Positions 1 through 64,000 are shown, numbered from the stretch's first letter. The stretch: 64,000 nucleotides of DNA from an uncultured virus (IMG/VR IMGVR_UViG_3300020439_001801) (IMGVR_UViG_3300020439_001801), one strand, 5' to 3'. Notes: a model not told the origin generated them from the letters alone. Numbers and translations: made by a program.

Positions 1-236
1 ACAGTTCCTGCTTCTCTTAAATAATTTTGTACGGTATATCCTGTATAGTATGTTCCATCAGGTGTACCGAATATTTCTTCAAATTCTGATTGGGTATTTA
101 CGATTGTTGGTACAAATGCTGGTCCTTTCTTAAAAGGTCCAATCACTGCAGCTCCGATTTCTCCTATTCCTTGTGAAATAAAGGATAAATCGTTCTCTCT
201 TGTAAATACACCAGGTGATACGATTTTTTCTGCCAT
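1..236 (-). CDS. Tail sheath protein (T4 gp18-like), N-terminal part; runs off the window
   Basis: Not in the ORF track. Manual translation from ATG at 236 gives MAEKIVSPGVFTRENDLSFISQGIGEIGAAVIGPFKKGP, the typical SPGV..E.D / G...KGP sheath N-terminus. AAGGAG RBS upstream. Confidence 0.92.
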   Translation of the reverse strand, partial: MAEKIVSPGVFTRENDLSFISQGIGEIGAAVIGPFKKGPAFVPTIVNTQSEFEEIFGTPDGTYYTGYTVQNYLREAGT

Positions 237-275
237 TTTTTATTCTCCTTTAGTGATAATGTAATATTATACACA

Positions 276-284
276 TATAAGTAT
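276..284 (-). promoter_or_regulatory. Putative late promoter ATACTTATA
   Basis: Recurrent motif, upstream of the sheath gene. Confidence 0.7.
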
Positions 285-303
285 TAAATTGTTTTTCAAA
301 AAC

Positions 304-582
304 TTATTTTTTTTCTGTTGGAGCTGGGATAAATTCGCCTGTGGAAGGGTCTATTTCACCATCTCCATATTTTTTATTAAGTGCTTGATATAACTCATTT
401 TCTTTCTGAACCAGCTCATCGTGCTGATTTTCAAGCTTTTCTTCATCTTCATCAATTTGAAGATTTACGTTTCTTCTTCTAATTGCGATTCTTCCCAATT
501 CAAAAAATATTTGAGAAGCTTCGTTTCTAATAGAAGTAATACCTTCTATTTCTTCGTTTGTTAATTTTTGTGCTTTTGCCAT
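304..582 (-). CDS. Small coiled-coil hypothetical protein
   Basis: 92 aa helical, charged ORF with its own promoter motif upstream. Confidence 0.75.
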   Translation of the reverse strand: MAKAQKLTNEEIEGITSIRNEASQIFFELGRIAIRRRNVNLQIDEDEEKLENQHDELVQKENELYQALNKKYGDGEIDPSTGEFIPAPTEKK

Positions 583-618
583 TTTTACCTTAATTTAATG
601 TAACAATTTGTTAGTATA

Positions 619-627
619 TATAAATAT
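619..627 (-). promoter_or_regulatory. Putative late promoter ATATTTATA
   Basis: Recurrent motif upstream of 582, with TTACGTTT 13 nt further upstream. Confidence 0.7.
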
Positions 628-662
628 ATAGTTTTTTACTAAACGTAATTTTTTATCTTGTG

Positions 663-1961
663 TTAATCAACATAATTAAATGATAAAGTACCATAAGTAC
701 CAGCTAATCCTTGGTCAATTGCTCTAACCCTAAAATAATAAGTTTGTCCACCAACTAAACTAATTGATTGTCCAGCAAGATTTATAGATGTTGCTGACCA
801 TTCCGTTTCATCCCCATTATCTACTGGTGAACTATAATCAGAGTTTGGTGATAATGTCCAATCATAAGCAGTAATACCAGTAGTACCAACCGATGATGGT
901 GCTGTCCAACTTATAGTACCAGCCCCACTATTATATGTAATTGATGATGGTGCTCCAGGTGCTGCTAAATCAGTATGTGAATCTGAACCTTTGTTGTGAG
1001 TTAGATATCCATTTACTAAATAGGTATCTTGCACCTCAACATCCATCGATACTATCTCCACATCTTCGTTTTCTAATACAATAGATGTTACTTCAACTTC
1101 AGTTAATGAACCATCTACTGCTCTAATAAGTTTATCTCCCAATTCAATACTAATTAATCTTTTGAATCTGTACATTCCATCTGCTGAATCTTTTACCAAC
1201 ATCGGGTGTTCATGTGTACCTTTTACTTCACCATTATTAATATTGTATATTTTATTACTAAATGAATAAGTTATGTTAACAACTTTAACATTTTTTTGTG
1301 TTTCACCTAAATTATCAGTTGACCATTCTAAATAATTAGAATCAGAAGTTTCCGATAATCCTGCTAATGAGAATCCTTTTAATTCATCACCTTCTGATAA
1401 ATCTCCGATTTCAACCATCGTTCCATCTGCTTTTTCAATAGGTGAATCAGATACCAAACATAAAGATGCTGCGTTACCATCATATGAATCTACAGAATAT
1501 ACTGTTTTTGTTCTTGCTGAGTTATAGTTTGTAGCGTGGTCATTAAACCCATCAGCAAATGTTACCGATAATGTATGTGATGTTGCTCCTATTAAAGCGC
1601 CAGAGTTTACCATATCTCCAGCAGATAAAGTAATTGAACCACTACCAGCTCCAGCTTGTGAATATGATGCTGATGAAAAATAACTTCCACCACTCACACT
1701 CCAATCAAAATTTTTCTTTTGTTCTGATATCTTTGTAAATCTACCACCAGAACCAGTAAAGTTTAAAACATAATCTTCCGATGTGTTTTCTACTACATAT
1801 GTGAATCCTGATAAATTACCCACTTCATCTATAGCAAATGCTGACATTGATATTGGAGTTGCTACACTACCAGCTATAGTACCCATAGATTTGGTACTTT
1901 GGTCTGTAGCCGTTGCTAAGTTATTTAATGATAAAGTATCGCCTGATGATAGTGTTGCCAT
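663..1961 (-). CDS. Virion-type protein with internal Hint (intein-like) domain and C-terminal fibronectin type III domain
   Basis: Hint motifs CLVSDSPI, GTHEHP and YLVNGYLTHN. FN3 motifs ISWTAP, YDW and YYFRVRA. AGGAG RBS. Confidence 0.85.
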   Translation of the reverse strand: MATLSSGDTLSLNNLATATDQSTKSMGTIAGSVATPISMSAFAIDEVGNLSGFTYVVENTSEDYVLNFTGSGGRFTKISEQKKNFDWSVSGGSYFSSASYSQAGAGSGSITLSAGDMVNSGALIGATSHTLSVTFADGFNDHATNYNSARTKTVYSVDSYDGNAASLCLVSDSPIEKADGTMVEIGDLSEGDELKGFSLAGLSETSDSNYLEWSTDNLGETQKNVKVVNITYSFSNKIYNINNGEVKGTHEHPMLVKDSADGMYRFKRLISIELGDKLIRAVDGSLTEVEVTSIVLENEDVEIVSMDVEVQDTYLVNGYLTHNKGSDSHTDLAAPGAPSSITYNSGAGTISWTAPSSVGTTGITAYDWTLSPNSDYSSPVDNGDETEWSATSINLAGQSISLVGGQTYYFRVRAIDQGLAGTYGTLSFNYVD

Positions 1962-1969
1962 AAATTCTC

Positions 1970-2965
1970 CTATATGTTATAAATATTTAATAACGAATCA
2001 ATCCACAATTGTTTGTCTGAATAATTATCAATCATATAGTTTTTTATCTTATTGAACCAATAATTTTTCGTTTCATATGTATCACTACATATCTTATTAT
2101 AAATATCTACAAATTCAGTTTTAGATGAAACTCGGTATGGATACTCAAAATCTTTACACCAAGTTGAATGTAAAATAGGTAATTTTCCTCTATCTACTGC
2201 CTCAAATATACCATACCCAAAAGGTTCTGATGTGAATGCTGAATGAGATATTCCCCAATCCATATTGTAAAACTTATCTTTAAAGTTACTATAATAATGA
2301 TAAATCTTTGCTTTATCATAATTTAAACCAACTGCGTTTTTCCAAAATGTGTTAAACTCAAAAGAGTTTGTAAAAATAAAACATTTTTGATTTTCTAAAT
2401 AATGTGGATTTTTTCTACCTTCACATCTAGCAGCAAATCCTAATCCATTTGATTTACTTAAAGGTAAGTTATGTTTAAATTCATAATAATTATTAATTAC
2501 CTGATTCTTTATCAGAATATCAAATAAACCTACCCATATAGAATGAGTTGCCCATTCGTTTACTTCCTTTTCCCATTTTGAATCTAACCACGGATGCCAA
2601 CCGATTCTAGCATCTGTAACAACTTGTGATTTTAAAATATGGTCAACTGAATTATGTAAGATATTTGAATGAATCTTATCTTTGTTATTTACTATAGCTT
2701 TCATTGGAGTATAGTGTCCATGCAATATGTTTATTCTTCTTGCTCCATCACATATCTTTTCAAATTCACCAACATTATCTCCTTGCCAATGAGTTTCTAT
2801 TGGAAATTGAAAATCTTCAAATCCTTCGGGTTTGTTTCGGTGAATAAGTAAAACCGGTCTTACTTTTAAATGTGGTACAACGTTTTCTAAAAAATCATTT
2901 ACCCACAAATCAGTTCCAGCGTTGACCCAAGGCCCGCCACCAGTTGTGTAATAAACATCGTACAT
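1970..2965 (-). CDS. GT-B fold glycosyltransferase (GT4-like)
   Basis: N-terminal GG..AG.D.WV loop, R...RK.P and EPFGYGIFEAVDRGKLPI (E-x7-E motif). Paralogue of 60922..61908. Confidence 0.75.
   Translation of the reverse strand: MYDVYYTTGGGPWVNAGTDLWVNDFLENVVPHLKVRPVLLIHRNKPEGFEDFQFPIETHWQGDNVGEFEKICDGARRINILHGHYTPMKAIVNNKDKIHSNILHNSVDHILKSQVVTDARIGWHPWLDSKWEKEVNEWATHSIWVGLFDILIKNQVINNYYEFKHNLPLSKSNGLGFAARCEGRKNPHYLENQKCFIFTNSFEFNTFWKNAVGLNYDKAKIYHYYSNFKDKFYNMDWGISHSAFTSEPFGYGIFEAVDRGKLPILHSTWCKDFEYPYRVSSKTEFVDIYNKICSDTYETKNYWFNKIKNYMIDNYSDKQLWIDSLLNIYNI
1978..1986 (-). promoter_or_regulatory. Putative late promoter ATATTTATA
   Basis: Embedded in the 3' end of the GT gene, upstream of 1961. 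Confidence 0.6.
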
Positions 2966-4987
2966 TTATTTGATTTTTGATTCTAACTCTTCTACTCGTT
3001 TGATAAGTTCTTTATTTGATTCTATAAGTAGAGCTACTATCTTTTCATATTTTACGGCTTTGTATCCGTTATCTCTTGTTTCTACAATCTCTGGTAAAAC
3101 TTTTTCTACCTCTTGTGCAATTACACCTATATCTTTTTTACCTTTGAATACTTCGTGCTTATCATTCCATACGAATGTGTTACCACTTAGTAATTTAATT
3201 TTTTCATTTGGATTCTCAATTGGTGTGATGAAATCCTTATATCTCTCATCCGAAGAAGCGTATGCTACAACATCTTCACCAACATTAAGTGTTTTTGCGA
3301 TACCAACACCACCATCTATTACTACAGTACCAGTTGTTTTAGATGTTGATTGAGTAGTACCATCAAAGTTGACTATTCCAGCCATATCAGAACCATCAGT
3401 TGTTGTTCTAATTCTTTGAACATTGTTATATCTAAGTTCTACATAAGTTTTGGCTGTGTTTGATGTATCTGTACCTAATATTATTACGTTTTGTGCAGTA
3501 CCACTTGTATTTTCGCATTGGAAGTAAACTTCCCCAGCATGTCTTTTTGATTGGAAAAAAGTATTTGTACCATCATCATTAATTACAAAATCAGCACCTG
3601 TACCTATTTCAAGATTAGTACTATCGGGTACATTAAGACCACCACTAAATGTTATTTTTGAACCAGCACTATCAGTAGCATCACTTCTTAAAAATGAACC
3701 AGCTGATATTCCTCCTACAGTCTGTGCATTTGAACCTGTTGATGTTAAGAATCCACTATCGTTATTAAAGATTGAAAGAGGAATATTACCTGCTGTTGTT
3801 TTTCTTTCTGCATTTCCATCTAATACAATAAAGAAATCGCCAACAGAATTCGAAAATCCTGTTGTTTCAGAAAATTCTGAAAGGTCTAATGTGATACTTG
3901 GTGTTGTTGTTCCATCTTCAACATCTAAACCAGTACCTACTGTTACATTTGTTACTGTACCTGTATTAGTTGTAAATGCCGTTGAATTAAATGCGTTTGA
4001 ACCAAGAGTTCTTTTTGATAACTCATTACTAGAGTCTATCATTACTGCAGTTGTTTCTGTTGTGGCGGATAATCCAGTAAATTGTATTACATCTTCAGAT
4101 AGTAAAGTACCAGTAACAGTAGGATTAGCTATTTCTAAATTTCCAAATGATGTTATTTGAGCTGCTCCAGATATAATACCTTGTCCTAATTTTTTAGTAT
4201 ATAATGTATCTGATTCTGTTTCAGTATAATATCTTCCATCTAAATTTACTGTACCTGCAGTTGCGGTGGTAACGTGTCCATTAGAATCTAATGTAATTGT
4301 TAAATCTTGTAATACAGTACCATTTGAATTATTTTGTGATATATTTGAACCAGCACTTATATTTGGGTGTGCAGTTAAATAAGAACCAGTTGCTGCATTC
4401 AATGAAGTGTTTAATACTTCATCATCTAAATATGTTTTATCAATAACACTACCATTCCAAGTACCAGCAGATATTGTTCCTGCATCTGCGATACCACCAC
4501 CGAAAGTAGCAGCACCTGCTTCAGACATATCTAAGGTAAGAGCATCTATTGTTACTCCAGCATCTTGTCCTCTGAATATTATATCTTCATTATTTGCTTC
4601 TGATTTAATAATAAAATCTGAAGAATCTCTTTTAAATCTACCAAATGCAGTACCACCATCTTTTAATATGATATCAGTACCATCTACATCTATATTTAAA
4701 TCACCACCTATATCTAAGGTTAAATCACCACTATCTGAAATTGTAGAACCATTAATTGTAATATCATCTACTGTCAATTGTCCTACGATAGAAACTGAAC
4801 CTGTAGTTATGGAATCAGTAGTTACAATGTGTTCAATAGTAATAGGATTACCTTCAGCAGACTTATCTTTTTTAAAGAATACTCTACCATCGAATGTGTT
4901 AATTGCTATTTCCCCTAAAGCAAGTTGTGAAGTAGTAGGTACTTTACCTTCGGTTGATGAACGCCTTAATTTTATTGTCTGTGCCAT
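2966..4987 (-). CDS. Tail fibre/spike with C-terminal intramolecular chaperone (peptidase S74)
   Basis: N-terminal IKLRRS...P...L..GEIAIN..DG.VF fibre motif. C-terminal SSDERYK...GVIAQEVEKVLPE...V.YEKI plus coiled coil. Confidence 0.9.
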   Translation of the reverse strand: MAQTIKLRRSSTEGKVPTTSQLALGEIAINTFDGRVFFKKDKSAEGNPITIEHIVTTDSITTGSVSIVGQLTVDDITINGSTISDSGDLTLDIGGDLNIDVDGTDIILKDGGTAFGRFKRDSSDFIIKSEANNEDIIFRGQDAGVTIDALTLDMSEAGAATFGGGIADAGTISAGTWNGSVIDKTYLDDEVLNTSLNAATGSYLTAHPNISAGSNISQNNSNGTVLQDLTITLDSNGHVTTATAGTVNLDGRYYTETESDTLYTKKLGQGIISGAAQITSFGNLEIANPTVTGTLLSEDVIQFTGLSATTETTAVMIDSSNELSKRTLGSNAFNSTAFTTNTGTVTNVTVGTGLDVEDGTTTPSITLDLSEFSETTGFSNSVGDFFIVLDGNAERKTTAGNIPLSIFNNDSGFLTSTGSNAQTVGGISAGSFLRSDATDSAGSKITFSGGLNVPDSTNLEIGTGADFVINDDGTNTFFQSKRHAGEVYFQCENTSGTAQNVIILGTDTSNTAKTYVELRYNNVQRIRTTTDGSDMAGIVNFDGTTQSTSKTTGTVVIDGGVGIAKTLNVGEDVVAYASSDERYKDFITPIENPNEKIKLLSGNTFVWNDKHEVFKGKKDIGVIAQEVEKVLPEIVETRDNGYKAVKYEKIVALLIESNKELIKRVEELESKIK

Positions 4988-4999
4988 TTAACTAAAATT

Positions 5000-7900
5000 C
5001 TATTTAGATTTCAGTTCCTCAATTTCTTTTTTCAATTCTTTAATTGATTCAATCAGTAAAGGAACAATCTTGTCATATTTTACTGCTAAGTAACCGTTAT
5101 CCCTTGTATCTACAAGTTCAGGCATCACTTTTTGGATTTCCTGTGCGATTACTCCATAGTCTTTACCATTATAAATATTCTGTTTTTCACTATTCCAATC
5201 AAAAGTGTTACCACTAATCTGTGAAATAACCTCTAATGGGTTTTCGATTGGTTTAATATTATCTTTTAATCTTTCATCTGATGATGCGTATGCGATTACA
5301 TCACCACCAGCGTTTATTGTATTGTTTACACCTAAACCACCACCGATGATAACTGCACCAGTTGTTTTAGATGTTGAATCCGTTGAATTAGAAAACTCCA
5401 CTGCAACATTCGTTACTGAGCCACTTGTGGTTACTTGTTGAAGTGTACCAACACCTCCTCCGCCTCCACCACCTCCGGTGGATGCGATTGTTAAAGTACC
5501 ACTACCAGATGTTATTGTTACATTAGAACCAGGAACTAAATTACTTACTAAATATCCTGGTTTATCAGTTACATCAGAGAATGCTACAGAACCAGTCGAT
5601 GTTAAGTAAGAACCAGTAGCTGCGTTTAGAGATTCATTAGAAATAGTAGAATTAGCTAATTGAGCCGAACCACTAATTACTCCATTAGTTGCTGCTATTG
5701 AACCAACTACTCTACCGAATGAACCTGTTATAGATGTACTAGAACCACTTATGTTACTATGAAGAATAACATTATCAGAGTTGATTTCTACAACGTTAGT
5801 CATAGCACCACCACTTCCACCTGCTCTTACATTGAAATACATTGAGGCAGGATAAATAGCACTTCCCCATTCTGCTCTTGACCTAACATCAATTTGTGCA
5901 CCTTCAAAATATTCTGGTAGACCAGAGGCATCATCTGCACCTCTAAACCCTATTTTACCCAAACTTTGAGAAACTATAATAGAAGTATCGTTATCGTAGA
6001 AATTTAATTCACCAGCAGTAAGTGTTGTAGTATATTGATTATCATCTAAATCTAATTGAGTAGCAGATAGATTTGATAATAAAGAAGTAGTACCAAGCTG
6101 TGTAGTTCCTACTTGTCCATCTGCTTCGATTGATAAGGCAGTAAGTTCTGACCCATTACTTGGTAATGAATTAGCTCTGATTGTATCAGTTACTATATGT
6201 CCAAATGAACCACTAGCAGATGCGCTAATACTATTACCTACATATAAGTTTTTAGCTATACCTACACCACCTGTTATTGTAAGCGCACCTGTTGAAGTGG
6301 AAGTTGATTGAGTTGAAGATAATACTTTCCAATTAGTACCATTATGTTCAAGTGCATTACCTGAGTTAGTTCGGTAGAGTAGGAAATTATTATTAGCGTT
6401 TATAATGGTTGCGGTTGAACCATTATCTTCTTCTTTTAATTGAATTGTACCGTTTGAACCTCCCTCATTAGTATCTCCTATAGTTAATGTATCATCATTT
6501 GTAAATGTAAATGCAGAAGAATCTTTTATTTCTCCTCCACCACCAACTATAACAACTCTATCATTTGTTAAATCAGTTACAGTAAGAGATGCTATACTTG
6601 CATCATCTGATATTTTTAAATCAGCGAATGAAGCTGATGCTGAACCACTAAGGTGTGATGTTATTTCTTGTGTACCAGTTACTCTTAGTATTGAACCATC
6701 AAATGTTAAGTTTTGTGATGAATCTACTCCATGTGTACCTGTAAATGTTGTGATTTGATTATCTACACCACTACCACTAATTACAGAATCACCATTTGAT
6801 AACATTATTTTGTGTTCTGAATCTTTTGCTCCTGCTATCCAATAATCATTTGTAGAATCCCAAAGTAATGAACCAGATGTTAAAGTACCATCTGCATCAC
6901 CAACATAGATACCACCATTTCCAGTAGCTCCTAAATAATTTAATTCGATTATCCTATCACCAATTGTAACGTTTGATGATGAAACGTATGTTGTTTCTCC
7001 GTTTACAGTAAGATTACCTGTAATTGTTAAGTTATCATTTACTGTTGTTTCCGAAGTTGTATGCCCAATAGAAATTGGTACACCAGAAGTTGCCGTACCT
7101 ATAGAAATACCACCTGTTGTATCTGTAGTATCTATTGTAATATCATCTGATGCATCTATATCTAAAGCTATTGAATTTATATCTATATTTGATGGAAGAG
7201 TATTTCCGATAAAAATACCTGAAAGAGTATCTAATCTAAAATTACCACCAGCATCAACATCAATATTACCACTACCACTAAGTGTAATATGACTACTAGC
7301 ATCTATATCTAAAGTACTTGCATCTATATCTATTGGTTTGTCTGTAGTAGTACCTATGTTTATTCCAGTTTCAGAATCTATACTCAAAGTACCCGAAGAG
7401 GATATAGCAGTTGTACTTTCACCATTTATTGTAATTGCACCACTAGCATCTACATCAAATGTACTAGCATCTATATCAATTGGTTTATCTTTATCTGTAC
7501 CTATAGAAATGGATGTATCTGAATCTAATGTTAATGCTCCAGCAGCGTTTACATCAAATACACCACTACCACTAATAGTAATTGCACCACTAGCATCTAT
7601 ATCTAAAGTTGATGAATCTACATCGATTGGTACATCAGCTTCTACACCGATATCAATACCTGTAGAACCATCTAGTGTTAATTTTCCTCCATCTGCATCT
7701 ACATCTACGTTAGCTGAACCATTTATTGTTACGGAGTTACCCTCCATTCTTACTGGTACTCTTTCTTCTAAACCAATATGAATTCCTTCTTCACCATCTA
7801 ACGATGCGGTTGTACCAGCAGCTATAGCTATTTTGGAGTTTGATGCATCAATTGTAATATCACCACTTGAATCAATATCCAAGGTAGTAGAATCAATATC

Positions 7901-8569
7901 AATAGGGGCATCTGAGTTAGTACCTATACTAATTGAAGTTGGTGAATCTATTTTTAATGCACCTGATGAAGAAACTGATAAAGTTCCTTGTCCATCAAAT
8001 GTTGTATTTCCCGTAACATCTACATCTAAATAACTTCCAACATCCAAATGTGTAAATGTACCAGATGAAGCTGAAATATATGTATCTGAATGTAAATCGA
8101 TTGGTCCACCAATAACATAAAGTGAACCTGATAAGTTTAAATTAGAAAAATAAGCGGTTTTCCATCTTTGAGAATCAGAACCTAAATCAAATGAATCATC
8201 ATTATTTGGTATAAATGATGAACTAATATCTGCTTTGAATACTACATTATCATCAGAAGCATCACCGAAATCCAGTCCACTTCCCCCCATTGTGATGTTT
8301 CCTCTTACTGTTGCGTTACCATCTAATAATAAGTTAGATGCACTTACATCACCAGTTGTTAAGAATGAACCAGTGTTAATTGAATCTATTGTTGCTACTC
8401 TATAACCTACATTTCCAGCCGAAATACTGGGTGAAACCTCCGTATTTGCGTATGTACTTACACCACCACTTATGATTAATGTGTTAGCGTCAGTAAAGAA
8501 AATTGGTTCTGCGTATGCTAAAGAGCCCGTTTCGGTATAATTACCCTGTTTGAATATCAGTACTGCCAT
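5000..8569 (-). CDS. Long tail fibre with repetitive beta-strand shaft and S74 chaperone
   Basis: Repeats of PIDIDAST LDIDASG.ITI. C-terminal SSDERLKDNI...GVIAQE...V.YDKI. Confidence 0.9.
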   Translation of the reverse strand: MAVLIFKQGNYTETGSLAYAEPIFFTDANTLIISGGVSTYANTEVSPSISAGNVGYRVATIDSINTGSFLTTGDVSASNLLLDGNATVRGNITMGGSGLDFGDASDDNVVFKADISSSFIPNNDDSFDLGSDSQRWKTAYFSNLNLSGSLYVIGGPIDLHSDTYISASSGTFTHLDVGSYLDVDVTGNTTFDGQGTLSVSSSGALKIDSPTSISIGTNSDAPIDIDSTTLDIDSSGDITIDASNSKIAIAAGTTASLDGEEGIHIGLEERVPVRMEGNSVTINGSANVDVDADGGKLTLDGSTGIDIGVEADVPIDVDSSTLDIDASGAITISGSGVFDVNAAGALTLDSDTSISIGTDKDKPIDIDASTFDVDASGAITINGESTTAISSSGTLSIDSETGINIGTTTDKPIDIDASTLDIDASSHITLSGSGNIDVDAGGNFRLDTLSGIFIGNTLPSNIDINSIALDIDASDDITIDTTDTTGGISIGTATSGVPISIGHTTSETTVNDNLTITGNLTVNGETTYVSSSNVTIGDRIIELNYLGATGNGGIYVGDADGTLTSGSLLWDSTNDYWIAGAKDSEHKIMLSNGDSVISGSGVDNQITTFTGTHGVDSSQNLTFDGSILRVTGTQEITSHLSGSASASFADLKISDDASIASLTVTDLTNDRVVIVGGGGEIKDSSAFTFTNDDTLTIGDTNEGGSNGTIQLKEEDNGSTATIINANNNFLLYRTNSGNALEHNGTNWKVLSSTQSTSTSTGALTITGGVGIAKNLYVGNSISASASGSFGHIVTDTIRANSLPSNGSELTALSIEADGQVGTTQLGTTSLLSNLSATQLDLDDNQYTTTLTAGELNFYDNDTSIIVSQSLGKIGFRGADDASGLPEYFEGAQIDVRSRAEWGSAIYPASMYFNVRAGGSGGAMTNVVEINSDNVILHSNISGSSTSITGSFGRVVGSIAATNGVISGSAQLANSTISNESLNAATGSYLTSTGSVAFSDVTDKPGYLVSNLVPGSNVTITSGSGTLTIASTGGGGGGGGVGTLQQVTTSGSVTNVAVEFSNSTDSTSKTTGAVIIGGGLGVNNTINAGGDVIAYASSDERLKDNIKPIENPLEVISQISGNTFDWNSEKQNIYNGKDYGVIAQEIQKVMPELVDTRDNGYLAVKYDKIVPLLIESIKELKKEIEELKSK

Positions 8570-8599
8570 TTATTTGTAAACCCCTATAAGTTCTATAGT

Positions 8600-8608
8600 A
8601 ATAAATAT
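8600..8608 (-). promoter_or_regulatory. Putative late promoter ATATTTATT
   Basis: One mismatch. Lies between the terminator and the 8569 start. Confidence 0.6.
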
Positions 8609-8626
8609 ATAGAATATAAATTAACC

Positions 8627-8660
8627 AAAAAAAATCCCCAATCTTTCGAAAGGGGATTTC
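8627..8660 (-). terminator. Intrinsic terminator
   Basis: Minus strand reads AAATCCCC-loop-GGGGATTT followed by a T run, just downstream of the 8682 stop. Confidence 0.85.
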
Positions 8661-8681
8661 TTATTTTTATCATTTTACTGA

Positions 8682-10766
8682 TTAAAACTCACCACCATCT
8701 AAGGTTAATGTTAGAGATGATATATCAGTTGAAGATACTAATTGTTTAGAACCATTAGTAACAACTAACTGAGAAGCGGTTAATCCACTAACTATTACAT
8801 TGTTTGAAATTGTTAATGTTGTACCACTTTCAGATAAAATCGAATCAGCGATTACACCAGCTGAACTAAATTTAGTAATTTTATCTCCAGTACCAGTACC
8901 AACTACTACTCTTGCTTCTGAACCTAATGCTCCAGCAATCCAGTAATCTTCACTAGCATCCCATAGTAATGAACCTGATGTTCCAGTTCCAACTGCATCT
9001 TTTACTAAGATACCAGCATCTGCAGCTGTTCCAGCATAGTTCAACTCCATAATGTTATCACCAATGTTTATTTGAGATGATGAAATATATGTTGTTGTAC
9101 CATTTACTGTTAAGTTACCAGGAATCGTAATAGTATCATTACCATCACCAAATGTTACATTACCTAAGTTAGCGTTAAGTGCTGCTGCTACTTGCGCTGA
9201 ACCTGAATGTACTCCATCTCCTAATTTAGATAAGAATGTTCCACTTAATTGTGATGAACCAGATACTACTCCACTTCCTTTAAGTATATTAGCAACTGAA
9301 ACCGATTCACCTAAATCAATTGTTCCACCATTACCAATTCCTATACCCGAATTTGCTAATTTTCCATTTGCAATTGAACCAGCTAATTGTGAATTAGCTA
9401 TATTTGTTATTTGCGATGAACCTGATACTACTCCACCAATAAGTTCAGCAGAAAGAGTATCACCAGTCAATATCATATTAACTTCTGAAGTATCTGAAAC
9501 TGCTAAGTTTGTATCAGATGAAATATCTACAGTTGTTAAGTATGAAGATGTTGCTGCGTTCAATGATGTATTAGCGTTTGATGCAGTAAATGCATTCAAT
9601 GATGTATTAGCGTTTGATGCAGTAAATGCATTCAACGAAGTGTTTAAGTTTTCATCAGATAACTTAATACCATTTGAACTTCTATCGATAGTTGAACCAT
9701 CTAATTTAACTCTAATATCAGATGAGTTTACTTCTAAACCATCACCTGTAAAGTCAGATGCATTGATATCTAAACCACTACCATTAGTCTTAGCAGTTAA
9801 TCCATCACCAGCGATTGAACCAGAATCTAAGGATACTTCAACAGTACCTGTTGTTCCACCACCAGTAATACCACTTCCTGCAGTTACACCAGCAATATCA
9901 CCAGAACCTGATTGGATTCCAGTACCACCAACTACTTCTTCTAATAAAGCTGCGTTAGAAAGTGTAGTACCTAATGTTACTGAAGTACCACCGATTGTGA
10001 TTGCATCCGCTGCTAATTTAGCGATTGGGATTTCATCATTATCGATTTCAGCAACAATCGTAGCTGCGATAGTATCATCAATCAATGAATTAATCTGAGC
10101 TGCTCCAGATACAATACCTGAACCTTTGAAGTCAACATCACCATGTGCTAAACTTGAAGTGAATGAATTTAATGAAGTATTAGCGTTACTTGCAGTGAAT
10201 GAGTTCAATGATGTATTTAAGTATGAAGAATCAACGTTTAGATTCTCCGAACCATCAGCATTTAAACCTGTACCAGCAAAATCAGATACATCAATATCTA
10301 ATGTTACTGAAGAATCTCCACTTTGGTTAGTAGTAAATGTACCACCAGTTTTTAAACCATCACCAGCAGTAATAGTTAAAGTTGAATCATTGATACCAGC
10401 TAATGCGGATACCTGTGAAGATGAAGATACAATACCTGAACCTTTGAAATCAATCTGTCCATGTGCTAATGTTACATCTATATTACCGCCTTTACCCAAA
10501 ATTTGTAATTTTTGGTCATCGGTTTTGTAGTAAGGAACACCATCGATTGAATGGTCAAAAGAACCACCAGTTACATCGATAGCTGCCGAACCTGTTAAAA
10601 TTTTGTTTGAGGGAGTTAACACATTTCCTTCAACCCCAACAAACAGTAAACCCTCTTGGTGTACTGATAAGTCAGAACCCGAAGCGATGATTAACTCACC
10701 ATTAATCGGGGTTATACCAGCAATACTCTCGAGTTTACCTCTTCTATGTTTAATAGTTTGAGCCAT
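8682..10766 (-). CDS. Tail fibre-like structural protein
   Basis: MAQTIKHRRG...GEL N-terminus, AG.GL repeats and LDGGEF C-terminus. Shares a module with 5000..8569. Confidence 0.8.
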   Translation of the reverse strand: MAQTIKHRRGKLESIAGITPINGELIIASGSDLSVHQEGLLFVGVEGNVLTPSNKILTGSAAIDVTGGSFDHSIDGVPYYKTDDQKLQILGKGGNIDVTLAHGQIDFKGSGIVSSSSQVSALAGINDSTLTITAGDGLKTGGTFTTNQSGDSSVTLDIDVSDFAGTGLNADGSENLNVDSSYLNTSLNSFTASNANTSLNSFTSSLAHGDVDFKGSGIVSGAAQINSLIDDTIAATIVAEIDNDEIPIAKLAADAITIGGTSVTLGTTLSNAALLEEVVGGTGIQSGSGDIAGVTAGSGITGGGTTGTVEVSLDSGSIAGDGLTAKTNGSGLDINASDFTGDGLEVNSSDIRVKLDGSTIDRSSNGIKLSDENLNTSLNAFTASNANTSLNAFTASNANTSLNAATSSYLTTVDISSDTNLAVSDTSEVNMILTGDTLSAELIGGVVSGSSQITNIANSQLAGSIANGKLANSGIGIGNGGTIDLGESVSVANILKGSGVVSGSSQLSGTFLSKLGDGVHSGSAQVAAALNANLGNVTFGDGNDTITIPGNLTVNGTTTYISSSQINIGDNIMELNYAGTAADAGILVKDAVGTGTSGSLLWDASEDYWIAGALGSEARVVVGTGTGDKITKFSSAGVIADSILSESGTTLTISNNVIVSGLTASQLVVTNGSKQLVSSTDISSLTLTLDGGEF
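9559..9635. repeat. Exact 36-bp in-frame tandem duplication (AFTASNANTSLN)
   Basis: ttcaatgatgtattagcgtttgatgcagtaaatgca at 9559-9594 and 9595-9630, followed by a partial third copy. Confidence 0.95.
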
Positions 10767-10822
10767 AATTTATAATTTTCTTTTTTTTACTCGTTTGTTA
10801 AAATCGTAACCTTTCATATTGC

Positions 10823-10860
10823 TTGGAGTATATACTCCGATTAAAATCCTATATAGGATT
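10823..10860. promoter_or_regulatory. Two tandem palindromes with TATATA core in the 5' leader of a fibre gene
   Basis: GGAGTATATACTCC (10825-10838) and AATCCTATATAGGATT (10845-10860) are perfect inverted repeats. Confidence 0.7.
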
Positions 10861-10870
10861 ATGTTCTATA

Positions 10871-10879
10871 CATAAGTAT
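10871..10879 (-). promoter_or_regulatory. Putative late promoter ATACTTATG
   Basis: One mismatch. Upstream of the palindromic leader and the 10766 start. Confidence 0.6.
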
Positions 10880-10891
10880 AGTAAATTTTTT

Positions 10892-11491
10892 TTAAATCTC
10901 TCCACCATCTAATTGTTCTCCAACACCATCTGTAAAGTGTGATGAACCTGTATTAATTAATAATGTTCCATCACTTGCAGATAATCCTAATCCAGCTACC
11001 GAACCACTATCAAAACTTACAACTACATCTCCACTTGGTCCTCCACCTAATATACCAGTACCAGCAGTTACTCTGGTAATATCACCAGAACCACCACCTC
11101 CTCCTCCAGAACCTGTTAGTTCTGATAAATCAACAGACATTGAGATTCTAGTTGACCCACTAACTTCTTGTCCAAAGAATGTTAACATCTTTACACCATC
11201 AAATGATGCTGATACAAATGAACCACTATTAAATGAAAATTCTGAAAAAGATATTGTATCATCATAGGTATCTATATAGTTTGCTTCTGTTATAGTTGCT
11301 TTATATAATGAACCACTATCTTCTGCATAAACAATTTGACCATCTGAAAAATAATTTATGGATGTAGATACCATTAAGTCTGTTGTTGCATATGTTTTAA
11401 AAGCACCTTTTATTCTTTCAATATCAGCTAATACAACATTTGAACCAGTTGCTAAATCGGATAATTTTACTATTGAACTAAATGATGGCAT
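10892..11491 (-). CDS. Small fibre-associated structural protein
   Basis: Gly run, GDIT.VTAG.G..GGG motif shared with 8682..10766, and LDGGEI C-terminus. Confidence 0.75.
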   Translation of the reverse strand: MPSFSSIVKLSDLATGSNVVLADIERIKGAFKTYATTDLMVSTSINYFSDGQIVYAEDSGSLYKATITEANYIDTYDDTISFSEFSFNSGSFVSASFDGVKMLTFFGQEVSGSTRISMSVDLSELTGSGGGGGGSGDITRVTAGTGILGGGPSGDVVVSFDSGSVAGLGLSASDGTLLINTGSSHFTDGVGEQLDGGEI

Positions 11492-11512
11492 TTTATTTTA
11501 TTTTTCTTTTAT

Positions 11513-11521
11513 TATAAATAT
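11513..11521 (-). promoter_or_regulatory. Putative late promoter ATATTTATA
   Basis: Recurrent motif upstream of 11491. Confidence 0.65.
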
Positions 11522-14500
11522 TATGTTGGTATAGAACCTGAACTTTCTGTTAAGCGTATTACAACTGAATTAGCTGCGTTGTGACCTCTTCTACCGATTA
11601 CAAAGTGTTTATCATATCCATTTATAGAACCACTTGTATCCAATAGATGTATTATTGATGATTCGTTTCCAAATCCACTACCATCTGCATTTATACTCAT
11701 TACATATTGTCCTTCTGTACTTCCACCGAATGAATCAGTCATCGATGTTGGTATTCCAATCATATCTGAACCAGATGGTACAATGATTATATATTGTTCT
11801 GCTGCTCCACCCATTGTATATGGATTTGATGCGCTTATAATTGTATCTAAATGTGAACCACTTAAAGTTGCTACTAAGTCTGCTTGCTTACCACCAGCTA
11901 AACTTAATGTAGATTCACCCAATGATGAACTTATTAATCTAAATGGTGATGTATCATTTGCGGTAAATGCAGTTACTTCAGGTGGTGTTGATGAATCTGT
12001 TGTATCTATTCCCATAACTGCTGGGTAGTTAGAACTTAATCCAGAATCAGAACCATAGTTTGAACGATATATGTAAACTTTCCCATAATCAGCTGATTGA
12101 GTTACTGAGAATGTTCTATCACTATATGTTGTTGATTTACCAAATTGGTCAAACACACTTACTGAATAAGTGTAAACTCTTTGAGTTAATGATGTAGTTG
12201 CTTGAATTCCTACAGATGAAGAGTTTGCGTTTGTAAATACTAATTGTAAATCAGAACCACTTATCGATGCTGAGAATGGTGTATCCGATTCTGTATCAGA
12301 TATACTCATACTTACCATAGTTACTCCATTAACTGCTGTATCCGTATTAAAGTTTGAAGGATGTTCAGTAAATGTTGCAGTTGGTGCTGAGTTAGCGAAT
12401 ACGTTTACAGTTACCGAACCACTACCAGTGTTTCCATATTCATCATCAAATGTAATATCTGTAGATATTGTATCACCACTTTCTGTAGTTGAACCACTTA
12501 AATTCAATGCTAATGTTAAGTTACCACTATTATCAACTGCGATAGCTGGATTAGATGAAGTAAATGATTGTACTGATGGTGAACCATGCGATGGTGAATA
12601 ACTTACAGTTAACTGAGAAGCGTTTCCATTGTTATATCCAGTTGCATCTCTCAATACTGCTCCACTAACTGCTGATTCTATAATGTAAGAAGTTGTATCA
12701 CCACCCAACGTACCAGTATCCGATTGTGTAATTGTAATCGCTTGTGATTCTGTATTTGTTCTGAAATGATGTTCATCTTCTATACTTGCGGTAAATCCAT
12801 AAGTAGTTGAACCACTCAATTGTGAAAGAGCAGTTACTTTAAATGAACTACCACTTAACGATGCGGTTAATTGTCCTGTTGGTTCTGTAAATGTAAATGA
12901 ATCTGTATCAACAGAATCTCCTTCAGTATCACTAAATCTAATACTTACTAATTCTTCAGAAGATGCTGAAGCTTGGTTTGTATTTAGTATCGATGATGAT
13001 ACGAATATAATATCAGGTGCAGCGTTTTGAGTTACATTTACAGTTAAACTATCTGTAGTAGTTGTACCAAATGAATTTGTAAATGTAATTGTAGATGATA
13101 TACTATCACCACTTTGTGTAGTTGAACCACTTAAATCTAATGCTAATGATAATTGTCCGTTTGAATCATTGATAGCGATAGCTGGGTTAGATGAAGTGAA
13201 TGTACCACTTTGGTTTGAACCATAATCCGCTTGAGTTCCACTAAATCCATTAGAACTAACTCGTATTAGTGCACCACTAACAGAGGATTCTATTACATAT
13301 GGACCTGCGACCCAGTTATCAGAAAGAGTAGCTGGTGTATCATCTGTAATTGGAATAGTTACTATTGCTTCATTGGATGCTGTATTGTATGCATCTCTAA
13401 CAGTTACCAAATATTGATATTCATTTATTAAATCAGAATTTATATATACACCCGTCTTACGAGTTACTTGTCCTGCTGAATTCATTTGGAATGGATTCTC
13501 ATGAGGGTCTGTAGCTTGTGATGTTCCACCATAAGAACCACTTGCTACGTTTGAATCATCTAATTCTAATTTATATAATGTAAATTGTGAGAATGTAATT
13601 GAATCTCCCTCAGAATCAGTTGCAGATATATTACCAACAGTTGCTCCATTTGAACTATTTTCACTAATAGAAGATAGAGTTTGATTGTTAATTGTTGGAT
13701 GTACGTTATCTACTACACTAATTGATACTGGTAAAACTGATATTGAATCCGAATCTTGCGAATTCTGATAATGTTCATCAGAAGCACTTAAACTAAATGT
13801 ATAAAGTGGATATGTTTCATAATCTAATGAACCTGTATTTTGTCTTATATCAATGTAAGTTGAATATTTTGTTATTGAAAAATGGTTTGCAGGTGATACT
13901 GAAGATGAATCAATTGTAATTGTATCACTTTCTGCATCAGTAAAGAATACTCTTTTTACTAATGTATCATCTGCTGAATTTTCATTTAAGTTTGCGGTAA
14001 CATTTGTAATTTGGTTACCCCCTACTGAAGTTTCTCTAAATATTGGTGCTGCGTTTGGAGTTACAAATATTGTAATATCTTTTTCAACAGTAGCGTTAAA
14101 TGTATCTGTTGCTGTTGCTGTAAATGTGTGTCCATGCGAACCACCTACTAAATCAGTATTGAATGATGATGATTCTGCTAAAGCGTTTAGAGTTACAACA
14201 CCATTTGATGCTACTCTAACCAAATCATCAGTATATGATGAAGCCGTACCAAATGTTACTGATTGAGCTTCTGGGTCAGTAGCTTCTAAAGTAAATATTG
14301 GTGATGAACTTGCGCTAAATTCAGCTATTGTTTGATTACCACTCGATATTGATGGTTCTGTATTAGGGAAGAATATTGCATCTAAGAAATCAATAATACT
14401 TCCACTTGTACCAGCGTTGAATGATGATGTATAGAATCCTTGTAAGTGAGCTTGAGAAATAACTCTGTTACCATTATATGAAATCGATGATGATACAGAA

Positions 14501-17500
14501 GAACCACTAATAAATCCTAAATCAGTAATTTGTTCTGAACCACTAATTGTTCCATTAGGTATGTTACTACCACTATTATGTGAAATGAATATAGCACCAC
14601 CCATATTACCATGTGCAGTACATTGGTAATAAAGTACATTAGGTGCTTCCATCGGTACATCAAAGATAAGAGTACCATTTGAAACATCATTGTTTGTTAC
14701 ACCATTGTTATATTGAGTACCAGTTGAACCATTCACAGTTGTTTGGATTCGGAATGGATGTGCACCCATATTATTGGTGAACTTATATTTTTGTCCTCTA
14801 ACTAAATAAATGTTAGGGTCTGAAGCTGAACCAGTAAATCCTGGTCCTTGAAATACATAATGATTCGAACCATCTGCGGTTAGATTCCACTCAGATGTAT
14901 ATTCAGCTATAGATGCTGAATTTACAGTCATTGATGAAGTATCTGAATTTGATATGTAAGAACCAGTTGCTGCTTCTATAGAGTCTAATCTACTATCAAT
15001 AGAAGAAGTTTCTGTTTCAATCGTACCAAATCTACTTTCAAAAGATGAAGTAGTGGATTCTAAATTTGTTATTCTTACACCAGCATTTAAAGATGAAGTA
15101 TAAGAATTTAAAGATGTATTTTCATTTGATGATGTAAACGAATGTATATTTGTTATGTTTATATCATTTGATTCTGTATATGCATTTAGTGATGTGTTTG
15201 TACCACCACTTTCACTTACAAATCCCAATGCGGTAATCTGTGCAGAACCACTAACAGTTCCAGCAGGTGCTTCTGTTAAATAAGAACCACTTGCGTTTTC
15301 TAATGAATCTAATCTTTGGTCTGTTGAACCTGTAAATGTGTTTAATGATGTAAGGTCTGTTCCTCCACCACCATATGAACCAGTATTCGCTTCAATTTGC
15401 CCAACTCTTTGTTCTAATGAAGAAGTTGTTGAATGAATATTAGTTATATTAATATCGTTTGATGCGGTATATGCATTTAGTGATGTATTTTCCGATGATT
15501 CAGAAATAAATCCTAAAGATGTTATTTGTTCTGAACCACTTACAATCCCACTTGGTACTGAAGTTAAATCTGTATAATCAACTGAACCACTTGAAGTTAA
15601 GTAAGATGATGTTGCTGCACTTAATGCATCTACCTCTGTTTGTATAGAAGAACTAAATGTGTTTAGTGATGTTGTTGAATCAGATGAAGAAATAAATCCT
15701 AATGAAGTAATCTGTGCAGAACCACTAATTGTTCCAGCAGGTGTACTATCTCCACTTTCACTTACGAATCCTAAAGCAGTTATCTGTGCAGATGAACTAA
15801 TTAATACTGAACCTGTAAATGCTTCTAATCTACCAGCTCTTTGCTCTAATGAAGAGGTTGTAGATTCTAAATTACTTAATTGTATGTTAGCTGAAGATGT
15901 GTATGTGTTTAATGATGTTGTAGAATCTGAAGAAGAAATAAATCCTAATCCAGTTATTTGTTCTGAACCACTAATTGTTCCATCAGGTGCGGTATCACTT
16001 GTACCACCAACTATCTGTCCACCAGGATTTACTGTACCTTGTATTACATTTCTTACAACTTGTCCACCAGCATTCAATAAATCAATAGATGATGTTGTAA
16101 TTCTAATGTTACCAATTTTAATTTGTTCATCATCAGCTTTTATTTCTGTAAGTACTGCTCCATCTTTAACAAACTTAATTGATTCAGATGTAATATATAA
16201 ATCTCTAAATGGTTTTTCTAATGAACCTAAATCATAAGTACTACCACTACCAGCTAATATTGAACCACTAAATGTTTGATTTCCATAGAAAATATTAGAT
16301 GATGTTACGGCAAATCCTAAATCAGTAACTTGCTGTGCACCACTTATAATACCACTACCAATTGATTCAAATGAACTTGATAGTTGGTCTGAACCACTAA
16401 CAGTTCCAGCAGGTGCTTGTGTTAAATAAGAACCACTTTCACCTTCTAATGAACCAATTCTTTGTTCAAATGATTCTGTTGCTGTTTGTACTTGGTCTAA
16501 TCTATCATCAAATGACGCTGATTCTGTAATACCAATTCCACCAGAAGTAAATCCTAATGCGGTAATTTGTGCGGATGATGATACTGTTCCACCTGGTGCT
16601 GTAGCGCTTAACTGTCCGTTTGATGGTGTTATATTATCACCAGCTATAGCGTTAATAAAATCAACTATTGATTCTTTTCTACTTCCATTACCATCTGATG
16701 CATCTACAAAACCAATAAAGTCATTAGCTACATTTATTACTGCGGTAGATAAACTTCCTAAATCAGTACTACCTCCACCACCGCCTCCACCAGCGTTACT
16801 TCCGTTTATTAAGAATAGTGATACAGTAGAACGTCCTCCTTCTGTATCCGAATTATGTAGAGCTATTGGTTCTGAAGATGATTGGTCTAATTTACCAACC
16901 ATTCTAACGTAAGAACCACTTTCAAAGAATGTAGTAGATACTCCACCACCATAAGCATAATCTGGTTCTTGTGATGGTGAACCAATACCAAAGGTTGAAC
17001 CACTAACATCTGCCCAACTGGAATTATCTGAACTTCTTTGCCATTTAAATAATGCTACTCTATCGTTATCATTTGCTTTGAATAATGTAAAGTTAGAATT
17101 TAATAAGTAAGTACCACTTGTAGTAATTCTAACAAAAGAACCATCTGATACAGTCCAATTTGAACTACCAGTTTCAAATAGTGGCATTGGTACGAATTCT
17201 AAGTTTTGATATGAATCAGTAAGTTCTTTTCTTACATAAGAACCACTACCACTCATCTCTAACTCAATAGCAGAAACTTCACCAGTTAATAAACTACCAC
17301 TTCTATATCCTAAATCTTCTAATTGTTCTGAACCTGAAATAATATCAGTTCCACCTAATACTTGAATTGAACCAGATACTACTCCTGCAGGAAATTGTTC
17401 TGATGAACTTATAATACCTGTTGGTAACATCGCAAGTTCTTCATAGTTTACCTGAATCGATGCACTTAATAATGTTTTTGTTCCACTAGCTCTTCCCTCA

Positions 17501-19287
17501 TATCTTTCATCATATGACATTGTAAGTTGTGAAGAACCACTAACTATACTTCTACCCGTTGTTTCGTAAGAGGAGGTAGCTCCCTCAATATTATCTAATC
17601 TTGCATCTATTGATGCTGTTTCTGTTTCAATCGTACCGAATCTACTTTGGAATGAAGAAGTTGTAGATTCAATAGTTTCAAATCTACTCTGGAATGAAGA
17701 AGTTGTTGATTCTACACTTCCAAATTTATTTTCAAAAGAAGAAGTTGTTACTTCTAAATTATTTAATCTAATTGTTGCTGAAGATGTATATTCATTTAAA
17801 GATGTATTAGCATTTGATGCCGTAAATGTATTTGTACCTTCAATAGATGAAGTAAACGATTCTAAGTTATTAAGTTGTATTTCTGTAGATGCTGTGAAAT
17901 TATTTAAGTGTCCTACAGATGCTCCAGAAGATTCTGATACGAATCCTAATGCCGTTATTTGTGCCGAACTACTAATTAGCACACTTCCAGTAAATGCGTT
18001 TATAGAAGCAGTTGCACTTGCTAAATCATCAACTCTAGTTTCTAATGAAGATGAAGTAAATTCAATTCTTTCTAATCTTTGGTCTGTTGATGATGTGTAT
18101 GCGTTAAATCCATCTAATCTTGTATCGGTAGATGATGTGTAAGAGTTGAGAGAACTAATTACTGTTTGGTCATCATATGAACCTGTATTTGATTCAATTT
18201 GTCCAACTCTTTGTTCTAATGAAGAAGTTGTGGATTCTATATTTGTTAATCTAATTGAAGTAGATGCAGTATATGCATTTAGTGATGAGTTTTCACCACC
18301 ACTTTCTGATACGAATCCTAAAGCGGTTATTTGTTCCGAACCTGATATTGTACCAGTTGGTATTGTATCTCCACTACTACTTACAAATCCTAACGCTGTA
18401 ATTTGAGCTGAACCACTAATTAAATCAGCTGGTAATTGTTCTGATGAACTAATAATACCACTTGTAAGTGATGTTAAATAAGATGATGTAGCAGCTGATA
18501 ATCCATCAACTTCTGTTTGAATTGATGATGTAAATACATTTAAGTTTTCTATGTTTGTTCGTGAACCAGATAAAACTGTACTTCCACCTAATATTTGTAT
18601 TGAACCACTTACTATTCCAGATGGTAAGTTAGTTAAATCATTATAATTTACTTGAGAAGAACCACTTATTACATCATCACCGCCTGGTCTAAGTACCGAA
18701 CCACTTACGATTCCTTCACCCAAATCAGTTGCGTATCTACTATCTAAATCTGTATATAATTGGTCTGATGCTGATATCAATCCAGCTGGTAGTTGTTCTG
18801 AAGATGAAAGTATTCCACTACTACCTAATACTTGTATTGAACCACTTACTATCCCTGCGGGTAAATCACTTAAACCTGTAAATGATACTTGAGATGAACC
18901 CGATACTACTCCTAATCCACCTACACTAAGGAAAGAACCACTAACTACACCATCACCATCGGTGTTTAAATATCTTGTATCGAATGTAGATAATAATTGA
19001 GCTGCTCCAGATACAATACCAGCTGGCAATTGTTCAGATGAACTAATTAAACCACCGGGTAGTTGTTCCGAACCACTAAAGATTCCTCTACCTGTTATTT
19101 CTACATTTGAAAGGGTACTACCATCACCAATAAAAGATGACCCACTAATATTACCACTAGCGCTAATTGAACCACTAACGTTTAATGAACCAGTTAAATG
19201 TGATGACCCACTTACTTCAAAAGTTCCTTCTACTAAGGATGCGGTTACTACACCACTAATCTGTTTACTTTGAATTAGATTGGCCAT
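11521..19287 (-). CDS. Giant (2588 aa) Ser-rich virion fibre/adhesin: coiled-coil repeats, cupredoxin-like module, cadherin/Ig-like repeats
   Basis: ISGS.QIT.LGF repeats and heptad LES.TSS..R repeats. YYQCTAHGNM module. Cadherin-like motifs ISENSSNG..VG.ISATDSEGD, LDYET and N.AP.F. Confidence 0.85.
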   Translation of the reverse strand: MANLIQSKQISGVVTASLVEGTFEVSGSSHLTGSLNVSGSISASGNISGSSFIGDGSTLSNVEITGRGIFSGSEQLPGGLISSSEQLPAGIVSGAAQLLSTFDTRYLNTDGDGVVSGSFLSVGGLGVVSGSSQVSFTGLSDLPAGIVSGSIQVLGSSGILSSSEQLPAGLISASDQLYTDLDSRYATDLGEGIVSGSVLRPGGDDVISGSSQVNYNDLTNLPSGIVSGSIQILGGSTVLSGSRTNIENLNVFTSSIQTEVDGLSAATSSYLTSLTSGIISSSEQLPADLISGSAQITALGFVSSSGDTIPTGTISGSEQITALGFVSESGGENSSLNAYTASTSIRLTNIESTTSSLEQRVGQIESNTGSYDDQTVISSLNSYTSSTDTRLDGFNAYTSSTDQRLERIEFTSSSLETRVDDLASATASINAFTGSVLISSSAQITALGFVSESSGASVGHLNNFTASTEIQLNNLESFTSSIEGTNTFTASNANTSLNEYTSSATIRLNNLEVTTSSFENKFGSVESTTSSFQSRFETIESTTSSFQSRFGTIETETASIDARLDNIEGATSSYETTGRSIVSGSSQLTMSYDERYEGRASGTKTLLSASIQVNYEELAMLPTGIISSSEQFPAGVVSGSIQVLGGTDIISGSEQLEDLGYRSGSLLTGEVSAIELEMSGSGSYVRKELTDSYQNLEFVPMPLFETGSSNWTVSDGSFVRITTSGTYLLNSNFTLFKANDNDRVALFKWQRSSDNSSWADVSGSTFGIGSPSQEPDYAYGGGVSTTFFESGSYVRMVGKLDQSSSEPIALHNSDTEGGRSTVSLFLINGSNAGGGGGGGSTDLGSLSTAVINVANDFIGFVDASDGNGSRKESIVDFINAIAGDNITPSNGQLSATAPGGTVSSSAQITALGFTSGGIGITESASFDDRLDQVQTATESFEQRIGSLEGESGSYLTQAPAGTVSGSDQLSSSFESIGSGIISGAQQVTDLGFAVTSSNIFYGNQTFSGSILAGSGSTYDLGSLEKPFRDLYITSESIKFVKDGAVLTEIKADDEQIKIGNIRITTSSIDLLNAGGQVVRNVIQGTVNPGGQIVGGTSDTAPDGTISGSEQITGLGFISSSDSTTSLNTYTSSANIQLSNLESTTSSLEQRAGRLEAFTGSVLISSSAQITALGFVSESGDSTPAGTISGSAQITSLGFISSSDSTTSLNTFSSSIQTEVDALSAATSSYLTSSGSVDYTDLTSVPSGIVSGSEQITSLGFISESSENTSLNAYTASNDINITNIHSTTSSLEQRVGQIEANTGSYGGGGTDLTSLNTFTGSTDQRLDSLENASGSYLTEAPAGTVSGSAQITALGFVSESGGTNTSLNAYTESNDINITNIHSFTSSNENTSLNSYTSSLNAGVRITNLESTTSSFESRFGTIETETSSIDSRLDSIEAATGSYISNSDTSSMTVNSASIAEYTSEWNLTADGSNHYVFQGPGFTGSASDPNIYLVRGQKYKFTNNMGAHPFRIQTTVNGSTGTQYNNGVTNNDVSNGTLIFDVPMEAPNVLYYQCTAHGNMGGAIFISHNSGSNIPNGTISGSEQITDLGFISGSSVSSSISYNGNRVISQAHLQGFYTSSFNAGTSGSIIDFLDAIFFPNTEPSISSGNQTIAEFSASSSPIFTLEATDPEAQSVTFGTASSYTDDLVRVASNGVVTLNALAESSSFNTDLVGGSHGHTFTATATDTFNATVEKDITIFVTPNAAPIFRETSVGGNQITNVTANLNENSADDTLVKRVFFTDAESDTITIDSSSVSPANHFSITKYSTYIDIRQNTGSLDYETYPLYTFSLSASDEHYQNSQDSDSISVLPVSISVVDNVHPTINNQTLSSISENSSNGATVGNISATDSEGDSITFSQFTLYKLELDDSNVASGSYGGTSQATDPHENPFQMNSAGQVTRKTGVYINSDLINEYQYLVTVRDAYNTASNEAIVTIPITDDTPATLSDNWVAGPYVIESSVSGALIRVSSNGFSGTQADYGSNQSGTFTSSNPAIAINDSNGQLSLALDLSGSTTQSGDSISSTITFTNSFGTTTTDSLTVNVTQNAAPDIIFVSSSILNTNQASASSEELVSIRFSDTEGDSVDTDSFTFTEPTGQLTASLSGSSFKVTALSQLSGSTTYGFTASIEDEHHFRTNTESQAITITQSDTGTLGGDTTSYIIESAVSGAVLRDATGYNNGNASQLTVSYSPSHGSPSVQSFTSSNPAIAVDNSGNLTLALNLSGSTTESGDTISTDITFDDEYGNTGSGSVTVNVFANSAPTATFTEHPSNFNTDTAVNGVTMVSMSISDTESDTPFSASISGSDLQLVFTNANSSSVGIQATTSLTQRVYTYSVSVFDQFGKSTTYSDRTFSVTQSADYGKVYIYRSNYGSDSGLSSNYPAVMGIDTTDSSTPPEVTAFTANDTSPFRLISSSLGESTLSLAGGKQADLVATLSGSHLDTIISASNPYTMGGAAEQYIIIVPSGSDMIGIPTSMTDSFGGSTEGQYVMSINADGSGFGNESSIIHLLDTSGSINGYDKHFVIGRRGHNAANSVVIRLTESSGSIPT

Positions 19288-19652
19288 TATCTACTTACTA
19301 TCTTTCCTTTAACTAAAAAATCTCCTGCAACAATATCATCAGGTGATGCTACTATTGCTCGATTAAACGTAACCACTATATTTGTACCATCATCTGTAAT
19401 CTCATAATATGATGATGGAGTTTTGACACTTTGTAAATAAATATCAACATAATCAGAAGAACTATCAATTTTTAGCTCTTCTGTTACAAATTTCTTGTTT
19501 GAGAGGGTCAAAGTGAATAGCACACCATCCAAACTTATAGAATCTGGTGTGTGATGAGAAACAAACATATCATCAAAAATATTCTGTATTAAACCAGCAG
19601 TTTGCCCCTTTGTATCATATGGTACAACTATGTTTGGTTTCTTTCTACTCAT
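19287..19652 (-). CDS. Hypothetical virion protein
   Basis: 121 aa, translationally coupled to its neighbours. Resembles the beta-rich C-terminal domain of 19975..21087. Confidence 0.7.
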   Translation of the reverse strand: MSRKKPNIVVPYDTKGQTAGLIQNIFDDMFVSHHTPDSISLDGVLFTLTLSNKKFVTEELKIDSSSDYVDIYLQSVKTPSSYYEITDDGTNIVVTFNRAIVASPDDIVAGDFLVKGKIVSR

Positions 19653-19978
19653 AATCTTTGTAAGTCTCCCTCTACTGATATTTTATCAGAACCTACTAAA
19701 GAATATCCAAAATTTGCTTTTTTAAATTTTATAAAGAAATCTTTTCCGATTTGTTCGAAAATATAATCTGCATCTAAAATAAATTGTCCATTTATGAATA
19801 CATCAAATCTTGAATGGTCTGGTCTAAGAGTATTAAACCTACTATTCATATCTTTTATTTTACAATTTGATATTTTCCAAATCCAATAGTTTACATCGGT
19901 CAAATCTACTTCTTCCAATATAAATTCATTTGGTTCATTTAATTGTTGTAAAACATCTCTGATTTCTTTTACACTCAT
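19649..19978 (-). CDS. Hypothetical virion protein
   Basis: FDVFINGQFI...Y motif is also seen in the C-terminus of 19975..21087 (FKVYINGLFI). ATGA overlap. Confidence 0.7.
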   Translation of the reverse strand: MSVKEIRDVLQQLNEPNEFILEEVDLTDVNYWIWKISNCKIKDMNSRFNTLRPDHSRFDVFINGQFILDADYIFEQIGKDFFIKFKKANFGYSLVGSDKISVEGDLQRL

Positions 19979-21087
19979 AATTCTTTAAATTTTCCAACAA
20001 ATGCGAATTCATCAGTTGATTCTAATTCATAACCTAATTCTGTATCAGATGCCTCTGAACCTGTTGTAAAGTTAAATTCTACTGAATTAGCAGAACTACT
20101 TACAAAGTAAGAATATTTTGTTGATGGAATAAATAATCCATTTATATATACTTTAAACCAATTATCAACATCAAAGTTTCCTTCTAATGATGGTGGTAGT
20201 TTTGGAACTTCTACATTATTAATCTTAACAGTATCCGCATCTACAAAACTACCTGATACTGAACCTCTTATTGCTAAGAAATCTAATATATCAGCGTATT
20301 GGTTTATTGCTTTTTGTTTGATAGGGTTAACTCCCCCACCTCCACCAGTCAAATCTGCTTCCAATCCGAAAACAACTCTTTTTGGTGTGTATTCTTTGAT
20401 AGTAGTAGGTTTGTTATCAAATTCAGATGGAAGTAAGTAAGCGTTTACTGCCATAGTAAATGATGTTCTAACGATTCTTTCACTTCCCTGTCCTACTTCT
20501 GTTTGGTTATCGAATGAGTCGATTCTCACTCTAAACTTATATTTCTTTTTATCACCCCAATATTCATCTGTAGCATATTGGAATTGTTCTACGATTTTAT
20601 TCATATGTTCTGTAAAGTTTGTCCAAATCATTACTTCATATGAAACAGTTACATAATCAGGCATCGTAATGTTATATGCTTCAACATTAGGAGTTACCTC
20701 ATTCATCAAACTAAATTTATCGTACTTTTGTTTTTTGTTGTATTTTGTTAATGTAGAGTAAGATACATTTCTATTCATAGTATTAGCTAAAGTATCATCT
20801 CTTGCTATACTATTTCTTTTGTACATTACCAAAGGTATTTGAATTCTACCTCTCTGGTCTCTTATGTATCCATCTTTTGTAGCTGCTTTCCATCTTTCTG
20901 GGTTTCCATATATCAATGGTACTTTTACTTTAGTTCCATTTTCTTCTACATCAGGAATAACTACATCAGTCATATACTCCATCATAGCATAATCAATATC
21001 ATAGAGCGTAATACCAACTTTAGATTTCGGTTCTATCGGAATCTGTTGTGCTCTATTCTTTGCTTTACTTAAAGGGTCTTGTGCCAT
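19975..21087 (-). CDS. Tail terminator/sheath stabiliser (T4 gp15-like)
   Basis: KVPLIYG.PERW, P.M...R.SI..D and P.YV.VSYE..IWT....MNKIVEQ motifs. Lies after the neck genes. Confidence 0.7.
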   Translation of the reverse strand: MAQDPLSKAKNRAQQIPIEPKSKVGITLYDIDYAMMEYMTDVVIPDVEENGTKVKVPLIYGNPERWKAATKDGYIRDQRGRIQIPLVMYKRNSIARDDTLANTMNRNVSYSTLTKYNKKQKYDKFSLMNEVTPNVEAYNITMPDYVTVSYEVMIWTNFTEHMNKIVEQFQYATDEYWGDKKKYKFRVRIDSFDNQTEVGQGSERIVRTSFTMAVNAYLLPSEFDNKPTTIKEYTPKRVVFGLEADLTGGGGGVNPIKQKAINQYADILDFLAIRGSVSGSFVDADTVKINNVEVPKLPPSLEGNFDVDNWFKVYINGLFIPSTKYSYFVSSSANSVEFNFTTGSEASDTELGYELESTDEFAFVGKFKEL

Positions 21088-21542
21088 TATACTATTCTCT
21101 CCTCTATATTAAGTTGAGACCTTCTAACCATAAATGTAGAACATATGATTGAGAACTTCTCTTCAGGTCTACCATATACCAATTGGTTTTGACCAACTTT
21201 ATCAATTTCAAAATATGCGTTATTGTGGAAAATAATATCTCCAATTTCAGGATAAAGATTTTTTTCTTCTAATGTGAATCTGTTGAATCTAAATTCTACA
21301 TTTTGTGCTCTATCTGGTCCGAATCCTTCGTACTCAATAGAACTTTCATCTCTTTCAATCAAACAAGCACATTGTACGGCAGGTAAGTATGATTTACCCA
21401 AAGATTCCCCATATAGATTAGTTTTAGTTTCGGATAAAGATAATTTAAATATCTCCACCGTTGTTTGAACTACTACATCTACTAATTCTTTAGAAATCTT
21501 CTCAAAGAATGCTAAATCTTTTTGTTGTACAAATCGTGCCAT
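21087..21542 (-). CDS. Head closure/neck protein (T4 gp14-like)
   Basis: NLYGE, P.IGDII...YFEI..V motifs and synteny. Confidence 0.7.
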   Translation of the reverse strand: MARFVQQKDLAFFEKISKELVDVVVQTTVEIFKLSLSETKTNLYGESLGKSYLPAVQCACLIERDESSIEYEGFGPDRAQNVEFRFNRFTLEEKNLYPEIGDIIFHNNAYFEIDKVGQNQLVYGRPEEKFSIICSTFMVRRSQLNIEERIV

Positions 21543-21545
21543 TTA

Positions 21546-22691
21546 TTATCCTACATATATGTTCAAAGGTATCTTTCCTATAACTCTTTGTTGAGCATCA
21601 GCTTGGTCAGCTTCACTTTGATACCTTTCTTTATCTGATAAATCATTAAGTACTTCTCTTAATTGTTCTATCAAAGCATCTTTTTCTGTTTGAGCTTCTG
21701 ACCTAAGAGCTGCTCCATCTAATGATACCTCAGAACCAGGAATAGGTACGGATGAAAATTTTTCTCTGATTGCTCCTAATAATTCTTTAGCTAATGCTAA
21801 AGTATATTTTCTAATCCATTGTTTACCAACATCATTGATTCTACTATATGTGTGGAAATCATAACCAGTGTTTGAATAATCTGCTACAACACCATCTGTT
21901 ACTGCGGTTGCAGCTGCATCAAATTCTGATTTTACAATATATTCAAAATGTAATGTAGAAGTTTTTGTTGGTTTTGGAAATAATTTTAATTTGTTATTTA
22001 CAATATTGAAACTGAATGAAGATTTTCTAATCTGGTCATTAAATTCAATAGCTTGTATTCTTAATATATCTTCATATATTGGCATCAATACAAATTGTGC
22101 CGCTGGTGAGAATGAACCAAATCCAAACTCATCAATTAAGTTAAGAGTTCCTTGTCCACTTACTGAGTAAGGGTCGAAGAATCTATTGATTGCTGGAGTT
22201 GCTTCATAAAATACTTTTGTTATATTTAATCGGTTTCCACTTTCTGATACATCACCCCATAGAGCTTGTAAATCATAATCTTGCGAACCACTATTAAGTG
22301 CTATACTACCACTCTTAATATCTACTTTACCACCAACATTAGCGTAAGTACCATATGAATCTGATATTTCAATAATGTTAGGTAGTGGTGAACCTTTTAC
22401 GTTTTTCTGAGTATAATCAGAACCTGTAGGTTGACCTTGCAACGAACTAAGATTGTTCTTTATATTAAATTGATTTACTTGTGCTGAGTATTCTGATACT
22501 GCTTCTTCAAAACAAGCGTAAAAATTTAAATCTACTAATTCAACATCTACGATTGGATATCCTAATCTCTTAGCACACCAAGAAGCTACTTTCGGTCCAT
22601 CTGTTTGATATTCTGTATCTGTATCATAGATACCAAATGGTGTTGAACCCGAAATCACATTATCTGCTGAACCACTCCAGAAGTTTGACAT
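21546..22691 (-). CDS. Neck/head-tail adaptor (T4 gp13-like)
   Basis: RLGYPIVDVEL, WIRKYTLALAKE.LG..R.KF and PG..V.LDG..L..EA..E motifs. Directly follows the major capsid gene. Confidence 0.85.
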   Translation of the reverse strand: MSNFWSGSADNVISGSTPFGIYDTDTEYQTDGPKVASWCAKRLGYPIVDVELVDLNFYACFEEAVSEYSAQVNQFNIKNNLSSLQGQPTGSDYTQKNVKGSPLPNIIEISDSYGTYANVGGKVDIKSGSIALNSGSQDYDLQALWGDVSESGNRLNITKVFYEATPAINRFFDPYSVSGQGTLNLIDEFGFGSFSPAAQFVLMPIYEDILRIQAIEFNDQIRKSSFSFNIVNNKLKLFPKPTKTSTLHFEYIVKSEFDAAATAVTDGVVADYSNTGYDFHTYSRINDVGKQWIRKYTLALAKELLGAIREKFSSVPIPGSEVSLDGAALRSEAQTEKDALIEQLREVLNDLSDKERYQSEADQADAQQRVIGKIPLNIYVG

Positions 22692-22719
22692 ATTTCTCTC
22701 CTTTGTATTATTTCTCTTA

Positions 22720-22728
22720 TATAAATAT
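22720..22728 (-). promoter_or_regulatory. Putative late promoter ATATTTATA
   Basis: Between the capsid terminator and the neck gene start. Confidence 0.75.
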
Positions 22729-22758
22729 AGAATAAAAAGATATCACTAAAAAAGACAT

Positions 22759-22785
22759 AAAAAAAGGGGAAATTTCTTTCCCCTT
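22759..22785 (-). terminator. Intrinsic terminator after the major capsid gene
   Basis: Minus strand reads AAGGGGAAA-GAAA-TTTCCCCTT followed by a T run. Confidence 0.9.
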
Positions 22786-22806
22786 AATTTATCTTACTAA
22801 GTTATC

Positions 22807-24429
22807 TTAGATTAAGTCCATATCTGCGATATCAATTGTACCGTAGAATTCTGGTCTTACCATTTTCTTAGCGTATCTAGTCATTACACCTCTTCTTGGA
22901 GTAAAGTTAGATGGGTCATATACCAACGGAGTCATAATTAGTGGTACATATGGTGCGTAAACCGCTCCACTTTCAAGGAAGTTATTTCCTTTGTATCCTA
23001 ACAAGATTTGGTTAGTTGTCATGTAAGGATTTTTGTACACAGTATATCTGTTAGATAATGCTCCGATAGCAGTTACACCTGCTGCGAACTCCATAGCATC
23101 TTTTCCAGCGTTTACAGTAAACTGAGGAATAGATTCTAAGATAGTACATACATCAGGAGATGCTACGATAAAGTTTGCTCCACCTCTAAGAGTTAATTGG
23201 TGAATCTTATTAGATACTTTATTGATTTTAGTACCTAATGTAGAGAACCAAGAGTTCTTAGTATAAGCTTGACCAGTAAATGCACTCATTTGGAAAGATG
23301 AGCCATCCCACTCAGAACCAACTTTAGCTGACCATTTTTCGTTAGTCAATGCACCGTTTCTAATCATATCTAAGATTTCTAAGTCAATCTCTAATGAGAT
23401 GTACTCAGATAACATAGAAGTTAATTCAGCTTCTGCATCGATTGAATGGTAAGCGTTAAGGTCTTGAGCTAACTCAGGAGTCCAAACTGCTTTTAGTTTT
23501 CTAGTCTTAGCAACGATAGCCTCTGATTTCAACTCTAGGTCGATTTCAGGAATATCAAGTACAGTACCACTTCCAGCGTTACCACCAGCGTTGTTAACTG
23601 GGTCTCTATCTTCGAAGTCACCTCTGTTAGTAGAAGCAGGTACGTTAGCGAAGTTAACTGCTACAGCACCTAAATCTTCGATAGTACCTGATACAAAGAA
23701 TACATAATCACTACCACTAACAAATGCGTGCTCACCAATTGTTTCATCAATTACTGAACCTGATTGGTTAGTTACAGTGAATGCTTGAATTGCATCATCA
23801 TCTCCAGTTGAAGATATATCTGCTTTAGGAATTGCTACTTTTGCAACATTACCAGCTGCTACTGAAGCACTAAAGTTAGCATCGTATCCTATATCACTCA
23901 TAGATGCAGTTGCGATAGATGTAATTGAGCTTTCAGCTACATTTACTGATTGGTCGTTAAGTGTATATCCATAACGTCCACTTCCATATAGACCGTTTTT
24001 AGCAACATTAGTTGAACCTAAGTCCGAACCATCACCACCAAATAATGAAGAACCAGAATACTGAGTTCCACCGAATTGTTGGTTGTTGTATTTAAAGTCT
24101 AGATAGAAAATAAGTCCTGATGGTAAGTTCATTGGTTGAACAGAAACGAAATTCTTCGCTGCGATTTCACCAAAGATTCTTCTTACCAAAGGAAGAGCTA
24201 CACCATTCCACTCCTCATTACCTGAGCCGTTAGAAGTAGCGTTAGCTTCATCAAGCAATTGTTTTGCTTGGTTTTCTAAAAGAACCGACATCTGATGTTG
24301 GTCTCTTTCTTGTAAACCTTCAAGAAGTCCAGTTTTCTCCCATTTGTTCTTTAATCCTCTTGTTTCCGCAAGCATTACAGACTGTGGGTTCTTTCCTTCC
24401 ATAAGTTTATTTAAATCAAAATTTGCCAT
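22807..24429 (-). CDS. Major capsid protein (T4 gp23-like)
   Basis: LLENQ, LPLVRR, VQPM..PSGLIF, AKTRKLKA.WT.ELAQDL.AYH.IDAEAEL and YAPYVPL...F.P..G.MTRY motifs. AAGGAG RBS. Confidence 0.97.
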   Translation of the reverse strand: MANFDLNKLMEGKNPQSVMLAETRGLKNKWEKTGLLEGLQERDQHQMSVLLENQAKQLLDEANATSNGSGNEEWNGVALPLVRRIFGEIAAKNFVSVQPMNLPSGLIFYLDFKYNNQQFGGTQYSGSSLFGGDGSDLGSTNVAKNGLYGSGRYGYTLNDQSVNVAESSITSIATASMSDIGYDANFSASVAAGNVAKVAIPKADISSTGDDDAIQAFTVTNQSGSVIDETIGEHAFVSGSDYVFFVSGTIEDLGAVAVNFANVPASTNRGDFEDRDPVNNAGGNAGSGTVLDIPEIDLELKSEAIVAKTRKLKAVWTPELAQDLNAYHSIDAEAELTSMLSEYISLEIDLEILDMIRNGALTNEKWSAKVGSEWDGSSFQMSAFTGQAYTKNSWFSTLGTKINKVSNKIHQLTLRGGANFIVASPDVCTILESIPQFTVNAGKDAMEFAAGVTAIGALSNRYTVYKNPYMTTNQILLGYKGNNFLESGAVYAPYVPLIMTPLVYDPSNFTPRRGVMTRYAKKMVRPEFYGTIDIADMDLI

Positions 24430-24456
24430 TTTTTCTCTCCTTATAAAATTAAAAAA

Positions 24457-25596
24457 TTATTTAATGTTAGCTAACTTTTTAAATCTGTTAGCTATCTCGT
24501 TACTTTCAGAAATAATTTCTTTCTTAGGAGCAGTTGAAGCTTGAGGTTTAGAAGCGATTCCTTCTGTTACTCTTACTTTTCTTTTAGTTTCTCCACCGAA
24601 TTTCATTGATTCTGCTAAAGTAGCGAATACCAATTTCACCTCTCTTACAGATTTTGTTCTGTCAAGAGTTTCTACAACTTTACTCTTTTGGTCATTGTTC
24701 ATAGCGTATGAACGGAATAACTTGTTAGCGTAAAGTAATTTAGCGTTGAGTAAGTTTACTTCGTTGATTGTACTTTTAAGTTCTTTTACAGTAGCGTATG
24801 CTTCTTCCAATTCCTTAGTAAGTTCTTCAACTTGGTTAGATTCGTTAGATTCATTAGATTCATCCATGTCCTCTTCATCTTCTTCTCCGTATCCCATTTC
24901 TCTTAGGATTTCGTCTAAGTCGATATCTTCGTCCATGTCATCTTCTTTTTCATCTTCCATTTCATCCATGTCAGCCATTTCTTCTTCGCCGTGAGAACCT
25001 TCTTCTTCTCCATGCGAACCTTCTTTGTCTCCATGTAATTCGTCAACTTCCTCTTCATCTTCACCTTCTTCTTCAGAAAGTTCAGATTCTAGTTCTTTGA
25101 TGATGTCCTCAAGATTTAACTCTTCGTCAACCTCTTCTTCATCATCTTCTTCTTTGTAGCCCATTTCGCTTACTTCTTCAGTTTCTTCAGATACTTCCTC
25201 AGTTTCTTCTTTAACTTCAGCTTCATTTTCTTCAGATACAGTTTCTTCAACTTCTTCTTCAGAATCTTCACCTTCTTTTAAATCATCAACTTTGTCAACA
25301 TTTGAATCTTCTAGCCCAACAGATGCACTCTCTTTATCAGTTTCTGGGTCTAACTCAGTATGAGCTTCGTCATACTTAGGTTCTCCACCTTTACCGATTT
25401 CAGAAGAATCTACACTCTCATCTACTTCTTCCTCATCTTCTTCTTCATTCATTTCTGCTTGAAGTTTTTTAGATAAGATAGATTGTAGTTTAGGAGTAAA
25501 TGCTTCCTCTAATGCGATTTTAGCATTAGCGATTGCAGTTTCTCTTACAGCTTTAGCGTCAGCGATGGCTTCTTTTAATAATTTAGAATTTGCCAT
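24457..25596 (-). CDS. Prohead core/scaffolding protein
   Basis: Very acidic centre, coiled-coil C-terminal half ending RFKKLANIK. Immediately upstream of the capsid gene. Confidence 0.8.
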   Translation of the reverse strand: MANSKLLKEAIADAKAVRETAIANAKIALEEAFTPKLQSILSKKLQAEMNEEEDEEEVDESVDSSEIGKGGEPKYDEAHTELDPETDKESASVGLEDSNVDKVDDLKEGEDSEEEVEETVSEENEAEVKEETEEVSEETEEVSEMGYKEEDDEEEVDEELNLEDIIKELESELSEEEGEDEEEVDELHGDKEGSHGEEEGSHGEEEMADMDEMEDEKEDDMDEDIDLDEILREMGYGEEDEEDMDESNESNESNQVEELTKELEEAYATVKELKSTINEVNLLNAKLLYANKLFRSYAMNNDQKSKVVETLDRTKSVREVKLVFATLAESMKFGGETKRKVRVTEGIASKPQASTAPKKEIISESNEIANRFKKLANIK

Positions 25597-25738
25597 TTTT
25601 TTGCCTTCCTTATTAATTGTCTGAAAATATTATGGGATTTCCAATGATGTTAGGTCGGTTGTTCGGTCACCTCATAAGAATGGGTATTCATTAACCAACT
25701 GAAATTCAAAAACACACATAGAATGGTGTGTTACTGAG
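25597..25738 (-). promoter_or_regulatory. Putative structured 5' leader RNA of the scaffold-capsid operon
   Basis: About 140 nt between promoter motif and start. Three stems can form (AACACAC/GTGTGTT, GTTGGTT/AACCGAC, TTGGAAAT/ATTTTCAG), each enclosing CCAT. Confidence 0.55.
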
Positions 25739-25747
25739 TATAAGTAT
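25739..25747 (-). promoter_or_regulatory. Putative late promoter ATACTTATA
   Basis: Upstream of the scaffold/capsid leader, with TTACGTTT 14 nt further upstream. Confidence 0.75.
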
Positions 25748-25771
25748 TATAATAGATTAAAAAACGTAAAA

Positions 25772-26038
25772 TTATCTACGTTTTTTTCTTTTCTTTGTAA
25801 ATAATCGAATAGTTCTATCTCCATTATCTATCTTTTCCAACATAGTTAACTTCTGTTGTTCTCTTACTGCATTCTGTTTTTGCTTTCTTCTTACAGTTGT
25901 TGGTTTAGTGTATTGTTGTTTAGTTCTCAACAATTGAAGATGACCAGATTCATCTATTCTTCTTTTAAAAATTTTAAGTGCTTTTTGTATATTTCCGTTT
26001 CTTACTTGTACAGAAACTAATTTTGGGTGTTTACTCAT
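25772..26038 (-). CDS. rpsU: Phage-encoded ribosomal protein bS21
   Basis: V.VRNGNI.KAL..FKR.....G....LR..Q.Y.KP...RR pattern of the bS21 family. Located among the head genes. Confidence 0.9.
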   Translation of the reverse strand: MSKHPKLVSVQVRNGNIQKALKIFKRRIDESGHLQLLRTKQQYTKPTTVRRKQKQNAVREQQKLTMLEKIDNGDRTIRLFTKKRKKRR

Positions 26039-26056
26039 TCTCCTTTATTTAAATAA

Positions 26057-27925
26057 CTATGAACCTTTTCCAGTTCCACTTTTTTTACCACTTCTTTTTG
26101 TGTGAGTAGAAACATTAATAGGTTTTCTACCACCTCCACCAGCAGAACCTCCTCTACCAGCTTTGTTTTGTGCTGCTCTTTTTCTACGAGTTGCACTTTC
26201 TTTTTCTTTCTTACTCATTGTAGCTGCTTTAGCGGCTGGTACACATTTAGCGTATCCTCTCTTCTTACCACTTGTACCACATGGTGGGTGTTTACCACTT
26301 TTATCTTTTTTACCAATGTTTACCCACTTTGATTTGAACCAATTTCTTAAATCTTCATTTGTATTGATTTCAGATACTTGAAAAAGTTTTTCTTCTTTAT
26401 CTGCATTGGTTCTGAATTTAGATGGATTCAACTTAAAATCTTTTAATGATTTATCTAAGAATGATTTGTATCTACTACCCATCTTTTTTTCTAACTTAGA
26501 TAATGCATCATAGAATTTGATTTCTTTCTTACCTACTTGTTTTTTAATTTTATTGATTTGATTTTTATCTTCATCGATATACCTTACTTTCTTTTTCACT
26601 ATCATTGTGATACCACCTAAAGATTTTGCCCACTTTTCAGCATCTTTCTTATCTTTGTAAGCTGCGGTTGTTACTGGTTTTACTCCTTTTTTTGGTGAGT
26701 ACAATACAACATATGCTTCGTTTACTGATTCACCAATTAAAGAATCTATATCGTTGTGTACATCTTTCCACTTAGTGAATTTTTTATTACGAAGTGCACT
26801 ATAAAGAGCTATTGAATATTTTTGTGAAGAGTTGTGGATAATTCTTTTTACATAATCAACTGCACCAACATTAGGTTTACCAGTTTTAAATGAATCCACT
26901 GCTGATTTCATTGCTTTGTAATTGTTAAATGCTCTTTCTTTGTTTCTATCTGAGATAACTTGAGTAATGTAATCTTTTGCCTTACCCATATCACCTTTGA
27001 ACATATTTAAGATTTGTTGAGCACCTTTATCGTTTTTCTTTAATGCTCTTTCAAAGTTACCGATTTGAGTTTTAGCTAAACCTTTAGAATTAAAGTAATC
27101 TCTCTTATCAAAAGTATTATATACTTTATCGAAAGTTCTATCGTTAGATTTAAATGGTTTTGATATTGTTGGTTTTCCTATTGCTTCGTTTACTGATTCA
27201 TTAAAACCATAAACATATCCACCTTTGTGTAAAGTGTTTACAAATTTTGCTAAATCTTTTTTATTTTTAAAAGTTTTGATATCAAAGAAATCACTACCAT
27301 CTTTGTGTTTCTTTTTACCATCGTGGTAAGAAATTGTGTATTTTGCTGAACCAACTCTATCTTGTTGGTAGTATCTTTTTTTACCTTCATCAACTGGCCC
27401 TTCATCATCACCTTCATCATCATACGTTCTAAAACTTCTATCGATTGTTTCTGATGTTTTTTCTTCTGAATCTAAATAGTGATATGCTTTTTGTAGATAA
27501 TCTTTTGCTAATGTAAGTTTTGATTGCCACCAATTAGGAAAATCAACTTCACCTTCCATATCATCATACTTATCTAACTTATCCATAAGTTTCTTACCAT
27601 ACTCCATTATCTCTAATGCAGTTGATTTTAACATATTTGGTTCATCATCTTGATGTCCTACATCAGTATCCTCTCCGATACCTTCAGCGAACTTCATTAA
27701 TCCTCTTACTCTTTTTACTAATGTACCTGGTGGAATACCATAAGTATCACTCATTACATCTTGCGTAAATTTATTTGATAGGAATGAAGATAGTTCTTTT
27801 TTTGTTGCGATACCAACACCGAAATTATCTTTAGCAATCTTATCTAATTCCTTCGCTGAGAGTTTCCCTTTGAAGTAATCAGTAAGTGCATCCTTTTTGT
27901 AAAGATATTTTTTTTCGTTTAGCAT
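26057..27925 (-). CDS. Modular basic protein, putative internal head polyprotein
   Basis: Start corrected to MLNEKKY at 27925, right after the upstream stop. Lys-rich modules separated by [LIV]-x-E / ESVNE linkers. Confidence 0.75.
   Translation of the reverse strand: MLNEKKYLYKKDALTDYFKGKLSAKELDKIAKDNFGVGIATKKELSSFLSNKFTQDVMSDTYGIPPGTLVKRVRGLMKFAEGIGEDTDVGHQDDEPNMLKSTALEIMEYGKKLMDKLDKYDDMEGEVDFPNWWQSKLTLAKDYLQKAYHYLDSEEKTSETIDRSFRTYDDEGDDEGPVDEGKKRYYQQDRVGSAKYTISYHDGKKKHKDGSDFFDIKTFKNKKDLAKFVNTLHKGGYVYGFNESVNEAIGKPTISKPFKSNDRTFDKVYNTFDKRDYFNSKGLAKTQIGNFERALKKNDKGAQQILNMFKGDMGKAKDYITQVISDRNKERAFNNYKAMKSAVDSFKTGKPNVGAVDYVKRIIHNSSQKYSIALYSALRNKKFTKWKDVHNDIDSLIGESVNEAYVVLYSPKKGVKPVTTAAYKDKKDAEKWAKSLGGITMIVKKKVRYIDEDKNQINKIKKQVGKKEIKFYDALSKLEKKMGSRYKSFLDKSLKDFKLNPSKFRTNADKEEKLFQVSEINTNEDLRNWFKSKWVNIGKKDKSGKHPPCGTSGKKRGYAKCVPAAKAATMSKKEKESATRRKRAAQNKAGRGGSAGGGGRKPINVSTHTKRSGKKSGTGKGS
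26714..27200. repeat. Exact 19-bp direct repeat encoding ESVNEA and bounding a module
   Basis: tgcttcgtttactgattca at 26714-26732 and 27182-27200. Confidence 0.9.
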
Positions 27926-27926
27926 C

Positions 27927-29069
27927 TTATCCTTTTTTCCAACCACCACCAGCGGCTTTGTACTTTTTAGCAGCCCATCCGTTGGCGTATGCTGAAGGAT
28001 AAACCTTAAACTTCTTTTTAGCTTGCGCTTTGTAGTATGCCCATTTAGATGGTTGTGTTGGGATATTTTTTTCAATTAATGGTGTAACTTTATTTCCAAA
28101 TTCTTCTAAGGTATTTATTTCACCAATAGTATCATTGTACATTTGTACAAGCATATTATCTGCCTTTGGTCCAGTTTTAACAAATTGAGTTCCAAAATCT
28201 TTTCTAAACATTTTTACAAAATCTTTTGAATCCTTTGCTTTCTTTGCCATCATATGAATTTTTTTCATCATACCTTCTTTCATTTTCTTCTTACCCTTTT
28301 TACCTTTAGCTTTGTATCCACTTGCAAATGCAGCTCTTCTTTGTGCATCAGATGCGAATCCATCTAAAATGTAATCACCGTCTCTATGTTGAGATATACC
28401 ATCCATACCTTTTAACATATCAGCAGTTAAGTCAACTCCCATTTCTTTTGCTTTATCTTGCAAATCTTTGAATCCAGCTGCTCCACCCTCATCTGATAAT
28501 TTATCTTTGAGAGCTTGTAGTAATTCTTCTGATTCTTCTTTGATTGTAGTAGTAATCGAACCATCAGCGTTTCTACTTGAAACTTTTACTGCTTCTTCTT
28601 TTACTGTACCACCACAACCACCTTCGGTTACTCCACCACAACCACATCCGCAATCACCTTTGGATTCTGCGATACCTAATCTCTGTTTCATCTCATCTTC
28701 AGTAATCTCACCGATTTTGTAGTATCTTGAAAGGATGTTCCCCATATCTTCGTATAGAGTATTCATTCTTTGGTCTAAGTTTCTTGCCTCTTTGGCAACT
28801 TTATCAAATTGTGAACCTAACTTAGTTAGTTCACTCATATTTCTTTTTATAGTATGTTTATCAAACCAATCATCAGCTTCTCTTAGAGCAAGTTCTCTAG
28901 CAGCTTCTGTGATACCACCTAAAGTTTCAGCAACTTCAATGATATCAGATTTTCTATCCATTGATTCTTGATATTTGTTGTATGTAGAAACGATTTCTAA
29001 GAAGTGTTTTTTAACTTCGTTAGATAATCCTCTATCTTCTGATTCTTTAAGTATATCTGTTAGTTTCAT
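27927..29069 (-). CDS. Modular putative internal head protein
   Basis: MKLTDILKE N-terminus, helical domain, CGCGCGG, FASDAQRRAAFA and C-terminal YPSAYANGW..K.YK..GG.W module. AAGGAG RBS. Confidence 0.75.
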   Translation of the reverse strand: MKLTDILKESEDRGLSNEVKKHFLEIVSTYNKYQESMDRKSDIIEVAETLGGITEAARELALREADDWFDKHTIKRNMSELTKLGSQFDKVAKEARNLDQRMNTLYEDMGNILSRYYKIGEITEDEMKQRLGIAESKGDCGCGCGGVTEGGCGGTVKEEAVKVSSRNADGSITTTIKEESEELLQALKDKLSDEGGAAGFKDLQDKAKEMGVDLTADMLKGMDGISQHRDGDYILDGFASDAQRRAAFASGYKAKGKKGKKKMKEGMMKKIHMMAKKAKDSKDFVKMFRKDFGTQFVKTGPKADNMLVQMYNDTIGEINTLEEFGNKVTPLIEKNIPTQPSKWAYYKAQAKKKFKVYPSAYANGWAAKKYKAAGGGWKKG

Positions 29070-29077
29070 ATCTCTCC

Positions 29078-29293
29078 TTATTTAATCTTTTTACCTCTCT
29101 TAATATCTCTTTGTAAATCCATAAGAGCGTTGATTTGGTCTTGTATTGCTTGTTCTAAACTTACAGTTCTATATTTGGCTTGTTTTCTAACAGCCAACAT
29201 AGCAATTCTTTTTTCTTCAGTAGAAGGTCCTTCGTTAAGTCCTAACTCTTCCAATACTTTCTTTTGTTCAATAATATCTTTTAACTTTATCAT
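29078..29293 (-). CDS. Small putative internal head protein
   Basis: MIKLKDIIE N-terminus and an LNE site. Confidence 0.7.
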   Translation of the reverse strand: MIKLKDIIEQKKVLEELGLNEGPSTEEKRIAMLAVRKQAKYRTVSLEQAIQDQINALMDLQRDIKRGKKIK

Positions 29294-29294
29294 C

Positions 29295-30554
29295 TTAACT
29301 TTTCCTCTTCAGTTGTTTGTGAACATCTTTGATTCTATCAATAAGATTTTCTAAATGGTCCATTGCCTCAAGAACACCATCTTCTTCTAAAGATTCAAGT
29401 GCTTCTGAAAAATCAATTTTTGCAACACCTGCTAAGTTTTTTAAATCTCTTTCAAGTTTTTTGTGTTTACCTTCTGGTAACATACTATTTAATCTCATTG
29501 ATGATTCATTTTTTTCATCATCAAATACTGATTGTATCTTAGCTGCTAATTTTGGCATTCCTTTCATTTTAGCAACATATGCAATTGAATCTAATGCATC
29601 TCTACCAGCCCAACCAGATTCTTGAGCTGCAGCTTGTCCTAATTCATCGGTTTCATCTGTTGAATCTCCATACTTAGAACCCCATGCAGTTCCCTTTTGC
29701 CACTCTTCATAACCAGGATCACCCAAATCAGGTTTGTTAGGGTCATCAGCTGGATTCTTTGCTAACTCTGGATTATCTTCTATGATTGCGATTAACTTTC
29801 TTGCTTCTGAATGGAAGTTTGAATCAGTTAGTGCTTCATGTGCAGCTTGTACGATTTTAAGAGTAAACTCTTCCTTACCAATTTTCTTAGGGTCTAATCC
29901 TACTTTTTTAGCTACCTCTAATGCTTTTTTATTTACTTGAGGATTTCCTGCTCGTCCACCAGTTGAATCTTTTGGTTCTGATTTAGGTTCTTCTTTGGCT
30001 CCTAATTCTTTTGAATATTTTTTAGCCAATTTCTTAGCATATTCAATAGCATCAGATTGATTATCAAATTCTTCTATATCACCATCCTTACCAAAATCAT
30101 CACCATATGGATTTTCTATACTAACCTTATATGTATCATCATCTTTACCAATGAAAAGTGAAGTTTCTCTATCATTTTCGCCAAATGCAAATTCAATATC
30201 ATCATTACTATTCACATCAGCCGTACCATCTATACCAATTGATTTTGAAATTTCATCTCCAATTTGGTTAGCATCAAAATTAGGTTCATCTTTATCTTTT
30301 TCACCGGCAGAAGAGTCACCTCCCTTCGCTGCCTTATCTTTATTGAATATGTTTACCTTCGGTTTATCTGTTGGGTCTTTTACTGCACCATCCTTATCAT
30401 CTTTTCTTTTTTCGTGAGTACCAGCTTTGATTGCGGCATCTCTTGCTGCTTTTGATTTAAATACTGATGTTGTACCAGTTTCTTTACTTGTAGCAGTAAA
30501 TACATCTGCTTCAGTAATCGGTTTTAAATCTATTAATCCACCTAATTTTATCAT
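29295..30554 (-). CDS. Putative internal head protein
   Basis: MIKLGGL...ITE N-terminus, highly charged, coupled to the protease gene. Confidence 0.7.
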   Translation of the reverse strand: MIKLGGLIDLKPITEADVFTATSKETGTTSVFKSKAARDAAIKAGTHEKRKDDKDGAVKDPTDKPKVNIFNKDKAAKGGDSSAGEKDKDEPNFDANQIGDEISKSIGIDGTADVNSNDDIEFAFGENDRETSLFIGKDDDTYKVSIENPYGDDFGKDGDIEEFDNQSDAIEYAKKLAKKYSKELGAKEEPKSEPKDSTGGRAGNPQVNKKALEVAKKVGLDPKKIGKEEFTLKIVQAAHEALTDSNFHSEARKLIAIIEDNPELAKNPADDPNKPDLGDPGYEEWQKGTAWGSKYGDSTDETDELGQAAAQESGWAGRDALDSIAYVAKMKGMPKLAAKIQSVFDDEKNESSMRLNSMLPEGKHKKLERDLKNLAGVAKIDFSEALESLEEDGVLEAMDHLENLIDRIKDVHKQLKRKS

Positions 30555-31135
30555 GATAATTCCGTTATTATTTCTCTTATTAAATCGTGTGCTTTACAAT
30601 AATCTCCACAAACTTCCTCAGTAACATATTGTTTAGATTCGTTCATCGGAGTCATAAATGCACCATGCGTAGACGGGTTGGATACAAAATCCCAACCTAT
30701 TAGTTCGAAATCATCACCAACAGTTACACCACCATTATTTCTTGGTTCTACTGAACCCATACCTCTTGATGAGATACCTAATAGAATACCAGCTTTTAAC
30801 AATTCTTTAAGAATGTTACCAGATGGTGTTGGAAGGATTTCAACAGTTCCCATCAAATCATTTCCTTCCCAATGGATTTCTCTAACGTTGTGTGATACGT
30901 TCTTTAAATTTATTACAGAAGATTCTGGATGGTCTAACTCACCCAATGCTCTTCTTTCTTTAATGAGAGTTTCATACTTCTTAGCTTCTCTCATTAGAAT
31001 TTCTTTAGGATAGACTCTTTCGTTTTGGTTAGGCGCTTCAGCTCTCTGTAAGATTCCCTTTACGATAGTTCTACCTGATGAATCTTCGTTTATTTTACCT
31101 TCGAATAATTGTGTTTCTATAAGTAAATTTTTCAT
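30551..31135 (-). CDS. Prohead core protease (T4 gp21-like)
   Basis: N.N.RVYP, ALGELDHP, VSH, GISSRGMGS and D.VS.PS motifs. Start likely MKNLLIE at 31135 (TAATG overlap). Confidence 0.95.
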   Translation of the reverse strand: MKNLLIETQLFEGKINEDSSGRTIVKGILQRAEAPNQNERVYPKEILMREAKKYETLIKERRALGELDHPESSVINLKNVSHNVREIHWEGNDLMGTVEILPTPSGNILKELLKAGILLGISSRGMGSVEPRNNGGVTVGDDFELIGWDFVSNPSTHGAFMTPMNESKQYVTEEVCGDYCKAHDLIREIITELS

Positions 31136-31323
31136 TATGCTCCCCAACTTCTACGTTTTTTAAATAATTCAAAAAATATTGCTGAAACCTCTTGTCTGAT
31201 AATCTTACGAATCTTATCTTCATCTTCGTTAGTTACCTCTTCGTTCATAAGAAAAATATCGACACCATATTTGTGGTTATCGATTTCTTCTTTAACGATT
31301 TGTTTCAACCTTTCTATTTTCAT
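31135..31323 (-). CDS. Small hypothetical head-associated protein
   Basis: LKQIVKEE and IRKIIRQE motifs. Coupled to the protease gene. Confidence 0.7.
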   Translation of the reverse strand: MKIERLKQIVKEEIDNHKYGVDIFLMNEEVTNEDEDKIRKIIRQEVSAIFFELFKKRRSWGA

Positions 31324-31326
31324 TTT

Positions 31327-31521
31327 TTAACCTTTTTTTTCACCTTTGCCCTTCCAAGCAGAATCGATTTTGTTAAAAAATGCTTTCTTTTCTTCATCAG
31401 ACATTTGAGGAATAGATTTACCAGATTTTTTCAATGCCTTAGCAAAGAATTTCTGATATTCTGTTTCTTCTCTCAATACATCTTTTATAATTTCTTTTAA
31501 TCTTTCCTTTGATATTTTCAT
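31327..31521 (-). CDS. Small head-associated protein (reminiscent of T4 prohead core small proteins)
   Basis: LKEIIKDVLREE followed by YQKFF.KALKK.G....MSDEEKK.FFN.ID..W. Confidence 0.7.
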   Translation of the reverse strand: MKISKERLKEIIKDVLREETEYQKFFAKALKKSGKSIPQMSDEEKKAFFNKIDSAWKGKGEKKG

Positions 31522-31976
31522 TGGTCTAACTCCTTTATACTATTAACAATATTAATTAACCTTTCCTTTATCTTATAAATATGAGTATTTGTTCTTTTCC
31601 AATACTTATCTTTGTTTAACTCATTCATAGAACGAATCTTATTGTACCATCTAAAGAACATCTCAACTTCAGCTAATTGATATTTTAATTCTTTTAATCC
31701 TAAAGCTAATTTATGATTTGGAGTTTTCGTTTCATCATTCTTCAACTCTAACCATCTATTTACAGGTCTTTTTATCTTCTTACTTTCGCCTACAATCCTA
31801 TATCCCATTTGTTGAGCTATTCTTTTTCTCTTTTCTTTGTTCTTCTTTTTCTTACCAGTAAAAGCGTAGGGAGTATCGAAGCCATCAATATTGGCTGTTG
31901 TAGTTACCTCTTCCAACTCTTCTTCCATTTCCTGAACAAGATTACGAATATATTCTTTAAGCTTTGTTTCTAACAT
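31518..31976 (-). CDS. Hypothetical head-associated protein
   Basis: LKEYIRNLVQE N-terminus and LEE.TTT....G..TPYAF motif. Confidence 0.7.
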   Translation of the reverse strand: MLETKLKEYIRNLVQEMEEELEEVTTTANIDGFDTPYAFTGKKKKNKEKRKRIAQQMGYRIVGESKKIKRPVNRWLELKNDETKTPNHKLALGLKELKYQLAEVEMFFRWYNKIRSMNELNKDKYWKRTNTHIYKIKERLINIVNSIKELDQ

Positions 31977-32832
31977 TTTTTATTTCACTAATCAATTCAT
32001 ATGCTATCATCATAGCAGAAACCTGATTGTCTGAAACTACCCTACCAATTTTTGTTTTTCTCAAAACATTGATAGTTTCTTTTAACTTTATTTTCGTAAC
32101 CTTATCTTTAACCTCTTTATGTTGTTTTACCAACTGAGTAATGACTTCTTTGAGTTGTTGAGTATAGTATTCTGTAAATTTGGAAGTATTACTTACATTA
32201 TTAATGTAATTTTTTAACAATGCTTTTTGAGATTCATTTAATTTTTGATGTTTTTTATTGAAAGTTTCTAACAATACTTTATATGTTAAGAATCTTTCTT
32301 CTTTATTCTGAGTTTTAAACTCTGAAATTGTTTTATCCTCAACAAGTTGTGCTTTATTTTCTAATTCACCACCTATTAAGTTTTCTACGATAGTGTACTT
32401 TGAATTAAATACATCTTTTATATCGTAATTTTCTTTGTTTTGAGATTCAAATATTTTATAAATGGAAGCCATCACCTTATAGTTTGTAATTGGTGATGAT
32501 AAAAATTGATTAATATCAAAAGATTCTTGAATTTTTTTAACTAAATTGTATTTTTCTTTAGTTAACTTTTTTATATCAATTCTTTTTCTAGCTTCTAAGA
32601 TAGTATCAATAAATTTTTCTGCTCTACTCTCTGATTTATACTTTTCTTCAGAAAGCATTTGATATAATCTTAGTTCTTTTCCTAATTCTGTTCTATTACT
32701 ATAAAATTCTTTGAGAATTTTTTGTGCGTGTTCTTTATTATCTCCGTTTAAGACTTCAAAAGTTATCTGTCTGACCAATAGCTCAAACAAAATTCCGGTA
32801 TTCTTAAACTTACTGTGTTTAATTTTTTTCAT
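31957..32832 (-). CDS. Hypothetical helical protein between portal and protease
   Basis: 291 aa ORF, KH.K.KNTGILFELL N-terminus, promoter motif upstream. Confidence 0.75.
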   Translation of the reverse strand: MKKIKHSKFKNTGILFELLVRQITFEVLNGDNKEHAQKILKEFYSNRTELGKELRLYQMLSEEKYKSESRAEKFIDTILEARKRIDIKKLTKEKYNLVKKIQESFDINQFLSSPITNYKVMASIYKIFESQNKENYDIKDVFNSKYTIVENLIGGELENKAQLVEDKTISEFKTQNKEERFLTYKVLLETFNKKHQKLNESQKALLKNYINNVSNTSKFTEYYTQQLKEVITQLVKQHKEVKDKVTKIKLKETINVLRKTKIGRVVSDNQVSAMMIAYELISEIKNVRNKA

Positions 32833-32868
32833 TTTACTTCCTAATTTGATAGAATACTAAATCTCTAT

Positions 32869-32877
32869 TATAAATAT
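32869..32877 (-). promoter_or_regulatory. Putative late promoter ATATTTATA
   Basis: Intergenic, upstream of 32832. Confidence 0.7.
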
Positions 32878-32898
32878 AAAAATATTTATTAAAGAGAA

Positions 32899-34629
32899 TT
32901 ATTCCTCTATAATGTTACTTTCATCCAACATATCTGTCTCTTTCAGAAACTTTCGTTTTGATGAAACACCATTAACTATACTCTTAATTTTATCAGATGA
33001 TAACCTGGTTTCCTTTTTCAACGCATCTCTACGTTCTTTATCCCCAAGAGGGTCTCTACCATAAGGATGTTTGTCTTTCTTATAAGTATTACCTTCTCTC
33101 GGTCTACCACCTTTATTTTTTAACTCACTTTTAAGATTTTCCAAAGATTCTTCAACATCCATAGCTTCCTCATCTTCTTTAGCTGGGTCATTACCCTCAT
33201 CTTCGATTGAACGGAATCTGTATCTATCCTTTAAATCTTCAATCATAGTTTCTCTTTGCTTATCAGATTCACCTCTACTCAATTTAAAGATATTATCATA
33301 TACCCATTCCTTAGATAACATATTCAACCCTTGAATATCTTGTGCTAATCTAATTTTTTCACTCCAAAGATTTACTTTTTCTTGCTCATATATCATTGAT
33401 GGGTTGACCAATCCTAATTCAAAGTTAGTCAACTCTGCATCTGTAATACCTTGTGAATATAAGTGAACGATTGCAATCTTTGTTAACTCAGAAATTACAA
33501 TTCTTTGGATTCTTTCGATTGTTCTTGCGAATCTAACATCTTCAGCTGCTAATGTTGCCTTACCATTAACCTGCTCTTCATATCCTAAATAAGCTTTTGG
33601 TATTTTAAGAGCGGCGAATAGTTTGTTTTTAAGATAATCGATATCTTCAATGTTACTAAACTCTAAACCTGATAGGTTTTCAATGTTAGTACCACTATCA
33701 CCACCTCTAACTGGTAGGTAAAAATCTTCTGTAAGGTTTTGTATATTGTATTTTAGGTTGTAATCACCTGTATTTTGGTCAACAAAAGGAATCTTCTTCA
33801 TTTTGTTAATGATTCTTTGCATATAGTTATCCACTTCGTTTGGTGGAATGTTACCTATATCAATTTTGAACACTCTCTTTTCAGGTGCTCTCATAATTCT
33901 ATGAATCAACATAGCATCTTCCATCAAAGATAATTGTTTCCATAATCTTCTACCATTTTCAATCATAGCTTTACCATATGGTAGGAAGTTTGTATCTGCT
34001 AACAATCTAAAGTGTGCTATTTCGAAGTTATCGTAATCCACTTTACCTAATGCATCATCTTCTACGTGGAATTTTACAAAGTTTGGATTGTTAGGGTCTG
34101 TATTTTCTAATCTTTCTGTATTATAAACTGATAAAGGAGTTACGTTTACAATACCTTTACCCTCAGCCATCTCCAATGAAAGGAAGAAATCTCCATATTT
34201 ACACATATTTCTTACCCAAGGCCAAAGATTGAACTCAATATTTAGTACATCATAGAATAAGTTGTTTAGAATCTGTTGTACTTGCTCATTCGATGAACGA
34301 ACTGTAAGAATATCACCATATTCGTTCTTTAGTGTTGATTCATCAGCGTATATATCTAATGCTGATGCCAAAATAGGGTCATTATCCATCGCATCATAAT
34401 CTCTGAATAATTCTCTACGAACTTGTTGGTATGCCATTGATTGGGCTGCACCTGCTGATTCGTAAAATCCTTTTTGTAATTTTGTGTATCGGTCTCTTAA
34501 ATGAGATAAGTTTGTTTTTTGTCTCATATCGACATCAGAAACTTTCCTTCTACCTTTAGCATCGACTCTAACGACTGCTTGTGTAGCGAATAGTTTTCTT
34601 AATCTACCGAAAAATGAAGTATCTGCCAT
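32899..34629 (-). CDS. Portal protein (T4 gp20-like)
   Basis: QL.LMEDAMLI.RI.RAPE.RVF.ID.GN.P, EDFYLP.RG..SGT.I..L.G and DI.YL..KL..AL.IP motifs. Confidence 0.97.
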   Translation of the reverse strand: MADTSFFGRLRKLFATQAVVRVDAKGRRKVSDVDMRQKTNLSHLRDRYTKLQKGFYESAGAAQSMAYQQVRRELFRDYDAMDNDPILASALDIYADESTLKNEYGDILTVRSSNEQVQQILNNLFYDVLNIEFNLWPWVRNMCKYGDFFLSLEMAEGKGIVNVTPLSVYNTERLENTDPNNPNFVKFHVEDDALGKVDYDNFEIAHFRLLADTNFLPYGKAMIENGRRLWKQLSLMEDAMLIHRIMRAPEKRVFKIDIGNIPPNEVDNYMQRIINKMKKIPFVDQNTGDYNLKYNIQNLTEDFYLPVRGGDSGTNIENLSGLEFSNIEDIDYLKNKLFAALKIPKAYLGYEEQVNGKATLAAEDVRFARTIERIQRIVISELTKIAIVHLYSQGITDAELTNFELGLVNPSMIYEQEKVNLWSEKIRLAQDIQGLNMLSKEWVYDNIFKLSRGESDKQRETMIEDLKDRYRFRSIEDEGNDPAKEDEEAMDVEESLENLKSELKNKGGRPREGNTYKKDKHPYGRDPLGDKERRDALKKETRLSSDKIKSIVNGVSSKRKFLKETDMLDESNIIEE

Positions 34630-34658
34630 TTGTATTTGCTTTAATTATATAACCTTTA

Positions 34659-35063
34659 TTACCAAGCTCTACAACTCCAATATCTAGCCTTATGTCTTGG
34701 ACCAGGATTATCACAGTTGTGTCTTGCTCTGAATGCTTTTCTTCGGGCCGGGTCTGATTTTTTAATTCTCATTGTTTTTTCACCACCCTTACCTTTGTGT
34801 CCGAAGTTCACCTTCACCACATTTCCTTGTGGATTTTTAACATAAACTTTGAATTTTTTAACATCACCTCTTGTTGGTTTACCCAATTTAACTTTTCTAC
34901 CTTGATATTCGGCTTCATTTACATCAGGTTTGTAATATTTTAAATATTCAATAAGTTCTTTAATGTCTTGTTCGTTCACTACATCATATTCTTCAACCTC
35001 TTCGGCTTCATTTCTGATAATGTTTAAGTGATTACTGTATAATGCTTTTGTTATATCATCCAT
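34659..35063 (-). CDS. Hypothetical protein with acidic leader and basic Cys/His C-terminal domain
   Basis: VNE/AEYQGRKV...V.FG...RR.AFRARH.C.......ARYWSC..W. AAGGAG RBS. Confidence 0.8.
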   Translation of the reverse strand: MDDITKALYSNHLNIIRNEAEEVEEYDVVNEQDIKELIEYLKYYKPDVNEAEYQGRKVKLGKPTRGDVKKFKVYVKNPQGNVVKVNFGHKGKGGEKTMRIKKSDPARRKAFRARHNCDNPGPRHKARYWSCRAW

Positions 35064-35079
35064 AATTAACTCCTTACAC

Positions 35080-35088
35080 TATAAATAT
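35080..35088 (-). promoter_or_regulatory. Putative late promoter ATATTTATA
   Basis: Intergenic, upstream of 35063 and the portal gene. Confidence 0.7.
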
Positions 35089-35102
35089 ATAATTTTTAAT
35101 TA

Positions 35103-36683
35103 TTACCTAATTAACCAAGTCAAATCCTCATCGGTATCACCAACCTTTTGTGTCCAAGGGTTTCTATCCAATGAACTACCACCGCCATAGACACCTTGTC
35201 CATGTGTTTGTTGTCCAATACTACCCAAAGCTTGTTTTGTTAAATCAATACCTTCCTGTCTTAATCTCAAAGCGGTATCTCTAACCCACAATCCGATTGC
35301 GAATGACATAGTTAAATCATCATTATAACCTTTCATTGCCTCAGCTCTGTTTCCACTCCATATAAATGTAAATAATTCATCTATAAGTCGTGATGAACGA
35401 ACCATACAAGATTTTTCTCTGAAATAATCATCTAATTTAGATATAATCAGAGGTCTTGTCTTAGATGTAGTACTAAAACCAGCTATCATACCTCTTTCTT
35501 CTCTTCGATATTTGTTTGTCATCTGATTTTCTACATCTACATATTTTAAATCCTTACTCATATAAAATAAGTTAGGATATGCTCTATCAATTACTTGTTG
35601 GATTACTGCCCAACCTATATTTGCGTTTTCAACTACTAATAATGCGTTGTTATACTCAGTTGCTAATGCAACTAAGAAGTTTCCAAAGTCTTTTGTATCT
35701 AATTTACCTTTATACTCAGCTACTTGTGAAGCTTGTTCAACATCAAAGACGTGACAAGCAGAGTAATCTGTTGAATCTCCTCTAGCTACATCCGCTACAA
35801 CCATATAACTTTTGTTGTAATCAGGATATTCCCACTTCCAAAGGTTTCCATCGAATCCAGTCTTTTCAATTGGTTCTTGTATATGTGTTTCTTTATAGAA
35901 CATAAGAAGTTGAGGGTCAATTACAGTATCACCAGAAGAAACGAAATCACAATCACATTCTTGTGCTGCTCCTTTTGGTCCTAATAGTTTTTCTTGCTCA
36001 TCTCTCCAACTTTGGTCTCTTTCAGGGTGTACACTCCAATGTAATCTAATTGTATTGAATCCATTTTCCTCTTCTTCTGCTCCCACCCATGTCTTATGAA
36101 AGAAGTTTCCTACACCATTTGGTGTTGAAAGGATAACTGCACTACCACCAGTAGATAAGGTAGATTGAGCTGATACCCATATATCTTCAATCTTATCAAT
36201 AAACGCTGCCTCATCAAATACTAATAAGGATAATGCTTCAGAACGTCCAGCATCACCAGCTGCTGATGTTGCTTTTATCTGAGAACCATTTGAGTATCTC
36301 AAAGATAGTTTGTTATCTTCTATAGCAGTTTGTTTTAACCAAGATGGTAAGTTATCATTCATATATCTTACCTTTGTAACTAAGTTCTTAGCTACCTCTT
36401 GTTTAGTTGCGATAACTAATACATTAAAATCTGAATTGAATAGCATTTTCCAAAGAGAAAACCCAGCTACCAAAGTTGATATACCAGTTTGTCTTGATTT
36501 GAGAACTATGTTGTATCTGTTCTCATCAAATTGTGTAAGAGTTCTTTCTTGGAATTGAAATAAATGAAAAGGTATCTTTCCCCTAACAGGATGTTGGATA
36601 TAACAATACTTCTTCATAAAGTGTATCGGGTCTTTCGCACACTTCTGATATTCAATCTTAATTATTTCTTTTAAACTAGCCAC
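35103..36683 (-). CDS. Terminase large subunit (T4 gp17-like)
   Basis: Walker A KSRQTGIST, Walker B LVFDEAAF, coupling motif STPNG, nuclease DVARG..D and DD..M motifs. Confidence 0.97.
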   Translation of the reverse strand: MASLKEIIKIEYQKCAKDPIHFMKKYCYIQHPVRGKIPFHLFQFQERTLTQFDENRYNIVLKSRQTGISTLVAGFSLWKMLFNSDFNVLVIATKQEVAKNLVTKVRYMNDNLPSWLKQTAIEDNKLSLRYSNGSQIKATSAAGDAGRSEALSLLVFDEAAFIDKIEDIWVSAQSTLSTGGSAVILSTPNGVGNFFHKTWVGAEEEENGFNTIRLHWSVHPERDQSWRDEQEKLLGPKGAAQECDCDFVSSGDTVIDPQLLMFYKETHIQEPIEKTGFDGNLWKWEYPDYNKSYMVVADVARGDSTDYSACHVFDVEQASQVAEYKGKLDTKDFGNFLVALATEYNNALLVVENANIGWAVIQQVIDRAYPNLFYMSKDLKYVDVENQMTNKYRREERGMIAGFSTTSKTRPLIISKLDDYFREKSCMVRSSRLIDELFTFIWSGNRAEAMKGYNDDLTMSFAIGLWVRDTALRLRQEGIDLTKQALGSIGQQTHGQGVYGGGSSLDRNPWTQKVGDTDEDLTWLIR

Positions 36684-37399
36684 TAATCTTTTTTACCTAA
36701 TTTCCAATACATAGAACCACCAATAAATGGTTCTAATTTAGAATTACCAGTAAGATTGTCTTGTATTTGGTTGGAAACACCTAAATCTATACTAAACATT
36801 TTTTGTTTTTTAGTTTTTAGTAATAAACTACCTCTAAGGTTGTTTATGAAGTTAGGTTTATCAAATGCTCCACCAAATCCTAAGTACCATTCGTTTTTTG
36901 GTAACTCTTTTACAATTGTTGTGTTGTAAACAGTTGGAATTTTGAAAGCCCATTCGATTTCTCTTGATTGTATGGAGTTTTGTGATATTACATCAGTTAA
37001 AATACCAAATCCTAAATCACCCGATGGTTTGTTTCCAGCTGAATCTGTAACTTCATCAGGAAAATCGTATGCCAATTGTAAAGTATCAACAACTTTGTAA
37101 GATGCAAAATAATCTTGTATGATTTTTAGTGTATCTACATCAATTGGTATCTCTACTTCTTTGATTACTTCCTTTGTAATATATCTTGGTATATATTTTT
37201 CAATATACACTTCTTTTTCTACAACTACAGTATCTACTTTCTGTTCTAACAATTCGAATTGTTCTCCATCAACTTCAACAAGTTCCTTGTCTCCGTTATA
37301 ATTTGTACCACATCCTCTTAAAAATAGGATGATTCCAATCAAGAGTAGAATTAATAATTCTCTCCATCGTTTTAGTATTAAACTAAAGAATATGCTCAT
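36683..37399 (-). CDS. Membrane-anchored hypothetical protein (possible lysis accessory)
   Basis: N-terminal hydrophobic helix followed by GC. Amphipathic beta-strand C-terminus. Confidence 0.6.
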   Translation of the reverse strand: MSIFFSLILKRWRELLILLLIGIILFLRGCGTNYNGDKELVEVDGEQFELLEQKVDTVVVEKEVYIEKYIPRYITKEVIKEVEIPIDVDTLKIIQDYFASYKVVDTLQLAYDFPDEVTDSAGNKPSGDLGFGILTDVISQNSIQSREIEWAFKIPTVYNTTIVKELPKNEWYLGFGGAFDKPNFINNLRGSLLLKTKKQKMFSIDLGVSNQIQDNLTGNSKLEPFIGGSMYWKLGKKD

Positions 37400-38048
37400 A
37401 ATTTTTCTCCTTTATTCGTTGGAAGCATTCTTCTCTTTTTTGTTTTATATCTTCCAACTCTATTTTACTCTTCTCAACAAACTCACGCATTTCTGCTTTC
37501 ATCTCTTCTACAGGTCTTGGAAGAGTATAAGTTTCAATAACCTCACCTTCCTCATTTATTTGTTCGTATGTTTGTTTCAAATCTTTTATATCTTCTTCAA
37601 TCTTATCTAATCTCAATATACCATCTGCAATAGCATTTGAAAACATTTTATATCTTTCGTAATCTTCATAAATACCATTTATTCTGAGTTCTCTTTCCAT
37701 TTCTTTATTACAAGAAATACAGAATCCAGTTTTACGAATTAATTTTTTATTGTTTGGTCCGAATTCACCAACATGCTTACAATCTGTACCTTTACATTTA
37801 TTTTGCTCTGCTAAATATTTTCTAATATCTGAAAATACTTCAGAGTTTTTACCTGTCTTTAAGGTATAACCATCTTTCTTTTCATATCTGTAATGTTCAT
37901 CTTCCCAAACATCACCAACTTTTTTATCTTCTTTCTTAGAAGTCCATCCAATTTGTGAATTTTTATCATATTCACCACCCGTTCTAACCATATCGGATAG
38001 TTTCCTACGAGTTGGATGCATGTATTTTCTTTTGAATTCTTTTGCCAT
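37383..38048 (-). CDS. Hypothetical protein with putative Zn ribbon
   Basis: CKGTDC...CISC followed by a coiled coil. Promoter motif upstream. Confidence 0.7.
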   Translation of the reverse strand: MAKEFKRKYMHPTRRKLSDMVRTGGEYDKNSQIGWTSKKEDKKVGDVWEDEHYRYEKKDGYTLKTGKNSEVFSDIRKYLAEQNKCKGTDCKHVGEFGPNNKKLIRKTGFCISCNKEMERELRINGIYEDYERYKMFSNAIADGILRLDKIEEDIKDLKQTYEQINEEGEVIETYTLPRPVEEMKAEMREFVEKSKIELEDIKQKREECFQRIKEKNYEHIL

Positions 38049-38075
38049 ACTATTTTAACATATTATATATGTATA

Positions 38076-38084
38076 TATAAATAT
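38076..38084 (-). promoter_or_regulatory. Putative late promoter ATATTTATA
   Basis: Intergenic, upstream of 38048, with TTACGTTT 13 nt further upstream. Confidence 0.7.
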
Positions 38085-38108
38085 CACTAAATTGTAAAAA
38101 CGTAATTA

Positions 38109-41100
38109 TTAGAAGAAGATACCTAATATTTGATTTAGAGGTGCAAATGTTCCTGTAAGTTTGAACGTCTTTCCGTTATATGTAAAAACAATACCTTCAT
38201 TTGGTACTATCTTTTTAGCACCCCCAATAGAATTCAATCTTTGAAGTTCTAATTTTAATTTTTGGATTTTCTTTTCATCACCTGATTTCTTAACATCTTT
38301 GATTGTCTTATCTAAACGTTTTTTCATATCTCTAATAGCTTTATCAGGATTTACAGTCAATGCCGAACTTACGAATTGTAACACTTCTGCACCCAAACCT
38401 AAGAAGATATCTTCAAATGGTCTAATATTATCTTTAGCTATTTTACTATGTTTTTCTTTATCGGTTTTCTTTGCCCAATCTAATGTTTTTGAATCGGAAA
38501 TGTTTTTAGAATCTAATCTAAACTTCTTATCAAAGAAAGCCCATCTTTTAACTAATCCCATTTTGGTTTTGTTATCTAATGTAGTGGGTGATTTTTTATC
38601 TACATAGTTTTCCCAAAAGGCTTGATGGTATTCTGCTACACCATCTGTATCTTTAAGATTATATTTCTTTTGTAATCTTTTTATTTTACCACTATATACA
38701 GATTTCTTTTTAGAAAGGTCTTGCGATTTCGGTAGTTTAACAACCGGCGGTCCTTCTATTGTATATGATGATTGAACGTTTTGATTGACTTGTTTAATCA
38801 TACCAGCTAACACTCTAGCAGCTCCTTGATTCTCACCAATAGCCACACCCTCTTCATCATACTCCATTGTTCCGTGGAATACTAAGAGTGCTTGTCCATA
38901 AGGTACTACATTAACAGATGTTGGATAGATTACCTCTAAGTTCATAAAACAAGCTCCACCTTTGAAAACTTTTTCTCTTTGTTTTTCTGATAAGGAGGAA
39001 ATAGCCTTAGATAAATCTCTCATCGCAAAGTTGTATGCATCGCTCAGTCCTCCTCTTCCTTGAAACTTATCCGATACTCCCTTTATATCTAAGGCATTCT
39101 CTCCTTTATTTTTAAGGTGTCCTTTATTACGAGCAGCAACCAATCGGTTATCTCTCCAACTAATAGCCAATGCCTGTCCATCAGTTTTTTCTCTTGTGTT
39201 TTCTAACGTTCCATCTAACGCTCTATTCACAATATCTTTTAATTGTCCAAATGTAAGGTTTACATCTGAATCAAATGGGTGGTTCATATGTCCGTATGCA
39301 CCACCTTCCATTAAAAGTTTTGATTCATTTATATTTTCTTTTATCGTATGATATTGATACTCTTTATTTGAATCAGTATTTTTTCTTTGATTATCTAATC
39401 TTTGATTTATTTTTTTCATATCCTCTTTGGAAGGATAACCCAAAGTTTCGTTCTTAGCTTTGGTTTTCTTTTTCATCTTATTGATGTATGCTCTATAAAC
39501 TGCAGCTTGTGATTTCTTACCCATCTCTTTAGCTCTTTGTTCCATAGCTACCGCAGCTTGAATTTTGTGTGCATGAGATTTACCACTACTCTTAATCTTA
39601 CTTACAGATTTTTTAGCATCATCAACTGTTGCGAACTTCAATCCTTTGATTGTACCTTTTGGATTCTCATCAGTATATAAATCAGAATGTGAAGATGAGT
39701 TTCTATGTTGTCCTTTTTTTCTTGGAATTCTTGCTGCTTCTTTACCATCAAACTTATCTGCTTCTTTTGCTCTCAAAGCTGGAAGGAATCTGAATCTTGC
39801 TCTCTTCTGAACTCTTTTCTTTTTTCTTAATACATTCTTATGAACTATCTTTGCTTGTTGGATTGATAAATCTTTTTTCTTCATACCAGGAAATAAATCC
39901 TTCATAAACTCATCATAAACTTGTAGGTATGCTTTTTTGTATGCAATCTTTTTTAGTTTAGCAAGAGGTTTTCTTCTTTTCATTGTTCTTGCTCTTCTTC
40001 TTGCTATTTGTGCTCTCTTACCAGCCATCGCTGCTTTTCTTCTTAATAGGTCAGCTGGTCTTAATTTACCTTTACTTCTTTCATCAACATCTTCTTTAAT
40101 AAATTTCTGTTGTTTAGCAACTTTTAAAACTTTTTTCTTTTGTGAATCTGATAGTTTATCGTAATCTTTTCTAAATTCTTTATGGGATATAACATCCAAC
40201 ATATCCATTACAGTTGTACGATTGGTAAGTTTATTTTTACCTTGTGGATGTGCGTTAGGATTAGAATCTTCACCAACTCTCATTAACCCCTTTGGTGGTT
40301 GTGCTAATGGATTAATACCAAAACATCTCGTTCTAAATTGTTGTTCAGTTTCACCCTTCATTGGTCTATCACAACTTTCTTGTAATTCAACTTCGAATCC
40401 TTCTTTCATCAGTCGAAAAGTTACAACCTTCTTACCATTGATAGTTGGCATTCCATGCTCATCTTTACCGATTGATTTAACTACTACCTTTTTGTTTTTG
40501 AATCTACCCATTAAGATAGTATCACCAACCTTTACAGGTAACTTAATCATCTCAGTTAGTGATGCTTCAAACTCTTGCTCTAAATCCTTCGCACCTTTTG
40601 CATCATCAGTTGATTGGTCTTTATCATCTTTGTTAACATCTAACTTTTTGATTACATCGTATCCTATCATAGCAGCTTTACGAGTAACATGCTTATACCA
40701 ATTAGAGTATGCATCACTTGAGTAGATATCAATTTGGTTGTTTGGAGTCATCGTACCAATCACACCTGCTGGGAAATACGATACTGCTGTTTGAGGTCCA
40801 TCGGGATATTCGGGATGTTCATAATAATCTTCAAACTTCTCATCACCAATCATATTGACTACGGTGTATCCTAATTTAGCTGCTCTATCAGCTGCTACTT
40901 TTCTGAATGTTTTATAATTTGGTATAAAGAAGTTTGGTCCATCATCTACATCCTGCCCACCTAAACCACCAGTGGATATTTCCATCATATATTCTTCTAT
41001 AATTTCTTTTGGTACAAACAAACCTTCACTAAGTTTATCAGTTACCATTTGGAATATAGTTTTGTTGAACTTACCATAAGCTCTATCTTTGAAGAACTTT

Positions 41101-41618
41101 TCTTTTTGGTCATCTGAACCCATTGATAATCCCTGTCTAACTTCAGTACCACTTACTGAACCACCCTGCATCGGTGCTACATAAAGGTATCCTCTATCTT
41201 CATATCCTTCCGTTGGATTACCATCATATTTTTGAAAGTATTTGTGTGATAATCTACTAGCATCCTTCTGCCCTACAACAGTTACAAATGCTGTAGTTTC
41301 TTTGTTAAATCGTTTAAGAACTTCTTGTGGATTATATGGGTTTTTGACTTGTACGATTTTGGATTTTGGAATTCCAAACATCGTTGTCATAATTTTTACT
41401 TTTTCTTTGAAGTTAAAAGGTGAACGTCCTTTTTCTGTTTTATTGGATGTACCTATGTACACATCAGCTTTTCCAAATTTTTTCTGAAGATGTTGGAAAG
41501 TTTTGAAGTGTCCTTTGTGCATGGGTTGGAATCTACCAACATAGACCACTACAGTCTTTTTGATTTTAGATTCTTCCATAAGAATCTGTTCCGCTAAGAA
41601 ATCGCTTAGTTGACTCAT
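38109..41618 (-). CDS. Multidomain protein: HxGH nucleotidyltransferase, basic modules, C-terminal ligase-like (KxDG) domain
   Basis: GRFQPMHKGH and SGT.VR at the N-terminus. EGGAYGHM.HP, EKTDG, NLE, EGIV and FKLTG.F at the C-terminus. Confidence 0.8.
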   Translation of the reverse strand: MSQLSDFLAEQILMEESKIKKTVVVYVGRFQPMHKGHFKTFQHLQKKFGKADVYIGTSNKTEKGRSPFNFKEKVKIMTTMFGIPKSKIVQVKNPYNPQEVLKRFNKETTAFVTVVGQKDASRLSHKYFQKYDGNPTEGYEDRGYLYVAPMQGGSVSGTEVRQGLSMGSDDQKEKFFKDRAYGKFNKTIFQMVTDKLSEGLFVPKEIIEEYMMEISTGGLGGQDVDDGPNFFIPNYKTFRKVAADRAAKLGYTVVNMIGDEKFEDYYEHPEYPDGPQTAVSYFPAGVIGTMTPNNQIDIYSSDAYSNWYKHVTRKAAMIGYDVIKKLDVNKDDKDQSTDDAKGAKDLEQEFEASLTEMIKLPVKVGDTILMGRFKNKKVVVKSIGKDEHGMPTINGKKVVTFRLMKEGFEVELQESCDRPMKGETEQQFRTRCFGINPLAQPPKGLMRVGEDSNPNAHPQGKNKLTNRTTVMDMLDVISHKEFRKDYDKLSDSQKKKVLKVAKQQKFIKEDVDERSKGKLRPADLLRRKAAMAGKRAQIARRRARTMKRRKPLAKLKKIAYKKAYLQVYDEFMKDLFPGMKKKDLSIQQAKIVHKNVLRKKKRVQKRARFRFLPALRAKEADKFDGKEAARIPRKKGQHRNSSSHSDLYTDENPKGTIKGLKFATVDDAKKSVSKIKSSGKSHAHKIQAAVAMEQRAKEMGKKSQAAVYRAYINKMKKKTKAKNETLGYPSKEDMKKINQRLDNQRKNTDSNKEYQYHTIKENINESKLLMEGGAYGHMNHPFDSDVNLTFGQLKDIVNRALDGTLENTREKTDGQALAISWRDNRLVAARNKGHLKNKGENALDIKGVSDKFQGRGGLSDAYNFAMRDLSKAISSLSEKQREKVFKGGACFMNLEVIYPTSVNVVPYGQALLVFHGTMEYDEEGVAIGENQGAARVLAGMIKQVNQNVQSSYTIEGPPVVKLPKSQDLSKKKSVYSGKIKRLQKKYNLKDTDGVAEYHQAFWENYVDKKSPTTLDNKTKMGLVKRWAFFDKKFRLDSKNISDSKTLDWAKKTDKEKHSKIAKDNIRPFEDIFLGLGAEVLQFVSSALTVNPDKAIRDMKKRLDKTIKDVKKSGDEKKIQKLKLELQRLNSIGGAKKIVPNEGIVFTYNGKTFKLTGTFAPLNQILGIFF

Positions 41619-41636
41619 AAATACACCTTATCAGTA

Positions 41637-41645
41637 TATAAATAT
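41637..41645 (-). promoter_or_regulatory. Putative late promoter ATATTTATA
   Basis: Intergenic, upstream of 41618. Confidence 0.7.
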
Positions 41646-41664
41646 AAGATTATAAGAAAGGGAA

Positions 41665-41772
41665 TTATTTTTTGTAAACAAAGGGGTCTCTCTTTTTCAA
41701 CTCTTTAATACGTTTTTTGTAGAGCCTCTCCATTTTCCAATCTTTATATTTTTTTTTAATCCAGTTTATCAT
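41665..41772 (-). CDS. 35-aa basic microprotein
   Basis: Below the ORF-track cutoff. MINWIKKKYKDWKMERLYKKRIKELKKRDPFVYKK starts 1 nt after the upstream stop. Confidence 0.7.
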   Translation of the reverse strand: MINWIKKKYKDWKMERLYKKRIKELKKRDPFVYKK

Positions 41773-41773
41773 A

Positions 41774-43147
41774 CTATATTAAATAGTTAGAAGCTAACCT
41801 TTTTAGATTAGTTTCGTTATCTTTTATTTGTTTTTTATGATTGTAAAATAAGTTTCTTAAAACTTTATAGTTTTTTTCTAAAATGGGTTTTATATTTTTC
41901 ATCCATTCTAATTTTTCTTCTTCTGTTTTGTTTACAAGTTTTAAAACTTCTTCAAACACCATATCAACTCTTTTTTGTATATTTGGTTCTAAATCATATG
42001 ATTCATCTATAAAAGGTTCAAATGTTTTAAATCCTATTCTTTTTAGCTCTTTTAAAGTTCCAACATTACCAAACACAATAAATGGATGATTTTGCCCAAG
42101 TGCTTTTACTACCTTTTCCGATATATAAAATTCGTTTTCTAAAAATGAAGTTTCTGATATAAAACTAAACATAGAATCTTCATAAACACTAGCATCTTCA
42201 TGCATTACACCATACAGATTTTGTAAATCCTCAAAATCATAAAACTTCTTATCATTATTTATTTGTAAATCTAAAATGTATTTTTTAAGTTCAGTAAAAT
42301 CTAATACTTCATTTTCTTCTATCTTTGGAATTTCTTTTAAATGGTCTTTATTTTCGTTTATAGTGAAATCATAAGTTACAATATTATTATCTATTAAGTT
42401 TAATTTATTTAACTTTGCTAAAATATACAAACGATGTGTTCTTAATCTACGATTCAAACAATTGAAATCATATTTTTTTGGTTCAATCTTATAATCTAAA
42501 TGAATTTTATGAAACTCCCCCCAATCTTTATAATTCCAATACTCTTCACCTTTCGTTTTCCAAACCCAATGATTATGATTAAATTTTATCTTTTGAGATA
42601 TATTATATCTTTCACAAAAAGAATCATACCATTCTTTTTGATTATAACCAGCAAATGAAAATATACATTTGTTTGTTGGTATTCTATATTGATGTAGCTT
42701 TGCATGTAGCATTCTCAAAGGATGTTCTTCAACAATACCTTCCCAGCAATAATCTATATGAATCACAAAATTTTTGTTTTTTCTGAGTGCATCTATAACT
42801 CTATACGGAATTAAGTCAATAGTTGTATTTCTATTATCACCAGGAAAAGATAAATCACTACCACTAAACATATCTATCTGATAAAATAGTGGTTCATCTT
42901 TGTATTCATCTTTTACAATATTGTTAGTATCAAATATATCAAAGAAGTATAAATGCTTTGTAGTTGATTTACTATTTCTTTGTGGATTGTAAGTCCAAGT
43001 ACCTATACCCTCACCACCAGGATTTTCATTTTCCGCCATTTCGAAAAGTTCTTCTGTATCTAATGTTTTATCTAACGAAGATAGTTTTGAAAAATCAAAA
43101 GAATTTATAAACAAATCATTAAATATATAGGTGAATACTAAATTCAT
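41774..43147 (-). CDS. Putative glycosyltransferase (GT10/fucosyltransferase-like C-terminal motif)
   Basis: F.CLNR..R.HR and ISET......ISEKV.K.....HPFI..G.....L...GFKTF...DESYD motifs. Confidence 0.6.
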   Translation of the reverse strand: MNLVFTYIFNDLFINSFDFSKLSSLDKTLDTEELFEMAENENPGGEGIGTWTYNPQRNSKSTTKHLYFFDIFDTNNIVKDEYKDEPLFYQIDMFSGSDLSFPGDNRNTTIDLIPYRVIDALRKNKNFVIHIDYCWEGIVEEHPLRMLHAKLHQYRIPTNKCIFSFAGYNQKEWYDSFCERYNISQKIKFNHNHWVWKTKGEEYWNYKDWGEFHKIHLDYKIEPKKYDFNCLNRRLRTHRLYILAKLNKLNLIDNNIVTYDFTINENKDHLKEIPKIEENEVLDFTELKKYILDLQINNDKKFYDFEDLQNLYGVMHEDASVYEDSMFSFISETSFLENEFYISEKVVKALGQNHPFIVFGNVGTLKELKRIGFKTFEPFIDESYDLEPNIQKRVDMVFEEVLKLVNKTEEEKLEWMKNIKPILEKNYKVLRNLFYNHKKQIKDNETNLKRLASNYLI

Positions 43148-44541
43148 AATAGAAAATCTAAATTAGTTCTTTGTTTTTGAAAGTGCCACAAAAGATTTTT
43201 ATTATAATTATCCATATCAAAGTTTTTTAAATGATTGTAATTATGTTCTATAATATCTTTACAATTATATAAAAATGTATTTTTTTGTTCTGAGGTTAAG
43301 TTTGATAAATTTATTATTTCATTCATAACCATCTTATATCTTTTATGAGGATTTTCTTCGGCATCATAACTTTCATCAACATACCCAGTATCTCCAAACG
43401 TTTTAAAACCCATATTGTGTAACCAAGTTAAAGTTCCAGTAGTTGATAAAACAATAAATGGGTGTTTGTGTAATATTGGTTTTATTACCTTTTCTGAAAC
43501 ATATCCAATCCGTTCTCTTTCATAAAAAAATGATTCAGATACTACTGTAAATAATGTATCTTTATATGGTATATCGGTTTCCATACCTTCACCTCTAACT
43601 TGCCATAAATTTTCATAATCTATTGTTTTTTTAGAACATTTATCAATTAGGTCATTTAATATCTTCCAATATCTTTTGAACTTAGCGCCCGATGGTTCGA
43701 ATGTATCAATTTCTTCCCAGTTGTGATAGTAATGTGATGTATCACTATAACCTTCGTGTATAAAGAAATCATAAGATACATTATTTTCATCGATTAAATC
43801 TAAATAATGTAAATCACATAGCATTTGAGTTCTATGTGGTTTTTGTTCTCTTGTCAATAAATTAAATGATTTTTTATTATCTGCTCTGTAACTTTGTTGA
43901 TTCAATGTTTCATTAGTAAATCCATCGTGATGTAGTTTGTTATGAAAAAATGGAATAGACCAAAGGTAAGGAATTACATTTACACACTTATCAGTTTTAT
44001 ATTCTTCCTTATAAGATTGAGCATACTCTGCAATTCTATAGTTAGCATGTATAAAAAAACATTTTTTTAAATCTATTTGATTTTCTAATAACCAACTATT
44101 TAAATTATGAAAATTTTTATATGGTAAATATCCTTCGGAGCTTGAATTTATGATTAAATATAAATTTGGATTATATTTTATATGTTCAATAATTTTAAAT
44201 GGAATTTTATTAAACACACTATCTTCATCAAAAGAGTCTGCAGGATTTGAGTATATATTAATTTGATAAAAATATATAGTATTATCTTTACGATTCGGAT
44301 TGTTTAAAAACTCAAAAGTAGGTATAGTTTCGAACCCACTTTCAAACACACCTATATTATTTTGAAAACTTTGGGGTTGTTTTTGTTCATTTTCTCTAAC
44401 AAATCTACCTATATAATCGAATTGGTTTTTACAAAAGTCATTTTTTGTAAAGTAGCTGGACTTGTTAAAATCTAAACAATTAATACCCAATTGTTTTCCA
44501 AAAAAATAATCTTCTAAAAATACAATATCTTTAAGATTCAT
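43144..44541 (-). CDS. Putative glycosyltransferase, paralogue of 41774..43147
   Basis: K.HR and VSES...VSEKVIKPI..KHPFI...GFKTF...DESYD motifs. Confidence 0.6.
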   Translation of the reverse strand: MNLKDIVFLEDYFFGKQLGINCLDFNKSSYFTKNDFCKNQFDYIGRFVRENEQKQPQSFQNNIGVFESGFETIPTFEFLNNPNRKDNTIYFYQINIYSNPADSFDEDSVFNKIPFKIIEHIKYNPNLYLIINSSSEGYLPYKNFHNLNSWLLENQIDLKKCFFIHANYRIAEYAQSYKEEYKTDKCVNVIPYLWSIPFFHNKLHHDGFTNETLNQQSYRADNKKSFNLLTREQKPHRTQMLCDLHYLDLIDENNVSYDFFIHEGYSDTSHYYHNWEEIDTFEPSGAKFKRYWKILNDLIDKCSKKTIDYENLWQVRGEGMETDIPYKDTLFTVVSESFFYERERIGYVSEKVIKPILHKHPFIVLSTTGTLTWLHNMGFKTFGDTGYVDESYDAEENPHKRYKMVMNEIINLSNLTSEQKNTFLYNCKDIIEHNYNHLKNFDMDNYNKNLLWHFQKQRTNLDFLL

Positions 44542-45079
44542 AATACAATTCAGGATATTCTACCAAAACAGTAACCCCACCTCTATCTAATGCTTCTTTA
44601 TATGCAGGAAATATCTTTTCTGCTTTATCTAACTTTATGATTGGTGTATGTTTTAGTATTGATGAAAATTCTTCTGTATAATCTGCTTTATGTTGATGAC
44701 CAGGGTCTAATGGTGTATCACTTCCCTTACCAACTCTAACAATTAAAGTTGGATTCCATTCATCATCAGACATTACTTTTATTTTATCAGCATGATTTAC
44801 CAATTGATTTGCTGCACAAATTAAGAAATCCCATCTTGGATAAAAAGATACAACAGATTTACCTGCCATACCCAATCCTAAACTCATTCCCATTTGAACT
44901 TCTTCCATTACTGGTGTTTCTATCATTCTTTCTTTTGGTAACCCCTCAATTGTTTTACTCATTGGATTACCATAATAAACTATCTGTTGTCCAATGAAAA
45001 TCATATTTGGGTCATCCATACAAAGTTTCATTGATTTTGTAAGTTCATCTAAATAAGGTGTATATTCTGGTTTACTCAT
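44531..45079 (-). CDS. ThDP-dependent enzyme, E1 beta/transketolase pyrimidine-binding subunit (short)
   Basis: IGQ, IETPVMEE.QMG..LG and A.NQLVN motifs. Only 182 aa. Confidence 0.85.
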   Translation of the reverse strand: MSKPEYTPYLDELTKSMKLCMDDPNMIFIGQQIVYYGNPMSKTIEGLPKERMIETPVMEEVQMGMSLGLGMAGKSVVSFYPRWDFLICAANQLVNHADKIKVMSDDEWNPTLIVRVGKGSDTPLDPGHQHKADYTEEFSSILKHTPIIKLDKAEKIFPAYKEALDRGGVTVLVEYPELYYES

Positions 45080-45089
45080 AATATTAGTT

Positions 45090-46223
45090 TTAAATTTGTG
45101 TAGTATATAAGTGATTCCAATTAGATTGTATATGTATCCTATCTCTCCACTTTTCAGCTCTTTTAATATATTTTATAAAATCAGTATGATTGGGATGGTT
45201 TGGGTTTGATACATCCATTCTCATCATATCATCATCTGTTAGATGTTGCCATTGATTTATGTATCCGAAATACATAACAACTTTTTTGGAATCTATTTCA
45301 TCAGTTATTCTTTCTTTGAATATACTATGTATCAATTCCAAAGCTTGTTCCATTTCTGTGTAATTATCATTTTGTACTACATATGATATTCTAAAAAAAT
45401 CTATCGTTTTAATTGTAGATATGAATTTTAAATTTTCTATTAGTGTTTCCCAATGACCACCTAATCTTGTTTTATTTTCATAAGTATCTTTCGTACCAGC
45501 ATCAATAGAAACATCTACTATTTTTACATATGGTTGAGCTTTTTTCATCAATCCCCAATTCTTCTTGTTGAACAGTTTTCCGTTTGTAATTAACTGAATG
45601 CTTTTTAGTTCAGGCCAATTCGATGGTTCAAAATTAAATAAAAATTTTCTAAATGATTTTGATGCGAATGGGTCTCCACTTCCTGTTATTAATATTTTTT
45701 TACAATTAGTTGAATATGTTTTATTTATAAAATCTACAATCCCATCAATTTCTTTGACTTCATCTGGCTTTGCCATTATAGTATCTATTCTACAAGATGG
45801 ACATTTAAAATTACAACTCCAATCAAATGTAAAATTAAGTGAACCGGGTGTATTCTTTACATAAGAATCATCATCTATTTTTATACCATCATTATCGTAA
45901 TACGGAAATTCTGTATCATCCTTTTTTACAAAAATACCTCTATCAGTTATTCCTGTTGATATTAGTGAATTTAAATGTGGACATATTTGTTTATCACAAA
46001 ATTTGTAATTACCATCTAAGATAGATTGTCTTATCTCTTTAGCTCCTTTACTATTCCAAACATTATAATCGTATTTACCATTTTCATCTTTTGGATATAC
46101 TAATTCTTTTTTTAACCAAGTACCACAACATAATGTAGCTTTATCTTTAAACATTTCAATATGTTTAAATGGTATCATACACACATGATTTTTTAAAAGC
46201 TCTTCTTCTGTGTACTTAGTCAT
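45090..46223 (-). CDS. Radical SAM protein with N-terminal Cys-rich (Twitch/SPASM-like) domain
   Basis: CNFKCPSC, GSGDPF and ITNG motifs. N-terminal C..PF...CC...WN.....IR......C....C. Confidence 0.9.
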   Translation of the reverse strand: MTKYTEEELLKNHVCMIPFKHIEMFKDKATLCCGTWLKKELVYPKDENGKYDYNVWNSKGAKEIRQSILDGNYKFCDKQICPHLNSLISTGITDRGIFVKKDDTEFPYYDNDGIKIDDDSYVKNTPGSLNFTFDWSCNFKCPSCRIDTIMAKPDEVKEIDGIVDFINKTYSTNCKKILITGSGDPFASKSFRKFLFNFEPSNWPELKSIQLITNGKLFNKKNWGLMKKAQPYVKIVDVSIDAGTKDTYENKTRLGGHWETLIENLKFISTIKTIDFFRISYVVQNDNYTEMEQALELIHSIFKERITDEIDSKKVVMYFGYINQWQHLTDDDMMRMDVSNPNHPNHTDFIKYIKRAEKWRDRIHIQSNWNHLYTTQI

Positions 46224-46854
46224 AGTTTGGTTGTGTTAATAATCCCAATTCTTCTATATTCTCTATGATACGTTTTGCTATTAGTTTGTGGGTTTTGTAA
46301 TTAAAATGATTATCCCATTGGTCTACAATATACTCAGAACCATCAATAGTCCATTCAAAAAAAGTATATTCGTTATCAAACTTCATACTTCTATCTTTTA
46401 TAGCATTTGGCATTTTTACAATATCAAACGGCCAATCCCAATGTAAAAATCTAACAGGTATTTTTTTTGAGTTACAATAAGTCAAAATTTCTTCAAACAT
46501 ACTTACCTGCTTTTCAATAGATAAATTTTGCCCATCAATTACATTTCTAGTAAAGTTAGTTGTTTGTATTACTACTAAATCAGTAAACTCATCTATTGAT
46601 TTCATAACATGATTGTAAATACTCCACGTACTACCACCATTGTGTGTATGAACTTTTGCCTTTCTACCAAAATAATCAGCTACTATAGTTGCAAACCTTC
46701 TATCTACATTATTTTGATATTCCCAAGAACGTACTGAGTTTTCATCAAATCCATTAGAGCTGGGTCTATCACCATCAACATCTGATTGATTGAATAAATG
46801 TAAAGATTGTCCCCAAGTGTAAGAACATCCACCAAATACAATATTTCTAATCAT
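46216..46854 (-). CDS. SGNH/GDSL-like hydrolase or acyltransferase
   Basis: GCSYT.G block I, GGS block II and D.H block V. Confidence 0.65.
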   Translation of the reverse strand: MIRNIVFGGCSYTWGQSLHLFNQSDVDGDRPSSNGFDENSVRSWEYQNNVDRRFATIVADYFGRKAKVHTHNGGSTWSIYNHVMKSIDEFTDLVVIQTTNFTRNVIDGQNLSIEKQVSMFEEILTYCNSKKIPVRFLHWDWPFDIVKMPNAIKDRSMKFDNEYTFFEWTIDGSEYIVDQWDNHFNYKTHKLIAKRIIENIEELGLLTQPNYD

Positions 46855-47837
46855 TATGGTTTAGAGTTTGGGTCAAATTGGTCTTTGTTATCTTTATACC
46901 AAGTCAAAGCATCCTTTAATCCACTCTCTAAATCATACTTAGGTTTCCATCCTAATTTTGTTAGTTTTGTATTATCTAATAATCTTACGGGTATCATAGG
47001 TGCTTTGTTGTTTACGAATTCGATTGGGTTGTCGTTCCCCTCTAATTCTTTGATAAGTTCTAGCACTTCCATAACAGTATATCCCTTACCATACGATACA
47101 TTGTAAATATCGTAAGTATCAACTTTTTCTGCTATAGTCATAAATCCACTTACCATATCATCAACATGAATCACATCTCTTACTTCAGTACCATCTCCCC
47201 ATAGTGGTATTGGATTTAAATTATCTGCTACTTTTCTGATATTGGCAGGTGTAACATGACACTTTTCAAAATCGTATTTATCATTTGGTCCATAAGCATT
47301 TGAAGGTCTAATGATTACACACTGCATTGGTTCGTGGATTTGATTTGAAAAGAAATCACAAAGAGTTTCACAATATCTTTTCATCCAACCTACTGCTTTG
47401 TAAACTGGTACAATATCTGGTGTTTGTACTTCCATATCTTCTGTACAAGGAATATCTCCCATATCTGGATAGGTTGTATTGGATGAAATAAATATAAATT
47501 TACGAACTTTGTTTTTCCAACTCTGTTCCATAAGATTTACATTCATTTCAATATTAGGAGTTACGTGGAGGAGGGGGTTAAATTTAGTGTCCAGTGCGTT
47601 GCTTGTATTAGCCGCACAATGGAATACTACATCTACATCTTTTGAAACTCTCTCGCAAAAGGTTCTATCTTGTAAGTTTCCCTTTATGAATTCCACTCCA
47701 TCATAACTTTCCCTAAGTGTTCTAGTAAATGATGTTGTCCGTAGATTCCTGTAACCATTTTCGTATAACATTTTGATTAAACGAGAACCTATAAACCCCG
47801 CTGCTCCAGTAACTAATATTTTATCCGATTGTTTCAT
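46854..47837 (-). CDS. NAD-dependent sugar epimerase/reductase (GDP-fucose synthase-like extended SDR)
   Basis: TGAAGFIG, RP.N.YGP.D and WGDG...RD.IHVDD motifs. Confidence 0.9.
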   Translation of the reverse strand: MKQSDKILVTGAAGFIGSRLIKMLYENGYRNLRTTSFTRTLRESYDGVEFIKGNLQDRTFCERVSKDVDVVFHCAANTSNALDTKFNPLLHVTPNIEMNVNLMEQSWKNKVRKFIFISSNTTYPDMGDIPCTEDMEVQTPDIVPVYKAVGWMKRYCETLCDFFSNQIHEPMQCVIIRPSNAYGPNDKYDFEKCHVTPANIRKVADNLNPIPLWGDGTEVRDVIHVDDMVSGFMTIAEKVDTYDIYNVSYGKGYTVMEVLELIKELEGNDNPIEFVNNKAPMIPVRLLDNTKLTKLGWKPKYDLESGLKDALTWYKDNKDQFDPNSKP

Positions 47838-48813
47838 AAAATTTATTTAATTTTTGTTTTATAATTATTTGATTTTGTTTTGCTTTTTCAAAAGTATCTT
47901 TATACTTTTTTAATATATGTTTAAAACTCATACTACAGAGTTCTTTTATTTTTTCTTCAATTGAATTTGGATTTAAATAATCTATATCAAAATAATTGAT
48001 ATCTATTCCCATATTCTTATACCAATGTATAGTTTGTAAAGATGCCGAAGTACTGAATGATTCATCTCCTCCTTCTAAATAAGATTCCCAACACTTTTCA
48101 GTATCATCTTCTGTTTTAAATGATACTATAAAAGGTACACCATATAAAAGTGGTTTTAGTGTTTTTTCAGTAATCAATGATTTTTTAGATTCAGTAACAA
48201 TTTCAAATAAACAATCATTATAAAACGAATCCAATAATTTTTTTCTGTATTTTATATCATCATCCACCTCATGTGGTTTTGTTGTTAATCCATCTGGTGA
48301 TATACCTAACCATCTGGCAGATACTATTCCTTTATTTAAAATATTTTCATTCTTAATAAATTTAGCTAACCAAGTTCGTTGAGCTTTTATAGTTCCCATT
48401 AAACATAAAAAATGTTTAGAACCATTAAATTTTCTATCAGCAGTTATGAGTTGATTTTCATTTACAATATTTAAAACATTACTTCCCCAAAATAAATTAG
48501 TGAAACCATCAGCCAATTTATCCGTTGAATAAAAGTTTACATTTTCGGATTCTAAAAAAGTTTTGTTTTTTTCATAAATGTATTTATCAATATCACAAAT
48601 ATGATAGGAATCTTGCGGAATAAAACTTATTTTATTTCCACTATTAACGAAATCTTTCAGATTTGAACCTTCTATTGTATTGTTTATATACATTTCTAAA
48701 TCATATAATCTATGGTACACTATTATACCTCCTTCAAAAGTATTACTTTTAAATTCATTGTAATTATCTCTACTAAACTTAATATCTCTAAATATATTAG
48801 CTTGTAAACTCAT
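47821..48813 (-). CDS. Putative glycosyltransferase, divergent paralogue
   Basis: FLCL.G..K..R and EIVTES....ITEKTLKPL..G.PFI motifs. Start likely MSLQ at 48813. Confidence 0.55.
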   Translation of the reverse strand: MSLQANIFRDIKFSRDNYNEFKSNTFEGGIIVYHRLYDLEMYINNTIEGSNLKDFVNSGNKISFIPQDSYHICDIDKYIYEKNKTFLESENVNFYSTDKLADGFTNLFWGSNVLNIVNENQLITADRKFNGSKHFLCLMGTIKAQRTWLAKFIKNENILNKGIVSARWLGISPDGLTTKPHEVDDDIKYRKKLLDSFYNDCLFEIVTESKKSLITEKTLKPLLYGVPFIVSFKTEDDTEKCWESYLEGGDESFSTSASLQTIHWYKNMGIDINYFDIDYLNPNSIEEKIKELCSMSFKHILKKYKDTFEKAKQNQIIIKQKLNKFYETIG

Positions 48814-49762
48814 TGAGATAATAATCAATAGTTTCTTTCAATCCCTCTCTAAGAGATACTTGTTGAACTACACCGAAAGATTCTGCTCTTTCTGTACTCA
48901 TCAATCTTTTTGCATCTCCATTTGGTTTTGTACTATCCCATTCGATACCAACCTTAACTCCATACATTTCTTCGTAGATATCTACAAGAGTTTCAGCAAG
49001 TTCTCTAATGGTAACACCAGTACCACTACCCAAGTTGATTGGTTGTGTTAATTTTTGTTCGTATGCTTTTATGATTCCATCAGCAACATCACCAGCATAA
49101 ATAAAATCTCTGATTGGTGAACCATCTCCCCAACAAATTAGTGGATGTTCTTTTTCACCAAATAATCTTTTGATAAGTGATGCGATTACTGTTGATTCTG
49201 GTCCGAAGTTATCATGTCTACCATAAATGTTTGCTGGTCTTACAACTGATGCTTTATTCCAATCGAATGATACAGAATAAACTTCAGCTTGTAATTCACC
49301 TAATCTTTTTGCCCACCCAGCATACTTATCTTTTTCTGATGGGAATGTTTTCCATACATCATCTTCGTAGAATACTTCAGCTGGTTGATAAACTCCAACT
49401 GTTGATGTATAAACATACCACTCAACATCTTCTAATCGAGCTGCCTCCATCATATTAGTATTGAATTGTAACATCGGTACAAAGTAATCAGCAGGTTGTT
49501 CCATAGCCCTCTTAGGAGAACCTTTGACACCAGCTATATGAAAGATTATATCTTGTCCTTCTACAACTCTCTTACAATTCTTAAACTCTCTTAAATCAGC
49601 GTTTATGAACTGATAGTTTTCGTTTTTATATTTTTCTATTTGATTATTTGGTTGGACAATATCAACCGCAGTTACGAATGCACCTCTATCGATACACTTT
49701 TGAACCATATAATTACCAACGAGTCCGTTAGCACCTGTTATCAAAACCTTTTTACCATTCAT
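48797..49762 (-). CDS. NAD-dependent sugar epimerase/reductase (extended SDR)
   Basis: TGANGLVG, RP.NIYG..DNF, WGDG...RDFIY..D and NLGSG motifs. Confidence 0.9.
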   Translation of the reverse strand: MNGKKVLITGANGLVGNYMVQKCIDRGAFVTAVDIVQPNNQIEKYKNENYQFINADLREFKNCKRVVEGQDIIFHIAGVKGSPKRAMEQPADYFVPMLQFNTNMMEAARLEDVEWYVYTSTVGVYQPAEVFYEDDVWKTFPSEKDKYAGWAKRLGELQAEVYSVSFDWNKASVVRPANIYGRHDNFGPESTVIASLIKRLFGEKEHPLICWGDGSPIRDFIYAGDVADGIIKAYEQKLTQPINLGSGTGVTIRELAETLVDIYEEMYGVKVGIEWDSTKPNGDAKRLMSTERAESFGVVQQVSLREGLKETIDYYLNEFTS

Positions 49763-50924
49763 TTTCTATTTGTTTAAATATTTTATATATACTTGTTTCT
49801 TTTATCGATTTAAAATGATTGTGGTTATATATACATATATCCTTTACAGATTTATACATTTCATTTACCTCATTTACATCGTTTTCGTTTATTTTTAGTA
49901 TTAATTTTAACACTTTCTCATAGCGTTTCTTAAAATCTTCTTCATCATCATAACTTTCATCCCATATAGAATCAAATGTTTTAAATCCTAGCTTTCTAAG
50001 TTCTTTTAAATAATATTGTGGGCCTAAAACAATAAATGGCTGAAATCCAACTAATGGTTTTACTATTTTTTCGGATATAAACAATTCATTATTTTCAAAT
50101 GTTGTTTCGGTTACAATATTTATACACGAATCCAAAAATAATTCTTTTTTAAAATTATTATGAGTTCTATCCCACTCAACTAATTTACCATCTCTTTTTA
50201 TATTATGAGTATCAACTTCTATTGGTAGTTTTTTTTCTAAATTGTTACAGTAATCTTCACCATATGTTTTAACAATATCTAAAATATCATAACCAGAACT
50301 TTTATAAACATTTAAAAACGAAAATAGAGAATCATTAAAATTATTTTCATTCCAATCTAAAAATAATCTATATCTGTGATATTTTTCTAGTGTTCTATTA
50401 AAACATAGAAATTTATTATTTCTGAAAACATCTAAATCATCAATTGATATGGGTTCATTTGAATATTTTAATTCTTCTTGAAATTTATCATGCCCATAAA
50501 AAATCTGATTGAATTGTTCAGCTGCTTCTTCTAAGAAAAAGTGAAATACAAAAGCTTTTGAATCTAATCTCACATTAGTATCCATAAAAATAACTTTATT
50601 ATTTAATTTTTTTTGTATATCATCATAATTCTCATCATAAAACCTTTCATCAGTAGGGTCTGCGGTTCTCATATAAGCTATTTTAAAATCATCTCTATCC
50701 AATAAAGATAGTATTTCTTTTTTTGATAAAATGTATTTTAAAAATTCATCTGGATGATTTATTTCATAAAATAATATATTTTTGTAACCATCTTTTATTT
50801 GTAAATTTGAAGTTGTAGAATAGTATTTTTCTATTCTATTTTTTATAGGTCCTCCCAAACAAAAGTGTTCACCATTTATATCATCAATACTTTTTTCAAA
50901 AACAAAATTTAAAAGACTACCCAT
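49752..50924 (-). CDS. Putative glycosyltransferase, paralogue of 41774..43147
   Basis: FLCFNR...YHR and IVTET......FISEKI.KP....QPFI.LG...GFKTF...DESYD motifs. Confidence 0.6.
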   Translation of the reverse strand: MGSLLNFVFEKSIDDINGEHFCLGGPIKNRIEKYYSTTSNLQIKDGYKNILFYEINHPDEFLKYILSKKEILSLLDRDDFKIAYMRTADPTDERFYDENYDDIQKKLNNKVIFMDTNVRLDSKAFVFHFFLEEAAEQFNQIFYGHDKFQEELKYSNEPISIDDLDVFRNNKFLCFNRTLEKYHRYRLFLDWNENNFNDSLFSFLNVYKSSGYDILDIVKTYGEDYCNNLEKKLPIEVDTHNIKRDGKLVEWDRTHNNFKKELFLDSCINIVTETTFENNELFISEKIVKPLVGFQPFIVLGPQYYLKELRKLGFKTFDSIWDESYDDEEDFKKRYEKVLKLILKINENDVNEVNEMYKSVKDICIYNHNHFKSIKETSIYKIFKQIENEW

Positions 50925-51550
50925 TTTCCAGTTCCGTAATGTGGATATTTAGATTTATATTTGTAATAAATTACATCTTCTGGTATTTCTCTTTGAATAT
51001 TATTCCAAGTATGTGCTGTAGGTGTATTTGTTGATACTTCGTTATCTTCCACTACAAAATAAAGTGGTAAATCAAAGTTTCTTGCATATTTATGTACCTC
51101 ATAAAAAATACCAGTTTCAAAAGTCATATCACCAATAAAACACCAAACCTTATTTTTACTATTTTGTAGTTTAGCTGCTTTAGCAACACCCAATGCTATG
51201 GGTAAGATACCAGTAACAATCGCTGATGAATAAAATTTAGAATCCTTATCTATTATCGTAATAGATTTTCCATCTAAAATCTTTTGTTTTAAATTCGATG
51301 GTTCTACTCCATGCAGTAAAGCGTGATAATGAGACCTCCAAGTTGAGAATACCCAATCATCTACTCCAACTTTTTCAAATATTTTTATTAATTGTTCTTC
51401 ATTACCATTTGATAAATGTATTGGACCTCTGATTTTTCCATTTTCCCAATATGATATAATATCATCTTCAAAATCTATTAAGTCCTGAGCTGACCAGTTT
51501 CCATCAACCCATCTATCTTCGTGATAATCTAAATTAAGAATCTTTTCCAT
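50909..51550 (-). CDS. ThDP-dependent enzyme, E1 alpha-like subunit (short)
   Basis: HLS.G.E, ST.R.H.HAL..G and ThDP-binding GD....G...E...EDN..S motifs. Start likely MEKIL. Confidence 0.88.
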   Translation of the reverse strand: MEKILNLDYHEDRWVDGNWSAQDLIDFEDDIISYWENGKIRGPIHLSNGNEEQLIKIFEKVGVDDWVFSTWRSHYHALLHGVEPSNLKQKILDGKSITIIDKDSKFYSSAIVTGILPIALGVAKAAKLQNSKNKVWCFIGDMTFETGIFYEVHKYARNFDLPLYFVVEDNEVSTNTPTAHTWNNIQREIPEDVIYYKYKSKYPHYGTGKWVVF

Positions 51551-52139
51551 TTGCATCTCTTTTAGAAATTATCGGATTAGTACAAGGCCACTCTATATTG
51601 AACTTCTTACTATTCCATTTTATTGTTTGTTGCTTATCTACATCTACAAATTCACCTTCATATGCTAATTTGTAGTAGAATATAGAGTTTTTTTCCATCA
51701 CATAGTGTCCATTAGCAAAACCTGGCGGTATTAACACTTGTGTTTGTGTTGATGGTGATAAAATGTAAGTTTCCCAACTACCATATTGTGGATTTCTGTT
51801 GATATTACCACCTCTTACATCCAAAACTACCAAATATATCTTTCCATGCAGACAAGATACCATTTTCCAAGTCTTATTATCATAATGTAAACCCCTAAGT
51901 ACACCTTCTTCTGATTTTGAGTACCTATCGTGTTTAAACTCTACTCCTTTTTCTCTTTCTTCCAAAGGAATCAACCTATCATAGTAATCCGAGTGATATG
52001 TAGTGGATATTTCACCTCTTTGTTCGTGATATACTGATGGTTGTATGATTTTTACTCCACCAGTTAAAACTTCTGATGAGTAAATGTGAAAATCATTCCA
52101 ACTTCTTTCTTTGTAATATATACTACGTCCTATTGCCAT
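51534..52139 (-). CDS. rmlC: dTDP-4-dehydrorhamnose 3,5-epimerase family protein
   Basis: RG, S..GVLRGLHY, K.V.C..G.I..V.LD.R, IPPGFA.G and WP....IS.RD motifs. Confidence 0.9.
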   Translation of the reverse strand: MAIGRSIYYKERSWNDFHIYSSEVLTGGVKIIQPSVYHEQRGEISTTYHSDYYDRLIPLEEREKGVEFKHDRYSKSEEGVLRGLHYDNKTWKMVSCLHGKIYLVVLDVRGGNINRNPQYGSWETYILSPSTQTQVLIPPGFANGHYVMEKNSIFYYKLAYEGEFVDVDKQQTIKWNSKKFNIEWPCTNPIISKRDANGKDS

Positions 52140-53103
52140 AACCTAAAGGGAATCCGTTCCTATATTTTGAACTCAAATCTGAAATTAGTACTGAATAAGC
52201 TTTGATTAACTCAACTATACCATCTTCTAACCCATATATCGATGTCCATCCAGTTTTTTCTAACTTTTCATTACTAACTGTATAGTTTCTTTTGTCTGGG
52301 TCTTTATAATAATCAGAATATGTGATTGCAAAATCAGGAACATATGTTTTTATAAGTTCTACTAATTCTTCTTTTGATAAATTAGCTTCTGATAACCCTA
52401 CATTGAAGATTTCTCCACTATATTTATCATATCTTTCTAACATAAACATAAAAGTATGTGCTACATCTCTAATGTGTATGTAATTTCTTACGAAATCTTT
52501 TTCGAAAATGGTGATGTACTTGTCAGTTAGTGCTTTATACACAAATTCATTCACTAACAAGTCCATCCTCATTCTCATTGATGAACCAAAGACTGTTGCC
52601 AATCTTAGTGATATACCACCAACACCTAAAACTTCTTTTTCAGCGTTGACTTTGGTAATTCCATAATGAGATATCGGATTTAACGGGCTATCTTCGGTAC
52701 AAATACCTTCCTCTCCTATTCCGTAACCGCTATTTGTGTTAGGATATATGATTTTTTTATCAGTATCCTTAATTAATTCACAAATATATCTTACATGCTC
52801 ATAGTTCACCGCAGTTGCAAGCTCTTTATCTCTTTCACAAGCAGGAAATCCAACGATTGCTGCTAATGGAATGATAATATCAGCTTCTTCAACGTACTTT
52901 TTTAATAATTTTTTATCTCTAACATCACCATATACAAACTCAAAGTTCTTTTGATGTGAAAAATTCATCGATGATGTTTGGTTGTACATTAAGTTATCAT
53001 AAATAACAAGCTTTTTTACCATACCTCTATTGAAAAATGCTTGAGTAATTACTGAACCTAAGTATCCAGCCCCACCTGTTATTAAAATTTTATCATATTT
53101 CAT
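52123..53103 (-). CDS. NAD-dependent epimerase/dehydratase
   Basis: TGGAGYLGS, LAAIVG.P.C, YGITK catalytic motif and RLATVFG.S.RMR.DL.VN. Confidence 0.92.
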   Translation of the reverse strand: MKYDKILITGGAGYLGSVITQAFFNRGMVKKLVIYDNLMYNQTSSMNFSHQKNFEFVYGDVRDKKLLKKYVEEADIIIPLAAIVGFPACERDKELATAVNYEHVRYICELIKDTDKKIIYPNTNSGYGIGEEGICTEDSPLNPISHYGITKVNAEKEVLGVGGISLRLATVFGSSMRMRMDLLVNEFVYKALTDKYITIFEKDFVRNYIHIRDVAHTFMFMLERYDKYSGEIFNVGLSEANLSKEELVELIKTYVPDFAITYSDYYKDPDKRNYTVSNEKLEKTGWTSIYGLEDGIVELIKAYSVLISDLSSKYRNGFPLGYGNRT

Positions 53104-53470
53104 ATTTGAATTCTTTTAAAATTTCATATTCTTCTGATGTTAGTTTTAAATTGTTTGGATTTTCTAAAATAAATTCAATATTCCCATTTTCTATAGAATC
53201 TCTTATCAAATTTATTGTACTATCTGCTAAATTAGAAAGTTTACAATCATTATCAATTACAATTTTGAATACAGATTCATTTTGGTGCTTAGAAAAATCC
53301 CTTATTGTAGTTTTTTTACCATCACTGGTATCAATGTGGTCTAATGTAAATGTATTCTTATCATAATTTACAATCATACTGTTTGCAAATATGGTTTTTA
53401 ACTTTGTTTTATCAAAACCATTTTTAACATATCCATCAGGACATAATATTTCAAATAACTGTTCTTTCAT
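53093..53470 (-). CDS. Hypothetical protein
   Basis: 125 aa ORF overlapping both neighbours in the operon. Confidence 0.6.
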   Translation of the reverse strand: MKEQLFEILCPDGYVKNGFDKTKLKTIFANSMIVNYDKNTFTLDHIDTSDGKKTTIRDFSKHQNESVFKIVIDNDCKLSNLADSTINLIRDSIENGNIEFILENPNNLKLTSEEYEILKEFKYEI

Positions 53471-54227
53471 CTCCTAAAATACTTACATCTAATGTTCTCC
53501 AAGGCTCAACATCATATATTTTTTTAATTAATCCAATGTTTATTTCTAAATTAAAACAATTTCCACTATTATCGTATGCCTTATACTTTGTTAATTCATT
53601 TGTATTTATCAAAAATATAGAATTTGATAAAGATTTTTTAAGATTTCTTTTTACATCTTTATTTTTTTCTAAAAAATCTTCTATTGTTTGAAATGTATGT
53701 AAAGTATCAAATAACCCAGCTCTATATAAATTATATTGGCATATTGCTTTATGCTCATCTGATAAATCATGTTCATAGTTTGCTATTCCAAAGTTAAATG
53801 GGGTATCACTATAATCATGCAATCCACCAATATACTCTATTTCATTTGAATATGTTTTACCATCATCTAAACAAGTTAATTTTGCTTTAAATTTTTTTGC
53901 TAATGAATCATGACTTATAATCATAACATATCTTTTATATAAATTTTCTTTACCAACATAAAATGATATATCATTAAAATGAGATTGTCCATCAATCACA
54001 TCCCAAAAATCCCAAGTAAACATATTTCTATTCTTAGCAAATACTCCCATATGTTTTCCTGGTCTACAAAAAATACAATGAGTATTACCAGTATTTACTT
54101 CATCCATTTGAAACTCTACATAAAAAGTAAAATCCTTTTGTGTAGATTCCCAAACATTTGTATCAGTAAATCTATAACTGTTGTTATTTGTAATAAACCA
54201 AGGCCTTTTGTGTAATATCTTTAACAT
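53451..54227 (-). CDS. Concanavalin A/LamG-like lectin-fold protein
   Basis: Resembles the inserted domain of the two GT7 genes (FT, .PG...G, D.SGN motifs). Confidence 0.5.
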   Translation of the reverse strand: MLKILHKRPWFITNNNSYRFTDTNVWESTQKDFTFYVEFQMDEVNTGNTHCIFCRPGKHMGVFAKNRNMFTWDFWDVIDGQSHFNDISFYVGKENLYKRYVMIISHDSLAKKFKAKLTCLDDGKTYSNEIEYIGGLHDYSDTPFNFGIANYEHDLSDEHKAICQYNLYRAGLFDTLHTFQTIEDFLEKNKDVKRNLKKSLSNSIFLINTNELTKYKAYDNSGNCFNLEINIGLIKKIYDVEPWRTLDVSILGDERTVI

Positions 54228-55642
54228 AGTGATTTACATTTATAATAAAATTCTTCTAACTCAGGAAAAGTTTGTAAAAAGTTTGTATTTCTCCTCTCAT
54301 CATGCGCATTAAAATATCTATAAAAGTTTTGCATTGACATTTTTAGATGTTTAGGGTCTACATCAGCATTCATCCAATCATATATTCTTTTTACTTTTTG
54401 TATTTCTATATCTGAGTATCCGATGTAGTTGTGGTCAAAAATTGGTACACCTTGAAAGAACATAAGTTTTGATTGTTCTAATACTGTATCCTTCCATTTT
54501 TGGTCTTGTAGTAATTGTACACTTTGATGCCAAGGATATCTTAGATATGATGAATCTAAAAATACCGCAGATGCCCAGTACCTATCATTTGTTCCATACT
54601 CTTGCTTTAACCCATAAATACCATCTATAAGTTTTATGTAATTAGGAACAGAAAGAAGTCCGTATGTTCCCATCACTGTGATATTAACTCTTGGACACTT
54701 AGTAAGTATTTTATTTAGATTATCCCAAAATCTATTAAATTCTAAACCTGTTCTAATGTACTCAGCTTGTTCACCCCAAGTATCAACTGATGTAAATATA
54801 ATAAATTCTTTAACTCTATCTTCATCACAAATTTTATTTATTTTATCAATAAATCTATCAACTAATTTATCATCAATACCCAAATTAGAGTTGATTGCTA
54901 ATTGTAAATTTTTGTTTGGATTCTTTTCTTCTATAATATAATCTAATACCTTCCAAGTATCTTTGGATAAAAGTGGTTCACCACCAGTGATTCTAAATGT
55001 ATGTAAATCTCTATACAAATCAGGCCACCATTTCCAAAATGCTTCTACATAAGGATTATGTTCAGTTTGTTTTTGAGGCCACTTATCTTCATCAATATGT
55101 CTTTGTTTAGAATTAAAATCATCTGAAGTTGGATAACCTCCAAACTTTTCAACTTCTTGCTGCCAAGTTGTTGAGTAAGCAGGTCCACAATAAGAACATT
55201 TAAAGTTACAAGTATGAGAGAATGCCACTTCTACATACTTTGGATTATAATCGGCTCTCCAATCGGATGTTGCTATTTCATCCATATGAGGTAAAGACCA
55301 ACTTTCATTAGATTTAAAAATTCTATCTGAAAATTGATTTGAGTTATCCTCTACATTCCAACAATAATCACACTCTTTAGGTCTTTTACCTTCAAGCATT
55401 TCTTTCCTTCTTCTCTTCTTAAATGAAGTATTGTGAAGAGCAGATGGATTTCTTTGAATCTCTCTTAAAGGTATCTTATGTGTTTTCGGATGGTGGCACG
55501 AATGTGTATGACCAGTTTGCATCTGTATCGTAACCTGTGTCCATTTTGCTAAACAAAATCCACATCCAACTTTATCTAATTTGTTTTTTGTGGATACGAA
55601 GTGTTTATTTTCGTGATGATTCCAATTATTTTCCGTTGACAT
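54221..55642 (-). CDS. Radical SAM protein with N-terminal Twitch-like domain
   Basis: CLAKW...SCHHP...C.YCW..E, CNFKCSYC....S..W and TGGEPL motifs. Confidence 0.92.
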   Translation of the reverse strand: MSTENNWNHHENKHFVSTKNKLDKVGCGFCLAKWTQVTIQMQTGHTHSCHHPKTHKIPLREIQRNPSALHNTSFKKRRRKEMLEGKRPKECDYCWNVEDNSNQFSDRIFKSNESWSLPHMDEIATSDWRADYNPKYVEVAFSHTCNFKCSYCGPAYSTTWQQEVEKFGGYPTSDDFNSKQRHIDEDKWPQKQTEHNPYVEAFWKWWPDLYRDLHTFRITGGEPLLSKDTWKVLDYIIEEKNPNKNLQLAINSNLGIDDKLVDRFIDKINKICDEDRVKEFIIFTSVDTWGEQAEYIRTGLEFNRFWDNLNKILTKCPRVNITVMGTYGLLSVPNYIKLIDGIYGLKQEYGTNDRYWASAVFLDSSYLRYPWHQSVQLLQDQKWKDTVLEQSKLMFFQGVPIFDHNYIGYSDIEIQKVKRIYDWMNADVDPKHLKMSMQNFYRYFNAHDERRNTNFLQTFPELEEFYYKCKSLC

Positions 55643-55655
55643 ATATTAATATATA

Positions 55656-57098
55656 TTAAAACTTTACATTTATCATTTTTGCCTTGGGGTTGATTTCTTC
55701 TATACTAACCAACTCATATTTTAGCTGCTTTATACCATCGGATTTATAATCCCATTTACCTTGCTGCATTTCCAAAACATATCTTCTTTCATTTCTTGCG
55801 GTTGTTTCACCTTTAGCCCACCTATCTTGTCCTTTATCATCTGATATTAATCCTTCATCCTTATGATATAAACAAAACATTCTTCCTTTTCTTCGATGTG
55901 GAATTGGTGGTTGTGATAATTTAATTATTTCTTCTCCAGTAGTTATTGTATCTACTTCACCATTATAACCATTACCACTAATATCTTTTGCTTCACCATT
56001 TTCAAATTCGTAGTGAAGTTTTAATCCATTTGATGGAATATTATTTGTTAGTTCTTTGATTTCATGAGCTTCTAATTTTCTATCCCATAACATTACCTTT
56101 GCTATATCACCTCTGAAGAATCTACTAGCATCTCTTTCACCAACTGATGTAGTATGCCCTAATGTAAATGGCATAGAACCATATCTTTTTAACTTACCAT
56201 CAAAACTAAGTGGTGAATGAGTACCATGTCCATGCCTTGCATCTGATTCATTACCATTTAAGTAAAAATGTATTTTATTATTCTCAGTATCAATTGATAA
56301 GGTTATCCAACTCCAATAATTTTCGTATCGTTTCATCCATTGATATAGAGCTTCTTTTTTGTGATTCCATAATAGTGATGTATATGCTCTACTATTGTTA
56401 TAACTTAATCCCCAATCGTAACCAGCTCTTCTAATTATTGGATATTCACAAAATCTTCTATCATAATCACCAACTAACCATATTGGTACTTTTTCTTCTT
56501 GTTGGTTTGCTTTTACCAATACTGAAACTGTATGTGATTTGGATGTTAGATGTGCTATACCTCTATCTACTGGGATTGTTACTTTTGAATTAGTACCATT
56601 GAACCTTAAAAAGTTTTGTTTACCAATTTGTAATTCTCTTACATTAGCATATCCCTCTAAATAACATCTCCAAAACAAATCATCATCTTCCATACCCCAA
56701 TCCCAATAATCATTTGAGTATCCATTGGTTTTTTCTACTTGTTCTTTATTAAAAAGTACTGCTCCACCAAAATATTCTTGATATTTCAGTTCGTAATTCA
56801 TTTGAGATATATTTGTTGCTATATGAATTGGAGTTTTTTCAGGAAAAGAATAATCACATCCTTCTTCTGGTATCATATCTATATCGTGCCAAACAATGTA
56901 ATCACATCCATCTTCAAACGCATGTTTTGCAGCTACATTTTTTGTTGCTCCTCTGTTAAATAACTTATCATCTACTTGATGAGCAAAGTACATACAATAA
57001 TCTATACCTTTGGATTCTAAATATGCTCCAACTTTTGGTACAAACTCTTTTAGATGAGCTTCTCTGTTTCTATATGGTACACAAACTCCTAACTTCAT
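55656..57098 (-). CDS. GT7 beta-1,4-galactosyltransferase-like enzyme with inserted LamG domain
   Basis: VPYRNR..HL, FNRG, HDID, YFGG and NGYSN.YW.WG.EDDD motifs, then LamG (F.G.I..V..W...L, D.SGNG..G), then L.H. Confidence 0.88.
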   Translation of the reverse strand: MKLGVCVPYRNREAHLKEFVPKVGAYLESKGIDYCMYFAHQVDDKLFNRGATKNVAAKHAFEDGCDYIVWHDIDMIPEEGCDYSFPEKTPIHIATNISQMNYELKYQEYFGGAVLFNKEQVEKTNGYSNDYWDWGMEDDDLFWRCYLEGYANVRELQIGKQNFLRFNGTNSKVTIPVDRGIAHLTSKSHTVSVLVKANQQEEKVPIWLVGDYDRRFCEYPIIRRAGYDWGLSYNNSRAYTSLLWNHKKEALYQWMKRYENYWSWITLSIDTENNKIHFYLNGNESDARHGHGTHSPLSFDGKLKRYGSMPFTLGHTTSVGERDASRFFRGDIAKVMLWDRKLEAHEIKELTNNIPSNGLKLHYEFENGEAKDISGNGYNGEVDTITTGEEIIKLSQPPIPHRRKGRMFCLYHKDEGLISDDKGQDRWAKGETTARNERRYVLEMQQGKWDYKSDGIKQLKYELVSIEEINPKAKMINVKF

Positions 57099-57574
57099 TA
57101 ATCCATTTCCATTTTTCTTTCAAAAAACTTTGCTGCTTCTTTTATTTCAGGATTTTGTTTGATTGTTTGCATAGCAATCATATCTTTCATCTTAGTTGTT
57201 GACCAACCATGTGCTCGAGTTGTATAAACAACCTTTGGTGGTAAGTCATCACCTGTGAATGATTTACCAATATAATCTTCACCTAAGATTCTTATATCGG
57301 GTTTAAAAAACTCTATCAATCCTCTGAGTTCTTCTTCTGTCTGATATACATATACTTCATCGATGTATCTTATAGCCATCAATGTACGATATCTTTCGTG
57401 TATAGGAATAACGGGTTTGTATTTTGATTTTCTATGTTCGGATGGGTCTCTATGTAGAAACACTATGAATTTATCACAATGTTGCTTAGCCGCTTCAAAC
57501 GTATAAACATAACCCGGATGAATTAAATCAAAATTACCAGCCGTAAATCCTACTATTTGTTTTTTATTTTTCAT
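57098..57574 (-). CDS. Cytidylyltransferase (TagD/RfaE-like)
   Basis: G.FDL.HPG, KP......R...L..I.Y.DEV, G.DY and R....STT motifs. Confidence 0.88.
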   Translation of the reverse strand: MKNKKQIVGFTAGNFDLIHPGYVYTFEAAKQHCDKFIVFLHRDPSEHRKSKYKPVIPIHERYRTLMAIRYIDEVYVYQTEEELRGLIEFFKPDIRILGEDYIGKSFTGDDLPPKVVYTTRAHGWSTTKMKDMIAMQTIKQNPEIKEAAKFFERKMEMD

Positions 57575-59019
57575 AATTCTGCTGTTATATAGTTGACTGT
57601 TTGAGTTCCTCTCTCAATACCAAATGTTAGTTTGTTATCACTTATAGTTTTGAATTTTAAAGAATCAATTCCATCTCGTCTCCAATTCGTTTTACCTTTT
57701 AAAACTTTATTGTAAAATCTAAGTTGGTTTTTACGAGTTTCTGTATAAATCCATTTATTTTCATAAAATCCATTATCTTCGTGAAATAATAATTTAAATT
57801 TAGATTTTCTTCTCCACGGAATTGTTATCTCCTGATAATCTTCTGTATGTGGAGTTGATATTCTATTACAATAGTGTATTTTTCCATTTGAACCATTACC
57901 ACTAAGTTCAATTAGTTTGTGATATGTAGATGCCTTCGCATCATATGCACATTCTAAACAATGTGGTGTGGTGTATCCCTCAAATCCTTCAGTAACACCA
58001 ATACCTAAGTTATTATATATAGCTTCTACTTGACCTGGCTCTAATGAATGATTCCAAATTGCTAATTGATTTATCAGCCCCTTAAAAGGTCTCCTATTAT
58101 TCATTGAACCCGGACCAGGTCTACCTAAATAAAAATATTTTTGATTGTGGTATGGTAATAATCTACCTTCAAATTCAGCTTCATCAATTAACTCACCATC
58201 TTGATATAGTTTAATAAACTTATTATATTGGTCTACAACCACCATAAGTGTAGTTCTTCTTTCTGTACCGATTGTTGATTTTAAACTTATACATTCTTTT
58301 TTAGATGTAAACGTTTCAAACTTAAATCGCTTAAATGAATTAAAAGTAAATCCAGTATCATAACCAGGTACTGATAAAATGGAATATTCATCTACTTCTA
58401 AGTTTTCACTTAATTCCATTTTATATGGTTCACATTCTATTAACATAGTGTAATTATCCAATCCAAATTTCATTGGTATTTTAACTTCACTATCATATCC
58501 ATTGAATTCTAAACCAGCGGTGTTCCAAGTTTTAATTGGTTGGTGTTTTAGATTTAAATCAAAAAAGTTTTCTTTACATCTGAATAATAAATCATCATCT
58601 TCATATCCCCATCCCCAATATTCGTTTGAATATCCATTTACTTTGTAATAATCCATTATAGGAAATAAAGTAACTCCTCCGAAATATGAATCGAAGATAA
58701 TTCTTTTCTCTCCTACATCAGATAGAAAGTTTGTAGCAAGATGAGTTGGTCTGTTTACATATGAATAATCAACATCCATAGGTAACATATCCACATCATG
58801 CAGAGCTACATAGGTACATTTTAACTTTTTTGCTCTTTCTACACCAATGTTAAGTAACTTACCTCTATTGAAAGGTTTATCATCAGCTTGTTCTACCACA
58901 ATAATTTCAAATGGTATCTTTTGCTTTTTAAGATGATTTGATATAGAAGGAATAAAATGGTTAAGATGTTCTCTACGATTTCTGTAAGGAACAACTATAC
59001 CAATTTTATTTTTCGCCAT
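57571..59019 (-). CDS. GT7-like glycosyltransferase with inserted LamG domain (paralogue)
   Basis: VPYRNR.EHL, FNRGKLLN.G, HDVD, YFGGV and NGYSNEYWGWGYEDDD motifs. Confidence 0.88.
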   Translation of the reverse strand: MAKNKIGIVVPYRNRREHLNHFIPSISNHLKKQKIPFEIIVVEQADDKPFNRGKLLNIGVERAKKLKCTYVALHDVDMLPMDVDYSYVNRPTHLATNFLSDVGEKRIIFDSYFGGVTLFPIMDYYKVNGYSNEYWGWGYEDDDLLFRCKENFFDLNLKHQPIKTWNTAGLEFNGYDSEVKIPMKFGLDNYTMLIECEPYKMELSENLEVDEYSILSVPGYDTGFTFNSFKRFKFETFTSKKECISLKSTIGTERRTTLMVVVDQYNKFIKLYQDGELIDEAEFEGRLLPYHNQKYFYLGRPGPGSMNNRRPFKGLINQLAIWNHSLEPGQVEAIYNNLGIGVTEGFEGYTTPHCLECAYDAKASTYHKLIELSGNGSNGKIHYCNRISTPHTEDYQEITIPWRRKSKFKLLFHEDNGFYENKWIYTETRKNQLRFYNKVLKGKTNWRRDGIDSLKFKTISDNKLTFGIERGTQTVNYITAEL

Positions 59020-59230
59020 CTATATATTTATCTTTCCAAAGTGATAAGTACCATTCCATTCTTGGTCCCCATTCTTCTTTATCGATTTCTTCAAACCATA
59101 AAGTAAGTGCATCTACTGAATTAGCTATCTTTTCCAATGCTTTAACTTTTCTTTCCTCTAATAGAGGGTCAAAGTTTCCACCATTAGCTGAGATACTTGC
59201 TTCTTCTACTTTTGCTGCTTTCTTTGCCAT
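59006..59230 (-). CDS. Small hypothetical protein
   Basis: 74 aa ORF within the operon. Confidence 0.65.
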   Translation of the reverse strand: MAKKAAKVEEASISANGGNFDPLLEERKVKALEKIANSVDALTLWFEEIDKEEWGPRMEWYLSLWKDKYIDGEK

Positions 59231-59235
59231 AATTT

Positions 59236-60096
59236 TTAAATTTTTAATATTCCTTTTGTTAATCTATTCCAATATTGATAATCCCAATGTTCGTTTTGAA
59301 TCGGTATGTTTCTAACTAAACCAAACATAGGATTATTAATATCAATTTTCCAATCGAAAACTTCGATTGCTTTGTACATCTTTTTGTATTCTTCCCAAAA
59401 AGTGTAATCTTCTTCTGTTTCTGAAACTTCTTTTAATCTTTCTAAAACAGTTGAATCCCATTTGAAGTGATGAACTTGTATAAATCCCTCACCTCTACCT
59501 GGTGGATATCTAAGTGGATGTTCTACACCCTCTTTACCCCACACATCCTTTCCATCAATGTGTGCATAATGTTGTCCGTTTGTTATTTGAATCTTTCCTT
59601 TCATTACACACACTTTGTTTGGACAAGCTCCACTAAGTGGATACCTAAAAAAACCACTATACGGAAATACTTCCCATATATTAGTTTCGCTATCTACGAT
59701 GGGAAAACTCCCATCCTCTCCAATCCTATCCAAGAATCCACCTGTGATAAACTCCCATCCTTTTACTTCGCATTCATCAATCATTTCTTCGATTGGCTTT
59801 GGATAAATCTGAATCTCATCATCATCCGATACAATCCACCAATCGTTTGGTTTAGTCATCTTAACTTCGTTATAAAGTTCAGTTACTTTTTCCCAATGAA
59901 ACTTTGGTTCAGTTACTACTTTGTAAGGAGTCCACCCCAAGTTTTCAATTTGTTCTAATATCCCATCGTTTTCATCTTGTCGATAAACTACGATAAAGAT
60001 ATTTTTTTTCTCCACAAATTGCTGATAGTATTCCAACATATGTGGTAACATAGTGATGTTATGCCCAACTACAGTTACTAAGTTTAAATCCTGCAT
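59236..60096 (-). CDS. GT-A fold glycosyltransferase (GT2-like)
   Basis: L...L.YY, W.IVSDDDE (DxD), K and G.H...HFKW motifs. Start likely MQDLNL at 60096. Confidence 0.7.
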   Translation of the reverse strand: MQDLNLVTVVGHNITMLPHMLEYYQQFVEKKNIFIVVYRQDENDGILEQIENLGWTPYKVVTEPKFHWEKVTELYNEVKMTKPNDWWIVSDDDEIQIYPKPIEEMIDECEVKGWEFITGGFLDRIGEDGSFPIVDSETNIWEVFPYSGFFRYPLSGACPNKVCVMKGKIQITNGQHYAHIDGKDVWGKEGVEHPLRYPPGRGEGFIQVHHFKWDSTVLERLKEVSETEEDYTFWEEYKKMYKAIEVFDWKIDINNPMFGLVRNIPIQNEHWDYQYWNRLTKGILKI

Positions 60097-60863
60097 CTTT
60101 GTATCAGTGTCAACCCAGTTGTAGATGGTTTTTCTTTCATCACTCCGTTGTTGAAGAAATTGAAAAGTTCCCATTCGTTACTTTCTTTTAGTTCTTTTAT
60201 GAGTTTATTAGGTCCATCAAATGGAGCATGATGGTTTTTTTCTTTTACATCTTCTGTTACGATGAGTTCTTTTTCAAAAGATTCATCTGTATCGTGGATT
60301 GAAATTACACCATAATCCGATAAGATACTTGAGTAAAGAGTAAAATCATTTTTAACATCATCATACGAATGACCCGCATCTATGTGTAGGTAATCTATCT
60401 TTATATCTTCCTTAACAAAGAAGTTATAAAATGCGTTTTCGGTGGTATCTAAGATAACTCTACAATCGAAGTTTTTTCTAAAGAATGAACGTTTATCCGT
60501 CCAATCAGTAAATCCTCCTACTCCGTTATCTGCATCAACTACGAATGTAGTACCACAATCACCCCACTCCATTTGTTTTAGACCTGTAAATATTTTTTGG
60601 TCATGCAAATCTATTCTCGCTTGTGTCATTATACGAGGAATAAATCCACCACCACTTCCTAAACATACACATACCTTTGCTCTCATCATTTGTATGGTAG
60701 AATATATAATCATACCATCACCTAAATGTAAATCAGTTGCCCCATGTGTCCATCTATATGGAACGGGTACAATATCAGTAAAAGGTTTACCATTAGTATC
60801 CCTTTTTTTGACTTGATTGTTTGATATGTATTTTTCTATTAAACCTAAATTAAGTAAAGACAT
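60084..60863 (-). CDS. Class I SAM-dependent methyltransferase (Methyltransf_24-like)
   Basis: LGSGGG and IDYLHIDAGHSY..V..DF......L...G.I..HD motifs. Confidence 0.85.
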   Translation of the reverse strand: MSLLNLGLIEKYISNNQVKKRDTNGKPFTDIVPVPYRWTHGATDLHLGDGMIIYSTIQMMRAKVCVCLGSGGGFIPRIMTQARIDLHDQKIFTGLKQMEWGDCGTTFVVDADNGVGGFTDWTDKRSFFRKNFDCRVILDTTENAFYNFFVKEDIKIDYLHIDAGHSYDDVKNDFTLYSSILSDYGVISIHDTDESFEKELIVTEDVKEKNHHAPFDGPNKLIKELKESNEWELFNFFNNGVMKEKPSTTGLTLIQRCRI

Positions 60864-60887
60864 TTTGGTTTAGATTATGGTGTTGTA

Positions 60888-60896
60888 TATAAATAT
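60888..60896 (-). promoter_or_regulatory. Putative late promoter ATATTTATA heading the glycosylation operon
   Basis: Intergenic, upstream of 60863. Confidence 0.7.
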
Positions 60897-60921
60897 ATAA
60901 AAATATAGAAAACAATAAAAA

Positions 60922-61908
60922 TTAAAATAGATTTTTTATCTTATCTCTCCATTCCCATTTGTTATCATATTTTACCATCCATTCGGATAATCTCATCCAA
61001 TTATCCAATTGCTCTGAGTAAGAATCTTTACATATGATTTCTACCATAGAATCAAACTCTTCTTTTGATGATGCTCTATATTTGTAATCTACATCTCCCC
61101 AATCGGAATGTAGTATTGGAAGTTTTCCGTAATCAACGGCTTGAAAGATTGAATATCCAAAAGGTTCATTGGTGTGGCAAGAATGTGAGATACTCCAATC
61201 TTTACACATAAATAAATCTAATATCTCAGAATCCCATTGATAAAATTTTATACCACTAAAGTTATACTGATTTGTTTCTACTATATTTTTCCAATCATAT
61301 TTACCACTTAAAACAAATCCTCTATGATTATCCAAATAGTGAACATTTTTACGAGATTCAATACGAGAAGTAAATCCAATTTTAGAATCTGATAATTTTT
61401 CTAGTAATAAATCTTCTTTAAATTCATAAAAGTTTGGAATTGTTATAGTATTATCAGGATAATCTATAAATAATTGTGAATCTGTTAATCCTATCCAAAT
61501 TCTTTGTTTACAATACTTCATCAAATCATTAACTGCTTCAGTATCTATGTTAGTTTGGAATTGTTTTGTAGAATCACCATACTTTAACATATCGGGTAAA
61601 TATGCATGTACAAATATATTACCCCATTTATCTTTATGTTTCCAAAGATGTTCTCTTTTGTGATAATTCGCATGTAAGAAGTGAATTTCTTGACAATCTT
61701 CTAATAATTTTTCTGATTTAATCCAATCATCGTAATGGAAATGATAATTTGTTAAGGATGTTTCAAAACCATCAGGTTTTCTACCATCTACAAAAATAAA
61801 ATAATCATCTGAAAGTTGTGGAAGTACTAAATCAATAAAATGATTTGTCCATACATCAGCTCCACCTTGTATAATATTTCCGAAACCAGTTGTTACTAAT
61901 AATTTCAC
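60922..61908 (-). CDS. GT-B fold glycosyltransferase (GT4-like), paralogue of 1970..2965
   Basis: GGAD.W.N.F, R.E.RKN.HYL and EPFGYSIFQAVDYGKLPILH motifs. Confidence 0.72.
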   Translation of the reverse strand: MKLLVTTGFGNIIQGGADVWTNHFIDLVLPQLSDDYFIFVDGRKPDGFETSLTNYHFHYDDWIKSEKLLEDCQEIHFLHANYHKREHLWKHKDKWGNIFVHAYLPDMLKYGDSTKQFQTNIDTEAVNDLMKYCKQRIWIGLTDSQLFIDYPDNTITIPNFYEFKEDLLLEKLSDSKIGFTSRIESRKNVHYLDNHRGFVLSGKYDWKNIVETNQYNFSGIKFYQWDSEILDLFMCKDWSISHSCHTNEPFGYSIFQAVDYGKLPILHSDWGDVDYKYRASSKEEFDSMVEIICKDSYSEQLDNWMRLSEWMVKYDNKWEWRDKIKNLF

Positions 61909-64000
61909 TCAGAACCGCTTATTTGATTTTCTAATTGAGTTACCTTTGCTGATAACTCTTGTATTGCCTTTATCATAGGAGCAATCATTTCTGTATATCG
62001 TAAACCATATGTTGTACTATCATATGTCATACTACCAGTATCTAAATTATCTTGTGTTATTTGGGAATCTGTATATATTCTACTTCCTGATGGATGTGTT
62101 TTTATCCAAGTTCTACTTTTTATATATCCAGCAAAATCATCAGTATGTACCGAAGAAGATGCAAGAGATTCACTTACCTCTTGTGCAATCAAACCATAAT
62201 GAGTTCTATTACTACTTCCACTAATCCATTGATATTTAACTGGATTTAAAGAATTAACAAAATTTAATCCTAAATCAGAACCACTAATATTTGTTTTTAA
62301 ATCTCTATCAGATGTTTGAATACTACCATTTGTTGCGAAAATATCATCCCATCTTTTTGCAGAACTACCTATATCTTTTGAATTATCAGCTGAGGGTAAT
62401 ACATTACAAGCACCAAATACCGCTTCTCCAAGACTTGATGCAGGATAGATGACTACATCACCACCAGTTGTGAAATCATCTGTGAATGTCCTTAATTCTA
62501 AATCAACATCAGTACCGAATACACGCATGTTACCATGTGAGTATATCGAACCTCTGGCACTACCATCATTGTTCAACCATCTTATACCTTGATAATCAGA
62601 AGTAGAAGATGCCCCTAATATATACATTCCCCAAAAATCATCATCTCCGTTAAAACTATCTATTTGTCCTAAATAAGCAGCTACATCATATTGTGCTATC
62701 TGAGTCGGGTCTTCAATTCCACTTCTTCTTGCTACAGCCACACCTGAATCTAATGCCAATTCACCAGAACTTGATAGAAATAAAGATGGAGTAGATATTA
62801 CTCCAGATGAACTGATAAATGAACCATTTGCTGCGAATCTTCCATCTATTCCACCACCATTGGCGGTAAATCCAACACTTAAATCCCCAGCGAAGGTTGC
62901 ATCGCCAGCTGAACTAAGTGTAATTCCATTTTCTGCACTACCAATCTGAACACCAGTATTTGATAATTGTATTCTTGCCGTAGAACCATCTAATAATTCC
63001 AAACCTGAAGATGATATTGCTAAGTGTTCTGTTGATGTTGGTCCTATTGTTGTTCTTGTACCATAACTTGCTAATATATTATTAGAAGTATCTTTTAAGG
63101 CCATACCACTTGAATTTAAAACAACTTGGGAAACATAAGATGAAGTATGACTATTTAAATTTGTATTTACACTGTCTTGAGATTGTGTAAAATCATTAAG
63201 TGGTGTTAAATCAACACTAGGTGAACCATTTGTCAATACAATAGAACCACCAATTTCTAATGTTGAACCATTCCATCTTAAATAGTTATTTGCATCACTA
63301 CCAGTTAGGAAAAATTCACCACTTGATGACATATAAGTTTTCCATTGGTTTGTATCATAGAATCCCATATTTTCTGAACCTAAGAATAAACCTGAACCAG
63401 CTGGAGTTGGTGTTTTTGTTAACTTACCAGTAGAAGGGTCTACCGCACCACTTTCAGATGCTGATAGAGCTGCATCAGCTGAAAATGCTGAACCACTAAG
63501 TACAGAATTATCTCCAGCTATGGTAGCAAATGCCGAACCACTCAATACCGCATTTTCATTTCCAGTGATAGCTATTGATGCTGATAACGAACCACTAAGA
63601 GTTGCATTATTTGCTGCCGTAGTAGCAAAGTTCTCAGCATTTGTTTGAGCTGCTGATGCTGATAGTGATGCACTTAATACTGCATCCGTATTTCCGATTA
63701 TAGCCAATGAAGCTGATTCAGCTGAAGCTTGGTTAGATGCTGTAATATCTGCTCCTAATGATGCCGTAGCAATCTGTAGATTTTGTGTTTGTAACTCTAA
63801 AGATTGTGTAGCTGCTTGTAAAGATGATGTAGCAGCTGCTAACTCCTGTGAGAAGTTTGTTGGGTCTCCCAATCCAGCAATAGTTGAGGATTGAATATTC
63901 GTACTAGCTATCTGTACTACTCCACCTTCAACACTTAAAATATCACCAGCATCTGCTATACCACTATTCTTTACATTAATAGATGCTTCTAATCCTAACG
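61905..64000 (-). CDS. Tail fibre with S74 chaperone; 5' end outside the window
   Basis: Frame stays open from 63872 to the window edge. C-terminal TSDRDLK.NI....LGL.FVN.L.PV.Y...HYGLIAQEV...LRY.E.IAP.IKAIQEL. Confidence 0.9.
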   Translation of the reverse strand, partial: LGLEASINVKNSGIADAGDILSVEGGVVQIASTNIQSSTIAGLGDPTNFSQELAAATSSLQAATQSLELQTQNLQIATASLGADITASNQASAESASLAIIGNTDAVLSASLSASAAQTNAENFATTAANNATLSGSLSASIAITGNENAVLSGSAFATIAGDNSVLSGSAFSADAALSASESGAVDPSTGKLTKTPTPAGSGLFLGSENMGFYDTNQWKTYMSSSGEFFLTGSDANNYLRWNGSTLEIGGSIVLTNGSPSVDLTPLNDFTQSQDSVNTNLNSHTSSYVSQVVLNSSGMALKDTSNNILASYGTRTTIGPTSTEHLAISSSGLELLDGSTARIQLSNTGVQIGSAENGITLSSAGDATFAGDLSVGFTANGGGIDGRFAANGSFISSSGVISTPSLFLSSSGELALDSGVAVARRSGIEDPTQIAQYDVAAYLGQIDSFNGDDDFWGMYILGASSTSDYQGIRWLNNDGSARGSIYSHGNMRVFGTDVDLELRTFTDDFTTGGDVVIYPASSLGEAVFGACNVLPSADNSKDIGSSAKRWDDIFATNGSIQTSDRDLKTNISGSDLGLNFVNSLNPVKYQWISGSSNRTHYGLIAQEVSESLASSSVHTDDFAGYIKSRTWIKTHPSGSRIYTDSQITQDNLDTGSMTYDSTTYGLRYTEMIAPMIKAIQELSAKVTQLENQISGSE

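Follow-up and report, generated by a model that had tools for sequence, protein, structure and literature searches.

A serine motif on the outward-facing virion proteins of an uncultured marine T4-like phage and its possible link to virion glycosylation

Virion genes, sugar island and candidate glycosyltransferases

The window (the whole 64,000-nucleotide stretch of DNA analysed) originates from an uncultured marine T4-like phage and combines a block of virion genes with a 20-kb fibre-adjacent sugar island (Table 1). The phage belongs to the lineage of immuto, Mel-JY01 and RM378, of which immuto and Mel-JY01 are its nearest cultured relatives by gp23.

Table 1. Features of the window (motif, [ST][GAS]S; counts are observed vs expected)
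Feature	Position	Strand	Remarks
Distal fibre cluster	663..4987	-	not motif-enriched; phrog matches; flanks the GT4-like gene at 1970-2965
432-aa virion protein	663-1961	-	distal fibre cluster; phrog match
GT4-like (GT-B) paralogue, 331 aa	1970..2965	-	amid fibre genes
673-aa fibre with S74 chaperone	2966-4987	-	distal fibre cluster; phrog match
Fibre protein, 1189 aa	5000..8569	-	C-terminal S74 intramolecular chaperone (Peptidase_S74, E 5.8e-18)
Fibre protein, 694 aa	8682..10766	-	motif 17 vs 8.5, p.003
Small fibre-associated protein, 199 aa	10892..11491	-	nine motif sites, 9 vs 2.9, p.001
Giant fibre protein, 2588 aa	11521..19287	-	gp10-like phrog_677 segment, DUF7310 coiled coils, cadherin-like region
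gp15-like tail-sheath stabiliser	19975..21087	-	three motif sites
Neck protein (head-tail adaptor, gp13/14-like)	21546..22691	-	five motif sites
Major capsid protein (gp23 type)	22807..24429	-	Gp23, E 3.8e-78
1169-aa protein	38109..41618	-	own promoter-like motif; N-terminal cytidylyl/adenylyl-transferase-like domain (CTP_transf_like, E 2.2e-8)
Glycan island, gap-free	41774..60863	-	Pfam and NCBIfam matches; promoter-like motif at its head, 60888
Four paralogous proteins, no family	49752-50924, 47821-48828, 43144-44541, 41774-43147	-	island
Split TPP E1-like enzyme	50909-51556 and 44531-45079	-	island
Twitch radical-SAM enzymes	54221-55642 and 45090-46223	-	island
SDR epimerases/dehydratases	52123-53103, 48797-49762, 46854-47837	-	island
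RmlC-like epimerase	51534-52139	-	island
GT7-LamG, second	55656-57098	-	island
RfaE-II/TagD-like nucleotidyltransferase	57098-57574	-	island
GT7-LamG, first	57571-59019	-	island
Weak GT2_4 match	59236-60174	-	island; below Pfam cut-off
Methyltransferase	60084-60863	-	island; Pfam/NCBIfam
Promoter-like motif TATATTTATA	60888..60897	-	heads island operon
Other exact TATATTTATA copies	619, 22720, 32869, 35080, 41637		41637 heads the 1169-aa gene
GT4-like (GT-B) glycosyltransferase, 328 aa	60922..61908	-	between fibre gene and island
Fibre or tail-spike protein	61905..63872	-	S74 chaperone (Peptidase_S74, E 1e-12); 655 aa counted from first start, frame open to window end

Family matches confirmed the suggestion of an earlier note on this DNA that the structural block houses genes for sugar-nucleotide enzymes and glycosyltransferases (GTs). 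The number of GT-like genes had to be lowered from about nine to five supported ones, namely the two GT7-LamG genes, two GT4-like genes (one fold-verified) and one weak GT2; profile comparison gave the four paralogous island proteins neither a GT nor any other family assignment. The nucleotidyltransferase matches RfaE-II with 69.7 bits, far under the cut-off of 181.5. In the 482-aa GT7-LamG protein, residues 3-148 align to residues 64-210 of beta4GalT1 (E 7.9e-28), with the DVD and WGWGYEDDD motifs kept; its family, unnamed and with 2090 matches, is confined to phage-like contigs. The AF2 model of the 328-aa GT4-like protein (pLDDT 90.1, pTM 0.87) retrieved GlgM, PimA, BshA and MshA as the top Foldseek matches (probability 1.0, TMq 0.60-0.69), and this protein has 404 homologues, with no precomputed Pfam domain among the 120 matches listed. 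Its 331-aa paralogue, which has an 84% identical homologue in G020, a relative of near-identical architecture, was linked to the profile of the 328-aa protein with hhalign probability 100 (E 5e-101). The N-terminal ~180 aa of the 1169-aa protein recur in 10 of 24 related records, the C-termini being variable, and searches with residues 200-1169 returned no family assignment.

Hydropathy was scanned by the Kyte-Doolittle method in 26 proteins, comprising the island products, the GT4-like paralogue and three neighbours encoded at 36683-41618. No island gene showed a hydrophobic stretch, and the product of 50909-51556 had one borderline window; the island products are all predicted to be soluble, with no membrane proteins among them. 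The promoter-like motif TATATTTATA has six exact matches in the window vs 1.39 expected, all intergenic and on the gene strand, and none of 100 shuffles reached six; its copies at 60888 and 41637 bear out the idea of a promoter motif common to the structural region and the island. In G020 the same motif also precedes non-structural genes, so it is not proof of late or structural timing.

Composition and placement of the serine motif

Counts of [ST][GAS]S in 50 ORFs were compared with 1000 whole-protein shuffles. The motif exceeds composition in five of the seven fibre proteins, the neck protein and the gp15-like protein, so that the claim that such tripeptides saturate all fibres holds for five and fails for the 432-aa (3 vs 4.4) and 673-aa (3 vs 3.4) proteins. 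The main carrier is the 2588-aa fibre (127 vs 48.3, z 12.6), with 46 SGS, 31 of them preceded by I/V/L/F, and with only two short tandem DNA arrays, which indicates that the motif copies are not recent duplications; the 1189-aa (27 vs 12.6) and 655-aa (23 vs 9.1) fibres are enriched as well. As had been judged by eye, the motif is rare elsewhere: the portal, TerL and protease have 0 copies each, and in internal virion proteins and enzymes it is either absent or below expectation.

Serine and glycine content does not explain the excess: shuffling that preserves local composition, in windows of 8-30 aa, predicts 77-82 copies where 203 are observed (z 14-17). Residue order matters, XYS occurring 203 times and SYX 155 times, against 73-98 for the remaining four orders. 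In the exterior set, 222 motif copies were observed vs 94.7 expected and 84 SGS vs 18.0, while the interior set has 7 vs 11.7. The sharpest form is the tetrapeptide hydrophobic-Ser-[Gly/Ala/Ser]-Ser, which on outward-facing virion proteins reaches about six times the local-composition expectation ([IVLF]S[GAS]S in the exterior set: 92 vs 14.6). The control patterns S[GAS]T, SG[^S], D[ST][AILVMT] and N-x-[ST] are flat in the exterior set; thus Ser is required at the third position and Thr is not accepted. Selection acts at the protein level: of 109 AGTGGT copies inside genes, 106 are in frame, tandem DNA repeats are few, and the AGT bias is a general Ser-Gly codon-pair effect. The serine-motif observation is real, yet the earlier note overstated it: the order- and Ser-specific excess stands, but a single [ST][GAS]S sequon lumps together at least three contexts, i.e. 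a free-standing hydrophobic-SGS, an 'SLNx[FY]T[SA]S' module and 'TTSS' coiled-coil heptads.

Among the exterior proteins other than fibres, the neck protein is enriched, with all its previously named sites present (5 vs 1.4, p.011; p.002-.008 under local shuffles) and 51 of 58 clade homologues at twice expectation or more. The enrichment of the gp15-like protein (3 vs 0.5, p.013) is seen again in its G020 homologue (5 vs 0.8) but is not clade-wide (2 of 17 homologues); the G020 sheath is also enriched (13 vs 4.1). All five sites named in the major capsid protein (MCP) exist (residues 125, 174, 187, 223 and 238) and fall in its N-terminal variable/insertion region, but the enrichment is marginal, 5 vs 1.9 with p.036 under whole-protein shuffles and no significance under local ones (p about.12). 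The MCP core, residues 322-540, aligns to residues 271-521 of T4 gp23 (Z up to 12.2); the predicted structure model has pLDDT 56. Across the MCPs of the clade the motif totals 356 vs 175-184 expected, with 321 of the 356 occurrences within residues 120-260; of the 59 positions that it occupies, 90% belong to the variable region and lie outside the HK97-like core. The sole strongly conserved site is SAS 187, kept in 55 of 72 cases and located in a predicted helix.

Distribution of the motif and of glycosyltransferases among relatives

Enriched ORFs number 5/94 in G001, 8/184 in G007, 10/245 in G002 and 11/245 in G020, and in cultured phages 10/199 (immuto), 13/221 (Mel-JY01) and 4/142 (RM378), while T4 (0/24), Melnitz (1/183) and Molly (2/179) are not enriched. 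The motif is a mark of the clade formed by immuto, Mel-JY01, RM378 and the metagenomic relatives; in G020 the non-virion proteins tend to depletion (57 vs 81). The proposed co-occurrence with the window's GT4-like pair did not hold. The complete relatives G002 and G007 are without the GT7-LamG and GT4-like genes of the window and carry non-homologous sugar islands, and despite these different islands their enrichment is equal or stronger; the window's own GTs are absent from immuto, Mel-JY01 and RM378 too. The motif and the window's GTs are thus distributed differently among relatives.

A phylogenetic profile identified 26 clade-specific proteins out of 245 and yielded a conserved GT2 / 420-aa / GT4-like gene cluster outside the window, the GT4-like gene of which is present in 8 of 8 complete relatives (59-65% identity) and absent from Molly and Melnitz. 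This cluster does track the motif, but phylogeny confounds the relationship: with one clade set against three outgroups, the co-occurrence is effectively a single evolutionary contrast. The cluster matches 'GT4-conflict' and adjoins a PD-(D/E)XK nuclease, two Mom-family genes and RNR, a DNA-metabolism setting that speaks against glycosylation of the virion. The jumbo relative G032 has a homologous island as well as the conserved GT4-like gene, but no enrichment is seen in its ORFs for sheath, neck, MCP and baseplate; hydrophobic-SxS is near expectation, and many SGS occur only in Ser/Gly-rich fibres (22-103 each). Both transferase sets thus occur without the wider motif stamp, which, like the motif in G002 and G007, counts against the tripeptide as the acceptor of the window's GTs.

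Interpretation and comparison with known systems

Virion O-glycosylation is, tentatively, the best reading of the motif and the sugar genes, on the basis of sequence statistics and gene content throughout. Soluble phage GTs would attach O-linked sugars to the motif serines in the cytoplasm, during folding and assembly of the virion components, perhaps in the mode of TibC/AAH on autotransporter beta-helices or GtfA/B on serine-rich adhesins. Since the motif is clade-wide and the window island is not, the motif-reading enzyme would more likely be encoded in the conserved GT2 / 420-aa / GT4-like cluster, and the window island (two GT7-LamG, two GT4-like, a branched or deoxy-sugar pathway and a methyltransferase) may build or extend a strain-specific glycan. 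If so, the fibres, neck and capsid of the phage would be coated with variable sugars. In favour of a glycan coat are the exterior-only placement, the protein-level selection, the requirement for Ser, the turnover of MCP motif positions while their count is kept up, a soluble island next to fibre genes with a phage promoter-like motif at its head, and a GT4-like gene inside the fibre cluster. To these can be added the occurrence of the motif on several different folds (fibres, neck, gp15-like protein and, in G020, sheath) and the presence of a motif-rich giant ORF within 10 kb at 25 of 80 GT7-LamG loci. Literature searches directed at this question turned up no description of the motif.

Somewhat unlikely, in our estimate, is that the exterior domains of this lineage carry the motif as a structural or biophysical signature (for example of tight turns or strand ends, of hydration, or of weak polysaccharide adhesion), with the sugar genes serving another target. 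Part of the motif count indeed lies in longer structural modules, about 20 of 73 SGS in 'G(I/V)(I/V)SGSxQ(I/L)' and the T[SA]S and TTSS copies in the modules named above; a preceding hydrophobic residue with alternating Ser suits strand-turn geometry, the helical location of SAS 187 fits, and so do the persistence of the motif in relatives with differing GT sets and the behaviour of G032. Against this, enrichment of one and the same tetrapeptide spans unrelated folds, the MCP insertion region among them, the flanking residues carry weak information (IC <1 bit), the MCP sites turn over rather than being fixed, T4 homologues of the same folds are not enriched, and non-virion proteins of G020 and the interior set of the window tend to depletion.

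Two further explanations leave the motif unrelated to the sugar genes. LPS or capsule GT4 and GT2 enzymes are usually peripheral and lack membrane helices; an island free of helices is thus compatible with lipid-linked acceptors, and the island might alter the O-chain or capsule of the host during infection, for example for superinfection block or for preventing capture of progeny on debris. We regard this as improbable: inspection of the island genes showed no priming phosphoglycosyltransferase, flippase, polymerase or ligase, the island shares the orientation of the virion genes and their promoter-like motif, a lytic phage would gain little from a 20-kb host-surface pathway, and the motif is left unexplained. 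In its favour are the WaaG, PimA and WbnH enzymes among the nearest solved fold relatives of the 328-aa protein, the hypervariability of islands among close relatives, and the account in PMC7029224 of fibre-adjacent GT islands in aquatic T4-like phages ('host recognition clusters'), where host O-chain modification is favoured for the hypervariable islands with GTs and rfaE-type genes of pelagimyophages and cyanomyophages. Hypermodification of the phage's own DNA with sugars, like T4 glucosylation and 5hmC-glycan systems, appears very unlikely, even though the setting of the conserved GT cluster points that way and the nearest named language-model cluster of the 328-aa protein is the DNA alpha-glucosyltransferase family (a lead only). 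Phage GT-A and GT-B enzymes are described as placing mono- to trisaccharides, including heptose, on 5hmC, from clusters that can neighbour structural genes, but about 65% of GT contigs in the same account have no base-modification partner (bioRxiv 10.1101/2023.12.21.572611). A C5 cytosine methyltransferase was found in 0 of 5 related genomes by a search whose control was positive (in the TET/JBP search the control gave no signal), G020 carries its ThyS-family gene far from the islands, this gene being a canonical thymidylate synthase (344.9 bits, cut-off 327), and the window island, amid fibre genes, is predicted to make elaborate branched or deoxy sugars.

The proposed virion O-glycosylation has several counterparts. 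In the study of Freeman et al. 2023, mycobacteriophage virions are reportedly glycosylated by one or two phage-encoded GTs, on C-terminal extensions of capsid and tail-tube proteins, the glycans being shown chemically. That system and the window have in common that soluble phage GTs lie close to structural genes and that surface proteins of the virion itself are the proposed targets; the window, known from sequence alone, differs in its dispersed tetrapeptide on many proteins, its T4-like aquatic phage and its 20-kb sugar island. In the GT4 system GtfA/GtfB, a cytoplasmic GT-B enzyme modifies a fibrous surface adhesin at its alternating Ser-x-Ser repeats. GtfC of that system is among the fold matches of the 328-aa protein (rank 43), but the match is generic for GT4, with PimA, GlgM and BshA ranking higher, the window is without a GtfB-like partner or accessory Sec genes, and the phage motif is dispersed, with no long dipeptide array except in G032 fibres. 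TibC/AAH, cytoplasmic GT-B heptosyltransferases, modify many serines, and not threonines, in beta-helical repeat loops of TibA/AIDA-I, according to PMC4358343, which gives a precedent for the preference for Ser over Thr; the window has a homologue of the ADP-heptose-type nucleotidyltransferase, but no BAHT or GT9 homologue was detected in it, and the substrates here would be virion proteins. The animal beta-1,4-galactosyltransferases 1 and 7 (CAZy GT7; e.g. PDB 2ae7, 4irp) share the DVD and WGWGxEDDD motifs with the phage enzymes, which have a LamG/ConA-like domain after residue ~165 and no membrane anchor, and only part of the catalytic domain is contiguously matched. The pelagimyophage and cyanomyophage islands are likewise large, hypervariable, placed inside the structural part of the genome beside tail-fibre genes and equipped with GTs, rfaE and dehydratases, but the window phage belongs to another gp23 lineage, and the account of the islands in PMC7029224 describes neither a virion-protein motif nor virion glycosylation. 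Finally, giant viruses (chloroviruses and mimiviruses) glycosylate capsid and fibrils by virus-encoded cytoplasmic pathways, as outlined in PMC9614988; these are viruses of eukaryotic hosts with N-linked or fibril glycans demonstrated chemically, and they share with the system proposed here a host-independent sugar-nucleotide pathway and soluble GTs that decorate the particle, at atypical sequons.

Gene content and sugar island of the window

All substantial ORFs of the window (GC 29-35%) are carried by the minus strand, and no tRNA gene was found in it. Pfam and PHROGs searches recognized a T4-type virion module (see the table), which also encodes an acidic scaffold-like protein; the S74 chaperone domain is present in 3 of the 7 fibre or fibre-like proteins. 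A gene for ribosomal protein S21 (Pfam E 2e-13), with homologs in the related viral contigs G001, G002, G007 and G020, lies among the head-morphogenesis genes, with the scaffold-like protein on one side and the internal proteins on the other. A sugar island (41774-61908) is located in the interval from TerL to the last fibre gene. By similarity of the major capsid protein (MCP), the closest deposited relatives are an uncultured phage of 484 kb (53%) and Microcystis phage Mel-JY01 (50%), followed by Flavobacterium phage immuto (49%) and Rhodothermus phage RM378 (38%); the three named phages are the cultured relatives, and the window phage itself has no cultured isolate. G020, a complete viral contig of 213.6 kb with an MCP about 77-79% identical, is fully syntenic with the window and keeps the island, and it therefore serves as the whole-genome stand-in. 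Marine metagenome runs from several studies contain DNA near-identical to window 54001-64000 (63-99% of sampled words), as do four small runs labelled with a single coded organism. Among the relatives, the portal gene of G007 (1008 aa) contains an intein (Intein_splicing E 3.9e-16) and its TerL ORF is lengthened (665 aa vs 526). The 253-kb genome of G002 has genes for two TonB-dependent-receptor-like proteins as well as for a heme oxygenase and a bilin reductase.

Positions of the features discussed, in the window and in related genomes
Feature	Position	Strand	Remarks
Seven fibre or fibre-like proteins	663-1961, 2966-4987, 5000-8569, 8682-10766, 10892-11491, 11521-19287, 61905-63872	-	
GT4-like paralogue, 331 aa	1970-2965	-	
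gp15-like protein	19975-21087	-	
Neck adaptor	21546-22691	-	
MCP	22807-24429	-	gp23-type
Ribosomal protein S21	25772-26038	-	
Prohead protease	30551-31147	-	
Portal	32899-34629	-	
TerL	35103-36683	-	
1169-aa protein	38109-41618	-	
Four paralogues, 457/465/390/335 aa	41774-44541, 47821-48828, 49752-50924	-	
TPP E1/transketolase-type halves	50909-51556 (alpha-like), 44531-45079 (beta-like)	-	
GT4-like paralogue, 328 aa	60922-61908	-	
Two 480-aa GT7-LamG proteins	island		beta4GalT-like GT7 core joined to LamG domain
Other island genes	island		three SDR epimerases/dehydratases, RmlC-like epimerase, split TPP-dependent E1-like enzyme
Further island genes	island		two twitch radical-SAM enzymes, RfaE-II/TagD-like nucleotidyltransferase, methyltransferase
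Conserved GT2/420-aa/GT4-like cluster with flanking sugar genes	G020 L259 139-152 kb; G002 L109 191-197 kb		
Mom-family gene pair	G020 150.9-152.5 kb; G002 180.4-182.1 kb		
Conserved GT4-like gene of Mel-JY01	W02 83444-84929		
Five Ser/Gly-rich fibre ORFs of G032	L274-L275, L277; 226-245 kb, 294-296 kb		
Portal with intein, G007	L089:162-3188		
Lengthened TerL ORF, G007	58144-60141		
TonB-dependent-receptor-like/heme oxygenase/bilin reductase genes, G002	L101:180-2900, L111:13072-15048, L112:3386-4560		

Where the earlier note had counted about nine glycosyltransferase (GT)-like genes, five are supported, and a further four, the paralogues of the island, are left without a GT assignment. The GT7 core of the GT7-LamG proteins (residues 3-148) matches beta4GalT1 (E 7.9e-28) over chain residues 64-210 of 287, beyond which the phage protein continues with the LamG domain; the DVD and WGWGYEDDD motifs are kept and the Pfam Glyco_transf_7N and 7C matches exceed their cut-offs, so that the features of CAZy family GT7, a GT-A catalytic core with DVD metal-binding and WGWGxEDDD motifs, are present. 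The 328-aa protein gave no match in Pfam; its AF2 model (pLDDT 90.1) exhibits a GT-B fold of two Rossmann-like domains, for which Foldseek returned GlgM, PimA, BshA and MshA, all of GT4 (probability 1.0, TMq 0.60-0.69). Its 331-aa paralogue (hhalign probability 100) sits among the distal fibre genes; thus, two GT7-LamG and two GT4-like genes, one of the latter inside the fibre cluster, adjoin structural genes. A 312-aa protein gave a GT2_4 match below threshold and nothing else.

No credible membrane segment was found in any island protein. With 69.7 bits, the RfaE-II-like match stays far below its cut-off (181.5). The halves of the TPP-dependent enzyme lie 6 kb apart and both match the fused phrog_34187; in antibiotic pathways, alpha/beta pairs of this E1 type add two-carbon branches to deoxysugars. 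The promoter-like element TATATTTATA has six copies in the window (1.39 expected), all intergenic and on the gene strand, of which one heads the island operon and one the gene of the 1169-aa protein. G020 contains 20 exact sites, 19 of them intergenic, which also head a nuclease gene and other non-structural genes; this shows co-regulation by a phage promoter-like element but not specifically 'structural' timing, and TATATTTATA was dropped as proof of late timing for the same reason. RNA-library contigs from three studies (X15/X16, X17, X19) cover 44-61 kb at 90-99% likeness, but they carry neither strand nor level and DNA carry-over is possible, so they are no proof of transcription.

A C-terminal domain in which R, E, E-K and Y-D positions are invariant is common to the four paralogues, and a profile search revealed at least 12,983 representatives of the family at 50% identity, many of them tandem two-domain proteins of about 800 aa. 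Among 25 sampled members no Pfam domain, and specifically no GT domain (0/25), was identified; two profiles found no relative in the PDB, the structure search with the 457-aa and 465-aa proteins returned low-complexity helical matches only, and hhalign against our own GT profiles was negative. The block 'F.ENE..YISEKV' presumably resembles the motif of GT10 fucosyltransferases; the Pfam GT10 search gave no match, but its control was silent too. The gene of the 1169-aa protein is headed by a separate copy of the promoter-like motif; in this protein, conservation (10 of 24 related records) is limited to an N-terminal NMNAT/cytidylyltransferase-like domain of about 180 aa, which is fused to C-termini of widely differing length (598-1651 aa) and is the only part with solved relatives; since nothing but this nucleotidyltransferase domain is conserved, it was dropped as a candidate conserved 'writer' of the motif. 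Atlas and PHROGs searches on the unknowns gave nothing useful.

The serine tripeptide in virion proteins

The motif [ST][GAS]S was counted in 50 window ORFs against 1000 whole-protein shuffles per protein. Five fibres exhibit an excess (observed/expected: 127/48.3, 27/12.6, 17/8.5, 9/2.9 and 23/9.1), and smaller ones are seen for neck protein, gp15-like protein and MCP (5/1.4, 3/0.5 and 5/1.9, respectively); a 432-aa and a 673-aa fibre or virion protein have none (3/4.4 and 3/3.4). The portal, TerL, the protease and nearly all enzymes have zero motifs. Under local shuffles, in which residues are permuted inside windows of 8-30 residues, the fibre excess holds (203 vs 77-82, z 14-17), the neck protein gives p.002-.008, gp15 is borderline and the MCP of this window is not significant (p about.12). 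The two kinds of shuffles rule out composition alone as the cause. The earlier note, which had seen the motif saturating all fibres and recurring in other exterior proteins, is thus borne out beyond chance for the five fibres and the neck protein, and not for the 432-aa and 673-aa proteins or, under local shuffles, for the MCP; the scarcity it had described in the portal, TerL, protease and enzymes was confirmed.

The order of the residues matters: [ST][GAS]S occurs 203 times, S[GAS][ST] 155 times and the remaining four orders 73-98 times, with the S[GAS]T and SG[^S] controls flat. The sharpest form, [IVLF]-S-[GAS]-S, is found 92 times in ten exterior proteins against 14.6 expected, and once against 1.5 expected in 35 interior proteins and enzymes. 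The host-type sequons D[ST][AILVMT] (the general O-glycosylation motif of Bacteroidota) and N-x-[ST] exhibit no enrichment and were rejected. It is the protein sequence that shows the effect: of the 109 AGTGGT occurrences inside genes, 106 are in frame, and the giant fibre contains only two short tandem DNA arrays, which rules out a repeated DNA word or a recent duplication as the source. That the first Ser is preferentially AGT reflects a codon-pair bias of Ser-Gly in general; AGT encodes 64-73% of the serines that precede Gly and 17-20% of the others, in exterior and interior proteins alike. The flanks of SGS carry weak information: position -1 is hydrophobic and, in some 20 of the 73 cases, +4 is Gln. 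T[SA]S occurs within 'SLNx[FY]T[SA]S' and 'TTSS' coiled-coil modules, and because these surroundings differ, the single sequon of the earlier note lumps several contexts. No match for the fibre repeat was found among solved structures.

A related MCP is encoded by at least 599 viral contigs. In 72 full-length homologs plus that of the window, the motif occurs 4.9 times on average against 2.0 expected, reaching at least twice the expectation in 54 of 73; neck homologs average 4.1 against 1.06 (51/58 at least twice the expectation), and gp15 homologs exhibit an excess in 2 of 17 only. As many as 321 of the 356 occurrences in the MCP fall inside window residues 120-260, spread over 59 positions, with SAS 187 as the sole strongly conserved site (55/72). 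This region is not part of the HK97-like core, for which the alignment to T4 gp23 covers residues 271-521 (Z up to 12.2); the monomer model (pLDDT 56.4) is too poor for computing the exposure of motif sites. Whole-genome scans, based on our own ORF calls and local shuffles, flagged 5/94 ORFs in G001, 8/184 in G007, 10/245 in G002, 11/245 in G020 (the tail sheath among them), 10/199 in immuto, 13/221 in Mel-JY01 and 4/142 in RM378, against 1/183 in Melnitz, 2/179 in Molly and 0 of 24 virion proteins in T4. Hence the motif is a trait of the lineage, and the counts in the three outgroups rule out a generic property of phage fibres.

Glycosyltransferases and the motif among the relatives

The earlier note had suggested testing whether the motif co-occurs with the GT4-like pair; the window GTs do not co-occur with it, and motif-positive relatives lack them. 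GT7-LamG is present in 2 of 19 long related contigs and not in the complete genomes G002 and G007, which are also without most of the island; the GT4-like profile and GT7N gave no match in immuto, Mel-JY01, RM378, Molly and Melnitz, the GT7N control being silent. The island is shared with G001 and G020, and the same slot holds other genes in G002 and is empty in G007. Pfam scans of 115/245 ORFs of G002 and 96/184 of G007 (omitting ORFs <170 or >1300 aa, piece-boundary ORFs and 13 known structural homologs) identified other sugar/GT islands in both.

Phylogenetic profiling revealed 26 of 245 G020 proteins common to G002, G007, immuto and Mel-JY01 and absent from Melnitz and Molly. The 21 scanned include a GT2 (207 aa), a 420-aa protein and a GT4-like protein (463 aa, matching Glycos_transf_1 and 'GT4-conflict'), which make up a conserved cluster located outside the window. 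Its GT4-like gene was found in 14 of 21 records searched, including 8 of 8 complete ones, and is absent from Molly and Melnitz; even in jumbo relatives it is 59-65% identical, whereas their MCP is only 39-48% identical. The GT1/GT2 matches in immuto, Mel-JY01 and RM378 mostly belong to this cluster. In Mel-JY01 the gene appears as two adjacent open frames (query residues 3-177 and 176-462). The cluster is present in 7 motif-positive genomes and absent from Molly and Melnitz (searched whole; T4 in part), a contrast between one clade and three outgroups that is phylogenetically confounded. This distribution makes the conserved cluster a better candidate than the window GTs for the enzyme reading the clade-wide motif. 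Its neighborhood is one of DNA metabolism, comprising RNR, two Mom-family genes and a PD-(D/E)XK nuclease that comes after the cluster; additional sugar genes (formyltransferase, HAD-NTP-transferase and Glyco_trans_1_2) flank it, and the Mom-family pair lies near it in both G020 and G002.

A mixed counter-example is provided by G032, a complete 336-kb relative. It carries the conserved GT4-like gene (59% identical) and island homologs at 42-62% identity (both GT7-LamG, GT2-like, methyltransferase, radical-SAM, both TPP halves, RmlC and SDRs), yet local shuffles flag no more than 2 of 387 ORFs, with the sheath, neck, MCP and baseplate at expectation. GTs of both sets can therefore exist without the wider stamp; SGS-rich fibres nevertheless remain beside the island. 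These five ORFs contain 18-28% S, 16-22% G and 22-103 SGS each, and 4 of the 5 are at 1.6-2-fold excess under whole-protein shuffles, with hydrophobic-SxS near expectation.

Possible functions and known systems

Judged from sequence, the motif could be a virion O-glycosylation sequon, a possibility that we place somewhat short of an even chance. A more elaborate and more doubtful proposal is a two-tier sugar coat across this aquatic T4-like lineage, with a conserved 'writer' cluster and strain-variable islands. A soluble GT2/GT4-like 'writer', better conserved than the MCP, would O-glycosylate serines in the hydrophobic-Ser-small-Ser sequon borne by all virion proteins that face outward, and the fast-evolving islands (GT7-LamG, extra GT4-like, branched/deoxy-sugar, radical-SAM and methyl-transfer functions) would diversify the glycan among strains; a bacterial virus would then wear a variable coat resembling an O-antigen.

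The strongest rival is that the motif has a purely structural, sugar-independent origin; were the sugar coat false, the exterior virion proteins of one phage lineage would still bear, in this motif, a strongly selected signature in need of an explanation. Alternatively, the GTs might hypermodify DNA with sugars, as documented for phage GTs (bioRxiv 10.1101/2023.12.21.572611), a reading weakened by the C5-methyltransferase search, which found none in five related genomes while its control rang, and by the ThyS-family gene of G020, a canonical thymidylate synthase (ThyA) far from the islands; a TET/JBP search found 0/5, but with a silent control. Clusters of the hypermodification type pair a GT with a C5-methyltransferase/5mYOX or a ThyS-type hydroxymethylase. 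Or perhaps the fibre-adjacent islands modify the host O-chain, the published reading for aquatic T4-like phages (PMC7029224)? Priming, flipping and polymerising enzymes are absent, a point against a self-contained surface-polysaccharide pathway, but peripheral GTs could still act on lipid-linked intermediates of the host.

If the sugar-coat reading is true, abundant marine and freshwater phages bear a self-made, strain-variable glycan coat at a recognizable sequon, which would bear on adsorption, host range and virion stability as well as on stickiness to marine polysaccharides and particles and on grazing or decay rates. A coat of this kind would also cast a different light on the large 'LPS-gene' islands found in aquatic phages, whose present annotation is that of auxiliary genes for the host surface, and would give several large unnamed families a function: GT7-LamG (2090 hits), GT4-like (404) and the dark family of the paralogues (12,983 representatives). 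The idea is directly testable, because three members of the clade are in culture.

The virions of mycobacteriophages are reportedly glycosylated by phage-encoded GTs. No paper describing the motif, or glycosylated virions of the present lineage, came up in our literature searches. Virion glycosylation is known for giant viruses (PMC9614988), and serine-specific cytoplasmic glycosylation of repetitive surface proteins for TibC/AAH (PMC4358343). The window differs from the SRRP type, which combines a GtfA/GtfB pair with genes for accessory Sec export and a substrate made of a long Ser-x dipeptide repeat: its motif is dispersed, and no GtfB-type or Sec-related family was found among 49 window proteins scanned. 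It differs also from the BAHT type, a TibC/AAH-type GT-B heptosyltransferase with a full ADP-heptose pathway, as neither GT9 nor BAHT gave a match in the window; G002 carries GT9-like and PfkB genes. The window corresponds to the host recognition cluster type, a hypervariable island in the structural region that combines fibres, GTs and sugar-nucleotide genes, as described in PMC7029224.
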